From NCBI RefSeq assembly GCF_964204645.1, contig NC_134026.1, positions 11,989,950 through 12,053,949 on the forward strand: a stretch of DNA of 64,000 nucleotides, in the 5' to 3' direction. The DNA is from Tubulanus polymorphus. Lineage: Eukaryota > Animalia > Nemertea. The first letter of the stretch is position 1. The number at the start of each line of letters is the position of its first letter. Below are positions 1-64,000 of this stretch, one piece after another. A program made the translations under genes and the position numbers. The notes under the pieces were generated by a model that worked only from the letters and a program-made list of their open reading frames with translations, made no database searches and was not told the origin of the DNA.

Positions 1-37
1 TCATCACCACAAGTAATTTTTTTCCCTAATAAATGGG
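1..37 (+). repeat. Inner part of left TIR of copy A, including the T-run and ATAAATG start of the first ORF
   Basis: TCATCACCACAAGTAATTTTTTTCCCTAATAAATGGG matches the inverted copy at 15839-15875 and the copy in E (from 63139). Confidence 0.9.
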
Positions 38-359
38 AGATAGAAAAGCATTCTTAGCAACAATAAATAACAGAATAAAACCAGCAAAAAAACAATTTGA
101 AATAAAAAAGTTAGTTGATGTTACAAAAGAAATTGAACATAAAATATTGAAATTAGAAAAGATAAAAACTAAATATGGAGAGAAAGTATCAGCTAATTTA
201 AGCTACTGTAATGTTAGTACATCGCGAGAATTTAAAGTGTTTTTACCCGATAAATGGGTTTCATTGAGTATGGAGGAATTGAAAGATTTAGAAGGATTTA
301 AAATAATCTATCATGGGAAAAATGAAGACGGTCATCATGATTTAGAAATTGTTGATTAA
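33..359 (+). CDS. Small beta-rich Polinton protein (KKL...TKYG...VFLP), putative OB-fold ssDNA-binding protein
   Basis: Intact 108 aa ORF; clear homolog at 48271-48624 (NKYG, TYLPDRF, YKGKNEKGHHEI). The fold assignment is inference. Confidence 0.6.
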   Translation: MGDRKAFLATINNRIKPAKKQFEIKKLVDVTKEIEHKILKLEKIKTKYGEKVSANLSYCNVSTSREFKVFLPDKWVSLSMEELKDLEGFKIIYHGKNEDGHHDLEIVD

Positions 360-516
360 ATTTAAAAAAAATAAATTAATAAAAATAATGAATATCTAGA
401 ATCCGAAATGACTTATCTGGACAATTTAATTGCTCCACATAGATAGACAAAAGTAGTGAGATATTCAATTATTTTTTTTCATACTCATCACCACAAGTAA
501 TTTTTTTCCCTAATAA

Positions 517-1209
517 ATGGAACCAGAACAACCACAAACTATCAATATTACAAATAACACTGGCGTTATAAACATATACTACAAGAAGTGTTCTAAATGT
601 GAATTAGATAAATCATTTACAGAATTTAGTAAGCGTAAGATTAGCAAAGATGGTTTTCAAAATTGTTGTAAAACTTGTTTTAAACTATATACCAAACAAT
701 ATCGAGAAGATAATAGAGAATCTTATAATGATTATATGACAAAATATATGAGAGAAAGATATCAAACAGATCTTAATTTTAGATTGAAACAATGCTTACG
801 GTCTAGATTAACACAATTATTCAACAAAGAAACACATTCAGAAACACTATCTAATTTATTGGGTTGTTCAGATGAATTTCTCAAATCATGGATAATATAT
901 CAATTCGACGATAAAATGAATATAGATAATTATGGTGAATACTTTCATATTGATCATGTGTTGCCGATTTCTAAATTTGACATGAATGATGAATATGATA
1001 AGAAGCAAATCTAGAACTGGAGAAATTTAAGGCCTTTAGAAAAGAAAGAAAATATAATTAAATCTAACAAACTAGATATGAAATTATATTCAGAACAGTT
1101 AACAAAGGCAAAGAAATTTATTGATCAATGGAACAATAATCCAAATAATGAACGATACGTTGAGGAATCCGAAATGACTTATCTAGACAATTTAATTGCT
1201 CCGCAGTGA
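517..1209 (+). pseudogene. NCLDV-type HNH endonuclease with N-terminal CxxC zinc ribbon; in-frame TAG at 1012-1014
   Basis: KKCSKC...CCKTC, LGCS.EFLKSWI, YFHIDHVLP, then (W>stop)NWRNLRPL...ENIIKSNK; the C homolog has TGG at the stop position. Confidence 0.8.
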
Positions 1210-1245
1210 GATATTCAATTATTTTTTTGCTTTTTTTCTAAAATA

Positions 1246-1599
1246 TTAATCCATTTTTTTTATTGTCAATTTTGGAATTTCAGAAGTACTTTCATTTTTG
1301 ATAGCAGTTGGTTCAGAATTACTAATATCATGAATTTTATTTGATTTCTTATACCAATTACACCCAATCAAAATGAATACAATTACAAATCCAACTGTAA
1401 AATATAAATATTTATCAAATATTCTACTATCAGAAGGAGTAGAAATAACAATATTTTCACCATTTTTATTAACATTTTTATTACTCATTTTTTCTTTTAC
1501 AGCTTTTTTATATTCTTGTGATTTAATTCCTAATTGCCGAGACCATTCAATTTGTTTCTGAGTTCTCGGTTTTTTCTTCACTTCTTTCACCTCGCTCAT
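1246..1599 (-). CDS. Single-TM membrane protein with basic N-terminus
   Basis: 117 aa; hydrophobic YLYFTVGFVIVFILIGC; homolog at 57899-58267. Confidence 0.7.
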   Translation of the reverse strand: MSEVKEVKKKPRTQKQIEWSRQLGIKSQEYKKAVKEKMSNKNVNKNGENIVISTPSDSRIFDKYLYFTVGFVIVFILIGCNWYKKSNKIHDISNSEPTAIKNESTSEIPKLTIKKMD

Positions 1600-2137
1600 T
1601 TATTATAGAAATATTTTTACTTTCAATATTTGAAAATGTTATAACTCCAGTTGATAATAATGTCATAAATCCACCTAATTGAAATGATAAATATCCAATC
1701 CATTTATTTAATTCAGTCATAACTAAATAATCATTTTTTAAATCGGAATATAATCTATTTTCATCTTCAATTGGTAGTATATAATTACATAATTTACTAT
1801 AACCTTTTACTACATTTTCTGATATCGCGTCATTAATTCTAGCTGTTCTCGCGGCTTCATAAATCTTAAATAATCTAATAATTTCATCTGATTTCATTGT
1901 GTCTAATTCATTATAAGTTAAATTTTTACTAACAAAATTTTTACATTTTCCAGATGCTATTAATATTTCTAATTGATGTTTACAATAAAGATAATATTCA
2001 TAATTATTATTTGTTGTAACATTATTTAAAGCACCATCATCTGGAATTAATTTTGTTTCTGTTATTCCTAAATCATCTAAAGTTTTTTCAATTGGAACAT
2101 CACCATTTTTAGATTTTATTTTCTTTTCACCTACCAT
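1547..2137 (-). CDS. Conserved Polinton hypothetical protein with C-terminal hydrophobic segment
   Basis: 196 aa; homolog at 58260-58862 (LYSDLKNDYLVMTEL conserved). Confidence 0.7.
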   Translation of the reverse strand: MVGEKKIKSKNGDVPIEKTLDDLGITETKLIPDDGALNNVTTNNNYEYYLYCKHQLEILIASGKCKNFVSKNLTYNELDTMKSDEIIRLFKIYEAARTARINDAISENVVKGYSKLCNYILPIEDENRLYSDLKNDYLVMTELNKWIGYLSFQLGGFMTLLSTGVITFSNIESKNISIINERGERSEEKTENSETN

Positions 2138-2164
2138 TTATATAACAAAAAAATTAATTGTGTG

Positions 2165-2420
2165 ATGTTGCAACTAGAATTTAACTAGAATGTAACTAGA
2201 ATTCAACTAGATTAACAAGCTAGTTGAAATATTAGTGTTTTTGTTTATTTCTTGTTAAATCTAGTTGATTTTTTGTTTCAACTATTAACAACTAGAATTC
2301 AATTAGAATGTAACTAGAATTAAACTAGATTAACAAGCTAGTTAAAATATTGTTAAATCTATTTGATTTTTGTTACAACTACCAATAACTAGAATTCAAC
2401 TAGATTAACAAGCTAGTTGA
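2165..2420. repeat. Intergenic array of AACTAGAAT/AACTAGATTAACAAG units downstream of the ATPase
   Basis: Many ~10-bp AACTAGAAT units arranged in three larger blocks ending TAGATTAACAAGCTAGTT, interleaved with inverted TTGTTAAATCTA units. Confidence 0.8.
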
Positions 2421-2422
2421 AT

Positions 2423-3031
2423 TTAAATAAATTCATATTTAAATGGGTGTTGTAATCTAAATAGTAATTTTGATCTTTTAATATTTTTCAACTTATCCAT
2501 ATATTCATTATGTAAATCATGTGGAATAATATCATTTTCCTCAAGTGCATTTTTCATCGATTTTCTATCTTTATTGTAGAATAAAACTAGAAATCTAATG
2601 TTTTCTCTAAAATCTTTAACAATTGAATTATATTTTTGATTTAAAACCCAAGTTGTTATCCCAAAATGTCTTCCAGAGAAAGCCAAATAACATAACTCAC
2701 TTTCTCTAACTTTTGAATCATGTAGATTAGCACAATCATCTATGATAAATAATGTATTTGATCCTTTATAAATATCAATTGCTATTTTTATACAATTATC
2801 TAAATTTTCTTTTACTGTTTTAGGATCTAATATAATAAATTTATTATTTCTAGTAATGTTTCTATCATAAGTTTGATTAAATTCATATGTTGGACAAAAT
2901 AATACTATATTATCAAAATAGTTTTTGTAAACAGTTTCTAATAAATTTAATATAAAATAAGTTTTTCCACAATTTGTTACACCAGAAATTAACATATTAT
3001 GAGGCTCAAATATGAATAATTCCTTATTCAT
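2423..3031 (-). CDS. ATP: A32/FtsK-like DNA packaging ATPase
   Basis: Walker A GVTNCGKT, Walker B LFIIDD, GRHFGIT arginine motif, sensor Q in VLNQ. Confidence 0.93.
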   Translation of the reverse strand: MNKELFIFEPHNMLISGVTNCGKTYFILNLLETVYKNYFDNIVLFCPTYEFNQTYDRNITRNNKFIILDPKTVKENLDNCIKIAIDIYKGSNTLFIIDDCANLHDSKVRESELCYLAFSGRHFGITTWVLNQKYNSIVKDFRENIRFLVLFYNKDRKSMKNALEENDIIPHDLHNEYMDKLKNIKRSKLLFRLQHPFKYEFI

Positions 3032-4160
3032 TTATATATTTTTAATTTTACTTGATAATATCCATTCATTAAATTTATCCGGCCATCCAACCCATTTTAC
3101 TAAAGAATATTTTTTTCTTTTAACAGTTTTTGTTTTTAATACTTTTTCAATTTTATATTCTTGTTCTAGATTTTCAGTAGTTAAACTTAATTCTTCTTCG
3201 TAAAAGTAGCCATCAACTTCTTCACCATCTAAATCTTCTAATTTATAGACATATGGTTTTGTTGTTATTACCTTTTTTATTTTATATATTTCTCTAGTAA
3301 AATTTCGATCGTATCCTTTATCAAATATCTTTTTATACTTAGAAATTCTAACATTTTGACCAACTTTAAATTTAGGTTCACCAAAATCATCTACAAGAAA
3401 TGCTCCATATAAATTATTCCAAACAATTTCAGCATTTTCAGGTTTTCTAGCATCAATAGGTTTCATTCCAATAGAAGAATGATAAGAATTATTATATCCT
3501 TCTATAAATTTTGGTAAAACATCAATCCATTTATAAGTATTATTTGCTGTGAAATATTTTGATATTCTTGTTCTCAATGTTCTATTAAATCGTTCAACAA
3601 CTGCTGCTTTTTTATCCGATTTTGTTGAAAAATATTTAATATTATGAAAATCTAAAAGTCCATGAACTAATGAATTATCAAATTCTTTTCCATCATCAAA
3701 TTGAATTTTTTTCTGGTTTTAGTTTACCACCTGAAAGAAATTTTCTTAAAACATGTGATGTTTGTGCAGCATCTTTTCTATAAAGTGGGAAGCTCCATAC
3801 ATAACGACTAAAAATATCAATTATATTCAATATCCACCAATAATCATTATTATCTTTTTTAAGATTTTTCATATCAATTAAATCTCCTTGCCACTGTTGA
3901 TCTACATAACTTACCATAGTTTTACGAGTTTTATATTTTCTAACAATTTTTTTATGTGTTGTATATGTTGGTTGTTCTAACATAAATTCATTTATATCTT
4001 TGTATTTAACTAAATTTTGTGGGATTATCTTATCTAATTTATCTAGTTTTACTTTACGCCATATATTTTTAGTAGAAGAATAAGCAACCGAACTCTCAGG
4101 GTTGTAATATAAATTTCTTAAATATTGTTCTTTAGTATTAGGAGTTTTTTTACCACTCAT
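3032..4160 (-). pseudogene. INT: Retroviral-like DDE integrase with C-terminal chromodomain; frameshift near 3710 in a homopolymer
   Basis: WQGDL, IDIFSRY, QFDDGKEF, VVERFNRT; chromodomain YKIEKVL...LVKWVGWPDKFNEWI; split over ORFs 3696-4160 and 3032-3577. Confidence 0.92.
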
Positions 4161-4190
4161 TTATATATCCTTAATTTTAACTTTATATTT

Positions 4191-5438
4191 CTAATATTGA
4201 ATACTATCTAATTGTGAATTTACAATATTTAATTGTGCGTCAGATATAATATAAATATGCATTTTAAAATTTTTGATTCCCTTTTTCTTTTTCATAAATA
4301 ATTGGATCCCATCTTTTGTATTTTGTAATTTTATCCCAGAACCATGTAATGAATTATCTTCAGTTGTTCTAAAATCTACCCATAATGCATATTTATTACC
4401 GGTATAATAATCAATTTGATTAATGTTACAATTTTCAAATGATTTTACTTTTTCATTCATAAAATGTTTTTTAATTTCTACCCATTGATCTATCATTCTC
4501 ATTGCTTGACAAAATATTTTATTTGCTATTCCTTCGATAGTTATTTCTACTTTTGTTATTTCAGGATTATAATAATTATCAACATTTATTGCGCCATTAG
4601 TATACGTTCCAATAGTAAAAAATATTAATATACCTTTAATAGATCTTCTAGGAAAGTTAATATTCTCATTTATTATTTCATCATTTGCATTAATAGTTAC
4701 AGTTTTAAATTTATCAATATAATCATATAATAATGAAAATCCTTGATTGTATTGAGTTTGAATTGTTCTAGCAATATTTTCATCAGTTACTGTATCATAT
4801 TCTAAACATATATTCGATAATTTATAACTCATATCTTTATTAACGCTAGATAATACAATTTCATTTACAGGAGCAAATGTTATCTCAAATATAATATCTT
4901 CTTGAATTGCGTATTTATATAAAGGAGCATTATTATTTATCAATTCAAAGTCTAATGGAATTTTATATTTGCTTCCATATATACTTTTTATCAATTTATC
5001 TACATCATTAGTTAATATTGCGCTATTAGCTTCTGATCTTAATTTATTTTGGTTTTCTGATTGGATTCCTTGAAATATCATATTATTTCTATTTTCTTTT
5101 GTTAACCATAAATCTTTATAGTGCATAAATAAATTATAATCATCTAATGAGAAAACTGTTTCTGGTCCAATCTTTATTGTTAACTTTTTAATCAAATATC
5201 TTCCAACATTATCAACAACATAATTATTATTATTACCGATTACTTTTATATCGGCTGATAAATAAATACTGTTTGGAACATAAAAAGTATTTTGTGTTAA
5301 TCTAGGAATTCTAACGTATAAAGTTTCATCAGGATTAATATTTGAAGGGTTATGAGTAATTATATGATGTGATCTTTCTGCTTTAATAGCATTAGATATT
5401 CTAGAAATCTTAGAAGGACTTATATAACTCCCACTCAT
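4191..5438 (-). CDS. PY: Major capsid protein (double jelly-roll), intact 415 aa
   Basis: Size, position and beta-rich motifs (YKIPLDF, FEITFAP, YKLSNICLEYD, PRRSIKGIL, YALWVDFRT, LHGSG); near-identical copy at 53831-55078. Confidence 0.85.
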   Translation of the reverse strand: MSGSYISPSKISRISNAIKAERSHHIITHNPSNINPDETLYVRIPRLTQNTFYVPNSIYLSADIKVIGNNNNYVVDNVGRYLIKKLTIKIGPETVFSLDDYNLFMHYKDLWLTKENRNNMIFQGIQSENQNKLRSEANSAILTNDVDKLIKSIYGSKYKIPLDFELINNNAPLYKYAIQEDIIFEITFAPVNEIVLSSVNKDMSYKLSNICLEYDTVTDENIARTIQTQYNQGFSLLYDYIDKFKTVTINANDEIINENINFPRRSIKGILIFFTIGTYTNGAINVDNYYNPEITKVEITIEGIANKIFCQAMRMIDQWVEIKKHFMNEKVKSFENCNINQIDYYTGNKYALWVDFRTTEDNSLHGSGIKLQNTKDGIQLFMKKKKGIKNFKMHIYIISDAQLNIVNSQLDSIQY

Positions 5439-5458
5439 TTATTTAACAAAAAAATTAA

Positions 5459-6879
5459 TTATTTATTTTTTATCATGTTTACTAACCCAAAAATAATAGC
5501 ACTTACAACTGTAATTAAAAATAAAATAATATGTTCAGCAGCAAAGTTAATAATGTTTCCTGCAGATTTCAATATAAAACCAACAATTGAAGCAATAACT
5601 CCTGGTAAAGCTGCAGCAGATTTCTTTGATAGTTCCCATAAATATTTTGCTAATTTCTTTAAACCATCTTTAACTTTATCTTGTATAGAATTATTACCTG
5701 GAGGTTTATCCGGTTTATTGGGAGTAGGAGTAGATTTCAAAGCATTTGATATTGCTAAACCAATTGTTGTAAATAACATAGTAACAGCTGTTAGAATTGA
5801 AAGAATTGTTATTCCTTCAAACTTAAATAATAATTTTATTCTATCTTTCAATGATATTCTAGAATCTGGTTTTATTAGATATCTTTTAAAAACATCTTTT
5901 AATCTATCAATATTATAATCATATGATTTTAATAATGATTTAATTTCTTTTTTTTGTAATTCTATGTTATATTCTAAATCATCTTTTTCTTTTTCTAAAC
6001 GTAATTCTTTTTGCCTATATTCTATTTCATCAATTACTTGATAATCTAAATCAGACTTTAATTGTTCTATTTCTTTATTTTTATCAGTTAATTCTTTTTC
6101 TAAAGTTCTAATTTTAAAATCTCTTATACTTTTATCATGCGCAATTTTATCAGCTTCATTTCTTATACTAATAATTTCTCTAATTGCTTTATCAGAAAAT
6201 ATATCTAAATCTTCTAATTGTTGATCTGTTGCATCAAGTAATCCATTTGGTAAAAGTTTTTCAGTTTGAACTTCTCTTGAATTAGGTTTACTATTTTTGG
6301 AATTAATAACTTCTTTAGGAATTTTTTTTTGTCTTAAATTTGCATTAATTATATCAAAAAATTTAGCATTTCTTTGTTTAAATTCTTTTATATTATCATC
6401 TCTTTCTTCTTGTGTAACATCAGTTATAACATCATCAATGATTTTCTTAATTCTATCTGGTTTAAATTAAAAGTTGATTGTGTTATTATTTTATCGCTAC
6501 TTTTAAGATTTGAAATCTTAAAATAATAGTCGCCTTTCAATTTCCAATAATAATCACCATTTAAATATTTTAAATCTTTTACTAAATAATCCATACCTTT
6601 ATTTGTTATATTGAAACCAGATCTTTTTAATATTGGTTTAAATTCGTGAATAATTTCATTATAATTGTATTCTTTTTCTGTTATTTCTGGTACTTCATTT
6701 TCAATACTTATCTTTGAACGTGTTTTGTCAATATATTGAGGTGTAGTTAAATTAGAATTATATGCTGTTTCATTACCATCATTAAAACTTGTTTCATCAA
6801 AATCAGGTGGTTGTTCATCAGTTATACCAGGTTCATCAAAAGGATCCATTCCAATATCTTCTACACCTTCTACTTCCAT
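5459..6879 (-). pseudogene. Large acidic/coiled-coil protein with hydrophobic C-terminal helices (putative membrane-active virion protein), fragmented
   Basis: Acidic N-terminus (DFDETSF), KE-rich coiled coil, C-terminal EGITILSILTA...AALPGVIASIVGFIL...; same layout in B and C. Confidence 0.7.
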
Positions 6880-6895
6880 TTATATAATAAAAAAA

Positions 6896-8203
6896 TTAAA
6901 ATTTAAAATATAATATTCCTCCGATTACAATTCCTATACAAGTTATAGCTAATTTAGTATTTTCATGGGATTTATTATCATCATTTTGTTTAATTATATC
7001 ATTTTGAATTTTATCAGTTCTATTATTTTCTGATGTATTGTAATCTTTTATTTTAGAATCATTAACCAATTTAATATTCTTAGTTTTAGTTTCTGTTGAT
7101 TGAATATGTTTTTTATTTTTTTCACCTTCCATTAATTTTGGAGCAGTAATAATCTTTTTATTTATATCATTCAATCCAAATGAATTATTTATTGTTGCAG
7201 TTTTAATTAGATTATTATAACCAATTATGTTTCCCATCTTTAATACTAAATCATTAGAAATAATTAATAGATTAGGGCCTATACAATAATTAAGTCTTAC
7301 ATGAGATTTATCTAAATAATTTTGATATCTTATAATGTTTTCTGGAATCGATCTATTTTTATCATCATGTATGGAATCTTCAAATAATACTTTGAATTGT
7401 TTCTGCGCATCGAATGAAGTGTTATCATTTCCAATTATTGGGGATCTTGTTTCAACTTGGGCGCCTAGAATACATATCAAATAAATTCTAATAGATTGAT
7501 TTATTCTTTGTATACCTGATTTTGTAAAACCTTCACCATTTTCTAAAATGAAATTAACCCAACCATTATTATTATCAATTTTATGATTATGATAAGCTGA
7601 AATTCTATGCATATAATCAATTCTTTTTATTTCATACTCTTCACCAACACTTTGCAATTTACCATGCGCTCTGAAATCGGAATTAATATTTATATTAAAT
7701 TCATTACATATTTTATAAAACTTAGATATATTAATATTATTATCCAATTCTTTAAAATATTTAGACCCGGGTAAAGGACATTCTAATTCATTTAATATTA
7801 TTCTGATTTGAAAATATGTGTGAAATCTAAATATTGTGTGAATTAATTTTAAATCAGAATACTTCAAATTTTTATCTAAGTTATTTAAATGATCATTCCA
7901 ACTTATTCCACATCCTGTTGTTGCACAATAAACAGCAAAATTTAATTGATTCTGCCAATATTTCATATTAGATTTTACTTTATATATATGATATTCATCC
8001 CGAGTAAAAGTAACTTCATATGTATTAAATATATTTTCCATTTTAGAAATAAAAAACTGTGATTCATTAACATAAATTTCTAAATTAGTTAATGAATTTA
8101 AAACTATATTTTTATATGTAATATTTTTCTTAAAATCTATTGCCGGAATATTATATTTAATTGATTTATTATATTGGAAAGCTTTTGGAAAACTATCTGC
8201 CAT
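6896..8203 (-). CDS. Conserved Polinton protein (YWQNQLNFAVYCAT motif) with C-terminal TM anchor
   Basis: Intact 435 aa; ends LAITCIGIVIGGILYFKF; homolog at 50894-52309. Confidence 0.75.
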   Translation of the reverse strand: MADSFPKAFQYNKSIKYNIPAIDFKKNITYKNIVLNSLTNLEIYVNESQFFISKMENIFNTYEVTFTRDEYHIYKVKSNMKYWQNQLNFAVYCATTGCGISWNDHLNNLDKNLKYSDLKLIHTIFRFHTYFQIRIILNELECPLPGSKYFKELDNNINISKFYKICNEFNININSDFRAHGKLQSVGEEYEIKRIDYMHRISAYHNHKIDNNNGWVNFILENGEGFTKSGIQRINQSIRIYLICILGAQVETRSPIIGNDNTSFDAQKQFKVLFEDSIHDDKNRSIPENIIRYQNYLDKSHVRLNYCIGPNLLIISNDLVLKMGNIIGYNNLIKTATINNSFGLNDINKKIITAPKLMEGEKNKKHIQSTETKTKNIKLVNDSKIKDYNTSENNRTDKIQNDIIKQNDDNKSHENTKLAITCIGIVIGGILYFKF

Positions 8204-8219
8204 TTATATAATTAAAAAA

Positions 8220-8654
8220 TTAATAATTTATTAATTCTTTTAATAATTTATCTTGTTCTTCAACTGTTATATGACCATTTAAACTTATTATATAATCTAG
8301 TGTGTTCTTTAATTTATTAATTTCTTTTATATTAGTTTTGATTTTTTCTTTATTACTTTTTATATTTAATTTTGAACTTATACCGGTTAAAACACTTGAA
8401 CTTAATCCTAACACACCAATTGATATAGCTAAAGGTGTTAATGGACTGAATATTGCTAGAAATGTTATTACAGAACTAATTGTAACCGAACCACTTATAA
8501 TCAAATAATATATAATTTTACTTTTTAAATATTTTTTCTTTTTTATCTTTAAGTCACTTTCAAATTCTAATATTTGTTTTTCTAAATATGTTTTTAATTT
8601 AGTTTTATTTATATCATGAGGAATAATATCAATACTATCAACTTTATCTTCCAT
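8220..8654 (-). CDS. Two-TM small membrane protein
   Basis: 144 aa; two hydrophobic stretches flanked by Lys-rich helices; homolog at 50442-50877. Confidence 0.75.
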   Translation of the reverse strand: MEDKVDSIDIIPHDINKTKLKTYLEKQILEFESDLKIKKKKYLKSKIIYYLIISGSVTISSVITFLAIFSPLTPLAISIGVLGLSSSVLTGISSKLNIKSNKEKIKTNIKEINKLKNTLDYIISLNGHITVEEQDKLLKELINY

Positions 8655-8673
8655 TTATTTAGAATAAAAATTA

Positions 8674-9096
8674 CTAATTAGTAAACTTATAAGCAACAAA
8701 TATAACAATAACTGTTCCACCTAAAATCCAAATTATTTCATATTTCTGTTGTTCTTTACTTGGGGTATAATAATCTGATAATTTGGGTTTGTATAGATGT
8801 AATTTTTCCTTATTTGTTACTGCGTTATATAAACTCATAGCATCATCAACTGATTGAAAATCTCTATGTGAAATCTTCTGATCATATAATTCTTTATTGA
8901 TGTAATCCATATAGTTTTGTCTTTTTTCTCTATATTCTTCTGCAGCTTTATTGTATTTCTCTAACGCTAAGTTATGTCTTCTTTGTTCTCCTAATGAACT
9001 ATTTTTATCAATATGTTTAAATAAATAACCACCACCAGTAAATGCTAAAGCGTTAACAATTGCCGATCCTATAATAGTTATAATTGCAGAAGCCAT
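8674..9096 (-). CDS. Small protein with hydrophobic N- and C-termini (NALAFTG...RHNLALE family)
   Basis: 140 aa; one aa difference from 49999-50421. Confidence 0.8.
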   Translation of the reverse strand: MASAIITIIGSAIVNALAFTGGGYLFKHIDKNSSLGEQRRHNLALEKYNKAAEEYREKRQNYMDYINKELYDQKISHRDFQSVDDAMSLYNAVTNKEKLHLYKPKLSDYYTPSKEQQKYEIIWILGGTVIVIFVAYKFTN

Positions 9097-9121
9097 TTAT
9101 TTAACAAAAAAAATTATGCAT

Positions 9122-9343
9122 TTATATGGGAGGAATATATTTTTGTTTTTCCAAATAATCAATTGTTAAATTAGATAAAGTAACTGCTAACGTTAATTTC
9201 AAAATATCATTTATATCAAATCTGTCAACATTAACACTTCCCATTTTGAATACTTTTTTTAATACCATTGAATAACCAACAGTTCCAACTGATAGTAATG
9301 CGCCATTATATAATCCAGTTATTATCCACTTATTATCACTCAT
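9122..9343 (-). CDS. 73 aa small membrane protein
   Basis: Identical in protein sequence to 49753-49974; two hydrophobic segments. Confidence 0.8.
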   Translation of the reverse strand: MSDNKWIITGLYNGALLSVGTVGYSMVLKKVFKMGSVNVDRFDINDILKLTLAVTLSNLTIDYLEKQKYIPPI

Positions 9344-9700
9344 TTATTTATCAAAAAAATTACTATCATCAAAATATTTAGTTATCTTATTTATGATTAT
9401 TTCAACATTTATTTTATTACTAGTTTCATTTGTATATATTTCAATTATTATTTTTTTAATATCATCGATTATAAAATCTTCATCTAATTCATAAAATCTT
9501 AAAGATTCTCTAATTAAATTAGTAATATTTTCTACATTTAAAGTTTCTTTATCTATTGTTGTTTCATACTCAAATGTTGTTTCATTAGAAAATGCAATAT
9601 TTTTGATATGTGTAATTACATCATTAATGTTAAATTTCATTTCTTTCTCACGTTTAAAATCAAATCCAAAACATATACTCGGTCCAACAGTTATATTCAT
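9344..9700 (-). CDS. Hypothetical protein
   Basis: 118 aa; N- and C-termini conserved with 49411-49752, middle divergent. Confidence 0.7.
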   Translation of the reverse strand: MNITVGPSICFGFDFKREKEMKFNINDVITHIKNIAFSNETTFEYETTIDKETLNVENITNLIRESLRFYELDEDFIIDDIKKIIIEIYTNETSNKINVEIIINKITKYFDDSNFFDK

Positions 9701-9716
9701 TTATATAATAAAAAAA

Positions 9717-10475
9717 TTACTCTTTACATCTTATAACTAATTCATATATCACAGGAAAGTTATTTAAATCAATTAAGTATCCATTATGATTTCTTATTTC
9801 TAATTTAAAATTATTAAATTTAGGAATGCAAGGTTTGAAATCACATTCAGTTAAATTATAATTTATTTGCGTTCCAAATTGTTTAACATTTTTTAATGGT
9901 AAAATATTTAATATACTAGAATTACAAATTGTTTCTTTAGTTGCTTCGAAAGTTTTGTAGGCTCGATTAAATTGCAATAAATATAAAAGTGTGTAAAAGG
10001 TATTATATTTGAGCTGCCTTCTGCGTTTACTGTAACAACATCTGGTTCAATTCCTAGCAATTTAGCTATAGGTTTTTTTTACCATAAATGCATGTTGACT
10101 TTCATCAAATACTTTTATTTTAATTCTATTTGAGCTATCACTTTTACTAAATTTAATTAAAAATTTATCATCTTTTCCGAGTTTTAATCGTGCTCTCCGA
10201 TTAATTTCCTGGGCTAATGTTTCTAAATTATATAACCCTGGTCTTAGAAATAGATGAAACCATTTATTTATACTTCTAATATGAATTAAAAAAGTATTAT
10301 GTTCAATAGTTTTATTCGATATATTGTAAAAAGAATTACATAAACTTATATTAACTAATTTTAAATCTACACAATTCTTAAATTCTCTATCTAATTGTAC
10401 TAGTAAATTATGTGATTTATAATTTGTAAGCCTTCTAGAATCAACAAATATTCTGTATTCTTTTAATTCCACCAT
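9717..10475 (-). pseudogene. PX: Minor capsid protein (penton, single jelly-roll), frameshifted
   Basis: PGLYNL.TLA.EIN and LEIRNHNGYLIDLNNFPVIYEL motifs; intact homolog at 48642-49394. Confidence 0.8.
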
Positions 10476-10544
10476 TTATTTATAACATAAAAAAATTACC
10501 GCTCATCACTAAAAATTAATTTTAATAAAATTTTTCTTAAATAA

Positions 10545-11846
10545 ATGGAAGAGAAGATAGCATGTGAAATTTGTGGTGAACTTCTAAGAAAAAGTAATAT
10601 GGCTCGACATATGAAAAAACATAATGAAAATTATAAACCCCCTAAAATAAACTGCCCAAAATGTAATAAATTATTCTCAAGAAATTATGTTAAAAAACAT
10701 TCAGAGAAGTGTAGAATTAATGGTGCAACAGCTAATGTTGATAGTAATTCTGTTGAAGTTGAACCTGAAATTATTTGGAAAAGACCTTCCTTATTCTATG
10801 ATAAGGATAATATAAAAAATCATTTCTGCGAGCCTTGTCGAATGAAATACATCCCTGATAATAAAGAAGATTGGGAGAATCATCAATTTCGTAAAGCACA
10901 TATAGATAAAATTTCTAATAAATTTGAAACTGAATTCAATGAAAGAAAAAATAATTTATTAGAAAAAATAAAATATGAGAAAACGTTACCAGATAATGAA
11001 GAAACAGTTGAAAAGTTAGAAAAACAATATAATGAATTAACAAGAAAAACATATTATTGTAAATATTGTAAATTGATTATTACAACAAGTAATTCAAATC
11101 TACATAATAGAACAATAAAACATAAAGAAAACGTAAGAAAATACCAAGAGCTTAATGAAGATCTATTACCATTAAATTATAAACGAAAATGTCCACAATG
11201 TAGTTATGCGGCCTTAAGACAAGAAGGTACTGTGTTACTTTGTGTTGATTGTGGATGGCAAAAGAATTTATGGGATGAAGAAAAAACTAGAAATTTTCTT
11301 ATAGATCCAAAATTAAATTATCTTGATGAAATTTTTTAAATATTTTCTATAGAAGATCATACACCAGAATATATTCAATGGCTTAAAAAAATGAAAATAA
11401 TAGAAAATAAAAATGGTGAAATAACTAAAAAAGATATTATAAAAACAATTATTCCACCAACATTTAACACAAAAGAAAAGAAAATGTATTTATATTTATT
11501 ATTTAACGATTATTATGAAAAACCTAAATTAACAGAAGAAGATATGAAAAATATAAAAAAAATATTCAAACAAATATTAATGTATCATTTGGAAAATAGA
11601 ATAACAGATTCAATAAATTATGAATCCTTTTTAAATAAGATTGTAAATTATTTAAACCTAGATATTATAATTCCATTTGATGAATTAACAAACAAAAAGA
11701 AACAAAGAGAGCGAGATGAAATGTGGAACAAGATAGAACTTTATTTAAATGAGAAAAATGGAATGGAAGAAGAACCTGAACAATTAAATGAAAATGAAGA
11801 AGCCAATAGTGATTTCGAGTATGATGATATTGATTTTATGTTTTAA
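10545..11846 (+). pseudogene. Multi-zinc-finger protein (~433 codons) with one in-frame stop at 11337-11339
   Basis: C2H2 and U1-like fingers (CEICG...RHMKKH, YYCKYC...LHNRTIKH); copy B has AAG at this codon and its own stop elsewhere, so the two ORFs are one gene. Confidence 0.75.
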
Positions 11847-14800
11847 TGGCCATAAGGTAATGTTTTTATACCATCATCTAAAATATGCCTTTTATCATCA
11901 AATGGATTTAAACTAGTTTTTTCAACTTCATTAATGTACATCTCGTGATTTTCTGATCTTAAACAATTCATTTTATGTTTCATTACAATTGATTTATATA
12001 AACACTTTATATAATCTTGAAATTCTATATGTTTATCAACCACATGTTTTGTTATTCCTTTTAACTTTTTAGCTTCATGATCTTTTGTTCTATAACTATA
12101 CATTTTACTTCTTATCCCGACAAATTCAATCATTTCATCACCTCCTAATTCATCTTTAAACTTACCAGGAATCTTTTTATTATCATTACTAAACAATTCA
12201 TGATCTTTGGGGTAATTGCTAAAGTCGAAATAATGTTTCAATGTTTTTAAGTCTTTTGTTATATCATTTGTCTTGATTTTTAGTATGTAGGCGTCAGTAT
12301 CAAAATATAGAATTTCTATGTGTTTTTCCCCAAAATGGGGTTGTAATACATTATAATAAAATTCGTACATTAATAATTTTGAAACTTCTAAAACAGTTGA
12401 ACCTATAAATATTGGTTTATTAAATTTCATGGATGTTCTTTTTAATTTAACTGCTGTTAAATAATCCTCAAACCTTTTATTTCCTAGATGTCTAGGACTT
12501 GATTGTAGGTGTCTCAATCGTTCATAATTATTCACTAATTCAATGTCGTTTCTATTTCTAATATTTTCACATGTTTTTCCATAAAAACTATTGTTCATCA
12601 ATTTAAAAAAATCTTTTTCAAAATCTGTTTTTGATATTGTTCTCTGTTGAGTATTGAAATCTATATATTTTTCTAACCACTTCGATTGATTAAATTCAAT
12701 ATATCTATGTACTTTCTTTAATTTCATTCCTTGTTTTAGATAAAATTTTAACATTCTATAATGAACAATATAATTATATTTATTATTTTGAGTAAGTATT
12801 AATTTTTCTGTAAAAACATGATGTTTCGGTTTTATTTTCTTCTGGTATTCACTTAAATAACTATCATCTACAGTTAAATGTTCTGGGCAATAAGGTAAGT
12901 TTCTTGTTTTAAACTTTATATTTTCAGGATATTCTAAATCAACTACAAAGAAATAACCAATTGGTGCTTCGTCTTTTAAACTAATAATTGCGCTTTCCCA
13001 ATCAGTTTTATCATCATTTTCAACTTCTGTTAATATAAAATTTTTATATGGTTGAGGTTGCATCATTGCCCAACCATATAAATTATTGGCGTCAATATAT
13101 AATAATTTATATTCATCATTTGCTTTAAAATACCTATCTCCCATAACACCACTAATTCCACCTCTAATTGATTTTTCAAATAATAAAACCATATCTGGTT
13201 CTTTTAATAAATCTAATTCTACATTTGTATATTTTAAACCACATTGCCAGGTTAAACCAGGACTAGAGTAGCAATAACAAGGATCAACATTAAAATGATT
13301 CAAATTAACTTCTCTAAATTTTTCAAATATGTCAGCCAATATCATAACATCTGATTTTAAATATAAATCAACTAATTCACCATGATTCTTCATCTTAAAA
13401 TGGTTCCAAATATTTAATGTTCTATTAAACACTTCATCTTTCACATACTCCTCTTTTAATTTATCATAAAATTGATCTTTTAATAATTCTGTTACATTAA
13501 AATCATCATGTGTTTTATAAAATGAATAAGGAATTGCGCCTTTATATCTCAATAATTTAAAATCTTGGTCATTTGGATAATAATATCGAGTTATAATAAA
13601 ATCATTATCAACTAAACTTTTTGATAAATTATCTAATGAACTATTTAAAAATCTATATGAATCTATAAATCTAATGTAACCAAATTGAAATGAAATATAA
13701 TTTTCAGATGTTTTAGCTAATAGTTTAAAATCATATTTTCTTACATTTACACCATTCATAGCATTATATTCTTCTATTTCTTGATTAATTGCACCCAATT
13801 TCTTTGATAATTGTTTTATAAATAGATGGGTATCATACCCCGATAAATTGTGAAATATAATGGGGACAAAATTTACTTTTTTGGCTTGTAAATTGCAAGC
13901 CTCATGCGCAGCGCCTCTAAACTTTCCATTCAAATGATCATGGTCTCTTACTTTTTTATCTTTATAATTAAATATCTTTTCACAATAATAACATTTATCT
14001 GTAAACTCAAATACTTCTTTATCTTCTTCTGTCATAATTATTCTTTTATTTTTGTTTAATAATTTTGCAAAATCACTTTCTAATTCAATCATTTTATCAC
14101 AAAAATCATTAACTACATTTTCACCTCTAAAAGAAATATATTGACTTTCATATAATTCGGGATAATTTGATTTTATATAAATTCCATAAGCAGCAGCTCT
14201 TTGATGAACTTTTTTAATTGTATTTATAATTGGTGGGTCTTGTATTATGTCTTCATTTAATTCACTTCCTTTATCCATTGATTTTAATAATTGCTTTTTG
14301 TTATATATTTCTTTTCTATCTTGATCAGTTAATTCTTTATTCAATGATTCAAAATCCCCATAAATTACAAATGGAACAATATTTTTAAATTTATGATTAG
14401 TAAATTTCAATTTATAATCTTTTTCTGTTGGCATTATTAATTTACAAAAATCTTTATTATCACATAATTCTTTATGTTTTAATAATGTATTCTCTCAGTC
14501 ATAAATTTAGATAAACATTTTCTACATAGATAAATTTTATTATGATGATCACTTTCTGTTCTAAAGAATAAATCAATTTGTTTTAACCACATATAATGTT
14601 CATTTTCATCTTTTTTGTAATATAACAAATCTATAGCATTTTCATCATCATAATATTCTGTTAAATATAAAGCTTCCAATGTATAATCTTTAATATTTTC
14701 ACCTTTTGTCTTTGGTAATTGCATTAATTCGAATACATTTATTTTTAAATTATTAACTTTTTCTATTTTAGGAATCATTTTTATAGTTACTGGATATTGA

Positions 14801-15843
14801 TCAATTTTATATAATGTTTCATATTTCCGATAATCTGTTATTCTATAAACATGTTCTTCTGTTGGATGTAAGCAACTAATAATTGACCATAGAAAACATT
14901 TATTATCTTCATTTTGAATATTTATTACTGCTTTTGTTATAAATGGTAATTTGATATAACTTGATGCTTTCATATCTTTTTCTGTTATAAAGTTTGAATC
15001 ATTTTTAAACATTTTATTACTTTTTGATGTTTTATTTCTTTTTGTATTATAAACATTTAAATCTAAATATATAATTTCATTCAATGTTAAGCCAGAACCC
15101 TCAAAATATCTTTCTTCAATATGACGTTTAAATTCATTTAATATTTTTTCTAACTTCTCTTTTATTTGTGTTTTTGAAATTATTTCTTCAGAGTGTGTTT
15201 GAATATTATAATCCATTTTTTCTTCTGACTTTATAAAACTTACTTTCCCAGAGATACTAATTTTTGGATATTCAACATCTGTTATCAAATCTAGTATTTT
15301 TTCTATTATTTCATTAAATTTACTATAATCTTCTATTGTTGTACCTTTAAAGAATCTAAATATAATAGCTGCAGGGCCAATTTTACTATGTTATGTTTCT
15401 AAGATTTCAATTGTATCTTTTATTTCTAGTGAATCAATATAATTTCTAACATTTTCCATGTAAGGTTTATTTGAAATGGATTTTGTTTTTGAAGTTGATT
15501 CTTTTACTTGTTGAGGTTTATTATCAAAATATTCTAATCCTAAAACATTTTTATTTAAATTTTTATAATGTTTTTGTGATTCGAGATGTCTATTATAATT
15601 CCTTTTTACTATAAATCCATTACAAACTTCACATTTTATTTCATCCACATTCATATTTTCTAATCGTTCTTTTCTTTCATTAGAATTTTCTGGAGTTTCA
15701 AAATCTATTACATTTTTTATATGATTTGCAGTTTTTTCATGTCGTGTTTTATTAGATGTATCGATGTATTTTTTACAATATTGACAATAATATTGATTTT
15801 TATTGACATTATTGTTTTCTAGTTGGTGTTCATTCTCCCCCAT
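11843..15843 (-). pseudogene. POLB: Protein-primed DNA polymerase B with N-terminal zinc fingers and endonuclease VII-like insert; stop at 15391, frameshift near 14490; intein-free
   Basis: ExoI YGDFES, ExoII FHNLSGYD, pol A YIDANNLYG, pol B KLMNNSFYGKT, pol C YFDTDA, KxY RSKMY; CYYC...VRDHDH...GAAH..CNL insert. Confidence 0.95.
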
Positions 15844-15928
15844 TTATTAGGGAAAAAAATTACTTGTGGTGATGAGTGGTGTCTCGTCCTCTCGTCCTCT
15901 GGCCTGAAAGCCTACTTTTCTAATTACT
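15839..15928 (-). repeat. Right TIR of copy A (~90 bp)
   Basis: Reverse complement reads AGTAATTAGAAAAGTAGGCTTTCAGGCC-AGAGGACG-AGAGGACG-AGACACCACTCATCACC...; homologous to the left end at 63087. Confidence 0.88.
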
Positions 15929-15966
15929 GCAACTAAATATGTAATAGATTAACAAACCTGTTGAAT

Positions 15967-16574
15967 TTAAATAAATTCATATTTAAATGGGTGTTGTAAT
16001 CTAAATAGTAATTTTGATCTTTTATTATTTTTCAATTTATCCATATATTCATTATGTAAATCATGCGGAATAATATCATTTTCCTCAAGTGCATTTTTCA
16101 TCGATTTTCTATCTTTATTGTAGAATAAAACTAAAAATCTAATGTTTTCTCTAAAATCTTTAACAATTGAATTATATTTTTGATTTAAAACCCATGTTGT
16201 TATCCCAAAATGTCTACCAGAAAAAGCTAAATAACATAACTCACTCTCTCTAATTTTTGAATCATGTAAATTTGCACAATCATCTATAATGAATAATGTA
16301 TTTGATCCTTTATAAATATCTATTGCTATTTTAATACAATTATCTAAATTTTCTTTTACTGTTTTAGGATCTAATATAATAATTTATTATTTCTAGTAAT
16401 ATTTCTATCATAAGGTTGATTAAATTCATATGTTGGACAAAATAATACTATATTATCAAAATAGTTTTTATAAACAGTTTCTAATAAATTTAATATAAAA
16501 TAAGTTTTTCCACAATTTGTTACGCCAGAAATTAACATATTATGAGGCTCAAATATAAATAATTCCTTATTCAT
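15967..16574 (-). pseudogene. ATP: Packaging ATPase, frameshifted
   Basis: Near-identical to 2423-3031 with indels near 16380 and 16255. Confidence 0.9.
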
Positions 16575-17700
16575 TTATATATTTTTAATTTTACTTGATA
16601 ATATCCATTCATTGAATTTATCTGGCCATCCAACCCATTTTACTAAAGAATATTTTTTTCTTTTAATAGTTTTTGTTTTTAATACTTTTTCAATTTTATA
16701 TTCTTGTTCTAGATTTTCAGTAGTTAAACTCGATTCTTCTTCATATAAATACCCATCAACTTCTTCACCATCTAAATCTTCTAATTTATAGACATATGGT
16801 TTTGTTGTTATTACTTTTTTTATTTGATATATTTCTCTAGTAAAATTACGATCGTAACCTTTATCAAATATCTTTTTATATTTAGAAATTCTAACGTGTT
16901 GTCCTATTTTAAATCTAGGTTCACCAAAATCATCTACAAGAAATGCTCCATATAAATTATTCCAAGCAATTTCAGCATTTTCAGGTTTTCTAGCATCAAT
17001 AGGTTTCATTCCAATAGAAGAATGATAAGAATTATTATATCCTTCTATCAATTTTGGTAAAACATCAATCCATTTAAAAGTATTATTTGCTGTAAAATAT
17101 TTCCACATTCTTGTTCTTAATGTTCTATTAAATCGTTCAACAACTGCTGCTTTTTTATCCGATTTTGTTGAAAAATATTTAATATTATGATTGTCTAAGA
17201 GTTCATGAACAAGTGAATTATCAAATTCTTTTCCATCATCAAATTGTATTTTTTCTGGTTTTAGTTTATCATCCGAAAGAAATTTTCTTAAAACATGTGA
17301 TGTTTGTGCAGCATCTTTTCTATAAAGTGGGAAACTCCATACATAACGACTAAAAATATCAATTATATTCAATATCCACCAATAATCATAATTATCTTTC
17401 TTAACATTTTTCATATTTATTAAATCTTGCCACTGTTGATCCACATAACTTACCATAGTTTTACGAGTTTTATATTTTCTAACAATTTTTTTATGCGATG
17501 TATATGTTGGTTGTTCTAACATAAATACATTTATATCTTTATATTTAACTAAATTTTGTGGGATTATCTTATCTAATTTATCTTGTTTTACTTGACGCCA
17601 TATATTTTTGGTAGAAGAATAAGCAACCGAACTCTCGGGGTTGTAATATAAATTCCTTAAATATTGTTCTTTAGTATTAGGAGTTTTTTTTACCACCCAT
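16575..17700 (-). pseudogene. INT: Integrase with chromodomain; frameshift just after the ATG, remainder open
   Basis: ORF 16575-17696 has DDE and chromodomain motifs; the true ATAAATG start at 17700 is out of frame by one A. Confidence 0.9.
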
Positions 17701-17730
17701 TTATATATCGTTAATTTTAACTTTATATTT

Positions 17731-19279
17731 CTAATATTGAATACTATCTAATTGTGAATTTGCAATATTTAATTGTGCGTCAGATATAATATGAATGTGC
17801 TTTTTAAAATTTAAGCTTCCTTTTTTCTTTTTCATGAATAATTGTATTCCATCTTTAGTGTTCTGTAGTTTTTCCCAGAACCATGTAATGAATTATCCTC
17901 TGTTGTTCTAAAATCTAACCATAATGCATATTTATTACCGGCATAATAATCAATTTGATTAATATTACAATTTTCAGATGATTTTACTTTTTCATTCATA
18001 AAATGTTTTCTAATTTCTGGCCATTGATCAATCATTCTCATTCCTTGACAAAATATTTTATTTGCTATTCCTTCGATAGTTATTTCTACTTTTGTTATTT
18101 CAGGATTATGATAATTATCTACCTTTATTGCGCCATTAGAATATGTTGCAATAGTAAGAAATATTAATATGCCTTTAATAGATCTTCTTGGGGAGTTAAT
18201 ATTCTCATTAATTATTTCATCATTTGAATTAATAGTTACAGTTTTAAATTTATCAATATAATCATATAATAATGAAAATCCTTGATTGTATTGAGTTTGA
18301 ATTATACTTGAAATATTTTCATCAGTTACTGTATCATATTCTAAACATATATTCGATAATTTATATCCCATATCTTTAACAACGTTAGATAATACAATTT
18401 CATTTACAGGAGCAAATGTTATTTCGAATATAATATCTTCTTGAATTGCGTATTTATATAAAGGTGCATTATTATTTATCAATTCAAAGTCTAATGGAAT
18501 TTTATATTTGCTTCCATATATACTTTTTATCAATTTATCTACAGCATTAGTTAATATTGCGCTATTAGCTTCTGATCTTAATTTATTTTGGTTTTCTGAT
18601 TGGATGCCTTGAAATATCATATTATTTCTATTTTCTTTAGTTAACCATAAATCTTTATAATGCATAAATAAATTATAATCATCTTATGAGAAAACTGTTT
18701 CTGGACCAATCTTTATTGTTAACTTTTTAATATAATATCTTCTTGAACTACATATTTATATAAAGGTGCATTATTATTTATCAATTCAAAGTCTAATGGA
18801 ATTTTAGATCTGCTTCCATAAATCTTTTTAATCAAATTATCTACATCATTAGCTACTACTGCATTATTGGCTTCAGATCTTAATTTATTTTGGTTTTCTG
18901 ATTGGATTCCTTGAAATATCATATTATTTCTATTTTCTTTAGTTAACCATAAATCTTTATAATGCATAAATAAATTATAATCATCTAATGAGAAAACTAT
19001 TTCTAGACCGATCTTTATAGTTAATTTTTTAATAAAATATCTTCCAACATTATCGACAACATAATTATTATTATTACCGGTTACTTTTATATCAGCTGAT
19101 AAATAAATACTATTTGGAACATAAAAAGTATTTTGTGTTAACCGAGGAATTCTAACATATAAAGTTTCATCGGGATTAATATTAGAAGGATTATGAGTAA
19201 TTATATGATGTGATCTTTCTGCTTTAATAGCATTAGATATTCTATGATTCTTGGAAGGATTGATATAACTCCCACTCAT
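17731..19279 (-). pseudogene. PY: Major capsid protein with ~300 bp internal duplication and frameshifts
   Basis: Codons ~83-183 occur twice (about 18730-19030 and 18430-18730). Confidence 0.85.
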
Positions 19280-19299
19280 TTATTTAACAAAAAAGTTAA

Positions 19300-20735
19300 T
19301 TATTTATTTTTGATTATGTTTACTAACCCAAAAATAATAGCACTTACAACTGTAATTAAAAATAAAATAATATCTTCAGCAGCAAAGTTAATAATGTTCC
19401 CAGCAGATTTCAATATAAAACCAACAATTGATGCAATAATTCCTGGTAAAGCTGCAGCAGATTTTTTAGATAGTTCCCATAAATATTTTACTAATTTTTT
19501 TAAACCATCCTTAACTTTATCTTGTATAGAATTATTATCATTCGGGGGTTTATCCGGTTTATTGGGTGTAGGTGTAGATTTTAAAGCATTTGATATTGCT
19601 AAACCTATTGTTGTAAATACCATAGTTACAGCTGTTAGAATTGAAAGAATTGTTATTCCTTCTAATTTAAATAATCATTTTATTCTATCTTTCAATGATA
19701 TTTCAGAATTTGGTTTTATCAACAAATCTTTGAAAATAACTTTCAATCTATTACTATTATAATCATATGATTTTAATGATAATTTAATTTCTTCTTTCTG
19801 TAATTCTGTTATGTTATATTTTAAATCATCTTTTTGTTTTTCTAAACGTAATTCTTTTGCCTATATTCTATTTCATCAATTACTTGATGATCTAAATCAG
19901 ACTTTAATTGTTCTATTTCTTTATTTTTTCAGTTAATTCTTTTTCTAAAAATCTAATTTTAATATCTCTTATACTTTTATCATGCGCAATTTTATCAGCT
20001 TCCTTTCGTATACTAAAAATTTCTCTAATTGCTTCATCAGAAAATATATTTAAATCTTCTAATTCTTGATCTGTTGCATCAAGTAACCCATTTTCTAAAA
20101 GTTTTTCAGTTTGAACTTCGGTTGATTTAAGTTTACTAGTTTTGGAATTAATAACTTCTTTAGGAATTGTTTCTGGTTCTAAATTTTCATTAATTATCTT
20201 CAAAAAATCATCATTTCTTCGAATAAATTCTTTTCTATTTAGAGTTATCTCTTCTTCTGTAACATCAGTTATAACATCATTATTGATTTTCTTAATTCTA
20301 GATTGTTCTAATTTAATTAAAGTTGGTTTTGTTATTATTTTATCGCGACTTTTATTAGAAGAAATCTTAAAATAATAGTCATCTTTCAAATGCCAATAAT
20401 AATCACCATTTAAATATTTCAAATCTTTCAGTAAATAATTCACACCTTTATCTGTTATTTTGAATCCAGATTTTTTTAATATTGGTTTGAATTTATCAGT
20501 TAAATTGTCATATTAATTCTTTTTTTAATAAATCTGGATTTTCATTTTCAATGTCCAATCTTGAACGTGCTTTACTAACATATTCATTAGTATCAGGTCT
20601 TGCTAAATTAGAATTATATACCGTTTCATTATCGTTACTGAAGTTTGTATCATTAAATTTAGGTGGTTGTTCTTCAGTTATACCGGGTTCATCAAAAGTA
20701 TCCATTCCAATATTTTCTCCACCTTCTACATCCAT
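19300..20735 (-). pseudogene. Acidic/coiled-coil/TM protein, fragmented
   Basis: Homologous to 5459-6879; ORF pieces 20508-20735, 19913-20443, 19300-19623. Confidence 0.75.
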
Positions 20736-20751
20736 TTATATAATAAAAAAA

Positions 20752-20965
20752 TTAAAATTAGAAATATAATATTCCTCCTATAACAATTCCTACACAAGTT
20801 AAAGCTAATTTAGTATTTTCATGGGATTTATTATCATTATCAGTTTTAATTATATCATGTTGAATATTATCAGTTTTTATATTTTCTGTAGTGTTGTAAT
20901 ATTTTGTTTTAGAATCATTATTTAATTTAATATTCTTAGTTTTAGTTTCTGTTGATTGAATATGT
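20752..20965 (-). pseudogene. 3' remnant of the 435-aa TM protein gene
   Basis: Matches A 6896-7108, then abuts penton sequence at a deletion junction. Confidence 0.75.
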
Positions 20966-21640
20966 GGAATACAAGGTTTAAAATCACATTCTGTTAAATT
21001 ATAATTTATTTGCGTTCCAAATTGTTTAACATTTTTAATGGTAAAACATTTAATATACTAGAATTACAAGTTATATCTTTAGTTGCTTCAAATGTCTTTG
21101 TAGGATCAATTAAATTGCAATAAATATAAAAGTGTGTAAAAGGCATTAAATTTGATCTACCTTCTATGTTTGCTCTAACAATCATTTTATCTGGAGGAAT
21201 TCCTAACAGTTTAGCTAAGGGTTTTTAACCACGAAAGCAAATTTTTTTATACCTAAATCATTTTTAATTTCGTCATTTAACTTTATTTTAATTTTATTAG
21301 AACTCTCACTTTTTATGAATTTAATATTAAATTTGGAATCACCTCTAATTTGTATTCGTACTTTTCTATTAATTTCTTGAGCTAATGTTTCTAAATTATA
21401 TAATCCTGGTGTTAGCATAAGTTGAACCCATTTATGATTATTTTTACTAAAAATTAAAAAGACTATGTTCATCAGTTTTATCTGATACATTATAAAAAGA
21501 GTTACATAAACTTATATTTACTAATTTCAAATCTACACAATTCTTAAATTCTCATCTAATTGTACTAATAAATTATGTGATTTATAATTTGTAAGTCTTC
21601 TTGAATCAACAAATATTCTGTATTCTTTTAATTCACCCAT
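20966..21640 (-). pseudogene. PX: Penton, frameshifted and 3'-truncated
   Basis: PGLYNLETLAQEINRK; matches A 9823-10475. Confidence 0.8.
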
Positions 21641-21708
21641 TATTTATAACACAAAAAAATTACCGCTCATCACTAAAAATTAATTTTAATAAAATTTTTC
21701 CTTAATAA

Positions 21709-23033
21709 ATGGATGAGAAGATAGGATGTGAAATTTGTGGTGAACTTATCAGAAAAAGTAATATGGCTCGACATATGAAAAAACAGGATGAAAATTATAA
21801 ACCCCCTCAACTAAACTGCCCAAATTGTAATAAATTATTCTCAAGAAATTATGTTAAAAAACATTCAGAGAAGTGTAAAATTAATGAGGCAACGGCTAAT
21901 GTTGATAGTAATGAAAGTAATAGTAATTCTATGGAAGTTGAACCTGAAATTATTTGGAAAAGACCTTTCTTATTCTATGATAAGGATAATATAAAAGATC
22001 ATTTCTGTGAGCCTTGTAGAGTAAAATATAACCCTGAAAATATAGAAGATTGGGAGAATCATCAATTTCGTAAAGTACATATAGATAAAATTTCTAATAA
22101 ATTTGAAACAGAATTCAATGAACGAAAAAATAAAATATTAGAAAAAATGAAATATGAGAAAACGTTACCAGATAATAAAGAAACAGTTGAAAAGTTAGAA
22201 AAACAATATAACGAATTAACAAGAAAAATATATTATTGTAAATATTGTAAATTGATTATTACAACAAGTTATTCAAATCTACATAATAGAACAATAAAAC
22301 ATAAAGAAAACGTAAGAAAATACCAAGAGCTTAATGAAGATCTATTACTAAGAAATGATAGACAAAAATGCCCAAAATGTATTTATGAGTACTTAAGACA
22401 AGAAGGTCCTGTGATATTTTGTAATGAATGTGGATGGCAAAAAAATTTATGGAGTGATGAAAAAACTAGAGATATTCTTATAGAACCAAAATTAAAATAG
22501 CTAGATGAAATATTTAAGATATTTTCTATGGAAGATCATACACCAGAATATAAGCAATGGCTTGAAAAAATGAAAATAATAGAAAATAAAAATGGTGAAA
22601 TAACTAAAAAAGATATAATAAAAACAATTATTCCATCAACATTTAACACACAAGAAAAGAAAATGTATTTATATTTATTATTTAATGATTATTATAAAAA
22701 ACCTAAATTAACAGAAGAAGATATGGAAAATATAAAAGACACATTCAAACAAATATTGAGATATTATGTGGATAATAGAATAACAGATTCAATTAATTAT
22801 GAATTCTTTTAAAATAAGATTGTAAATTATTTAAACATCGATATTATAATTCCATTTGATGAATTAACGAACAAAAAGAAACAAAGAGAGCGAGATGAAA
22901 TGTGGTACAAGAAATAACTTTATTTAAATGAGAAAAATGAAATGGAAGAACCTAAACAAATTATACGAGAACAATTAAATGAAAAAGAAGAAACCAACAG
23001 TGATTTCGAGTTTGATGATATTGATCCATTTTA
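21709..23033 (+). pseudogene. Multi-zinc-finger protein with stops and frameshift
   Basis: Homolog of 10545-11846. Confidence 0.78.
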
Positions 23034-26000
23034 ATAACCATAAGGTAATGTTTTTATACCATCATCTAAAATATGCCTTTTATCATCAAATGGATTCAAA
23101 CTAGTTTTTTCAACTTCATTAATGTACATCTCGTGATCTTCTGATCTTAAACAATTCATTTTGTGTTTCATTACAATTGAGTTATATAAACACTTTATAT
23201 AATCTTGAAATTCTATATGTTTATCAACCACATGTTTTGTTATTCCTTTTAACTTTTTAGCTTCATGATCTTTTGTTCTGTAACTATACATTTTACTTCT
23301 TATCCCAACAAATTCAATCATTTCATCACCCCCTAATTCATCTTTAAACTTACCAGGAATCTTTTTATTATCATTGCTAAATAGTTCATGATCTTTGGGA
23401 TAATTGCTAAAATCAAAATGATGTTTCAATGTTTTTAAGTCTTTTGTTATATCATTTGTCTTGATTTTTAGTATGTAACTGTTAGTATTGAAGCAAATTA
23501 ATGGAAATCCACAGTTGAATGTGCCATCTTCAGTTGATAAATCATAAACATAATCTGTTGGGTTAGATATTTCAAATAAATCTTCTTCAGTTAAATCTTT
23601 TTCTGTGTGGCTTAAATTAAAGCAATTTGGTTTAGATTTAATCAATCCAATATTCATATTGAAGCCTAATGAATTACATAATATATTTAACCCTGATATA
23701 GCAACTTTTCCTTTCTGTGCAAAGGTTATCTTTTTATCCTTTGTAAATTTTTTAGCACCATCTGCTGCGTAGAATCCAATGAAGAACCATTTTCTTAAAT
23801 TATTTTTTGCATTTAATACATAATCTGGAACTATCTTTTCTTTAGTTGAAGTATTACTTTTCACTATTGCATGAATATAGAATTCATCATTATATTTTAT
23901 AGCAAAATCTTTAGGATTACTTACAAATATTCTATAAACCGCGGATGATTTCATATGATCCATAATTCTAAATGTTTTATGTGAATAAACTTCTTCGCAG
24001 AATTTCTATATTCTTTCTAATAATTTCAAATCTTGATTGCATAAATACCAACGATATTGAGTGCGATTAACATATTTATACACACCTGCTGAACCATCAC
24101 CCATGAAAAATCCTTTGATAAAATATTCTTTTTCTTCTAATGTTTCAGGTTCTATATTATAAATATTATCAATTACTTCATCAAATGACATATGATTCAT
24201 TCTTTGGAAAAATCTTTTATGTAATAATTCATCTCCAATTTTTATATCAGTTGGTTTTATTTCATTACCATTTCGTTTAATTAAACTATGATCTTCTGTA
24301 ACATCTACAAACCCTAATTTAGTTCTAACTCCATAGATTTTCTTATTTGTTTTATGCCTAATAATATTCTTTAATTTTTTCCATCCATTTCTTGTCCAAA
24401 CATCCATTAAACCATTTATTTGTATTAATTCTTTTTCACCATATGAAATATAACATTCATTTTGTTTTGGAATTATTTCTGAAATTCTTCTTATCAATAT
24501 TTTATCATTACATTTTAACAATATTGGGGTGTCAGCTGTTACAGAATCAAAATATAATATTTCAATATGCTTTTCCCCAAAAAGTGGTTGTAAAACATTA
24601 TAATAAAAATCATACGTTAATAATTTTGATACTTCTAAAACAGTTGAACCAATGAATATAGGTTTATTAAATTTCATTGAGGTTCTTTTTAATTTAACTG
24701 CTGTTAAATAATCTTCAAATCTTTTATTTCCTAAATGTCTAGGACTTGATTGTAAATGTCTTAATCGTTCAGAATTATTTACTAATTCAATATCATTTCT
24801 ATTTCTAATATTTTCACATGTTTTACCATAAAAACTATTATTCATTAATTTGAAGAAATCTTTTTCAAAATCTGTTTTTGATATTGTTCTGTGTTGAGTA
24901 TTGAAATCTATATATTTTTCTAACCACTTCGATTGATTAAATTCAATATATCTATGTACTTTCTTTAATTTCATTCCTTGTTTTAGATAAAATTTTAACA
25001 TTCTATAATGAACGATATATTTGTATTTATTATTTTGAGTAAGTATTAATTTTTCTGTAAAAACATGATCTTTCGGTTTTATTTTCTTCTGGTATTCACT
25101 TAAATAACTATCATCTACGGCTAAATGTTCTGGGCAATAAGGTAAGTTTCTTGTTTTAAACTTTATGTTATCAGGATATTCTAAATCAACTACAAAGAAA
25201 TAACCAATTGGTGCTTCATCTTTTAAACTCACAATTGCGCTTTCCCAATCAGTTTTATCATCATTTTCAACTTCTGTCAATATAAAATTTTTATATGGTT
25301 GAGGTTGTATCATTGCCCAACCATATAAATTATTGGCGTCAATATATAATAATTTATATTCATCATTTGCTTTAAAATACCTATCTCCCATAACACCACT
25401 AATTCCACCTCTAATTGATTTTTCAAATAATAAAACCATGTCTGGTTCTTTTAATAAATCTAATTCTACATTTGTGTATTTTAAACCACATTGCCAGGTT
25501 AAACCAGAACTAGAGTAGCAATAACAAGGATCAATATTAAAATGATTCAAATTAACTTCTCTAAATTTTTCAAATATGTCAGCCAATATCATAACATCTG
25601 ATTTTAAATATAAATCAACTAATTCACCATGATTTTTCATCTTAAAATGGTTCCAAATATTTAATGTTCTATTAAACACTTCATCTTTCACATACTCCCC
25701 TTTTTAATTGATCATAAAATTGATCTTTTAATAATTCTGTTACATTAAAATCATCATGTGTTTTATAAAATGAATAAGGAATTGCACCTTTATATCTCAA
25801 TAATTTAAAATCTTGTTCATTTTGATAATAATGTTGAGTTATTTTAAAATCATTATCAACTAAACTTTTTGCTAAATTATCTAATGAACTTGCTAGAAAT
25901 CTATAAGAATCTAAAAATCTAATGCAACCAAATTGAAATGAAATATAATTTTCCGATGTTTTAGCTAATAGTTTAAAATCATATTTTCTTACATTTACGC

Positions 26001-27984
26001 CATTCATAGCATTATATTCTTCTATTTCTTGATTAATTGCTCCCAATTTTCCCGATAATTGTTTTATAAATAGATGGGTATCATAGCCTGATAAATTATG
26101 AAATAATATTGGAACGAAATTTACTTTTTTAGCTTGTAAATTACAATCTTCATGAGCAGCCCCACGATATTCTGAATTTAAATGATCATGATCTCTAACT
26201 TTTTTATCAAATGAATAAAAACGTTTTTCACAATAACAACAATCAGTTGCATTATTAAAATCAATTTCATCTTCTTTTGTCATAACTATTCTTTTATTTT
26301 TGTTTAATAATTCTGCAAAATCACTTTCTAATTTAATTATTTTGTTACAAAAATTATTAACCACATCTTCACCTCTAAAAGAAATATATTGACTTTCATA
26401 TAATTCAGGATAATTTGATTTTATATAAATTCCATAAGCAGCAGCTCTTTGATGAACTTTTTTAATTGTATTTATAATTGGTGGGTCTTGTATTGTGTCT
26501 TCATTTAATTCGTTTCCTTTATCCATTGATTTTAATAATTGCTTTTTGTTATATATTTCTTTTCTATCTTGATCAGTTAATTCTTTATTCAACGATTCAA
26601 AATCCCCATAAATTTCAAATGGAACAATATTTTTAAATTTATGATTAATGAATTTCAACTCACAATCTTTTTTGTTGGCATTATTAATTTGCAAAAATCT
26701 TTATTATCACATAATTCTTTATGTTTTAGTAACGCATTCTCAGTCATAAATTTAGATAAACATTTTCTACATAGATAAATTTTACGATGGTAATCACTTT
26801 CTGTTGTTCTAAAGAATAAATCAATTTGTTTTAACCACATATAATGTTCATTTTCATCTTTTTTGTAATATAACAAATCTATAACATTTTCATCATCATA
26901 ATATTCTGTTAAATATAAAGCTTCCAATGTATAATCTTTAATATTTTCACCTTTTGTCTTTGGTAATTGCATTAATTCAAATACATTTATTTTTGAATGA
27001 TTAACTTTTTCTATTTTAGGAATCATTTTTATAGTTACTGGATATTGATCAATTTTATATAATGTTTCATATTTCCGGTAATTTGTTATTCTAAAACTAT
27101 GCGTCATATCTTCTGTTGGGTGTAAACAACTAATAATTGACCATAGAAAACATTTATTATCTTCATTTTGAACATTTATTACTGCTTTTGTTGTAAATGG
27201 TAATTTAATAGAACTTGATGCTTTAATATCCTTTTCTGTTGTAAAGTTTGAGTCATTTTTAAACATTGTTTTACTTTTTGATGTTTTATTCCTTTTTGTA
27301 TTATAAACATTTAAATCTAAAAATATAATTCCATTCAATGTTAAACCAGAACCCTCAAAATATCTGTCTTCAATATGACGTTTAAATTCATTAAATATTT
27401 TTTCTAACTTCTCTTTTATTTGCGTTTTTGAAATTATTTCTTCAGAGAGTGTTTGAATATTATAATCCATTTTCTCTTCTGACTTTAAAAAACTTACTTT
27501 CCCAGAGATACTAATTTTTGGATATTCAACATCTGTTATCAAATCTAGTATTTTTTCTATTATTTCATTAAATTTACTATAATCTTCTATTGTTAAAAAA
27601 ATCTAAATATAATAGCTGCAGGACCAATTTTACTACGTAATGTTTCTAATATTTCTATTGTATCTTTTATTTCTAGTGAATCAATATAATTTCTAACATT
27701 TTCCATGTAAGGTTTATTTGAAATAGATTTAGTTTTTGAAGCTGGTTTTTTTACTTGTTGAGGTTTATCGTCAAAATAATCAATTCCTAAAACATTATTA
27801 CTCAAATTTTGATAGTGTTTTTGTGATTCGTGTTTTTCTGGAGTTTCAAAATCTATTACATTTTTATATGATTTGCAGATTTTTCATGTTTAGATTTATT
27901 AGATTTATCAATGTATTTTTTACAATATGGACAATAATATTGATTTTCATTAACATCAATTTGTTCTGTGTTATTCTCTCCCAT
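23031..27984 (-). pseudogene. POLB: Protein-primed PolB with intein, multiple frameshifts
   Basis: Same motifs as A; motif C split as YFD-[intein]-TNSY. Confidence 0.93.
23487..24545 (-). mobile_element. Intein (~353 codons) with LAGLIDADG homing endonuclease in pPolB motif C; one in-frame TAG at 24006-24008
   Basis: Precise in-frame 1059-nt insert absent from A and C. Block A SVTADTPILL, block B VDVTEDHSLI, LAGLIDADG blocks YFIKGFFMGDGS and WFFIGFYAADG, block F YVYDLSTEDGTF, ends CFN followed by extein Thr. Confidence 0.93.
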
Positions 27985-28316
27985 TTATAAGGAAAAAAAA
28001 TTACTTGTGGTGATGAGTGGGGATTACTTCCCCATGTCTATAACAAGCGCGCTATTAACCGTTCTCATCCAAGCCTCACAGCATCTATTTATCCGAGCAC
28101 AGCTGACACGCAATCACTGTACCACAGTAATAGCACACGCGTTAATAACCGTTCTCAGTAGCGACTCACTGTATCGATCTATCCACGCGCAGTTGTTGTT
28201 ACGCGCACTCACTGTATACATGTATCACAACGCTGTTGACCGTTCTCGGCCTAGCTGTGATGAGTGGTGTCTCGTACTCTCGTACTCTGGTATGGAACCC
28301 CACTTTTCCTATTACT
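27980..28316 (-). repeat. Right terminus of copy B with a 236-bp extra block between 11-bp direct repeats
   Basis: GTGATGAGTGG at 28010-28020 and 28257-28267; terminus reverse complement AGTAATAGGAAAAG...AGAGTACG-AGAGTACG-AG. Confidence 0.8.
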
Positions 28317-28339
28317 CCCTTAATTTGAAATTAACCTAG

Positions 28340-29260
28340 TGATGTCCAGCTCAGAGACTCGAAATTTACACAAACACTCGTGAAAAAGGGCGATGATTAA
28401 TTAACTCAGAAACTCAGAATGTACTAACAAAATCACCTTTGAAATTAAAAGGGCAGTGATTTCAGCTCACAGAAACTCGGAATTCACCTACAAAGTCACT
28501 TGCGAAATTTAAAAAAAGATGATTTCAGCTCAGAAATTCAGAATTTACCTAAATCACTTATGAAATGCGATGATTTCACTTCAGAAATGTAGCGGTGTGA
28601 CATCGCTCTCTTGAAAAGAAACCATTGTTGTTCTGGTGAGTTGTGTGTGATCCCGGTTGTCACTGCGAAATTAAAAGGGCGATGATTTCAGCTCAGAAAC
28701 TCGGAATTTACCTAAAAGTCACTTGCGACATTAAAAGGGCGATGATTTCGGCTCAGAAACTCGGAATTTACCTAAAAGTCGCTTGCGAAATTAAAAGGGC
28801 GATGATTTCGGCTCAGAAACTCGGAATTTACCTAAAATTCGCTTGCGAAATTAAAAGGGCGATTATTTCGGCTCAGAAACTCGAAATTTACCTACAAAAT
28901 CGCTTGCGAAATTAAAAGGGCGATGATTTGAGCTCAAAAACTCGGAAAATACCTAAAAAGTTACTTGCGAAATCAAAAGTGCTCATTTCAGCTCAGAAAC
29001 TCGGAATTTAGCTGTAAAGTCAATTGCGAAATTAACAAAAAGGGCGATGATTTCAGGTCAGAAACTCGGAATTTAGCTACAAAGTCACTTCCGAAATTAA
29101 AAGAGCGATCATTTCAGCTCAGAAACACAGAATTTACCTACAGAATCACTTGCGAAATTAAAAGGGCGATGATTTCAGGTCAGAAACTCGGAAAATACCT
29201 CAAAAGTCACTTGTGGAAATAAAAGGGCGATGATTTCAACTCAGAAACAATGAATTTACG
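28340..29260. repeat. Tandem satellite, ~60-bp unit, roughly 14 degenerate copies
   Basis: Unit approximately AAAGTCACTTGCGAAATTAAAAGGGCGATGATTTCAGCTCAGAAACTCGGAATTTACCT. Confidence 0.9.
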
Positions 29261-30403
29261 TAGTCGGATACTCCCTTATACATGTATCACGATCACATTT
29301 ATATCACATGAATACTGATGGTCCAGAATTTTCTCCTCTTTTCTCTTTTCCGTTCCGACCATTTTTTTCTGGCTGTAAATCGATGATACATGTCAACAGT
29401 CGTTATTCTAGTTGTGAGAGTATATTGGAAAAAATAAACCCGAAATATTTCAGTGTTTTTAATCATTTCTTGTAGATATGGATTACATTTTTCCGTTTAC
29501 AAAAATTAATTGGAAGTCGTATAGTTTTTGGAAACGGCTGGAAATTTTCGAAGTCGAAGGATTTGTCTGGTCCCAAATGATCCAACTTACGCAAGGCTTT
29601 AGACTTCGGATAAACCGTCGAAATCACTTTTCTAATTTTAAAACTAGTTATTCATAGCTCAGGAAGTCGGAAGAAACCCCACTTCATCTCTCCTTGCAGA
29701 ATCGGATTTGGCACTGGAAATTATTTTGTAAAATGTGTTTTAACTACCCCACTAAACAACGAGTCAACATGTTTAATGGATGGCTGAATTTTTAAATTTT
29801 GATGCTATGTATGTTGCGCTCATCTTAATCACTGTTCTAAACATTTAGGCTAAGTAACATCACGATGTGAACGCATTACATGTAATATTATGATTGAAAC
29901 AATAAAAATAAATCCATGCTTCAAAATATTTCGTATTGGGGCATTACGTCGAGTACTTCAGTAATTATCATTAAATGATATGATAAAATGCCAGAAAAAT
30001 GTATGTGTAGGGCTGAACAGGTCATTCGTTGGGCTCTGCATCAAAGATCTGGTCTGCAGCAACGATGTGGGGGCCTCGAGATATTGCATTAGAAGCCTTG
30101 GCAGTACATAGGAATCGATCTGCAGTCTGGGCCGACCACAATTCGATATTTTTCCTTCTATATATTTCAGATATTCGCCCAACGGTGTTGTCTTCCAGTC
30201 AAAACTATACATGCATAAACTACTCAACTAAAATACCCAATACGATAACGTGAACGTCGGAAATTGATGTCGGGAATTGAACATGTGTAGGCCCTAGTCG
30301 TATAAGGAATTAAGTATGCTGCATCGAATCGATCCTATTCCTTTTCAGCAATGGAAACACAACGCTATGGTCTTATTTGAAAATATCTTTATTGACATGT
30401 AAA

Positions 30404-30507
30404 TATGCACAAAATCTGTAGAGATATGATTAATTCTCGATGCTAAAGGATGCTAAACTCTTAAACCTATGCACAAAATCTGTGGAGATATGATTAATTC
30501 TCGATGA
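30404..30507. repeat. 39-bp direct repeat, two copies
   Basis: TATGCACAAAATCTGT(A/G)GAGATATGATTAATTCTCGATG at about 30404 and 30468. Confidence 0.7.
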
Positions 30508-32602
30508 CTACAACATTAATACATATGTGTCAAACCTACGATGGAGAACCGAAACATTTTTTTCTCAACTATTTTGTCATTTTTTGACTGGTCCCCTGTT
30601 GTACAACCATGGACTCTTAGAAACAACATGCCATGCAACAGAAATAATCTATACTCACAATGGTTGTTACGTGGTATGGCAATAATGAATATTCCGACAC
30701 TTTTGATAATTACAGCACAAAATTAATCTTTTACACAGGGGTCATTTTAAACTATGTACGATATACATGTACCTGAGGTTGATCGAAATTCCTCAAATCG
30801 AAAATAACTGAATCTACATAGGGGAATCAATATTATACCTTGTAGACAAATGGCCATTTAACATCATTATCAACATGGTTTTCATAAAAATTGACTAATA
30901 CGTAGTAATGTATTCAAATTTTCAATTCCCGGTGTAGAGTATACTCATTAGTCACAGATTTCTACAGGTATATAACATGTGAGAGTGCTAATGATTATTG
31001 AATATGAAGAAAATCATACATTGGATAATATAGCAGCAATATTAGACAATTGGTGGTCACCAATTTTAATAGGGGTAGACCTCTTACCTGCTAATACACC
31101 AGGGTCAAGGAAATCAATATAGGTTGGCAGGCTGTATGGTGCCAATGAAAAATTCAAGATGGCAGACATGGCTGTCATGTTGGACATATCATCTAGCTGA
31201 TAGATCACCATTTTCAATATCACCTCTTACCTGTTCCAACTCATACACAAACTTTCAAGAAGATTTATTAAGACTTACCGTCTGTAGAGTGCTAACAAAC
31301 CTTACAGGAGGGTGGTGCAGGAGGATTAGAGATTATTACAACATTGAACATTTTGAAAGTTCAGATGAGAAACTAAGCTTCTTTCGCAAGTTATTTTGTA
31401 CCAATGGAGGCACGTGTCATACATGAGCAAAAATGGACTTCAGTAAAGCAAATGTCCATAAAAATTATACGATGCCCCTAGGAAAGGCATCAAGACAACA
31501 CATCAAAGTGTAATGAAAACGTTAAAAAGAAACCTGATTCCATCTATGGACACTCTTAATCCTCAAATGTTTGAATATTCAATACAAGTTCATACCTGCA
31601 AATGGAAATCAATTATAAGAATTCACACATGGAATCAAAATTAGAAGTTGCGTTGGCAGAACCATAGAAGAGAATCTTCAATGACAACAAAATAGAGAAT
31701 ATTCTTTTTTTCAGAGTACATTTTTAAACGAGGGGTCCAGGAACACTATGCCTACTAGGAAAGTGGTATGAAATGCCCAAAAATCAGACAATTTCTATAT
31801 TCTATGCCTCTTATACAGTAACCTTTGGAATTTACCACTAAAACTTGTCATGAGCTACAATTTTGCAATTATTGTAACAAAATAAGCCCGGATATCAATG
31901 TAATATGAAAATACTACGTTATTTGGCTATTCAGCGCTCACTGGTGACAATATACATAACCCGATGACCTTGAACCCCACCCAAATTATAGAACAAGTCA
32001 TGAGCTACAATTGATTGCGGTTACTAAATTTTAAACGGATAGGTACCAATATAAATGGACGAATTGAATATATTCAACAACTGCCCCTGATGGTGAGAAA
32101 AAGAACTGGGTGATCCCAATTTCACATGAGGAGATGAAACCTATGACGGTGCTAATAATTATCAATTATCAAGACTCAAATTTAACACCCGTTGAAATTT
32201 TTCCACTTACGAATGAGTATTCATCACACTAAGATGGCCACCAGCTGCAAAATATTTGACTGATCAAAATATGTCTGATATGTTAAAGATCCCTTCCCTT
32301 ATAATACCAATCACAAATTTCAACGAAAAATGGCAAACCATTAGGAAGCTACAGGTCTTGCATATTCAAGCCAAAAATAACCTTTTAGCACATAGAAAGG
32401 TTACAGGATGGCCATCTTGTAACCAATTGACCCAATTCTTCTAATGCTGATGGGTACAGGGGGACACATATAGTTCAAGATAATTGATCGATTTGCTTCA
32501 AAATTTTCATTGATAAAATGTGTAAAAAGCGTTGATTCTGGAGACTGTCATCTTGATTCTAACAGGCTCAGTTTTAGGGCAGTCAAGCGGATGATTAGTG
32601 AA

Positions 32603-32645
32603 TGCAATAGCCCACGGGGACTTAAGTCCCAGTTTAGCTAAAAAT
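32603..32645 (-). mobile_element. End of a non-autonomous Helentron/HINE-like element (TTTTTAGC + palindrome + GGGCTATTGC)
   Basis: Reverse complement TTTTTAGCTAAACTGGGACTTAAGTCCCCGTGGGCTATTGC resembles 43381-43421; family assignment is inference. Confidence 0.4.
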
Positions 32646-33859
32646 GAGAAACCTTTTAACACTTACCATTTATCATTTTTTAACATAACACTTACGGTAC
32701 CAATTTAACAGTTACCATATAACAAAGGGTTTATTATCAGGTCTTATCTAAATATCCGAAACCGCATAAAATCTAATTCTATTTTGTAAAAACAATCTAA
32801 TTTCAATTTTAGTAAGCGCCCTTTCAATACCTAAAAATATTCCCATGATTGAAGTAAATGACTGATTTTGAATACACTCTACAGAAAACAATAAACATCA
32901 CATAATGATTACCACTTGCAGCCACCTTAAACAATCATCTCCATTGCTACGAAGTTCAACCATTTGCTCCTCGGCTATATCATCCAGTGATTCCATGAAC
33001 CTCCATATATATCATAATGAGTGTCTCAGGAAGAAGCACACGAAAAACATAATCCATATTGGCCTACTGGAAGACACAAATATATTTAAAGATTTTAAAG
33101 ATGATACTCATTGTACATGTATTTTCCTATGATTAGTCATACGTACCTTCATGTGCATCTGACAATATAGGCCTATATCAGTTGAAAGTTTCACAATTAG
33201 GTCACACTGATTTTTGCTGTACAGTTGCGATGGTACCTGGTACGTCAAGTTCACTGTAAAAGATCCATTTAAACATGAACATATGAGATCAAAATCTACA
33301 TGTAGTTACAGTGGAACCTGGCTGTAACAAACTTAGACACAACAATTCATCACATCGTCAAGTGATACATTCAGCAAATATGGCCCATTATTCATACTTA
33401 CACCTTTTCTTTCCTCCTGCTTTATGATCATCAAGATGTCGACATAAAATCTGAAATCATATCAAGTTTAATATAATTGCTATCGGCAATGTATACTTAT
33501 AACATGCTAAGGTGTGATGTACATGTATTATTCAAAGTAATCAGCAATTTTTTAAATTTTTGAGATCACAATGGATCAAATCAATCAAACACCAGTCTTT
33601 ATTCAAAAGGTCCAAACCTGTCAAAATATGGAGGAACAGAAGAGCAGTACGAAAAAGGTTGAGAAAAAAAGTAATACTTAGCTTTGGAAAATGCTGCCTA
33701 GATATCAACGATTTTTATTTAGCAAATTAACCAAATCATCATCCTTCAACTACGAAACCTCTCTGTAAGAAAACAGAAGAAAATCAAATATATTTTTTGA
33801 CTAGGAAGATGTATCAAGTATGAGCTTGCCATTTTATGATTTTAAACAAGTGCTAGATG

Positions 33860-35131
33860 ACCCGGAGGTAGCAACGCGACTTGGGGTGGATTTGGCACCT
33901 GAACGTGTCTGGATCCACGCCACCCATTGCCAGGAAGAAGCGTCTGAACTACCTGTTTGGGTGAGGTCATCCGAAACTAGATGCTCGCTGAGAAAGGACA
34001 GGTCTGTCACAGTGCGTACGCCTCCCGAGGCATTGATCACTGTAAACAGTCTCGAGTTCCAGCCCAGAGAGGACTCGTCCGGTATCTGCTAACATGTTGT
34101 AGTAATAGTGTACATGTTCAATTTGTTAACAAACATTTAATCTCAATTCATTTACTGGTGAAGGGAGCACATTTCTCCAATTTGGCTGTGTAATTTTGAG
34201 GTTCTGGACGATCTCTTCCCATCGGCTGGATTTCCCTAATCAGCGAGGATCTTGCTGCCAGAATCATGTTGATTTGAGCCTTGACAGCCAGTAAAATCAC
34301 ACGAGTCACTGACCTAGGAACTAGATAATTCTATTCATACAGGGTCCATAGGATGTTCTTAACCCGTCGATAGGTGGCTCAGAAACTTTCCCGGCTCGGG
34401 GGCCCGACTCCAGCGGCGGATAGGTAAACCCAGTCGGCCGGTCCTGGACCCGTATTTATCAATACACATCAACTCGGCTGCCACCACAGATGACTCGCCA
34501 AGAGTGTGAGCATCCTCCTTGGAGGCGGTATCTGAAGCCATACACTCAGCCTGTTCCGCGGACTTACGAGGTTTAGGCATGGTGGCGCCATGTTTGCATA
34601 AAACCTTTTGAATGAGCGTGTAGAACTGACTATCCGCCGGTGCTGAAAAGTTGAAACTGGTAGCGAACGAGCCCGAAGGCGGTCGGTCAAACGTTAATGG
34701 TGAACAGGAAGTGGTCAATTCGGATGGTGGAATCCAAGGCGACGACTCCCTGGAACCCGGATGCGTGATGGGACCTGCCTAAGAAAATTCGGCAAAATCC
34801 TTGCGGTCAGGATCCGCATGGGTAACATCCCTGGGACTGGAGTTCTCTGACTCGGAAGACAGAGAGCGAAGGGCTACAGAGCCAGTCGGGTTGAGGTGAC
34901 CCTTTGCCGACTCTAACAGTCCCCGAAGTTCTGCCTGAAAGGCCTTAAAATCCTCTGCCTAATCTAACTTGGATGAGGATGTAGTCTGCTCAGGAGACAA
35001 GGAGATCCTGCGACAGCTCCTGTAAGGACGTTAAGGACGTTGAGGACGCTCTGCTTGACCTCGAGGAGCTGGAGCGGGAGCATGGCCTTCTCGGATGGTA
35101 ACGGTCGTAATTCCTCCGGCTGGATGTGGTC
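33860..35131 (-). pseudogene. DIRS-like retrotransposon remnant (RT N-terminus and Ser/Pro/Arg-rich ORF1)
   Basis: GC-rich; minus-strand GWNSRLFTVINASGGVRTVTDLSFLSEHL resembles DIRS RT (SRLF.V.K..GG.R.V.DL..LN); SR-rich ORF upstream is interrupted by element D. Confidence 0.6.
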
Positions 35132-35336
35132 AGTAATAGGGGTTTAGTTGGTTCATACCAAAGGTCGAAAGGTCGAGCTCGTAAAAATGAAAAATATGAA
35201 AATAATAACAATTTCTACTTGAATTAGTCGCGTACACTCCTAATTCAAGTAGAAATTATTATTATTTTCATATTTTTCATTTTTTACTCACTCGCCCTTT
35301 CAACCTTTGATATGAACCAACTAAACCCCTATTACT
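35132..35336. repeat. 205-bp imperfect terminal palindrome (hairpin)
   Basis: AGTAATAGGGG...TTGAATTAG-TCGCGTACACTC-CTAATTCAA...CCCCTATTACT; ~96-bp arms, 12-nt loop; inverted truncated copy at 38087-38247. Confidence 0.92.
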
Positions 35337-35759
35337 CTTAAAATATTCATATACATGGATAAAATATATATATGAATAACATGTAAATTTATAGATTATC
35401 CAATATAAAAGTGTGAGTAAAGTGTTAGTAAAAAAGTAACGAGTAATTAACGAGCTCTAATAGAATAGATATATAGATATATTTTAAACATATTTCAATA
35501 TCTATATTTGTATGAGTTAGATTTTTTAACATTAAAAGTGTTAGTAAAGTGTGATTGAAATAATTCATATATATTTATATGCGTTAAATTCTTATTTTCA
35601 ATATAAAAAGTAACGAGTAATTAACGAGTGAAATAATTCATATTTAAAACAGTGAATATTTATATTGATATGCGTTAAATTCTTATTTTATGTTTAAAAG
35701 TAACGAGTAATTAACGAGTTGATGAAAATATCAATTTAAATAAAAAACTACTTATAATT

Positions 35760-36293
35760 ATGAATGAACAGATACTACATTTCAAAGATATCGATTTAAA
35801 TGAATTAGAAAAATATTTTACAATTAAAAATTTTATTCCTATTAAAGATTTGATTAAAACTGCGCGTCTTCGTTTTCAAGTGAAAAATATTACTGAATTA
35901 GTGTTTAAAAATCATTATCTGATAATAGAGTTACCGAATGATGAAGATAAATTCTTATTCAATACAATAATTCCAAAATTCACAACATTTGATGGAATAG
36001 ATAAACATTTAATAATTACAGATGAAATGCAATCACTTTTTAATAATGAAAATTCACATAAAACATTATTTTTACACTTACGTTATTGCCCATTCAGAGA
36101 ATGCTATGTTATGTTTTTCAGATTACAAGAAAAGAGATTTATCCCTGACATTCCAAATGAAAAATCATATAAAGATGTTGGAATTCAATGTAATTTAGAT
36201 AATGAAATTGTTGCGCCTGAATATAATCCTAATGAAAGCGTTTTATGTGATTGTGGAAAATATTATATAAATATTGTTTGTCAGTTGAAATGA
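35760..36293 (+). CDS. Hypothetical protein of element D
   Basis: 177 aa open frame in very AT-rich DNA; no recognised domain. Confidence 0.55.
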   Translation: MNEQILHFKDIDLNELEKYFTIKNFIPIKDLIKTARLRFQVKNITELVFKNHYLIIELPNDEDKFLFNTIIPKFTTFDGIDKHLIITDEMQSLFNNENSHKTLFLHLRYCPFRECYVMFFRLQEKRFIPDIPNEKSYKDVGIQCNLDNEIVAPEYNPNESVLCDCGKYYINIVCQLK

Positions 36294-36500
36294 TAAATTG
36301 TTTGACAGTTGAAATGATAAATTGTTTGACAGTTGAAATGATAAATTGTTTGACAGTTGAAATGATAAATTGTTTGACAGTTGAAATGATAAATTGTTTG
36401 ACAGTTGAAATGATAAATTTTTTGACAGTTGAAATGATAAATTGTTTGACTGTTGAAATGTTAAATTGTTAGACTGTTGAAATGTTAAATTGTTTGGCTG
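36282..36500. repeat. 24-bp tandem repeat, about 9 copies
   Basis: CAGTTGAAATGATAAATTGTTTGA units. Confidence 0.9.
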
Positions 36501-36620
36501 TAAATTTAATTGTTATTTGATTTAATCATTTAAAAGTTTAATATTTTTAAAATGATTATAAAATATTTAATTAAAAACTAGCAAATATTTTATAAACTGT
36601 TTAATTTTTCTCTTAAATAA

Positions 36621-36839
36621 ATGGATGGTTTCATCCCAACTGGGAAAAGTGATTTGAAACATTATTTAGTATCAGGCGGATTAATATTGGCTGCGCTTTT
36701 CTTTTATTATGAAAATATCAGTAAGGATTTGATTAATGAAAATATAAAATTGAGCAAGAAATTAAAGAAGTTAAATGGAAACAATCACAGAAAGGATAAC
36801 AATACAAAAGTTAATGATTTAAATGATTTGGAGGATTAA
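36621..36839 (+). CDS. Small single-TM protein of element D
   Basis: 72 aa, YLVSGGLILAALFFYY; preceded by TTTTTCTCTTAAATAAATG, the family start motif. Confidence 0.6.
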   Translation: MDGFIPTGKSDLKHYLVSGGLILAALFFYYENISKDLINENIKLSKKLKKLNGNNHRKDNNTKVNDLNDLED

Positions 36840-36886
36840 AACAGCATGTATTAATTTAATTTATTCTATATATTTTGACTATAAAA

Positions 36887-37138
36887 ATGAGTGAAAATAA
36901 GGTATTAGAAATATTACATCTAATATATAAAAATCAACAGAATATTAAATCAATTATTATGATTTCAGGTTTATTTTCATTCTCAGTTTATACTATAAAA
37001 CAGTTGTTAGAATTCTATGATTGCTGTAAAATTAGATACACTGAATTAATAGAAAATATGAATTATATTTCAGATCGAATAAATAATATTAAATGCTGTG
37101 AAATATGTAATAAAAGATATAAAAATAAAAGAGTTTGA
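36887..37138 (+). CDS. Small putative membrane protein with C-terminal CCxxC
   Basis: ATG at 36887 in ORF 36875-37138; hydrophobic IIMISGLFSFSVY. Confidence 0.4.
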   Translation: MSENKVLEILHLIYKNQQNIKSIIMISGLFSFSVYTIKQLLEFYDCCKIRYTELIENMNYISDRINNIKCCEICNKRYKNKRV

Positions 37139-37609
37139 GAAATCACATGTATATTCATGAACTTGATGAAAAATTATATGAATCAAAATAAGAAATCGAC
37201 TGTTAAATTAGCTGAAAATATAAAATATATTAGTTGAAATGTATGAAAATAAAAGTTAATAAAAAAGGGGGGTTGAGGTATCAATGTATTAGATACCCTA
37301 TTAGATACCCTAATACCAGGTATTAAATACGTATCAAATACGTATTGATGGTATTAAATACATATTATGCTTTATTTCTGAAAATGAAGTAACAGAAGTA
37401 ATTTATGTTTTAATTCATTCAAGTATGATATTGTAAATTCTTTACATTTGACTAGGATAATACAAGAGTGATATTAGTTAGTTGGCTTATTCAATAAGAG
37501 AAACAATGAAATAATACAAGAGTGATACTAACAGTTAAAGTTATTGAATTTCTTGTTAAATCTATTTGAATTCTAGTCAATTCTTGTTAACCAATAGCGC
37601 GAATAGAAA

Positions 37610-37697
37610 TCAAAAAGATTTAAATAAATAAACAATAAGTTAAATAAGTTAGTAATAGATAAAGTAACTTATTGTTTTTTTATTTAAATCTTTTTGA
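37610..37697. repeat. Internal inverted repeat (hairpin) in D
   Basis: TCAAAAAGATTTAAATAAA...AACAATAAGTTA pairs with TAACTTATTGTT...TTTATTTAAATCTTTTTGA. Confidence 0.75.
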
Positions 37698-38247
37698 GTT
37701 AGTTACTTTTAAACATAAAATAAGAATTTAACGCATATAAATATAAATATTCACTGTTTTAAATATGAATTATTTCACTCGTTAATTACTCGTTACTTTT
37801 TATATTGAAAATAAGAATTTAACGCATATAAATATAAATATTCAATGATTTACATATGAATTATTTCAATCACACTTTACTCACACTTTTTATGTTTAAA
37901 AATCTAACTCATACAAATATAAATATTGAAATAATGTTTAAAATATATCTATATATCTATTCTATAAGAGCTCGTTAATTACTCGTTACTTTTTTACTAA
38001 CACTTTGCTCACACTTTTATATTGAATAATCTATCAATTTATATGTTATTCATATATATTTTATCCATGTATATGAATATTTTAAGAGTAATAGGGGTTT
38101 AGTTGGTTCATATCAAAGGTTGAAAGGGCGAGTGAGTAAAAAATGAAAAATATGAAAATAATAATAATTTCTACTTGAATTAGGAGTGTACGCGACTAAT
38201 TCAAGTAGAAATTGTTATTATTTTCATATTTTTCATTTTTACGAGCT

Positions 38248-38510
38248 GTCTCCTACAGGGGAGCGACGAACGGGCGAGCAAGCTCTTGGCCCGGCTGGGC
38301 AAATTGACACGATATCAGACGATGCATGGGCAACCGGAGCCGGAGACGAGAGCGACACAGACTTGGGCACTGGCTCTGTTTACTACTGGTGTCTAGTACC
38401 GTAGTCGCGAGAGTGACGGGAGGTGGATGGCTGGATTTCTTATGAGAATCCCATGAGGGATCGCCGGCCTGCTCCCCTACCGATGGACGGCCAGTAGGAG
38501 AAGAGCAAAG
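38248..38510 (-). pseudogene. Continuation of DIRS-like ORF1 beyond element D
   Basis: GC-rich, Ser/Pro/Arg-rich minus frame (...SSPAPVAHASS...SPVRRSPV) of the same character as 34360-35131. Confidence 0.45.
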
Positions 38511-38519
38511 ACAACAATT

Positions 38520-40270
38520 GACTTGCCTTTCGCATTGAACTTAGTTAAACTGCCGAATAACTTTAGTTACCCCCTGTGCGTTTAGAAGGCTTACGTTGGA
38601 AACTAAGCATAGATGAACAGTTCCGTGATCACTACCGAACTTTCATGTCGATGGCAATCAAGTCAGGTTATGCCGAACTGGTACCCCCAGATAGCGTAAT
38701 AACCAACGGCCACGTATGTTATCTACCCCATCATAGTGTCTGTCACCCGAGAAACCACACAAGGTTCATGTCGTTTTCGATGCCTCGGCGTAGTTCAACG
38801 GAGTATCGTTGAACTACGTACTGTTACAAGGGCCCAACCTTATGAAAATTCTTGTTTGTATATTGCATCGGTTTCGGGAGGGTGAAGTACCACTGAAAGC
38901 TGATATAGAAATGATGTTCTTTCAAGTTAGGGTGCCACCAAAAGATCGCCACTGCCTACGTTTCTTGTGGTGGACCAATGTGACAAAAGAACAAGAGTGC
39001 TACCATATGACTGTTCACTTATTCGGAGCTGTCTCATCCCCAAGCTGCGCAAACATGCCCTTGCCTCAAACGGCTATCGATAGTGCTGATGATTTCGCCT
39101 ACGAAGTGGTATGAACCATAAGTCGTAACTTCTACGTCAATGACTGCTTGAAGTGTCCTGCTGACCCCGCAAAATCTGTCAGTCTTACGTTTGAGTTGAA
39201 GAGTTTATACCAACACGGAGGGTTCAACTTGAATCAGTGTTAAGATATCTCCGTCTTATCGGCACTACCGGAGAACAACCAGGCTCATGAGATGAACCCG
39301 ACAGACATAGGAGTAACCCTATGCCAAGTAATGACAGCTTCAGTTTCAAGGTCAGCCTTAAGAGTCAGACCATGTCACGTCGAGTGCTACTTTCAGTGGT
39401 GGCATCATGTTGCCCCAATGCGGTTCATCTCGCCATTAATACTTTTAGCGACGCTCATCTAACACCGGTTAAGGTTATGCGAGGTGAAGATAGGCTGGGA
39501 CTCACCCGTACCCGAATCAGAGTCCGCTGCCTGGAAACAGTGGTTGGTCGTGTCTTTGTTGAATACAATCCTAGCTCCGAGAGTCTGAAACCGAGCAGCT
39601 TCTGTAGCATCGTGTTGTGTATCATTTTTCAGATGCTTGTGTTATCGGATAGGGCACCGCGTCGTATCTGAGGCTTGTTGATACTGAAGGCCTGATAGCC
39701 TGTTCGCTGCTCCTTGGCAAATCGAGAGTCGCCCTTCTTAAGAAAGTCTTAATTCCATGCTTAGAGCTCACCACAGCGACATGGCTATCTGGATAAATAA
39801 TATGCTTCAGCAAGAAATCGACTTGAAGGTAGAAGATACCTTCAACCGGACAGACAGCACCATAGAGTTGTGTTACATGAATAATGAAATGTTGCTTTAT
39901 CGAACATTCATAGCGAATAGAGTAGAAATCATACGTGACAGTTCAGATGTGAGTCGCTGGAACCACATCTCCTCGCAGCAGAACCAGCTGACGTCATTTC
40001 TTTCGGACTACAGCTTGAGGAGAGTCATCGTCTAGACCAGTGGCTGAGATGTCCAGACTTTCTACGCCAGACTCGTCATGATAATATTTGGCGTCCACCC
40101 AACACGGAGTGGTAGTTACCGATTGAGGATCCGGAATTTAAGAGAACTAGCACTGTCTGTGCCTGCATAGTGATCGTTGATCATCCCGTTGTATATCTGC
40201 TCCAAAGCTTCTTGAGTTGGTCCGAACGAGAATGGGCGCGATTGGACACGACGCATCAGAGATTTATCGT
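38520..40270 (+). pseudogene. pol: BEL/Pao LTR retrotransposon pol remnant (RT, RNase H); continues at 63013-63086
   Basis: YLPHH, LLQGPNL, ADIEMMFFQV, LRFLWW, HLFGAVSSPSCAN, degenerate NFYVND, GKSRVAP, TDSTI, FIANRV. Confidence 0.88.
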
Positions 40271-40414
40271 TGTAGCATCGTCCAGCCAAGATGTTTCCGA
40301 TATAATAAGATTAAGATTGATATAAAGATAACGGTAGTAGTTTATTCATGGTTTCCGTTACAACGCTTTCTAGCCTGCGCCAGGTGGCAGCATCATACAA
40401 TGTACTATCCTACA
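40271..40414 (-). repeat. 3' LTR (144 bp), preceded on the minus strand by PPT AAAAAGGGAGA (40417-40427)
   Basis: Differs from the 5' LTR by one substitution and one 3-bp indel. Confidence 0.95.
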
Positions 40415-40629
40415 TATCTCCCTTTTTAGAAATATAATGTCACATATCTAAACTAAAGAACTGATACAAAATTACATGAACATAAATCTGTGAATACAAA
40501 TATTTTATGTTGTTACAAAATCATTAAATTTAGCAGGAAGTTTGGAAGTTCTACCAGACTTAGTTACAATTGTTGCTTTCTCAGACACAGATTTTTCATT
40601 AATACAATTTCTCTAACCAATATCAGTAC

Positions 40630-41230
40630 TTACATCAGTAGTGCTGTACCAGAATTTATATTTCTATTATCAATCGTTTCAGGTAATTGAGTTGGCAAAA
40701 TAGGTAAATTAATACTATCGTAGTTAACAGAGACTGGAATTTTTCTTAAGAACTTTGCATTTCGAACGTATCGTTTCCCTGTATTTACATTGACAATCTC
40801 AAATGTATTATCCGCTAAAGATTTTACAATAACATGTTTTACCGAACTATAGTTACAATCTAATTTCTCCCCTTTGAGCAAATTTGCTACATATACAATA
40901 TCACCAATTACAAAACTGTGATCTTTTGCACAACGTTTCTGATCAATATATGATTTCATGGATGCATTATAATGCTTATGATTCAATTCAGCAGATATCC
41001 TTCTCCCTTCAGAACTATTGGATCGCTCTAACATAGGTAGTTTAGTCCGAATTTCTTTAGACAATAACAATTTAGATGGAGATAATCTCGTAGCCTTATG
41101 AGGTGTACTACGATACATCATAAGAATTCTGGACAATTAGAGATGCCAGTTCTTACTGGATCTTACAGCACATTTCAGCGCTTTCTTCAAATACCTATGA
41201 AATCTTTCGATCTTACCGTTACTACGAGGG
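40630..41230 (-). pseudogene. pol: Gypsy integrase C-terminal part
   Basis: YRSTPHKAT..SPSKLL...IRTKLP; F.IGD.V; Y.RN..FLRK. Confidence 0.85.
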
Positions 41231-42244
41231 TAAGGCCAAAAAAAAGATGTCTTGTTTCTCATGATTTTGAAATCCCGCCCGCATCGGAAAAATCATCGGC
41301 AAATTAGCGATAAAAATAAAGTCCGCCCTCCCGCATCATAGCTCGAAAATAAATTTGTTTTTTATAAAATTAAAATCCGCCCGCCCGCATCGATATATTA
41401 CGCATATCGTCATCTTTTTATCATTTTATATCTCTATGAACGTATCGAGAAAAGTTGATATATAAATATGAATATCATATAGATATCATCGGCACCACAC
41501 TGGTGACTCGAACCCATATCAACGGAGTCGGTTACCGTAGGCCTAAATGTCAAATGCCAAGGTCGCTGTGGAGCTTGATTTCTGGCGTGATTCTTATTCG
41601 AAGCGATTTCTCTTGGTAAAATGTGGTGGTAATAGCGTCCAAGATGTTGCTATCTGTTCAAATAATATTCCAAAAGAAGCCAATACTACGTTGGCCAATT
41701 CTACAAGTATCTCCAGAGTCAACAGTGATGGAACTCTTCGAAAATGCGTTGGCCGGTTCTTACTCAAACTTGACAGTTAGTGAAGAAATGCGTGACGTTC
41801 ACGAGAAGTATATAGAGTGTCCAGATTTACTGAAAGCCGATATTTCTAGGACCTTAGAAGGTCACTTCCAGTCAATACCTGTGACATCTGTAATCAGTGA
41901 TTTAAAAGACTTTGGTATATATGTAAAATATACTTTGGAGACAAAAAAGGCCAGTAGCAGTACAGCAGAGCGGAATGCATTCCAGACATTAATGGCTGCA
42001 GCTGCAAGAAAATCCTGGCCCCCGATGATTGATCCAATAAGAAACAAAAAAGATGAACTGTTTAATCATGTGTTGCTAGTCTTTAAAACCATGGGTGGAC
42101 CAGGCTGGCCAGCATCATCATTGACGATTGGGAATAACTTCGTCACATTATTGACCGATGTCATGTGGATGTTAGACGGCAATCATGTAAGTAGCTGACT
42201 TATACCTGTCTGTTTTTCCTTAAAACTTGCTGATTTTTATTTAA

Positions 42245-43211
42245 GGCCAAAACAAAATGTATGTGTGGTTACGGTCTCCCCACCGATTCAAATGAATTAC
42301 GCCGAGTCATTTTATTTTATTGGCTTAATTTTCGTCATCTAAAATTTTGGAGTAACCATTTTTCATTGTTCATGTTCAAACATCCGGAAAATGCACAACA
42401 CATATAAAAGTCATCGATAAAACTTTTTCAAAATCGACCGGGATTGCAATCTTTATGTCTTGAAATTTAGGGATTATTACCGGAATGTGACTGCCATGTG
42501 AGCTCACATATTTTGACAGCTGAGCTACTACTAGCGCCATCTATCGAACATAAATTGAACCTGTTGCCCAATTTCACTCCAAATGCTATCATAAATCATT
42601 GGACAGTCTGTTATGTCTAGTCTCTGTTGAATTGTAATAAGGCTTATATTTTTTACAGTGTCGTAGTCTCTGATTCAACAGGCCATAAATAGTCCTATTG
42701 ATAACTAAGAGATATTTTTTTTGTTAACGTTTGGAGACCTAGGTACAATACATCGTAGTTTTACACATTTCTTCAGCTTCAAAATTTTGATACTGATGAA
42801 AGGTAAACAAGGGTGATAATGATTTATAATTACCAAGTAACACATCAAAAAATTCTTGAATTAATATGTATGTTGTTTATTTGTTGGTAAAGGTTCTTAG
42901 GTTTTTAAGCGTTGCTTATTTTGTGACTGAAAATAATGAATAAGCAATGAAAAAAACCCTTCGCATTCTTTGACTTTTGAGGTGATGGTATTACTGATAC
43001 ATTACTTCCATAGGCCATATACTTGGAAGTTAGTCATAGTGGTACTTGCAAGTTAATTTTCTTGCTATAGTATGTCGTAAGTTTATCCAATTAGCGCGTT
43101 CCCCATTCATTTTCAAATAAAAGGTTTTTGAAAAAATAAAACAATTTTCCTACCTACCTACCCCAAAAAAATTGGAGGCGATAGTATCCACACATATATT
43201 TTGTTTTGGCC
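42245..43211. mobile_element. Zator-type MITE in intron 1 of the transposase
   Basis: TIRs GGCCAAAACAAAATRTATGTGTGG at both ends; TAA duplicated at 42242-42244 and 43212-43214. Confidence 0.88.
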
Positions 43212-43380
43212 TAAGCTATACATAAAATTCTACAAGGTCAGAGAATACATGTTGTTATATGCCTATTAACCAAAATGTTGCTCAATTTAGAATTGACGGC
43301 TGTCTGCCCAGTACCCCCTCCCCATTTTAGAAATTTTCAAATCAACGAGAAATTGTATTAAATCGTCTTCCAGCTTCTCA

Positions 43381-43421
43381 TTTTTAGCCCACTTGGGACT
43401 TTAGTCCCAGCGGGCTATTGC
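43381..43421 (+). mobile_element. End of a Helentron/HINE-like non-autonomous element in the intron
   Basis: TTTTTAGCCCACTTGGGACTTTAGTCCCAGCGGGCTATTGC, related to 32603-32645. Confidence 0.4.
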
Positions 43422-46204
43422 GTTTATTGTTCACCAAAATCAGCACTTACACATTTTTGAAGTTTTCAAGGGAAATTTTGAAGATGCTTTGATCAATTAT
43501 CTTGATCTTTCGTATGTATTTGTATCCCCCAAGGGCCTATCAGCATAAGAAAAAGTGGGTCGATCACACTCAAGATGGCCGTCCTGTGACCTTTTTTGTG
43601 CCCAAAAATGTCAATTTTCCTGTAGCTTCCTACTGGTAGCCGAGTCCTGTAGCTTCCTACTGGTTTGCCATTTTTCATTGAAGTATAATTATACTTATCC
43701 CAAGAGGGCATGGTGTCCCTGGACCCCTATTTGTTTCTCTTCGGACATTAAAATTCATTGTGATCAATTTGCGGAAAATGTTTTAATGCGTTTTTTCCGG
43801 AAAGCATAAAATGTCCACTAACTTTTCGCACAAGACTTTGAATGGAAGCTATATGCACGTTTAAAATGTTTTATATCTATTTTCAGGATAAATTAGCTTC
43901 TCGGAGCTGCGAAATCCCAACAGCACTCAAGCCACTAAATGGGTATAATCGCCCGGAGCTCCACAAACATAAACGTACGCAACTATCTGAAACGGAGATG
44001 TCATCATTTAGAGATATGTTATTTACTGTTTTACAACAGATAAACCCCCTTGAATTTTTATACTTTAAAATTATGTTTGAAAACCGAGTTAGAGAAAATT
44101 AATTATACTTTAGCGAATATATTCACAAACAAGATTGTAAATGTAAAATATTTCCTACACAAGAACACGTCATGGGCATTATTTCAAGGATGTCTGTATT
44201 GCATTTTTATTTTCTTTAACTGACTATGAACTATATCAATAGTTAAAATTCAATGGTGGACAGCAGACTTTATATTTCTATGTATTACTTTGACGGACTT
44301 ATCCACTTCCTGTTTATTACATACAAGCCTTTATTTCAGCTTGCTCAGTGATGCTTCAGGCTTATGTCATTGCATTTCAAACTGCTCTGTTTTTAGGGCC
44401 ATGGTATTAAATGTAAAAATCTGTGGGCAAGTCATGTATTCCACAAACAAAATTTTGACAAGGGATTATCAAAATTCAAATATTTTTGTATTCTAGAAAT
44501 GGATTTCTACAGATGACCAATGGAAGCACATGAAGGAGATGGTAGAGAACCTAGCTATGGCATTAGACAAGTATATCGATTATCTGAATAAGAGAACAGC
44601 AGAAATGAATCGGATACACAGTTTACAGGAACCAGTACGGAGTGTTGATGACGCTTATAGTACTATAGACTTGCCATATGGTATGCCATTTCCCAAATTC
44701 ATGCTGAATATATGACAGACATTTATGAAGCTTTAACTGTATTGGGTGACAATGAACCTCTATTTCTGAACCAATACCTACCTGAAAATCCTCAAGAAAG
44801 GTACAAAGTTATAAAAAGCATAAAAATGTATGGTGTTGGATTTAGGTCTGTCTTGTACACTTACAGTACTGGAAACAATCTTGGTTCCTTGCATTTTGTA
44901 TGGAAATGCTCAGAAAATGAAGATACAATAGATTCAAATAGCCATGTTATCCTTAAACTGTCGGCCGACATGCCAAAATTCCATACACGTGAAATGCGCA
45001 AAGTTGTTGAAAAAATGGTCGGGTCTGTAGTAAAATTAAAACCTCTGGTATTCAGAAATATCTATAAACTTATTTCGGGTGATATGTCTGTTGGAGAAAC
45101 AGCAGAGCAGGCCATAATTGATTCACGTGTCAGGCTTATTATGGAATCTGGGGACGTAGATCTGGTGGCAGATATGAGAACCTTAAATCAAGGCCGGGAA
45201 GCCAAGTTTGAGCCGTTTTGGGTTGAGGTGGAGAAGTATATGAATGAAATTTGTGGCGAGGTTACAGATGATCGTCGCCATGATGCTGTGTGCCATATTG
45301 CCACCGCAATGTCCATCCACCACCTACACAAAGAAGTCTCCAGCCGTTGTCCAGAAGGTACACCTATACTTTCTGAACAATGGCTTAGACTTCAATTTTG
45401 GCCGAAGGACCCATATTCAAAATCTGCCTACCAATACACGGGTAGGTTAAAATTGAAGTATATGGTGCAGAAAAGGCAGGTGAGGCACTCACACATTGAT
45501 TCTCACTATGCATCAGCATTGTACAAATACGAACGTGAGATGGCCATTAGGTTTAGAGATAAATGTGTCTTTATTTCAATAGATGATAAACATAAAATCA
45601 AATTAGGTGAACCGGGATATCCTGTGGCAGCGTGTGATCGTGGTAAGCAGGTAATTGTAGACAAGGATAAGCTATTTTCAGTTGGTGATCATGATTTCAC
45701 AAAGTTTGGGTTGACTCCAAGTGTGACATTGCTGATTGATGTGCCAGACTCAATCACTGGGAGTTTCTATTCTGGGCAAGTCTTTGTGAATCTCAAAGAT
45801 AGTATATTAGAACCGTCTAGCCCAATTCGACATGCCACTGAAATTATCAAGATATTGGATACTCAGGTTAGAAAGCCAATTCTGTTTATTTATTCCGATG
45901 GTGGCCCTGACCACAGGCTTAATTTTATAACTGTACAGTTGTCGTATCTGTGTATTTTCTTGATATTTCAGCTTGATCTCTTGGTTGCTGTAAGAACACC
46001 ACCATATAATAGCTCGTTAAACCCATTTGAGCGCATAATGTCAATTATCAATATTGCCCTACAATGTGTTGGTCTTATGCGGCAGGAGTCTACTGACAGT
46101 TTCGAAAACATTCTCTCTGGGTGTAGTAATATGAAAGAGATAAGAGCTGCTGTTGAGAAAAATGATGGGATGGGCCCTGCTCTCTTAGATTCAACCCGCC
46201 CGCC

Positions 46205-48241
46205 AATAATGAAATAGAAAGATTAAATTCAAATAGGTCAAAAGATAAAATACCAACTTATAAATTTAGAATGTTAGCTAAAACATCTGAGAATTATATA
46301 TCATTCCAATTTGGTTGCCTAAGATTTATAGATTCATATAGATTTTTAAATAGTTCATTAGATAACTTATCAAAATCATTAGTTGATGATGAATTAAAGA
46401 TATTAAAAGAATATTACCCAAATATTGATGATTTTAAATTAATGAGATATAAAGGAGCAATTCCATATTCTTTCTATAAAAATCATAATGATTTTAAAAT
46501 AACTGAATTATTGAAAGAACAATTCTATGATGAATTAAAAAACGAATATGTTAAAGATGAAGTATATAATAGAACATTGAATATTTGGAATCATTTCAAA
46601 ATAGAAAATCATGGACAATTAGTAGATATATATTTAAAATCAGATGTATTATTATTAACCGATATATTCGAAAGATTTAGAGATGTAAACCTAAAATATT
46701 TTAATATTGATCCTTGTCATTGTTATTCATCACCAGGTTTAACATGGGATTGTGGTTTAAAATTTACAGATATAAAAATGGATTTGTTAACAAATATAGA
46801 TCAATTATTATTATTTGAAAAATCTATAAGAGGAGGAGTTTCAGGTGTATTAGGTGATAGATATTTCAATGTAAATGATAACCCCGGATATAAGTTATTA
46901 TATATAGATGCAAATAATTTGTATGGTTGGGCAATGATGGAACCACAACCTTATGGAGTATTTGAATTAACTGAAGTTTTACAGAATGAAAATAATGATA
47001 AATTTGATTGGAAGAAAAGAATTCTAGATATTGCAGATGATTCAGATACTGGTTACTTCTTTGTTGTAGATTTAGAATATCCTGAACATATTAAATTTAA
47101 ATCTAGAAATCTAGCTTACTGTCCCGAACATAAAACTGTAACTCATGAAGAATTATCAAGTTATCAAAAAAGAATTAAACCCGAAAATCATATTCATACA
47201 GAAAAGTTAATGGTAACTCAAGAAGATAAATATGATTATGTAGTACATTATAGAATGTTAAAGTTTTATCTAAATCAAGGAATGGTTCTAAAAAAAGTAC
47301 ATAGATATATTTAATTTAGTCAATCTAAGTGGTTAGAAAAATATATAGATTTTAACACCAAACAGAGAACTAAAGCTAAAACTGATTTCGAGAAAGATTT
47401 CTTCAAGTTAATGAATAATGCATTCTATGGTAAGACTTGTGAAAATATTAGAAATAGAAATGGTATTGAGTTAGTCAGTAATGGTAAAAGAATTAGACAT
47501 TTACAATCATATCCTAAATTTATTGGTAACAAAATATTTGATGAAAATTTAGCCGCAGTTAAGATGAGAAGAACTTCTATGAAGTTCAATAAACCTATTT
47601 ATGTTGGAGCATCAGTTTTAGAATTATCAAAATTACTTATGTATAAATTTTACTATAACGCATTACAACCACTTTTTGGAGAAAAACATATAGAAATGTT
47701 ATATTTTGATACAGATTCTTACATATTAAAGATAAAAACTGATAACATAACCGATGATTTAAAAACATTAAAACATCATTTTGATTTCAGTGATTATCCT
47801 AAAGATCATGAATTGTTTAGCAATGATAATAAAAAAGTTCCCGGTAAATTCAAAGATGAATTAGGCGGTGAAGAAATGATTGAATTCATCGGTATTAGAT
47901 CTAAAATGTATTCATATAAAACTAAAGAACATGAAACTAAAAAGTTAAAAGGAATAACCAAAAATGTAGTAGAAAAGAATATTCATTTCAAAGATTACAT
48001 CAATTGTATATTCAATGAAGAAGTTAGAAAACATAAGATGAGATGTTTAAGATCTGAAGATCATGAAATGTTTATTGAAGAAATTGAAAAGATTAGTCTA
48101 AACCCATTTGATGATAAAAGATATATTTTAGATGATGGAATTCATACCGTTGCTTATGGTTGTAATTTAGATGAATACTTAAAATTTAAAAGAGAAGAAA
48201 CAAAAGAGAACGAGATAATGAAAAGAATTCTAACGTGTTAA
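46205..48241 (+). pseudogene. POLB: pPolB, 5'-truncated, in-frame TAA at 47312; intein-free (YFDTDS)
   Basis: YIDANNLYG, KLMNNAFYGKT, YFDTDS, RSKMY. Confidence 0.93.
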
Positions 48242-48270
48242 TCAAATTTTAATAAAAATATGTTATTAAA

Positions 48271-48624
48271 ATGGAGAGTAAACAAGCACACAGTGAGAAC
48301 AACAAATCATTTCTAGATAGAATAAAAGATACTACAAATGTAAAATCTGTAGATTATAAATTCAAAAAGTTAACAGAATTAACAATCCATAAGAAATATC
48401 TAATTACAAATATTGTTACAGTTACTAACAAATATGGAGATAAATTAGTTATACACTTAGAATATGAAGGATTAAAAGGAAATACATATAAATTCAGAAC
48501 ATATTTACCAGATAGATTTCATAGATTATCAAGTGAAGATTTAGAAGAATTATGTTCTGGAGATTTCTATTTCGTATACAAAGGTAAGAATGAAAAAGGT
48601 CACCATGAAATAGATTTCGAATGA
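48271..48624 (+). CDS. Putative OB-fold/SSB-like small protein
   Basis: Distant homolog of 33-359. Confidence 0.6.
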   Translation: MESKQAHSENNKSFLDRIKDTTNVKSVDYKFKKLTELTIHKKYLITNIVTVTNKYGDKLVIHLEYEGLKGNTYKFRTYLPDRFHRLSSEDLEELCSGDFYFVYKGKNEKGHHEIDFE

Positions 48625-48641
48625 GAAAATATGTAAAATAA

Positions 48642-49394
48642 ATGGTAGAATTAAAAGAATACAGATTATTTGTAGATTCTAGAAGACTTACAAATTATAA
48701 ATCTCATAATTTACTAGTTCAATTAGATAGAGAATTCAAGAATTGTGTTGATTTAAAATTAGTAAATATAAGTTTATGTAATTCTTTTTATAATATAACG
48801 GATAAAACTATTGATCATAAATTGTTTATAGTTCAGGAAAAAAATAAAAGGTATCATTTATATCTAAAACCAGGGTTATATAATTTAGATACATTGGCAC
48901 AAGAAATTAATAGAAAAGCCTGGCACAAATTAGGTAGTAATTCCGGGTTTAGTATTAGATGTTTTAAAAGTGATAGTTCTGATAAAATAAGGATTAGGTT
49001 AACTCGTAGTGAAAAATATCAATTTTTAGTTAAAAAACCTATAGCTAAACTGTTAGGAATTACACCAGATAAACTTTATTCAAATGTTGATGCTACACCA
49101 AACTTAATACCTTACACACATTTTTATATTTATTGCAATTTAATCGATCCTACAAAAACATTCGAAGCAACTAAAGATATAACTTGTAATTCTGGTTTAC
49201 TAAACATTTTACCATTGAAGAATGTTAAAGAATTTGGAACGCAAATAAATTATAATTTAACAGAATGTGATTTCAAACCATGCATTCCTCGTTTTAATAA
49301 TTTTAGATTAGAAATTAGAAATCATAATGGATACTTAATTGATTTAAATAACTTTCCTGTAATTTATGAATTAGTTATAAGATGTAGAGAGTAA
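48642..49394 (+). CDS. PX: Minor capsid protein (penton), intact 250 aa
   Basis: PGLYNL, FYIYCNLID, LEIRNHNGYLIDLNNFPVIYEL. Confidence 0.82.
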   Translation: MVELKEYRLFVDSRRLTNYKSHNLLVQLDREFKNCVDLKLVNISLCNSFYNITDKTIDHKLFIVQEKNKRYHLYLKPGLYNLDTLAQEINRKAWHKLGSNSGFSIRCFKSDSSDKIRIRLTRSEKYQFLVKKPIAKLLGITPDKLYSNVDATPNLIPYTHFYIYCNLIDPTKTFEATKDITCNSGLLNILPLKNVKEFGTQINYNLTECDFKPCIPRFNNFRLEIRNHNGYLIDLNNFPVIYELVIRCRE

Positions 49395-49410
49395 TTTTTT
49401 CATTATATAA

Positions 49411-49752
49411 ATGAATATAACTGTTGGACCGAGTATATGTTTTGGGTTTGATTTTAAACATGGTAAAGAAATGAGAATTAAACTAAATGATGTAATTACT
49501 GATATAAAAAGTAAATCATTTAACAATGCGTCAATGATTGATAAAGAAAATTATAATATAGAAAAAGTAATTGATTTAATTAAATCACCTTTAGAATATT
49601 ATGAATTAAATGAAGATGGAATTATTGAAGATATTAAAATCATATTAACCAAAATATATGATAATCATAAAAGTAGTAATGAAATAAATGTTGAATTAAT
49701 CATAAATAAGTTAACTAAATATTTTGATGAAAGTAATTTTTTTGATAAATAA
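49411..49752 (+). CDS. Hypothetical protein
   Basis: Homolog of 9344-9700. Confidence 0.7.
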   Translation: MNITVGPSICFGFDFKHGKEMRIKLNDVITDIKSKSFNNASMIDKENYNIEKVIDLIKSPLEYYELNEDGIIEDIKIILTKIYDNHKSSNEINVELIINKLTKYFDESNFFDK

Positions 49753-49974
49753 ATGAGTGATAATAAGTGGATAATAACTGGATTATATAATGGAGCATTA
49801 CTATCAGTTGGAACCGTTGGTTATTCAATGGTATTAAAAAAAGTATTCAAAATGGGAAGTGTTAATGTTGATAGATTTGATATAAATGATATTTTAAAAT
49901 TAACATTAGCAGTTACTTTATCTAATTTAACTATTGATTATTTGGAAAAACAAAAATATATTCCTCCCATATAA
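49753..49974 (+). CDS. 73 aa small membrane protein
   Basis: Identical to 9122-9343. Confidence 0.8.
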   Translation: MSDNKWIITGLYNGALLSVGTVGYSMVLKKVFKMGSVNVDRFDINDILKLTLAVTLSNLTIDYLEKQKYIPPI

Positions 49975-49998
49975 ATGCATAATTTTTTTACTAAATAA

Positions 49999-50421
49999 AT
50001 GGCTTCTGCAATTATAACTATTATAGGATCGGCAATTGTTAACGCTTTAGCATTTACTGGAGGTGGATATTTATTTAAGCATATTGATAAAAATAGTTCA
50101 TTAGGAGAACAAAGAAGACACAACTTAGCATTAGAGAAATATAATAAAGCAGCAGAAGAATATAGAGAAAAGAGGCAAAACTATATGGATTATATCAATA
50201 AAGAATTATATGATCAGAAGATTTCACATAGAGATTTTCAATCAGTTGATGAAGCTATGAGTTTATATAACGCGGTAACCAATAAAGAAAAATTACATCT
50301 ATACAAACCTAAATTATCAGATTATTATACCCCAAGTAAAGAACAACAGAAATATGAAATAATTTGGATTTTAGGTGGAACAGTTATTGTTATATTTGTA
50401 GCATATAAATTTACTAATTAG
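49999..50421 (+). CDS. 140 aa protein with hydrophobic termini
   Basis: Homolog of 8674-9096. Confidence 0.8.
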   Translation: MASAIITIIGSAIVNALAFTGGGYLFKHIDKNSSLGEQRRHNLALEKYNKAAEEYREKRQNYMDYINKELYDQKISHRDFQSVDEAMSLYNAVTNKEKLHLYKPKLSDYYTPSKEQQKYEIIWILGGTVIVIFVAYKFTN

Positions 50422-50441
50422 TAATTTTTTTTGCTAAATAA

Positions 50442-50877
50442 ATGGAAGATAAAGTTGATAATATTGATATTATTCCTCATGATATAAATAAAACTAAATT
50501 AAAAACATATTTAGAAAAACAAATATTAGAATTTGAAAGTGACTTAAAGATAAAAAAGAAAAAATATTTAAAAAGTAAAATTATATATTATTTGATTATA
50601 AGTGGTTCGGTTACAATTAGTTCTGTAATAACATTTTTAGCAATATTCAGCCCATTAACACCTTTAGCTATATCAATTAGTGTGTTAGGATTAAGTTCAA
50701 GTGTTTTAACTGGTATAAGTTCAAAATTAAATATAAAAAGTAATAAAGAAAAAAATTAAAACTAATATAAAAGAAATTAATAAATTAAAGAATACACTAG
50801 ATTATATCATAAGTTTAAATGGTCATATAACAGTTGAAGAACAAGATAAATTATTAAAAGAATTAATAAATTATTAA
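50442..50877 (+). pseudogene. Two-TM protein, frameshift in an A-run near 50755
   Basis: Homolog of 8220-8654. Confidence 0.75.
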
Positions 50878-50893
50878 TTTTTTAATTATATAA

Positions 50894-52309
50894 ATGGTAG
50901 ATAGTTTTCCAAAAGCTTTCCAATATAATAAATCAATTAAATATAATATTCCAGCAATAGATTTTAATAAAGATATTACATATAGAAATGAAGTTTTAGA
51001 TTCATTAACTAATTTAGAAATTTATGTTACTGAAACTAATAATTTTAATGCAAAGATGGAAAATATATTTCATGTATATTTAATTAATTTTAAAAAATTG
51101 AAAGATGAAAAACAATGGTTATTAAAATCTAATATGAAGTATTGGCAGAACCAATTAAATTTTGCTGTTTATTGTTCAACAGCAGGATGTGGAATAAGTT
51201 GGAATGATCATTTGAATAATTCTAAATATAAATTAATTCAAAGTTTATTTAGATTTCATACATACTTTCAAATCCGAATAATATTAAATGAATTAGAGTG
51301 TGCTTTACCAGGATCAAGATATTTTAAAGAATTAGATAATAATATTAATTTATCAAAGTTTTATAAAATTTGTAATGAATTTAATATAGATATAAATAAT
51401 TCTGATTTTAGAACAAAAATTGGAACAATAAGATCACTTCCTTGCCCTAAAAAGATTGCAGAATATTGTGCACTTCCCATACCATCTAATAGCTTTTATA
51501 ATATCTATAATAATAAATTAGGTTATGGTAAAATAGAAACAAAGGATTTAGAAACATTAAATTTCAATAAATTACCGAAATTTTATGATCATTTAAAACA
51601 AGAAAACAATAATGGTTGGGTTTATTTTATTTTAGAAAATAGTGAAGGTTTTACTAAATCAGGTATACAAAGAATAAATCAATCTATTAGAACTTATTTG
51701 ATATGTATTTTAGGTGCGCAAGTTGAAACAAGATTACCAATAATTGGAAATTTAAATACATCATTTGATACGCAGAAACAATTAAAAGTTTTATTTGAAG
51801 ATTCAATTCATAATGATAAAAATAGATCGATTCCAGAAAACATTGTAAGATATCAAAATTATTTAGATAAATCATATATTAGATTAAATTATTGTATAGG
51901 CCCTAATCTATTAATTATTTCTAATGATTTAGTATTGAAGATGGGAAACATAATTGGTTATAATAATTTAATTAAAACTGCAACAATAAATAATTCATTT
52001 GGATTGAATGATATAAATAAAAAGATTATTACTGCTCCAAAATTAATGGAAGGTGAAAAAAATAAAAAACACATTCAATCAACAGAAACTAAAACTAAGA
52101 ATATTAAATTAAATAATGATTCTAAAATAAAAGATTATAATACATCAGAAAATAATAGAACTGATATTATTCAACATGATATAATTAAACTAAATGATGA
52201 TAATAAATCCCATGAAAATACTAAATTAGCTATAACTTGTATAGGAATTGTAATCGGAGGAATATTATATTTTAAATTTTTTTATTATATAAATGGATGT
52301 AGAAGTTGA
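50894..52309 (+). CDS. YWQNQLNFA protein with C-terminal TM (stop lost, short read-through)
   Basis: Homolog of 6896-8203 with a replaced central segment. Confidence 0.75.
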   Translation: MVDSFPKAFQYNKSIKYNIPAIDFNKDITYRNEVLDSLTNLEIYVTETNNFNAKMENIFHVYLINFKKLKDEKQWLLKSNMKYWQNQLNFAVYCSTAGCGISWNDHLNNSKYKLIQSLFRFHTYFQIRIILNELECALPGSRYFKELDNNINLSKFYKICNEFNIDINNSDFRTKIGTIRSLPCPKKIAEYCALPIPSNSFYNIYNNKLGYGKIETKDLETLNFNKLPKFYDHLKQENNNGWVYFILENSEGFTKSGIQRINQSIRTYLICILGAQVETRLPIIGNLNTSFDTQKQLKVLFEDSIHNDKNRSIPENIVRYQNYLDKSYIRLNYCIGPNLLIISNDLVLKMGNIIGYNNLIKTATINNSFGLNDINKKIITAPKLMEGEKNKKHIQSTETKTKNIKLNNDSKIKDYNTSENNRTDIIQHDIIKLNDDNKSHENTKLAITCIGIVIGGILYFKFFYYINGCRS

Positions 52310-53761
52310 TGAAGATTATGAAATGGAAAACATGGGAAATAATGATGATGTCAATACTAACAATGATGATTATATGACTGCTGATACTAATATTGATAAT
52401 GATAATGATACAACATATAATTCTAATTTAGCAGATAGTGGTTCTAAAGGCCAATCAACAGATGAATTTGATAGAAGAACTAGATCGAGAATACCTATTG
52501 AAAATGAAAATCCAGGTTTATTAAAGGAAAATTTAGAATAAAATGAATATATTTATAATTTCAAACATGTATTTGAAGAATCTGGATATAATATAAATGC
52601 CAGAGGCGCCAGACTTTTAGTCCAAGAATTAAAGTTTTTAGATGGTGAATATTATTATCGTTTGAAAGGTGATTATTATATTGATATCTCTTATAAAAAA
52701 CAAAATATTAGCAGAATCAACTTTGCTTAAGTCTGACTCATTACTATCTAGAATTAAAAGAATAAGAAATAGTAATGAAATAGAAGATGTAACACAAGAA
52801 GAAATTATTAAAAATGAAAGAGTATTTAAACAAAGAATTAATGAATTATTTGAAACAATCGATAATAATTTAGAAACAGAAAAAAACTTCTGAACAGAAT
52901 ATAACTTCCAAAACTAGTAAACTTAAATCAAATAAAGTTTCAATTGAAAAACTTTTACCGAATGGATTAATTGATGCAACAGATCAAGAATTAGAAGATT
53001 TAGATATATTTTCTGATAAAGCAATAAGAGAAATTATTAGTATAAGAAATGCATCTGATAAAATTGCACATGATAAAAGTATAAGAGATTTAAAAATTAG
53101 AACTTTAGAAAAAGAATTAACTGATAAAAATAAAGAAATAGAACAATTAAAATTAGATAGAGATAATAAAGTTATTGAAGAAATCGAATTTAAAAAAAGA
53201 AATGCATATTTAGAAAAAGAAATTGATGATTTAGAATATAACATAGAATTACAAAAAGAAGAAATTAAATTATTATTAAAATCATATGATTATAATATTA
53301 ATAGATTGAAAGTTATTTTTAAAGATTTGTTGATTAAACCAGATTCTAAAATATCATTGAAAGATAGAATAAAATTGTTATTTAAACTAGAAGGAATAAC
53401 AATTCTTTCAATTCTAACAGGTGTAACTATGTTATTTACAACAATTGGTTTAGCTATATCAAATGCTTTGAAATCTACTCCTACTCCCACTCCCAATAAA
53501 CCGGATAAACCCCCAGGTAATAATTCTATACAAGATAAAGTTAAAGATGGTTTAAAGAAATTAGCAAAATATTTATGGGAACTATCTAAAAAATCTGCTG
53601 CAGCTTTACCTGGAGTTATTGCATCAATTGTAGGTTTTATATTGAAATCTGCAGGAAACATTATTAACTTTGCTGCTGAACATATTATTTTATTTTTAAT
53701 AACTGTTGTAAGTGCTATTATTTTTGGATTAGTAAATATGATATCAAAAAATATCAAGTAA
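52293..53761 (+). pseudogene. Acidic/coiled-coil/TM protein, fragmented
   Basis: Homolog of 5459-6879. Confidence 0.72.
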
Positions 53762-53830
53762 ACATGATATCAAAAGATATCAAGCAACCATGATATCAAA
53801 AAATAAATAATTAATTTTTTTGTTAAATAA

Positions 53831-55078
53831 ATGAGCGGGAGTTATATCAATCCTTCTAAGAATCATAGAATATCTAATGCTATTAAAGCAGAAAGATCAC
53901 ATCATATAATTACTCATAACCCTTCTAATATTAATCCCGATGAAACTTTATATGTTAGAATCCCTCGATTAACACAAAATACTTTTTATGTTCCAAATAG
54001 TATTTATTTATCAGCCGATATAAAAGTAATCGGTAATAATAATAATTATGTTGTTGATAATGTTGGAAGATATTTGATTAAAAAGTTAACAATAAAGATT
54101 GGTCCAGAAACAGTTTTCTCATTAGATGATTATAATTTATTTATGCATTATAAAGATTTATGGTTAACTAAAGAAAATAGAAATAATATGATATTTCAAG
54201 GCATCCAATCAGAAAACCAAAATAAATTAAGATCAGAAGCTAATAGCGCAATATTAACTAATGCTGTAGATAAATTGATAAAAAGTATATATGGAAGCAA
54301 ATATAAAATTCCATTAGACTTTGAATTGATAAATAATAATGCACCTTTATATAAATACGCAATTCAAGAAGATATTATATTCGAAATAACTTTTGCTCCT
54401 GTAAATGAAATTGTATTATCTAGCGTTGTTAAAGATATGAGTTATAAATTATCGAATATATGTTTAGAATATGACACAGTAACTGATGAAAATATTTCAA
54501 GTATAATTCAAACTAAATACAATCAAGGATTTTCATTATTATATGATTATATTGATAAATTTAAAACCGTAACTATTAATGCAAATGACGAAATTATTAA
54601 TGAGAATATTAACTCCCCAAGAAGATCTATTAAAGGCATATTGATATTTTTTACCATTGCAACATATACTAATGGCGCAATAAATGTTGATAATTATTAT
54701 AATCCTGAAATAACAAAAGTAGAAATAACTATCGAAGGAATAGCAAATAAAATATTTTGTCAAGGAATGAGAATGATTGATCAATGGCCAGAAATTAGAA
54801 AACATTTTATGAATGAAAAAGTAAAATCATTTGAAAATTGTAACATTAATCAAATTGATTATTATACCGGTAATAAATATGCATTATGGTTAGATTTTAG
54901 AACAACAGAGGATAATTCATTACATGGTTCTGGAAAAAAATTACAAAACACTAAAGATGGAATACAATTATTCATGACAAAGAATAAAGGAATCAAAAAT
55001 CTTAAAATGCATATTTATACTATATCTGACGCGCAATTAAATATTATAAATTCACAATTAGATAGTGTTATGTATTAA
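53831..55078 (+). CDS. PY: Major capsid protein, intact 415 aa
   Basis: Near-identical to 4191-5438. Confidence 0.85.
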   Translation: MSGSYINPSKNHRISNAIKAERSHHIITHNPSNINPDETLYVRIPRLTQNTFYVPNSIYLSADIKVIGNNNNYVVDNVGRYLIKKLTIKIGPETVFSLDDYNLFMHYKDLWLTKENRNNMIFQGIQSENQNKLRSEANSAILTNAVDKLIKSIYGSKYKIPLDFELINNNAPLYKYAIQEDIIFEITFAPVNEIVLSSVVKDMSYKLSNICLEYDTVTDENISSIIQTKYNQGFSLLYDYIDKFKTVTINANDEIINENINSPRRSIKGILIFFTIATYTNGAINVDNYYNPEITKVEITIEGIANKIFCQGMRMIDQWPEIRKHFMNEKVKSFENCNINQIDYYTGNKYALWLDFRTTEDNSLHGSGKKLQNTKDGIQLFMTKNKGIKNLKMHIYTISDAQLNIINSQLDSVMY

Positions 55079-55110
55079 AATTTTAACTTTAATAAAAAAT
55101 CTTATATTAA

Positions 55111-56019
55111 ATGGAAGGAGGTAAAGTATATAAACATATTCCATACATCGATACACATGAAAATAATGATGGTTTATATTATGTAATACCTTGTAATATA
55201 GCTTTGATATTTGATCCTATTTTCAAAATTTATAAAACTAAACTAATAGAAATCGATAATAATAAAAGTTGTGTTGTTGATAATTTAAGTAATGTAATTG
55301 ATAATAATGTAATACCTACTACTTCTAATAATATAATACCTACTACAGTAATACCTACTACTTCTAATAATATAATACCTACTACAGTAATACCTACTAC
55401 TTCTAATAATATAATACCTACTCCTTCTAATAATATAATACCTACTACTTCTAATAATATAATACCTACTACATCTAATAATAAAATAATATTAGATGTT
55501 AGTAAAAATAGAAATTATTGTGGTTATTATAAAGGTGAATTTTCAAACGCTCCATCAAATTGGAATAAACATATGAATACAAATTCACATATTACTAATG
55601 TTATAGAACGTGTTGGTTTAAAAGAATTTATAGAACACCCATTTAGATATGTTACAAAGTTTGTTTCAAATAAAAAAGTAAATGGTAAAGAATTATATGA
55701 AGATTTTTTATTAGCAACACTTAATAAAGATGAATTAGATTTAACTGATGCTAATGAAATATTAGGATCAAACACTGTAAATGAAATATTAGGAGCAAAC
55801 ACTAATAAAGATTCTATGCAACATAAAGTAGAAAATAATGATAAATTTGATTGGATGAATAATTATAAAAATGAAACAAATATTGATGATTCGGCAAAAA
55901 AGGTGAAAAATAAGTATATCAATAAAGAATTAGAAGAAGATACGTTAGAGAATTTGAGAAAATTGTTAGGGCATGATAGTGAAAGTGATTCAGAAATTGA
56001 TTATCTAACACTCGAATAA
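55111..56019 (+). CDS. Hypothetical protein with IPTTSNNI repeats and a degenerate U1-like zinc finger
   Basis: 302 aa; tandem repeat at about 55310-55485; YCGYY...WNKHMNTNSH. Confidence 0.6.
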   Translation: MEGGKVYKHIPYIDTHENNDGLYYVIPCNIALIFDPIFKIYKTKLIEIDNNKSCVVDNLSNVIDNNVIPTTSNNIIPTTVIPTTSNNIIPTTVIPTTSNNIIPTPSNNIIPTTSNNIIPTTSNNKIILDVSKNRNYCGYYKGEFSNAPSNWNKHMNTNSHITNVIERVGLKEFIEHPFRYVTKFVSNKKVNGKELYEDFLLATLNKDELDLTDANEILGSNTVNEILGANTNKDSMQHKVENNDKFDWMNNYKNETNIDDSAKKVKNKYINKELEEDTLENLRKLLGHDSESDSEIDYLTLE

Positions 56020-56078
56020 TAAAGGTTGAAAATTGTATAAAATAATAGTAAATAAAAAAGGGGGTTTTAAGTATTTAA

Positions 56079-56185
56079 GGTATCTAATGGGGTATCAGGT
56101 ATTAGGGTATCAGGTATTAGGGTATCTAATAGGGTATCAGGTATTAGGGTATCTAATGGGGTATCAGGTATTAGGGTATCTAATA
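56079..56185. repeat. GGGTATCAGGTATTA/GGGTATCTAAT tandem repeats at a convergent gene junction
   Basis: Visible 15- and 12-bp units downstream of the ATPase stop. Confidence 0.8.
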
Positions 56186-56202
56186 CATAGATATATAAAT
56201 AG

Positions 56203-56814
56203 TTATTTTATAAATTTATATTCATATGGAAATTGTAGTCTCAGTAATAATTTTGAACCTTTATTATTCTTAAATTTATTCATATATTCATCGTGTAACT
56301 CAGTAGGTATAATTTGATTTTCTTCCAATGATTGTTGCATAGATTTTTTATCTTTGTTATAAAATAAAACTAGAAATCTAATGTTTTCTCTAAAGTCTTT
56401 AACAATTGAATTATATTTTTGATTTAAAACCCATGTTGTTATCCCGAAATGTCTCCCAGAGAAAGCTAAATAACATAACTCACTTTCTCTAACTTTTGAA
56501 TCATGTAAATTTGCGCAATCATCTATAATGAATAATGTATTTGATCCTTTATAAGTATCAATTGCTATTTTTATACAATTATCTAAATTTTCTTTTACTG
56601 TTTTAGGATCTAATATAATAAACTTTTTCATCTTAACTATATCTCTATTATATGTTTTATTCATTTCATAAGTAGGACAGAATAATATTATATTATCAAA
56701 ATGATTCTTATAAATAGTTTCTAACAAATCTAATATGAAATGTGTTTTACCACAATTGGTTACTCCAGTAACTAACATATTATGCGGTTCAAATATAAAT
56801 AAATCTTTATTCAT
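56203..56814 (-). CDS. ATP: Packaging ATPase, intact
   Basis: GVTNCGKT, LFIIDD, GRHFGIT. Confidence 0.93.
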   Translation of the reverse strand: MNKDLFIFEPHNMLVTGVTNCGKTHFILDLLETIYKNHFDNIILFCPTYEMNKTYNRDIVKMKKFIILDPKTVKENLDNCIKIAIDTYKGSNTLFIIDDCANLHDSKVRESELCYLAFSGRHFGITTWVLNQKYNSIVKDFRENIRFLVLFYNKDKKSMQQSLEENQIIPTELHDEYMNKFKNNKGSKLLLRLQFPYEYKFIK

Positions 56815-57892
56815 TTATTCTTTTAATTTTACTAGATAAAATCCATTCATTAAATTTATCATCATATCCTTTATATTTCACCAAAGAATACTTTTTTCCT
56901 TTAAGAGTTTTTGTTTTCAATACTTTTTCTATTTTGTATTCTATTTCATCTGGGTTTGGTACAAGTGATAATTCTTGTTCATAGAAATAACCTAATATTT
57001 CTTCATCTTTTAAATCTTCTAATTTATAAACAAAAGGTTTAGTTAATATTATCTTTTTAATCTTGAATATTTCTTCTGTAAAATTTGGGGTATAACCTTT
57101 ATAAAAGGTTTTTCTATATTTAGATATTCTAACATGTTGTCCAATTTTGAATCTAGGTTCGCCGAAATCATGTGTAACAAACGCTCCATATAAATTATTC
57201 CAAACTATTTCCGAATTATCTTCTTTTCTAGCTTGTATAGGTTTCATATTTATAGAACTATGTTTAGAATTATTATAACCTTTCACTAAATCATCTAAGA
57301 CATCGATATATTTATATGTTTCATTAGCAGTAAAATATTTCCACATTCTAGTTTTCAATGTTTTATTAAATCTTTCTATAATAGATGCTTTTTTATCTGA
57401 GTGTGTTGAAAAATAATCTACATCGTTATCAGATAATAGTTTTTTAAAATGTTTGTTATAGAATTCCTTACCTTCATCAAATTGTATCTTATCTGGAATA
57501 GCTTCTTTAAATATAGATTTAAAAGCATTTGTCACTTCTATACCAGTTTTATTTTTGATTGGAATTGACCATGCGTATCTACTGAATATGTCTATAACAT
57601 TTAATATCCAGAAATATCCTTTGTTGTGTTCTTCTAAGTTCTTCATATCAATTAAATCAGCTTGCCATTGTTGATCAATATATGAAACCATAACTTTTCT
57701 TGTTAAATAAGTTTTATCCATTTTCTTGTGGATTTGATATGTTGGTTGATTTTGTAACCATGATTTTAATTCACTATATTTTATACCACCATTATCAGAT
57801 TTAATTTTATCCCATAATTCTGTAACGTTAGAATATGATACTTCACTTTCCGGGTTATAATATAACTCTCTTAAATATTCTTCTTTTTTCAT
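56807..57892 (-). CDS. INT: Integrase with chromodomain, intact 361 aa
   Basis: WQADL, QFDEGKEF, IIERFNKT; chromodomain YKIEKVL...LVKYKGY...NEWI. Confidence 0.93.
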   Translation of the reverse strand: MKKEEYLRELYYNPESEVSYSNVTELWDKIKSDNGGIKYSELKSWLQNQPTYQIHKKMDKTYLTRKVMVSYIDQQWQADLIDMKNLEEHNKGYFWILNVIDIFSRYAWSIPIKNKTGIEVTNAFKSIFKEAIPDKIQFDEGKEFYNKHFKKLLSDNDVDYFSTHSDKKASIIERFNKTLKTRMWKYFTANETYKYIDVLDDLVKGYNNSKHSSINMKPIQARKEDNSEIVWNNLYGAFVTHDFGEPRFKIGQHVRISKYRKTFYKGYTPNFTEEIFKIKKIILTKPFVYKLEDLKDEEILGYFYEQELSLVPNPDEIEYKIEKVLKTKTLKGKKYSLVKYKGYDDKFNEWILSSKIKRINE

Positions 57893-57898
57893 CTTATT

Positions 57899-58267
57899 TT
57901 AATCCATTAATAATAATTTAGAATTAGTTTCAATGGTTTTAGGATTTGACTTATTTTCTGATATAATAGGTTTGTTGTCATTGGAATCGTCTTTATCATC
58001 GGATTTGAATTTTGATTTATATATTACACCGGATAATATAATAACTGTTACTAATCCAATTGTAATATATAATTTATAATTACTTCCAGCATTAGAAGAA
58101 TCAGATGGATTATCATTCGAATCAATATCAGATAATTTCTGTGATTCATTTATATCAGTTAATTTCTTTTTCTTAGCTTTTTTTAATTCTGACGATCTTT
58201 TACCTAATTCTCTTGCCCATTTAATTTGTTTTTCAGATCTAACCTTTTTCTTAACATCATCACTCAT
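57899..58267 (-). CDS. Single-TM protein
   Basis: Homolog of 1246-1599. Confidence 0.7.
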   Translation of the reverse strand: MSDDVKKKVRSEKQIKWARELGKRSSELKKAKKKKLTDINESQKLSDIDSNDNPSDSSNAGSNYKLYITIGLVTVIILSGVIYKSKFKSDDKDDSNDNKPIISENKSNPKTIETNSKLLLMD

Positions 58268-58862
58268 TTATTTTAGTTAATTTTTGTTCTGATTCATTTT
58301 CTGTTTCGACGTTTGGTTGTAGTACATCTGTTTTGTTCTTACCTGATTTATATTCCATAGGCTTGATGTTCGAAAATGTTATGACGCCGGTAGAAATTAA
58401 TGTCATAACCGATCCTAATTGAAATGAAGCATAACCGACCCATTTTTGTAATTCAGTCATAACTAAGTAGTCATTTTTCAAATCACTATATAATTTATTT
58501 TCATCATCAATTGGTATTAACTGGTTACATAACTTAGAATAACATTTGACAATACCATCACTTATAGAGTCGTTTATTCGGGCTAATCTTGCCTCTTCAT
58601 AAATCTTAAAATATTTTATTACTTTATCTGGTTTCATAGAGTCTAGTTCTTGAAAGGTTATTATTTTTCCTAAGAAGTCCTTAGATTTCCCGCCAGCAAT
58701 TAATAATTCAAGATGATGCTTACAATATAAATAGTATTCATAATCTATATTGTTATTAACTTGAATAGAATTAGAAACAACTGTATCTTTATTATCACTT
58801 ATACCCAAATCATCTAATGTCTTTTCAATATCAATATTATTCTTACTCGATTTCTTTGACAT
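58260..58862 (-). CDS. Conserved Polinton hypothetical protein
   Basis: Homolog of 1547-2137. Confidence 0.7.
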   Translation of the reverse strand: MSKKSSKNNIDIEKTLDDLGISDNKDTVVSNSIQVNNNIDYEYYLYCKHHLELLIAGGKSKDFLGKIITFQELDSMKPDKVIKYFKIYEEARLARINDSISDGIVKCYSKLCNQLIPIDDENKLYSDLKNDYLVMTELQKWVGYASFQLGSVMTLISTGVITFSNIKPMEYKSGKNKTDVLQPNVETENESEQKLTKINE

Positions 58863-59274
58863 TTATATTAGAGAAATTTAATAAGAAAAATATTATAAGT
58901 ATTATAAAATGATACTAGATAGTTAAAGTTAAAGAATTCTAGTATTAGTTATTGTTTTTTTATGTATTTTTTATTTGTGATATAAAGTATTCTTTTTTTA
59001 AAAGAAAATATTAAAAATATAATAGAAATAATAGATAGTTGAAGGTATGTAATTTTTATTATATTTTATTTAAATTAGGATTTAATATCACCATGTGGGT
59101 GCCGTACGGCACCATCTCACTACTATTGTCTATCTATTAGGAGCAGTAGTTATAACTGTCCAGATAAGTCATTTCGGATCCTCGATATCAAATCCTCAAC
59201 CGAAAATAAATTCAAAGAAACGACTGGTGGAAATATTATTTCATAAACAGATATATTTATTATACAAATTTTAG

Positions 59275-59493
59275 CGATCGATAATAGAACAATGGAGAAC
59301 AATAGAAATGCGGTCCAATCGGACCGGTTATTGCGCAATACACAGTTATATTTTTATTCTGTAAACTACAACATTCAAACATAGAACTGTAAACAATCAA
59401 TATTGAGCAGCTGTTTCAGTCAACAACGATCAATAATAGAACAATGGAGAACAATAGAAATGCGGTCCAATAGGACCGGTTATTGCGCAATAC
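59275..59493. promoter_or_regulatory. Duplicated ~67-bp motif cassette (AACAAT x2, GGTCC-N4-GGACC, TATTGCGCAATA)
   Basis: Two copies 152 bp apart in a non-coding region of C; regulatory role inferred. Confidence 0.45.
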
Positions 59494-59588
59494 TTAGTTA
59501 ACAGTAAACAATACAATATTAAAACAGATATATACAATCGAGATTACATTTTTGATATCTATATTACAAAGACCTTCAGTATTATAAT

Positions 59589-59909
59589 TTATAATTTTAT
59601 CCAGAATTCTTTGATTACTGGATTGTTTCTAATCATTTCTTCAATTTCTGGTAAATATCTGACTACTTCACTAAATGCTAATCCTAATATTTTGAGTTTT
59701 TCATATTTTATTAATCTACCTACTCTTCTCAGTTTTCTTTCAAAACTGGCACTGATATCTCCACTCATTTTCTTAGTTTTCGATTCTTTGAGTCCCAACA
59801 GCAATTTTAGTCGCGTTGCTGGTAATTTTGGTAATTGTAGTTCGCGCGGTAATTGTTTATTATGTATTACATCACTCAGAATTTTCACCATTTCTTGATG
59901 ATAGTCCAA
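59589..59909 (-). CDS. Hypothetical helical protein, probably the 3' part of a disrupted ORF starting near 60056
   Basis: 106 aa ORF; upstream TAAAATG at 60054-60060. Confidence 0.4.
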   Translation of the reverse strand: MDYHQEMVKILSDVIHNKQLPRELQLPKLPATRLKLLLGLKESKTKKMSGDISASFERKLRRVGRLIKYEKLKILGLAFSEVVRYLPEIEEMIRNNPVIKEFWIKL

Positions 59910-60400
59910 ATGTTCTTATAATTTTGTGAAGTTTGTTCGTCAATTACGAGAGTTTTATCCTCCATTTCTATTGATTCCTGAGTTTCACTATCCAGCAGCA
60001 ATCGTTCCTCACCCGTTGGTTGGCTTAGAATTTCTGGTTGATCTCTGTATTCCATTTTAATCTAAAAGATGTGAAAATGAATTACTGTACTTAAATATGT
60101 TTAAAGGTTTCCCTACTTCATAATAACTACAAAAAACGGTACTTAAATTTAGATTTAGAACTGTAAACTGTGTTTTGAGAGAGAATATCCAATACGTACT
60201 ATGTATGTGAAAGTTGATTTCTAACTGCCGACGTGGCGCACGTTCGACCAAACTAATTACTTCTGCACAGATGTTCTTTATGATGAAGTTAATTAATTCT
60301 TCAGAATTGAAAACAAGATATATTTGGCAACATATGTTTTAGTAGTAAGCAAAAGCTATGTATTATAGACATACAAAGCTCAAATAGAATTGCCAGCTTT

Positions 60401-61068
60401 CTAACCACTGATTAAAACCTCAGAATGCGGTTGATTCTGTGAAATACTATTCCATAATTCAACAAATGTCTTTGCTTTATCCAGTTGATCTAAATATAAT
60501 TTCATATCTAGTTTGTTAGATTTAATTATATTTTCTTTCTTTTCTAAAGGCCTTAAATTTCTCCAGTTCCAGATTAGCTTCTTATTATAATCATCACTCA
60601 TGTCAAATTTAGAAATAGGCAACACGTGATCAATATGAAAGTATTCACCATAATTATCTATATTCATTTGACTATCGAATTGAAATATAATCCATGATTT
60701 GAGAAATTCATCTGAACAACCCAATAGATTACAGATAGTGTTTCTGAATGTGTTTCTTTGTTGAATAATTGTGTTAATCTAGATCTTAAACACTGTTTCA
60801 ATCTAAAATTAAGATCTGTTTGATATCTTCCTCTCATATATTCTGCCATATAATAATTATAATGTTCTATATTATCTTCTCGATATTGTTTGGTATATAG
60901 TTTAAAACAAATTTTACAGCAATATTGAAAACCATCTTTGCTAATCTTACGCTTACTAAATTCCGTTAATGATTTATCTAATTCACATTTAGAACACTTC
61001 TTGTAATATATAATTATGACATCAGTGTTATTTGTAATATTGATAGTTTGTGGTTGTTCTGGTTCCAT
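60401..61068 (-). pseudogene. HNH endonuclease, frameshifted near 60730
   Basis: Highly similar to 517-1209 (MEPEQPQTINITNN..., YFHIDHVLP, WNWRNLRPL). Confidence 0.82.
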
Positions 61069-61148
61069 TTATTATACATATTTTTTTTACTAAATTGGTT
61101 AATAATTTTAGAATCCTCTTCCATTTCTTCGACCAACGTCATCCTTTT

Positions 61149-61400
61149 TCATTCTTCGTTGCTTTTGATAAATTGTTTCGATTCCTTGATATCAAATCTC
61201 TCAACGTATTGTTCATTATTTGGATTATTATTCCATAATTCAATAAATTTCTTTGCTTTTGTTAACTGTTCTGAATATAACTGTAAATATTCTAGTTTCA
61301 ATTTATTCTCTAAATGTGTTTTAGTTTTATTGTGTCTTGATTTTTGGGATTTATCTACGCTGATATTACATGTTGGGCAGTAGTACTTATTTGCTTCCAT
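61149..61400 (-). CDS. Small U1-like zinc-finger protein
   Basis: YYCPTC...SRHNKTKTH; tail LYSEQLTKAKKFI..WNNNPNNE shared with the tail of A's HNH. Confidence 0.6.
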   Translation of the reverse strand: MEANKYYCPTCNISVDKSQKSRHNKTKTHLENKLKLEYLQLYSEQLTKAKKFIELWNNNPNNEQYVERFDIKESKQFIKSNEE

Positions 61401-61480
61401 TTTAATACTAAATTTTTTATTAAAATTGATTTTAGAAGTTCAATGATTTATATTTTATTCATATATATGATTATTTTAAG

Positions 61481-61884
61481 AGTAATAGGGGTTTAGTTGT
61501 TTCGGGTTAAAGGTTGAATGGTCGAGTTCATTAATAACAAACATTAAAAGTAATTTAAAACTATAATATATTTTCATAACCGTGTGCATTTCAGTTGAAC
61601 AATAGAATAATTATTATTATTTGAATATATTTGATTATATGAATTTGTGTATTGTAAATAAATCAATTGGTCGCGGAGCGGAGCGGTAGCGAAGTGGAGC
61701 GACCAATTGATTTAACACCATATGCTTTTTAGATTATTGATATCTTAGAATAAATATTTAGTTTTAATATAAAATACACACGGTTATGAAAATATATTAT
61801 AGTTTTTAATTACTTTTAATGTTTTGTTTTTTAATGAACTCGACCGTTCGACCTTTGATCTGAAACAACTAAACCCCTATTACT
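61481..61884. repeat. 404-bp terminal palindrome of copy C
   Basis: Arms of about 110 bp (61481-61590 and 61773-61884) plus inner stem TAAATCAATTGGTCGC/GCGACCAATTGATTTA (61659-61714). Confidence 0.9.
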
Positions 61885-62727
61885 TATGTTACTGAACCAA
61901 TAATTGATTGTTCTGAACCAGTGTCTATTATCATCTTTAAACGCTGTCCGTTTATCTTCAACGATCGAATACACTTATTCTTATCGCATTCGTTCTTAAT
62001 AGTCCAAACAAAATCAGAATTTGAACTGTCCGAATCCCCGTCAGAAACATTTCGAACTTTACCGGGAGGTTTCGAGCTTTTCTTTTTGGACATTGACGTT
62101 GTTCTTCCACCTTTACGAGTGTCTGATTTCTTTTTACGGCATTTTCTAGCGTAATGTCCTTTCTTCTTGCAATAGGCACATTCTGCCTCTAAGGCACCAC
62201 ACGAGTCAGGTGCGTGGTCTTGCGGTTTCAAAAGTGCGTGCACTTTTCAAATATTTGTCTAGTGTCAAATCTTCCTGACCTAGGAATTTTACTCGGAGTT
62301 CATTACTACGGCACTTTTCAACGATCTGGTCTCTGATCATCTCAGACTCTTTGTTGCCATAGTCACAAGATCGGACAAGGTCTCTGAGTGCGGTAGCATA
62401 CTGGTCGATAGTTTCACTTTCATTCTGTGCTCGTTGGCGAAATTTATAACGTTCAGCTATAGTGTTCTTCTTTGGTTCGAAGTAGGCCTTCAATGCAGCC
62501 TTCGCTTCTGCAAACGAAGTCTTTGATCCAGGGAGTGCAGCAAACACCCTCTGAACAGATGCTCCCATACAATGGAGCAAAGTAGCTCTGCGTATCTTGT
62601 CCTCCTTCTGGTCCACGCCAGAGGCTACCTCGAAAAATTCGAATGAGGCCAGCCATGAACCCCATTCGGCTGCCAGGTCTGTGGCGTTCAAGTTCAACGG
62701 GGCCGGAGCCCGAAGATTTTCGGCCAT
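61885..62727 (-). pseudogene. gag: Gypsy gag (capsid, CCHC knuckle) and start of aspartic protease; frameshifted and cut by Polinton C
   Basis: EW..W...F, LLHCMG, ERYKFRQRAQ...ETIDQY, MIRDQIV; CAYCKKKGHYARKC; IIDTGS. Confidence 0.9.
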
Positions 62728-62851
62728 TTTAATTTTCACAGGCGGGTTGAATGTTTAACAATCGTACCTGTTTCGACGATCAAATTCGACCTCCAACGGA
62801 CGAAGAATACAAAAATACACCGCTCTATATCAACATTAGTGTTCCAAATTT

Positions 62852-62864
62852 ATCCTCGTCGCCA
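62852..62864 (-). other. Primer binding site, complementary to the 3' end of tRNA-Ser(GCU)
   Basis: TGGCGACGAGGAT 2 nt downstream of the 5' LTR on the minus strand. Confidence 0.8.
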
Positions 62865-62866
62865 TA

Positions 62867-63007
62867 TGTAGCATCGTCCAGCCAAGATGTTTCCGATATA
62901 AGATTAAGATTGATATAAAGATAAAGGTAGTAGTTTATTCATGGTTTCCGTTACAACGCTTTCTAGCCTGCGCCAGGTGGCAGCATCATACAATGTACTA
63001 TCCTACA
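62867..63007 (-). repeat. 5' LTR (141 bp)
   Basis: Matches 40271-40414; followed by TSD ATCGT. Confidence 0.95.
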
Positions 63008-63086
63008 ATCGTCAAGGTGTGTAATATCAGTACTTGTCCAATGAGATTGCAGAACTGTCGAAAGGGGAGAAATGCCTGAGCAAAGC

Positions 63087-63537
63087 AGTAATTGGAAAGT
63101 GGGCTTTCAGATCAGAGGTCGTGCGGTCGAGACACCACTCATCACCACAAGTAATTTTTTTTCCTAATAAATGGGAGATAGAAAAGGATTCTTAGCAACA
63201 ATAAATAACAGAATTAAACCAGCAAAAAACAATTTGAAATAAAAAAGTTAGTTGATGTTACAAAAGAAATTGAACATAAAATATTGAAATTAGAAAAGAT
63301 AAAAACTAAATATGGAGAGAAAGTATCGGCGAATTTAAGCTACTGCAATGTTAGTACATCGCGAGAATTTAAAGTGTTTTTACCTGATAAATGGGTTTCA
63401 TTGAGTACAGAGGAATTAAAAGATTTAGAAGGATTTAAAATAATCTATCATGGGAAAAATGAAGACGGTCATCATGATTTAGAAATTGTTGATTAAATAA
63501 GAAATAAAAATAATGAATATCTAGAATCCAAAATGAC
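63087..63537 (+). mobile_element. Polinton fragment E: complete left TIR plus first gene of family A
   Basis: Starts AGTAATTGGAAAGTGGGCTTTCAGATCAGAGGTCG...; 63139-63537 matches about 1-410; interrupts BEL pol. Confidence 0.88.
63171..63496 (+). pseudogene. SSB-like small protein, frameshift in an A-run
   Basis: Near-identical to 33-359 with one A missing near 63228. Confidence 0.8.
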
Positions 63538-64000
63538 CTTAGTCGTTTTATTGAACAACTACAATCATACAGTCAAACATCTGTTACATGTTATTATAAG
63601 AGAGTGCTTCATTTGAATATTGATCAATCAAACAGGTGTTGCACAACGTTGTTGTTATATTGGATAGCTAGCAGTTATATAATAAGCACGCAGTACATAC
63701 AACACACACACACAGGACAGGAGGATAGTCATTCTCTCTCGTGATTAAAAGGAATATTTCAATGTTTTTACGGTAAGTTTTAGCAAAACCACCCGACTTG
63801 ACTCACAGAGTTTTTAGGGGATAAGCATCCCGTTATTGAGAGGCGCCACGAGATACCTATCCCCAAGCATTTCTACTTACACCCCTGTGACCCACACCTC
63901 ACCAATTCTCCTTCAATGGTTGACAGGAAACACATTATATTAAAGGCGCCTAATGCATTTCCTATTAACCCCTTACCCTCGAAAGGAGGATCGAAAGTCG

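Follow-up and report, generated by a model that had tools for sequence, protein, structure and literature searches.

Poxvirus-late-type gene starts in a clade of animal Polintons represented by broken copies in Tubulanus polymorphus

Related insertions and their gene content

The window, which denotes the whole stretch of 64,000 nucleotides analysed here, contains five related insertions, as proposed in an earlier sequence-only reading, and all of them could be assigned coordinates.

1..15928, minus strand: element A, a near-complete but defective Polinton, its left end lying beyond the window start
15929..28316, minus strand: element B, a left-truncated and heavily broken copy
35132..38247, plus strand: element D, non-autonomous, multi-copy, 3.1 kb
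46205..61884, plus strand: element C, truncated on the left inside the pPolB gene
63087..63537, plus strand: element E, an A-type end fragment with 94% identity to A 1-412

The very high AT content ascribed to the insertions was confirmed, A to D having 23-25% GC versus 38-39% in both flanks. Element A is probably nested in B. All copies within the window are defective; as to the 6-bp target-site duplication, no element keeps both outer ends within the window. Rfam gave zero matches in the window.

Elements A, B and C each represent a broken copy of a multi-copy Polinton-type provirus, whose gene set comprises pPolB, integrase, packaging ATPase and a double jelly-roll capsid. The following features were defined in A and B.

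517..1197, plus strand: A, HNH/EndoVII homing-type nuclease, one internal stop (phrog_1035, E 1.6e-17)
2423..3031, minus strand: A, A32-like packaging ATPase (PF04665, E 3.5e-13)
3032..4160, minus strand: A, RVE integrase with chromodomain, frameshifted
4191..5438, minus strand: A, major capsid protein (MCP), predicted double jelly-roll (AlphaFold and Foldseek)
5459..9343, minus strand: A, conserved uncharacterised gene block, head to tail, predicted membrane helices in four
11843..15843, minus strand: A, pPolB with zinc finger and EndoVII domain, interrupted; its start is a T-run/TAAATG borne by the terminal inverted repeat (TIR)
23487..24545, minus strand: B, LAGLIDADG intein in polymerase motif C, 353 codons, one internal stop

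The pPolB assignment is based on PF03175 (E 7e-19, Pfam), and the RVE integrase domain PF00665 exceeds its cut-off in B and C. In C, the ORFs for MCP, ATPase and integrase are intact, and the integrase/ATPase block is inverted relative to A. Zinc-finger ORFs are also encoded by the elements according to Pfam. The capsid of A is predicted to be of the double jelly-roll type: in Foldseek, its AlphaFold model (pLDDT 88.5) retrieved PBCV-1 and iridovirus MCPs with E about 1e-17, and the Mavirus MCP behind them at rank 49 (E 1.6e-11). No protease of the Ulp1/adenovirus or maturation type was detected by Pfam among the 51 window ORFs, A being near-complete and the other copies truncated. That no RNA polymerase is encoded, as noted previously, held true, both for the catalytic motif searched in six frames of the window and for Pfam families among the 51 ORFs. 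PDB sequence searches with the MCP, the intein-bearing ORF, orf440 and orf250 yielded nothing significant; the candidate ORF 48642-49394 had no significant family or PDB match, neither PDB nor BFVD offered a clear match for the predicted fold of orf435 (pLDDT 77.5), and viral contig searches with the MCP, an MCP alignment, the ATPase and the integrase returned no relatives.

Several features had been cited as signs of a giant virus. The intein, confined to B, is real (TIGR01445, 29 bits, cut-off 24.5), but its supposed giant-virus type was only partly upheld: closest among the matches listed are other pPolB inteins (63%, 48%), Mimivirus PolB reaches 38%, and no named poxvirus is among the 120 matches listed. 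The HNH/EndoVII gene exists as well, but its NCLDV type was not borne out: the atlas clusters nearest to its homologue P0271 belong mostly to Uroviricota (phage). As for the many membrane proteins, a predicted membrane helix was obtained for 5 of 19 A/C ORFs tested, and three of these genes, mem139, orf440 and orf485, are also present in relatives without the start motif described below.

Terminal palindromes and the non-autonomous element D

Hairpin-forming ends had been suggested for C and D, and long palindromes were indeed found at both; none was found in A, B or E.

35132..35336: D, terminal palindrome, 204 nt (z -21.7)
61481..61884: C, terminal palindrome, 404 nt (z -22.1)
within D: three orphan ORFs of 177, 72 and 83 aa, no family matches

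The outer edge of the C palindrome is the true end in many copies, 379 reads passing position 61884 into varied flanks. A pile-up of molecule ends on C was not seen in the DNA reads, a result that is silent on free genomes in infected cells. Flip/flop isomers were considered and rejected: none were seen, both ends of D have the same orientation and the arms are 100% complementary. TIRs are present in A and D, a simple one of about 100 bp in A and one of about 570 bp in D, where the outer 44 nt are missing from the right end. The terminal motif of C and D was absent from 111 related loci.

D shares 82-87% identity with the end of C and with repeats inside C and A, and its internal read depth is 71-343, the lowest host bins lying at 18-29. 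With shared ends, multiple copies and no replication or capsid genes, D behaves like a non-autonomous satellite tied to the C-type end. Its proposed sharing of terminal and promoter signals was borne out for the ends; the full start motif occurs in only one of its three ORFs, and another ORF carries TAAAAATG and a T at -10. For the 177-aa protein, zero homologues were found among 1.84 billion representatives. Atlas matches of this protein score 0.86 and serve as a lead only.

A start-site motif confined to one clade

A T-run followed by TAAATG was detected at 15 of 21 starts in A and 11 of 18 in C (ORFs of at least 100 aa), compared with 7-8% of all ATGs, and in the gene block 5459..9343 of A it precedes every intact start. 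Several motif-less starts in A and C are internal methionines of broken genes. In vaccinia late promoters, TAAAT(G) is reported to overlap the start codon and the 10th base upstream to be a conserved T (PMC11980589). The element starts share this arrangement, including a T-run peak about 10 nt upstream, within one base of the vaccinia position, and G/A after the ATG; a further TAA spanning -17 to -15 is reminiscent of the AT-rich portion of intermediate promoters. The claim of poxvirus-late-type gene starts was thereby substantiated.

Comparisons with relatives revealed how restricted the motif is. Across 16 loci (A, C, the capsid clade loci and locus L038), TAAATG marks 56 of the 61 homologous gene starts; in 50 other loci with the same capsid family it marks 0 of 127. 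In 30 further related loci it was found at 10 of 253 ORFs (summed), and in AT-rich outgroup loci at 0 of 33. The capsid clade has an SH-aLRT support of 99, and within it the motif is kept in loci spanning 20% to 44% GC. A lineage that bears a protease, locus L083, has it at 7 of 7 genes. A deoxynucleoside kinase was found in two clade loci. A single origin of L038 and the clade was not rejected (p-AU 0.095), and the 56 starts should therefore not be counted as separate events. A link of TAAATG to the integrase lineage was weakened by loci L087, L088, L105 and L106, whose integrases are 41-47% identical and which lack the motif.

Counting the first A as +1, a T is located at -10 in 51 of 57 gene starts but in 23 of 82 TAAATG sites that are not starts (p 2e-13). 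At -3 the TAAATG group has T in 57 of 61 starts, while the other relatives have the Kozak purine in 108 of 127. T at -3 would be expected if that T is not transcribed, as with the slippage at TAAAT described in PMC6211774. No enrichment at 104 starts was obtained for the TATA box, the yeast-plasmid UCS, or the baculovirus, CroV and mimivirus motifs.

Gene spacing is equally tight, with medians of 24.5 nt in the TAAATG group and 25 nt in the relatives without it. Close to stop codons, A(A/T)TAAA is more frequent in the TAAATG group (34/61) than in the others (12/127), counts that are raw with respect to AT content, and this excess does not favour a cytoplasmic mode. In codon-shuffle tests, AATAAA and splice donors in coding sequence did not separate the groups, and TTTTTNT was depleted in every group.

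Discussion

What could read such starts? We consider it rather likely that expression of the A/B/C-type Polinton relies on a co-infecting poxvirus-type cytoplasmic virus, which would supply RNA polymerase and late factors. Poxvirus-type transcription supplied in trans, already proposed in the sequence-only reading, gained comparative support, the signature being clade-specific, independent of GC content, accompanied by the T at -10 and opposite to Kozak. It is the promoter that points to a pox-like helper; the intein, the HNH gene, the membrane genes and the hairpins do not. Helper dependence is something we infer, since the analysis turned up neither a helper virus nor a poxvirus gene or transcript. 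Apart from the A32-family ATPase, which relatives without TAAATG likewise carry, no poxvirus transcription gene or other pox-specific gene was found among the ORFs scanned. Two small contig sets labelled as this species, one guessed to be RNA, gave just 18-21-nt matches on C and E and are silent on expression.

A motif this short and AT-rich could also reflect convergence with another polymerase. A cytoplasmic polymerase from a source other than a poxvirus, be it an egovirus or asfarvirus relative, a linear cytoplasmic plasmid or subunits encoded by sister copies, is an unlikely candidate. Yeast virus-like elements are described as having their own polymerase act at a TAAAN initiator (PMC6211774), yet the yeast UCS occurs at 3 of 104 starts against a shuffled mean of 9.9. 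Egoviruses, the closest relatives of poxviruses, are reported from marine sediments and to have swapped genes with polintons (10.1101/2024.03.23.586382), and the intein of B has giant-virus PolB kin. Late promoters of ASFV, on the other hand, carry TATATA at the start site (PMC5294985), and the window contains no RNA polymerase motif.

It appears quite improbable that the elements are helper-independent and nuclear, with the T-run/TAAATG acting as a lineage-specific initiator or translation signal for host Pol II, possibly together with an element-encoded zinc-finger factor. Copies are located at many sites in chromosomal DNA, a chromodomain integrase and zinc-finger ORFs are encoded, and no helper was seen, all of which would fit; but T at -3 is opposite to the purine of the relatives, TATA is not enriched, and the coding strands of the AT-rich clade members contain 4.8 AATAAA per kb without avoidance. 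Use of TAAATG as a trans-splice acceptor was dismissed because just 7 of 61 starts have an AG no more than 12 nt from the ATG. That TAAATG is a mere stop-start junction in translational coupling, or a by-product of AT-richness, could be suspected from the head-to-tail genes and 76% AT. Both versions were rejected and must be regarded as extremely improbable: the TAA serves as an upstream stop at very few starts (A, 2 of 16; C, 1 of 13; clade loci, 1 of 57), while AT-rich relatives lack the motif and members at 40-44% GC retain it.

With a poxvirus-type helper, transcripts would start inside the AAA and acquire a poly(A) leader by slippage. The element would be replicated by its own pPolB and packaged in its own capsid inside the helper's factory, and the integrase would return it to the host genome, where it would be silent. 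D, having no replication or capsid genes, would borrow the polymerase and integrase of the C type via the common palindromic end. An antiviral benefit for the host is conceivable.

Parallels exist on several sides. With Polintons/Mavericks ('adintoviruses', PMC8502044; Polintoviricetes, PMC11161782) the elements share pPolB, RVE integrase, ATPase, double jelly-roll MCP, TIRs and integration in animal genomes; they differ in having no detected Ulp1-type protease, several membrane-helix genes, two end types of which one is a long palindrome, a motif-C intein and the clade-wide TAAATG. Mavirus, too, is integrated, encodes pPolB and RVE integrase, and has promoters reported to match the late motif of its large DNA virus helper, CroV (10.1101/068312). 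Its host is a protist (Cafeteria), its helper a mimivirid and its motif TCTA, which is not enriched at our element starts, and the modelled capsid is nearer to the PBCV-1 and iridovirus MCPs than to that of Mavirus. Reactivation and defence of Mavirus are reported from experiments (10.1101/068312), whereas the present elements are known from sequence. Polinton-like viruses (PLVs) are present in entomopoxvirus occlusion bodies from insects (PMC11296320). These viruses, AHEV_PLV1/2 and CBEV_PLV1, resemble our element in being animal Polinton-like, poxvirus-linked and equipped with an A32-like ATPase and a double jelly-roll capsid. Compared by description, they were physically co-sequenced with the occlusion bodies and all have an adenovirus-type protease, while ours is a multi-copy RVE-integrase provirus with the promoter signature as its link and no protease found. 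The main text of PMC11296320 does not contain the word 'promoter', and a poxvirus-late promoter signature on such Polintons was not found in the published literature searched.

In a wider and more tentative view, which we hold to be possible though doubtful, a widespread clade of animal Polintons would consist of provirophages, recognisable by their promoters alone, of undescribed poxvirus-type viruses, forming an inducible antiviral layer and being parasitised by hairpin-ended satellites such as D. In that case, the class of helper virus used by each Polinton lineage could be predicted from its start-proximal motif. Dependence on a poxvirus-type helper predicts such viruses in hosts in which searches found none. 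With the clade-specific promoter, it can be tested directly whether the Polintons of animals live as self-sufficient nuclear viruses or parasitise larger ones. If the latter is true, the integrated-virophage strategy would reach beyond protists to animals.

Nested elements in the window

Five related insertions had been proposed from the sequence alone, and self-comparison bears this out: three of them are long copies related to one another, the other two short elements:

A, 1-15928: near-complete copy with a simple terminal inverted repeat (TIR) of about 100 bp
B, 15929-28316: copy starting within its own repeat region, directly after the end of A
C, 46205-61884: copy cut within protein-primed PolB (pPolB), with the integrase/ATPase block inverted
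D: 3.1-kb non-autonomous element
E: fragment of an A-type end

Given this start of B, A probably sits as an insertion in B. C is bounded by two 144-bp repeats, 97% identical, flanking Gypsy-like gag and pol remnants. The region delimited by these repeats spans 40271-63007, and C and an unassigned 501-aa ORF (44712-46217) are nested within it. Mobile elements are clustered and nested across the window.

Read depth was taken from a DNA run with the same species label, 12% of which was read. In C, depth was 300-900-fold in most bins (range about 97-1058), the lowest host bins showing 18-29, which corresponds to about 15-40 copies if the latter are single copy. The element is integrated, and 379 reads run out of position 61884 into unlike flanks. 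A 247-bp insert in the terminal repeat of B (28010-28256) is skipped by 222 reads, so many copies lack it. A 60-61-bp satellite adjoins B (28327-29262), a very high-copy host repeat lies at 43381-43729, and an exon-like piece at 33805-34092, whose UPA-FIIND match is weak (E 0.012), is possibly a host immunity gene fragment. Judging by this match and by the types of retroelement present, the host is probably an animal.

Pfam matches identified an A32 ATPase, a pPolB that includes an EndoVII domain and an RVE integrase that carries a chromodomain, and a 415-aa ORF is predicted to fold as a double jelly-roll capsid. For a protease, no family match was found in the window copies, and core genes are interrupted or missing in each of A, B, and C. 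Three of the membrane-helix genes are present family-wide, and the membrane genes do not point to a pox-like helper. At 6896-8203, a conserved protein of 435 aa whose C-terminus bears a membrane helix has a predicted fold of good confidence and no structure match in PDB or BFVD. Two related loci, L003 and L011, contain a deoxynucleoside kinase.

A start-site motif restricted to one clade

Among ORFs of at least 100 aa, 15 of 21 in A and 11 of 18 in C start at TAAATG, compared with 7-8% of all ATGs. At both ends of A, the first gene has its T-run/TAAATG on the inner edge of the TIR. The comparison drew on metagenome loci carrying a related capsid, of which the best 80 of 168 were used. TAAATG loci were those with at least 51% capsid identity (GC 20-44%), plus locus L038. 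The former make up a single branch in a quick capsid tree (75 rows; SH-aLRT 99), and a shared single origin of L038 and the capsid clade including A and C was not rejected by a tree test.

A strict count was confined to homologous genes whose first ATG agreed with the reference start; L002 and L016 were dropped as near-duplicates and loci above L080 left out. TAAATG was present at 56 of 61 starts (16 loci), but at none of 127 in 50 other loci. By a looser count, the motif occurred at 37/44 starts in the clade, 7/7 in L038, 0/25 in the sister group, and 0/33 and 1/153 in AT-rich and GC-rich outgroups, respectively. In other collections, 30 additional related loci had it at 10 of 253 starts in sum, and L083, a protease-bearing element, had it at 7/7. 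The poxvirus-late-type gene starts of the sequence-only reading are a real promoter signature, which defines a clade in a multi-copy Polinton family.

Likeness to the poxvirus late promoter

Counting the first A of TAAATG as +1, T peaks at -10, where it stands at 51 of 57 gene starts of the clade, but at 23 of 82 other TAAATG sites; within A, the values are 13/15 and 11/33. Passages in PMC11980589 and PMC5294985 describe vaccinia late promoters as having, at the start codon, TAAAT and then G, with a conserved T at the tenth base upstream. Seven motifs were tested upstream of 104 starts, of which the T7 run alone was enriched (28 versus 6.3 shuffled); TATA, UCS, TAAG, TCTA, AAAATTGA, and YAG were not. 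The TAA of TAAATG is seldom an upstream stop codon.

At -3, T is found in 57 of 61 starts of the TAAATG group, while 108 of 127 in relatives have a purine. By the Kozak rule, T at -3 is a poor translation context unless it remains untranscribed. According to passages in PMC6211774, the vaccinia polymerase begins within AAA and slips, generating a poly(A) leader. Such a start would restore A at -3. Three observations count against the promoter reading: genes are just as tightly spaced in relatives without TAAATG, avoidance of AATAAA does not separate the groups, and the tree test did not reject a single origin of L038 and the clade.

Intein, HNH gene and ends

The intein, considered giant-virus-type before, is genuine; it occupies polymerase motif C, as in the RNA-primed PolB matches. 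Among the 120 listed of 562 matches, the best are other pPolB proteins (63-39%), with Mimivirus PolB at 38%, and in a FastTree of 71 rows the pPolB inteins cluster together (support 99) amid other PolB inteins. The intein is thus a trace of earlier exchange linking Polintons with large DNA viruses, not of the helper of the element. Endonuclease insertions in pPolBs are ascribed to intein invasions in a passage of PMC11161782. The P0122 cluster of 136 pPolB proteins, on long contigs, contains forms of ~1537 and ~1191 aa, suggesting ongoing spread of the intein among Polinton copies. The intein is also matched by a type II topoisomerase-like protein (P0127).

The HNH gene is restricted to TAAATG loci (5/18 versus 0/68), but its nearest atlas clusters are mostly phage, which does not favor the proposed NCLDV type.

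Hairpin-forming ends exist in C (404-nt palindrome) and D (204 nt), whose outer arms are related. In a closed poxvirus telomere the end lies at the loop, whereas here the integration end is the base of the stem. With stems of this kind also missing from A, B, and E, the hairpins offer no evidence of a poxvirus. D is a real non-autonomous companion, multi-copy by read depth, encoding three orphans and having internal repeats in common both with C (56025-56165) and with A (2181-2219). It was thought to share terminal and promoter signals, which holds for the palindrome arms; the full motif precedes one ORF only, another having a TAAAA variant. D is best read as mobilised by C-type proteins. A 24-bp tandem array lies inside D (36225-36549). 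Short repeats or palindromes shared with D occur in non-coding element gaps (2171-2420, 56025-56180, 37233-37600; L001:3684-3875, L003:9082-9359, L005:3163-3275, L083:4657-4840) and may function as terminators, origins or inversion sites.

Predicted helper and distribution

Taking pox and non-pox helpers together, the motif very probably serves as a promoter for a cytoplasmic polymerase. A poxvirus-type helper is predicted with less assurance, though somewhat favored; a host defence role, also a prediction, we consider unlikely. Pfam scans of 51, 21, and 30 ORFs showed no poxvirus transcription gene. Lepidopterans are known to have poxvirus-associated PLVs (PMC11296320, whose main text does not contain 'promoter'); the portion of PMC8502044 covered has neither 'promoter' nor 'intein'. 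TAAATG promoters in Polintons are undescribed in titles and abstract openings of the literature searched, which included few subscription journals.

Many non-TAAATG relatives are TATA-rich just upstream of ATG (L015, L016, L018, L030; L089, L090, L092-L096), with TATAGA in the sister clade, resembling the late TATATA element of ASFV. Polinton lineages may differ in the helper class to which they are wired. In the P0046 cluster, a capsid 54% identical to that of A comes from short contigs in records with the label Bartonella sp., which are probably DNA of an animal host; if so, the lineage would reach beyond marine samples.

Follow-up and report, generated by a model that had tools for sequence, protein, structure and literature searches.

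The window, by which we mean the whole 64-kb stretch of DNA that was analysed, contains three related Polintons that are AT-rich (22-25% GC) and are set in host DNA of 35% GC. Polinton copy 1 (positions 1-15928) is about 16 kb long. Copy 2 (15945-28316, minus strand) is missing its left part and retains an ATPase remnant, an integrase, a putative capsid region, a polymerase, and a terminal repeat ending at 28316. Copy 3 (about 46200-61300) is inverted relative to copies 1 and 2. The end sequence ATTACT occurs at both 15928 and 28316, and positions 15836-15875 are the inverse of positions 1-40 and form a terminal inverted repeat. The polymerase gene of copy 1 (11843-14494) encodes a protein-primed family B polymerase (PF03175; E = 8e-19) that also has an EndoVII/HNH domain (PF02945). 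The Polinton integrase matches rve (E = 6e-8) and carries a chromodomain, and the packaging ATPase is of the A32 type (Pox_A32; E = 4e-13). Together with the terminal inverted repeats and, for copy 1, a length within 15-20 kb, these genes identify the elements as Polintons/Mavericks. The 415 aa capsid candidate has no matches in Pfam or the PDB and no relatives among viral contigs, and its predicted model is poor (pLDDT 32) and unlike the one viral capsid candidate with which it was compared. The left ends of the Polintons are missing or lie beyond the window. In copy 2, a contig from sequencing run X1 departs from the window exactly at 28316, the end of the terminal repeat, as would fit an empty insertion site; this contig sits in a 60-bp satellite and may derive from another array.

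An intein in motif C of a Polinton polymerase

The polymerase gene of copy 2 is split by an insert of 1059 bases (23487-24545, minus strand) that lies exactly between the Asp and the Thr of motif C, with flanks that read ILYFD and TNSY. On one side is the N-extein of a protein-primed family B polymerase (24546-27988, start approximate, minus strand), which is spread over several frames, and on the other is the C-extein (23031-23486, minus strand), which begins with a +1 Thr nucleophile. The boundaries of the insert are exact because copies 1 and 3 both read YFD/TD with nothing between. The empty target site of copy 1 reads YFD/TDA (12284-12313, minus strand, site between 12298 and 12299) and follows an N-extein that is 96% identical to that of copy 2; in copy 3 the site reads YFD/TDS (47696-47725, plus strand, site after 47710) and the N-extein is 72% identical. 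The translation and the two empty alleles therefore agree with the original prediction, made from the sequence alone, of a precise in-frame insert of 1059 nt between YFD and T. We looked for a second copy of the insert and found none within the 64 kb. The third-position GC content of the insert is 0.16, versus 0.15 for the host polymerase gene.

The 353 codons of the insert encode a full-length intein, consisting of a Hint domain and a two-motif LAGLIDADG domain, that is pseudogenised in copy 2. All of its features lie on the minus strand, and those that the original prediction had listed (Ser start, TEDH block B, two LAGLIDADG blocks, block F, terminal Asn, and one internal stop) are found on the translation. 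Block A (SVTADTP, 24525-24545) provides the N-terminal Ser nucleophile, which is nearly invariant in a 40-row alignment. Block B (VDVTEDHSL, 24282-24308) contains Thr83 and His86, both invariant in this alignment, and is identical in all 10 Polinton inteins compared. The first LAGLIDADG motif (FIKGFFMGDGS, 24090-24122) carries Asp150 and the second (FFIGFYAADGA, 23754-23786) carries Asp262, with the premature stop at intein codon 180 (24006-24008) between them. In block F (YVYDLST, 23532-23552), V333, Y334, D335, and T338 are invariant in the 40-row alignment, and block G (23487-23510) ends ICFN with the terminal Asn and includes a GFPL motif that is common to one clade of giant-virus inteins. 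The penultimate residue is Phe instead of the His of class 1 inteins; the other class 1 residues, namely the N-terminal Ser, the TxxH of block B, the block F Asp, the terminal Asn, and the +1 Thr, are present.

Profile searches and structure prediction agree on the identity of the insert. The intein N-terminal model TIGR01445 scores 28.1 bits (curated cut-off 24.5) and Pfam LAGLIDADG_3 (PF14528) scores 25.0 (cut-off 22.5); Pfam Intein_splicing (PF14890) matches the copy 2 intein with E = 4.8e-6, but its score of 26.9 is below the cut-off of 35.8. An AlphaFold2 model built from the 40-row alignment (pLDDT 88) has a predicted Hint fold with an inserted endonuclease domain. The top Foldseek matches to this model are all intein-homing endonucleases (TliVMA with E = 5e-16, PI-PkoII, PhoVMA, PI-PfuI, and PI-SceI), with a TM score of 0.65 against intein-homing endonuclease structures. 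The two LAGLIDADG motifs, each with its catalytic Asp, mark the inserted domain as a predicted homing endonuclease. Based on these data, 23487-24545 is a real intein at the pol-c site of a Polinton polymerase, and we predict from its residues that an intact version splices itself out of the polymerase.

Copy 2 itself is unable to make a polymerase. In addition to the stop in the intein, the motif C catalytic Asp is lost (the C-extein reads TNS, as had been noted) and the polymerase frame is broken farther upstream of the intein; the intein is also two codons shorter near its C-terminus than its relatives. We compared these lesions to run X6, which consists of raw reads from a different sample under the same species label and of which about 12% was read. 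At the stop, the window sequence is contradicted by 191 of 199 reads, and at the catalytic Asp codon by 119 of 120. Since 96-99% of the reads are without the lesions, these are private to copy 2. In a small, selected sample of variants (41 rows hand-picked out of more than 400 in the read tables), 11 of the 17 variants private to the window are replacements; those common to several copies comprise 12 silent and 3 replacement changes in the extein, and 5 silent and 4 replacement changes in the intein, where there is no clear silent excess.

Related inteins, empty sites, and mobility

A homology search with the intein returned 52 short and 562 long homologues, of which the best 120 long ones were examined. 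Eight of these 120, and the top short matches, are hosted by Polinton-type polymerases, with 39-63% identity over the whole intein, and within this best 120 of 562 they outrank most inteins of giant-virus PolB and those labelled Asgard. The closest among the matches listed is the P0110 intein, which is 63% identical to the copy 2 intein over its full length, followed by the P0111/P0057/P0112 group (46-48%), P0114 and P0115 (45%), and P0086/P0119/P0120 (39-40%). In other assemblies, at least four lineages of Polinton polymerase carry this intein at the identical position. Many of these relatives are intact. Of the 15 listed members of the P0111 cluster, which has 136 in all, 7 are unbroken intein-bearing polymerases of 1537-1539 aa, encoded on contigs that range from 95 kb to 1 Mb, and another 4 have an empty motif; the P0115 cluster has 5 filled members and 1 empty one among the 15 listed. 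Ser1, TEDH, both LAGLIDADG Asp residues, the block F Asp, the terminal Asn, and the +1 Thr are kept in all 10 representatives of the Polinton inteins.

The penultimate position is more variable. Among 125 full-length related inteins it is Lys in 71, His in 40, Ser in 7, Phe in 6, and Gln in 1, so His is dispensable in this intein family. The substitution of Phe for His, which the original prediction had pointed out, is correct for copy 2 and does not extend to the family: the penultimate residue is His in 6 of the 10 Polinton inteins, and the relatives of copy 2 end in His-Asn, Lys-Asn, or Ser-Asn. We therefore reject Phe as a family trait, with only 5 other inteins among the 125 sharing the Phe-Asn ending.

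The intein is rare overall among Polinton polymerases. It is found in none of the 150 best polymerase representatives, a ranking that disfavours filled proteins. Scans of contigs for the intein gave 37 viral, 80 metagenome, and 69 prokaryote loci; at none of 189 loci does a Polinton-type polymerase lie beside an intein, three loci that were fetched by their polymerase being without one. A phage collection gave only 2 weak intein matches (28-33% identity).

In the species itself, filled and empty Polintons coexist, as run X6 contains both intein-bearing reads and empty-site reads. The depth of the intein in this run is 138-257x versus 268-548x for the flanking polymerase gene. Read depth relative to the flank is about 2-10x in X6 and far higher in the summed contigs of run X4; given that these ratios differ widely between runs, we describe the element only as multi-copy. 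We looked for RNA runs among the sequencing runs listed as containing the sequence and found none. Matches in a marine metagenome (X5, small share) are limited to short pieces, of which the best has 197 bases with 4 differences, and we base no conclusion about habitat on them.

Comparison of filled and empty alleles suggests that the intein likely still spreads between Polinton copies. In the P0111 cluster, filled and empty alleles share about 99% of 1041 residues, and the differences between them include positions -2, -4, -6, -7, +3, +4, +8, and +9 relative to the site: of the 10 upstream differences, 4 lie no more than 7 residues away, and a further 4 occur in the first 9 residues downstream. 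Copies 1 and 2 of the window differ at 17 of the 150 bases before the site versus 53 of 1425 in the remaining compared coding stretch (p = 1.6e-4); the 80 codons closest to the site hold 21 silent differences and 4 replacements. A second patch, 1500-1800 bases upstream, is even more divergent (60/300). For a polymerase tree built from the stretch before the site, we combined 75 of the 150 representatives with 8 filled polymerases and the 2 empty copies of the window, 85 rows in total; on this tree, the presence of the intein needs at least 4 changes. Lastly, the P0114 intein nests within the Polinton intein clade (99/92), despite residing in a polymerase of another class that is barely alignable to the profile (E = 1e-3) and is without an HNH domain, which implies a further jump. 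The P0114 polymerase is presumably of the pPolB1/Alpha type and that of the window of the pPolB2/Beta type, judging by their motifs.

Alternatively, the intein may have entered a single Polinton lineage once and then been inherited vertically and lost repeatedly, in which case it splices and its endonuclease no longer drives spread. Broad agreement between the intein tree and the polymerase tree favours this view, and for the three lineages on which the two agree, part of the pattern can be put down to descent and loss. All 8 filled rows fall inside one 13-row polymerase clade (99) together with 5 empties, and the absence of the intein from the 150 best representatives points the same way; the two trees cannot separate gain from loss. 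However, both catalytic Asp residues are retained in all 10 members of a family whose members are only 39-80% identical, the differences between near-identical alleles cluster at the site, P0114 requires at least one jump, and three genomes would each have had to lose the intein exactly. We consider purely vertical descent unlikely, and favour continued homing.

Host genome and origin of the intein

Apart from transposons, there are no ordinary host genes within the 64-kb window, and the identity of the host is read from the transposons. For the adjoining transposase (44661-46217), marine invertebrates account for 6 of the 7 named relatives among the 120 listed and rank highest, the remaining one being Rhizophagus. 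A retrotransposon remnant (38567-40035), whose reverse transcriptase matches are led by arthropod clusters, carries what we take to be BEL/Pao-type motifs, and PNMA-type gag remnants are also present in the window. BEL/Pao elements have been reported only from animals (PMC8556966). The low-copy flank is found in three samples under the same species label. From these neighbours, the host is very probably an animal, likely a marine invertebrate, in line with the animal genome that had been assumed at the outset. A fungal or protist host, or a scaffold from a symbiont or contaminant, would instead make this the case of a microbial eukaryote with an intein in one of its viral elements. This would have precedent in the integrated viral polymerase inteins of algae and a labyrinthulid (PMC10710043), the nearest clusters to the transposase in the Atlas search are mostly Mucoromycota, and coverage of the flank at 19-119x by 1.9 Gb of reads indicates either a small genome or a repeated flank. 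Against the top-ranked marine invertebrate relatives and the BEL/Pao-like and PNMA-type remnants, we regard such a host as quite improbable.

To place the origin of the Polinton inteins, we analysed 138 inteins extracted by pattern, of which 125 are full length and 100 remained after removal of near-copies; some inteins that the pattern missed, such as ChoanoV1 P0195, are absent from the trees, which were rooted on two topoisomerase inteins. All 10 Polinton inteins form one clade in the 100-row tree (SH 100). Its sister is a clade of 26 PolB inteins with a G-x-P-L C-terminal motif, which contains giant-virus (GVMAG) contigs L001, L002, and L009 in addition to many rows that are unnamed proteins. 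When 51 of these rows were analysed under a mixture model, both the Polinton clade (100/99) and this sister relationship (99/94) were recovered. The two clades are nested among other giant-virus pol-c inteins, with the Mimivirus intein (P0175) farther out; this nesting, at the same position of motif C, bears out the view that the site is shared with giant-virus inteins.

Archaeal PolB inteins at pol-c (Thermococcus and Asgard-labelled MAGs) are of the same allele type and fold, and are at most 36% identical to the copy 2 intein (34-36% for the Asgard-labelled ones). An archaeal donor or sister group was rejected when the Polinton inteins were forced together with three archaeal-type inteins (AU test, p = 0.011).

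The stem of the Polinton intein clade is long (0.5 changes per site), and this together with a third-position GC content equal to that of the host gene implies that the transfer is old. From the trees, a single ancient transfer out of the corresponding site in a giant-virus polymerase likely gave rise to the Polinton intein family. The giant-virus sites match the empty sites of the window at 9-15 of 18 bases, which makes a rare off-target homing event plausible. A jump from an NCLDV PolB into the Polinton, as originally envisaged, is therefore supported as to its source and not as to its recipient. If a co-infecting giant virus had recently passed its intein straight to the Polinton family of the window, this would account for giant-virus PolB pol-c inteins being the nearest relatives outside Polintons, but the copy 2 intein is 41% identical to the best of these and 63% identical, over its full length, to another Polinton intein, and the long stem of the clade of 10 and the matching codon composition of insert and host gene also speak against it. 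We judge this scenario very unlikely; copy 2 most likely acquired its intein from other Polintons.

That the insert is an assembly chimera or a contaminant fragment within the polymerase is extremely improbable: although the contig pieces listed include none that covers the stretch from end to end, contigs from runs X1 (24412-24816) and X4 (24343-24608) cross the 5' junction of the intein, read depth is continuous, and the same insert occurs at the same codon in unrelated assemblies.

Proposed mechanism and comparison with known systems

Taken as a whole, we propose that the locus holds a decayed full-length intein in motif C of a Polinton polymerase that is of old giant-virus origin, is predicted to splice in its intact form, likely spreads by homing, and likely resides in the genome of a marine invertebrate. 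We regard this reading as probable. The first jump would have passed through the codons of motif C, the sole well-shared stretch of RNA-primed and protein-primed family B polymerases. Splicing would follow the class 1 pathway, with an acyl shift at Ser1 aided by the block B Thr and His and the block F Asp, and attack by the +1 Thr followed by Asn cyclisation would complete it. Splicing would rebuild the D-T-D catalytic motif, such that the polymerase would be functional only afterwards. The two-motif LAGLIDADG domain would cut an empty site of roughly 18-30 bp in another Polinton copy or in a Polinton genome that replicates alongside, and the break would be repaired with the filled copy as template, carrying over the intein and flanking bases. 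Many empty Polinton targets per nucleus would let the intein persist in an animal lineage.

Inteins of this type and the pol-c site are already known; what is new here is the class of host protein, a Polinton protein-primed polymerase. Like the inteins of Mimivirus PolB and other giant-virus polymerases (Ogata 2005, PMC549080, where the pol-c site is defined), the Polinton intein lies at the same motif C site, starts with Ser, ends with Asn, is followed by a +1 Thr, and has two LAGLIDADG motifs in about 350 aa. The copy 2 intein is 38% identical to that of Mimivirus. The two differ in setting: giant-virus pol-c inteins reside in RNA-primed PolB, whereas the host protein here is the protein-primed polymerase of an integrating element that is chromosomal and multi-copy. 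The Mimivirus site reads YGD/TDS, whereas Polinton sites read Y[F/M/G/S/L]D, ASD, or SSD. The Hint fold is also found in animal genomes in Hedgehog/Hint domains. These Hedgehog domains are without an endonuclease and do not join two exteins.

Viral-polymerase inteins on eukaryotic nuclear scaffolds have likewise been described in endogenous giant viruses of Klebsormidium, Tetrabaena, and a labyrinthulid (PMC10710043). Those inteins entered non-animal hosts with a whole giant-virus gene, whereas the Polinton intein moved to another class of polymerase, and the element that carries it is mobile, multi-copy, and also represented by empty alleles. Nucleases have also been found inserted in Polinton polymerases, namely HNH and VSR domains (PMC10748475; PMC11071308), and the window polymerase itself has an HNH-type domain. 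Such insertions have no reported splicing domain and stay in the protein, whereas the insert of the window comes with a complete Hint domain and interrupts the catalytic motif. Jeong 2023 (PMC10748475) describes HNH and VSR and no LAGLIDADG, and Krupovic 2024 (PMC11071308) guesses that the nuclease insertions stem from intein invasion. Iridovirus inteins, which are mentioned in PMC549080 and PMC5784728, are active in animal cells but in free viruses and not in inherited chromosomes. Inteins are absent from metazoans according to reviews (PMC8529194). Our search found no published splicing-domain intein in any protein-primed polymerase; Repbase and InBase, subscription journals, or the supplements to PMC10748475 and PMC10710043 may contain an earlier mention.

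A broader reading joins these observations. It holds that Polintons of several animal genomes may carry an ancient, still mobile intein family that crossed from giant-virus RNA-primed polymerases, jumped between two Polinton polymerase classes, splices in animal cells on replication of the element, and drives gene conversion among chromosomal copies, with the rare TDA empty sites as escape alleles. We see the case for this joint reading as evenly balanced. If it is true, these would be the first heritable inteins, and the first intein-borne homing endonucleases, of animal nuclear genomes. The Polinton intein family itself is direct evidence, at the sequence level, that giant viruses and Polintons have exchanged DNA in the active site of the polymerase, and an instance of an intein allele crossing between polymerase classes that have little in common beyond one motif. 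It also offers a natural homing-endonuclease drive among multi-copy elements in what is likely an animal genome, with filled and empty alleles that can be counted. Finally, Ser/Thr (cysteine-independent) inteins and endonucleases that have evolved in eukaryotic nuclei are further candidates for protein engineering.

Residues at the empty insertion sites

At empty alleles that reside in the same genome as the intein, the insertion site reads D-T-D-A in two genomes, at 12290-12298 on the minus strand of the window and in the proteins P0509, P0510, P0512 and P0513. By comparison, D-T-D-S is found in 143 of the best 150 polymerase representatives and D-T-D-A in none of them. Going by these residues, it is possible that the D-T-D-A empty alleles are homing-resistant sites. 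However, protein P0007 reads TDA and is nevertheless filled, while P0520 and window copy 3 read TDS and are empty.

Polinton copies and their surroundings

Polinton copies 1 and 2 differ by 14-27% in one patch of the N-terminal part of the polymerase, at offsets of -1500 to -1800 relative to the intein site (about 26050-26350; region 24040-25800). This patch lies near the HNH domain and is possibly another conversion tract. Copy 2 also carries a 300-bp internal duplication (18417-19044) in its putative capsid gene, and its end is immediately adjoined by a satellite array with a 60-61 bp unit (28327-29262). Adjoining copy 3 is a transposase-like gene (44497-46217; distantly ISAzo13/Zator-like, Atlas), which truncates the start of that copy's polymerase and has relatives in marine invertebrates and Mucoromycota. 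The incomplete start of a fourth element of this Polinton family (terminal repeat and first gene, 63085-63540) neighbours a Gypsy-type gag/protease remnant (61884-62754). An AT-rich element of about 3.1 kb (35132-38247) has inverted ends (530 bp, 94%) and a 24-bp tandem array, and its 192-codon ORF gave no match in a Pfam search; related inverted ends build a palindrome at 61446-61884.

Relatives of the polymerase and of the intein

The free viral contig L118 (IMG/VR, 15.5 kb) encodes a polymerase related to those of the window (36-41%) that lacks the intein; apart from this polymerase, the contig has no gene in common with the window's Polintons. P0116 (1897 aa) is a type II topoisomerase carrying three inteins. 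Two of the three are related to this pol-c-type family but occupy other acidic motifs (EGD|S and QD|TDG), which suggests ectopic homing by this family of inteins.
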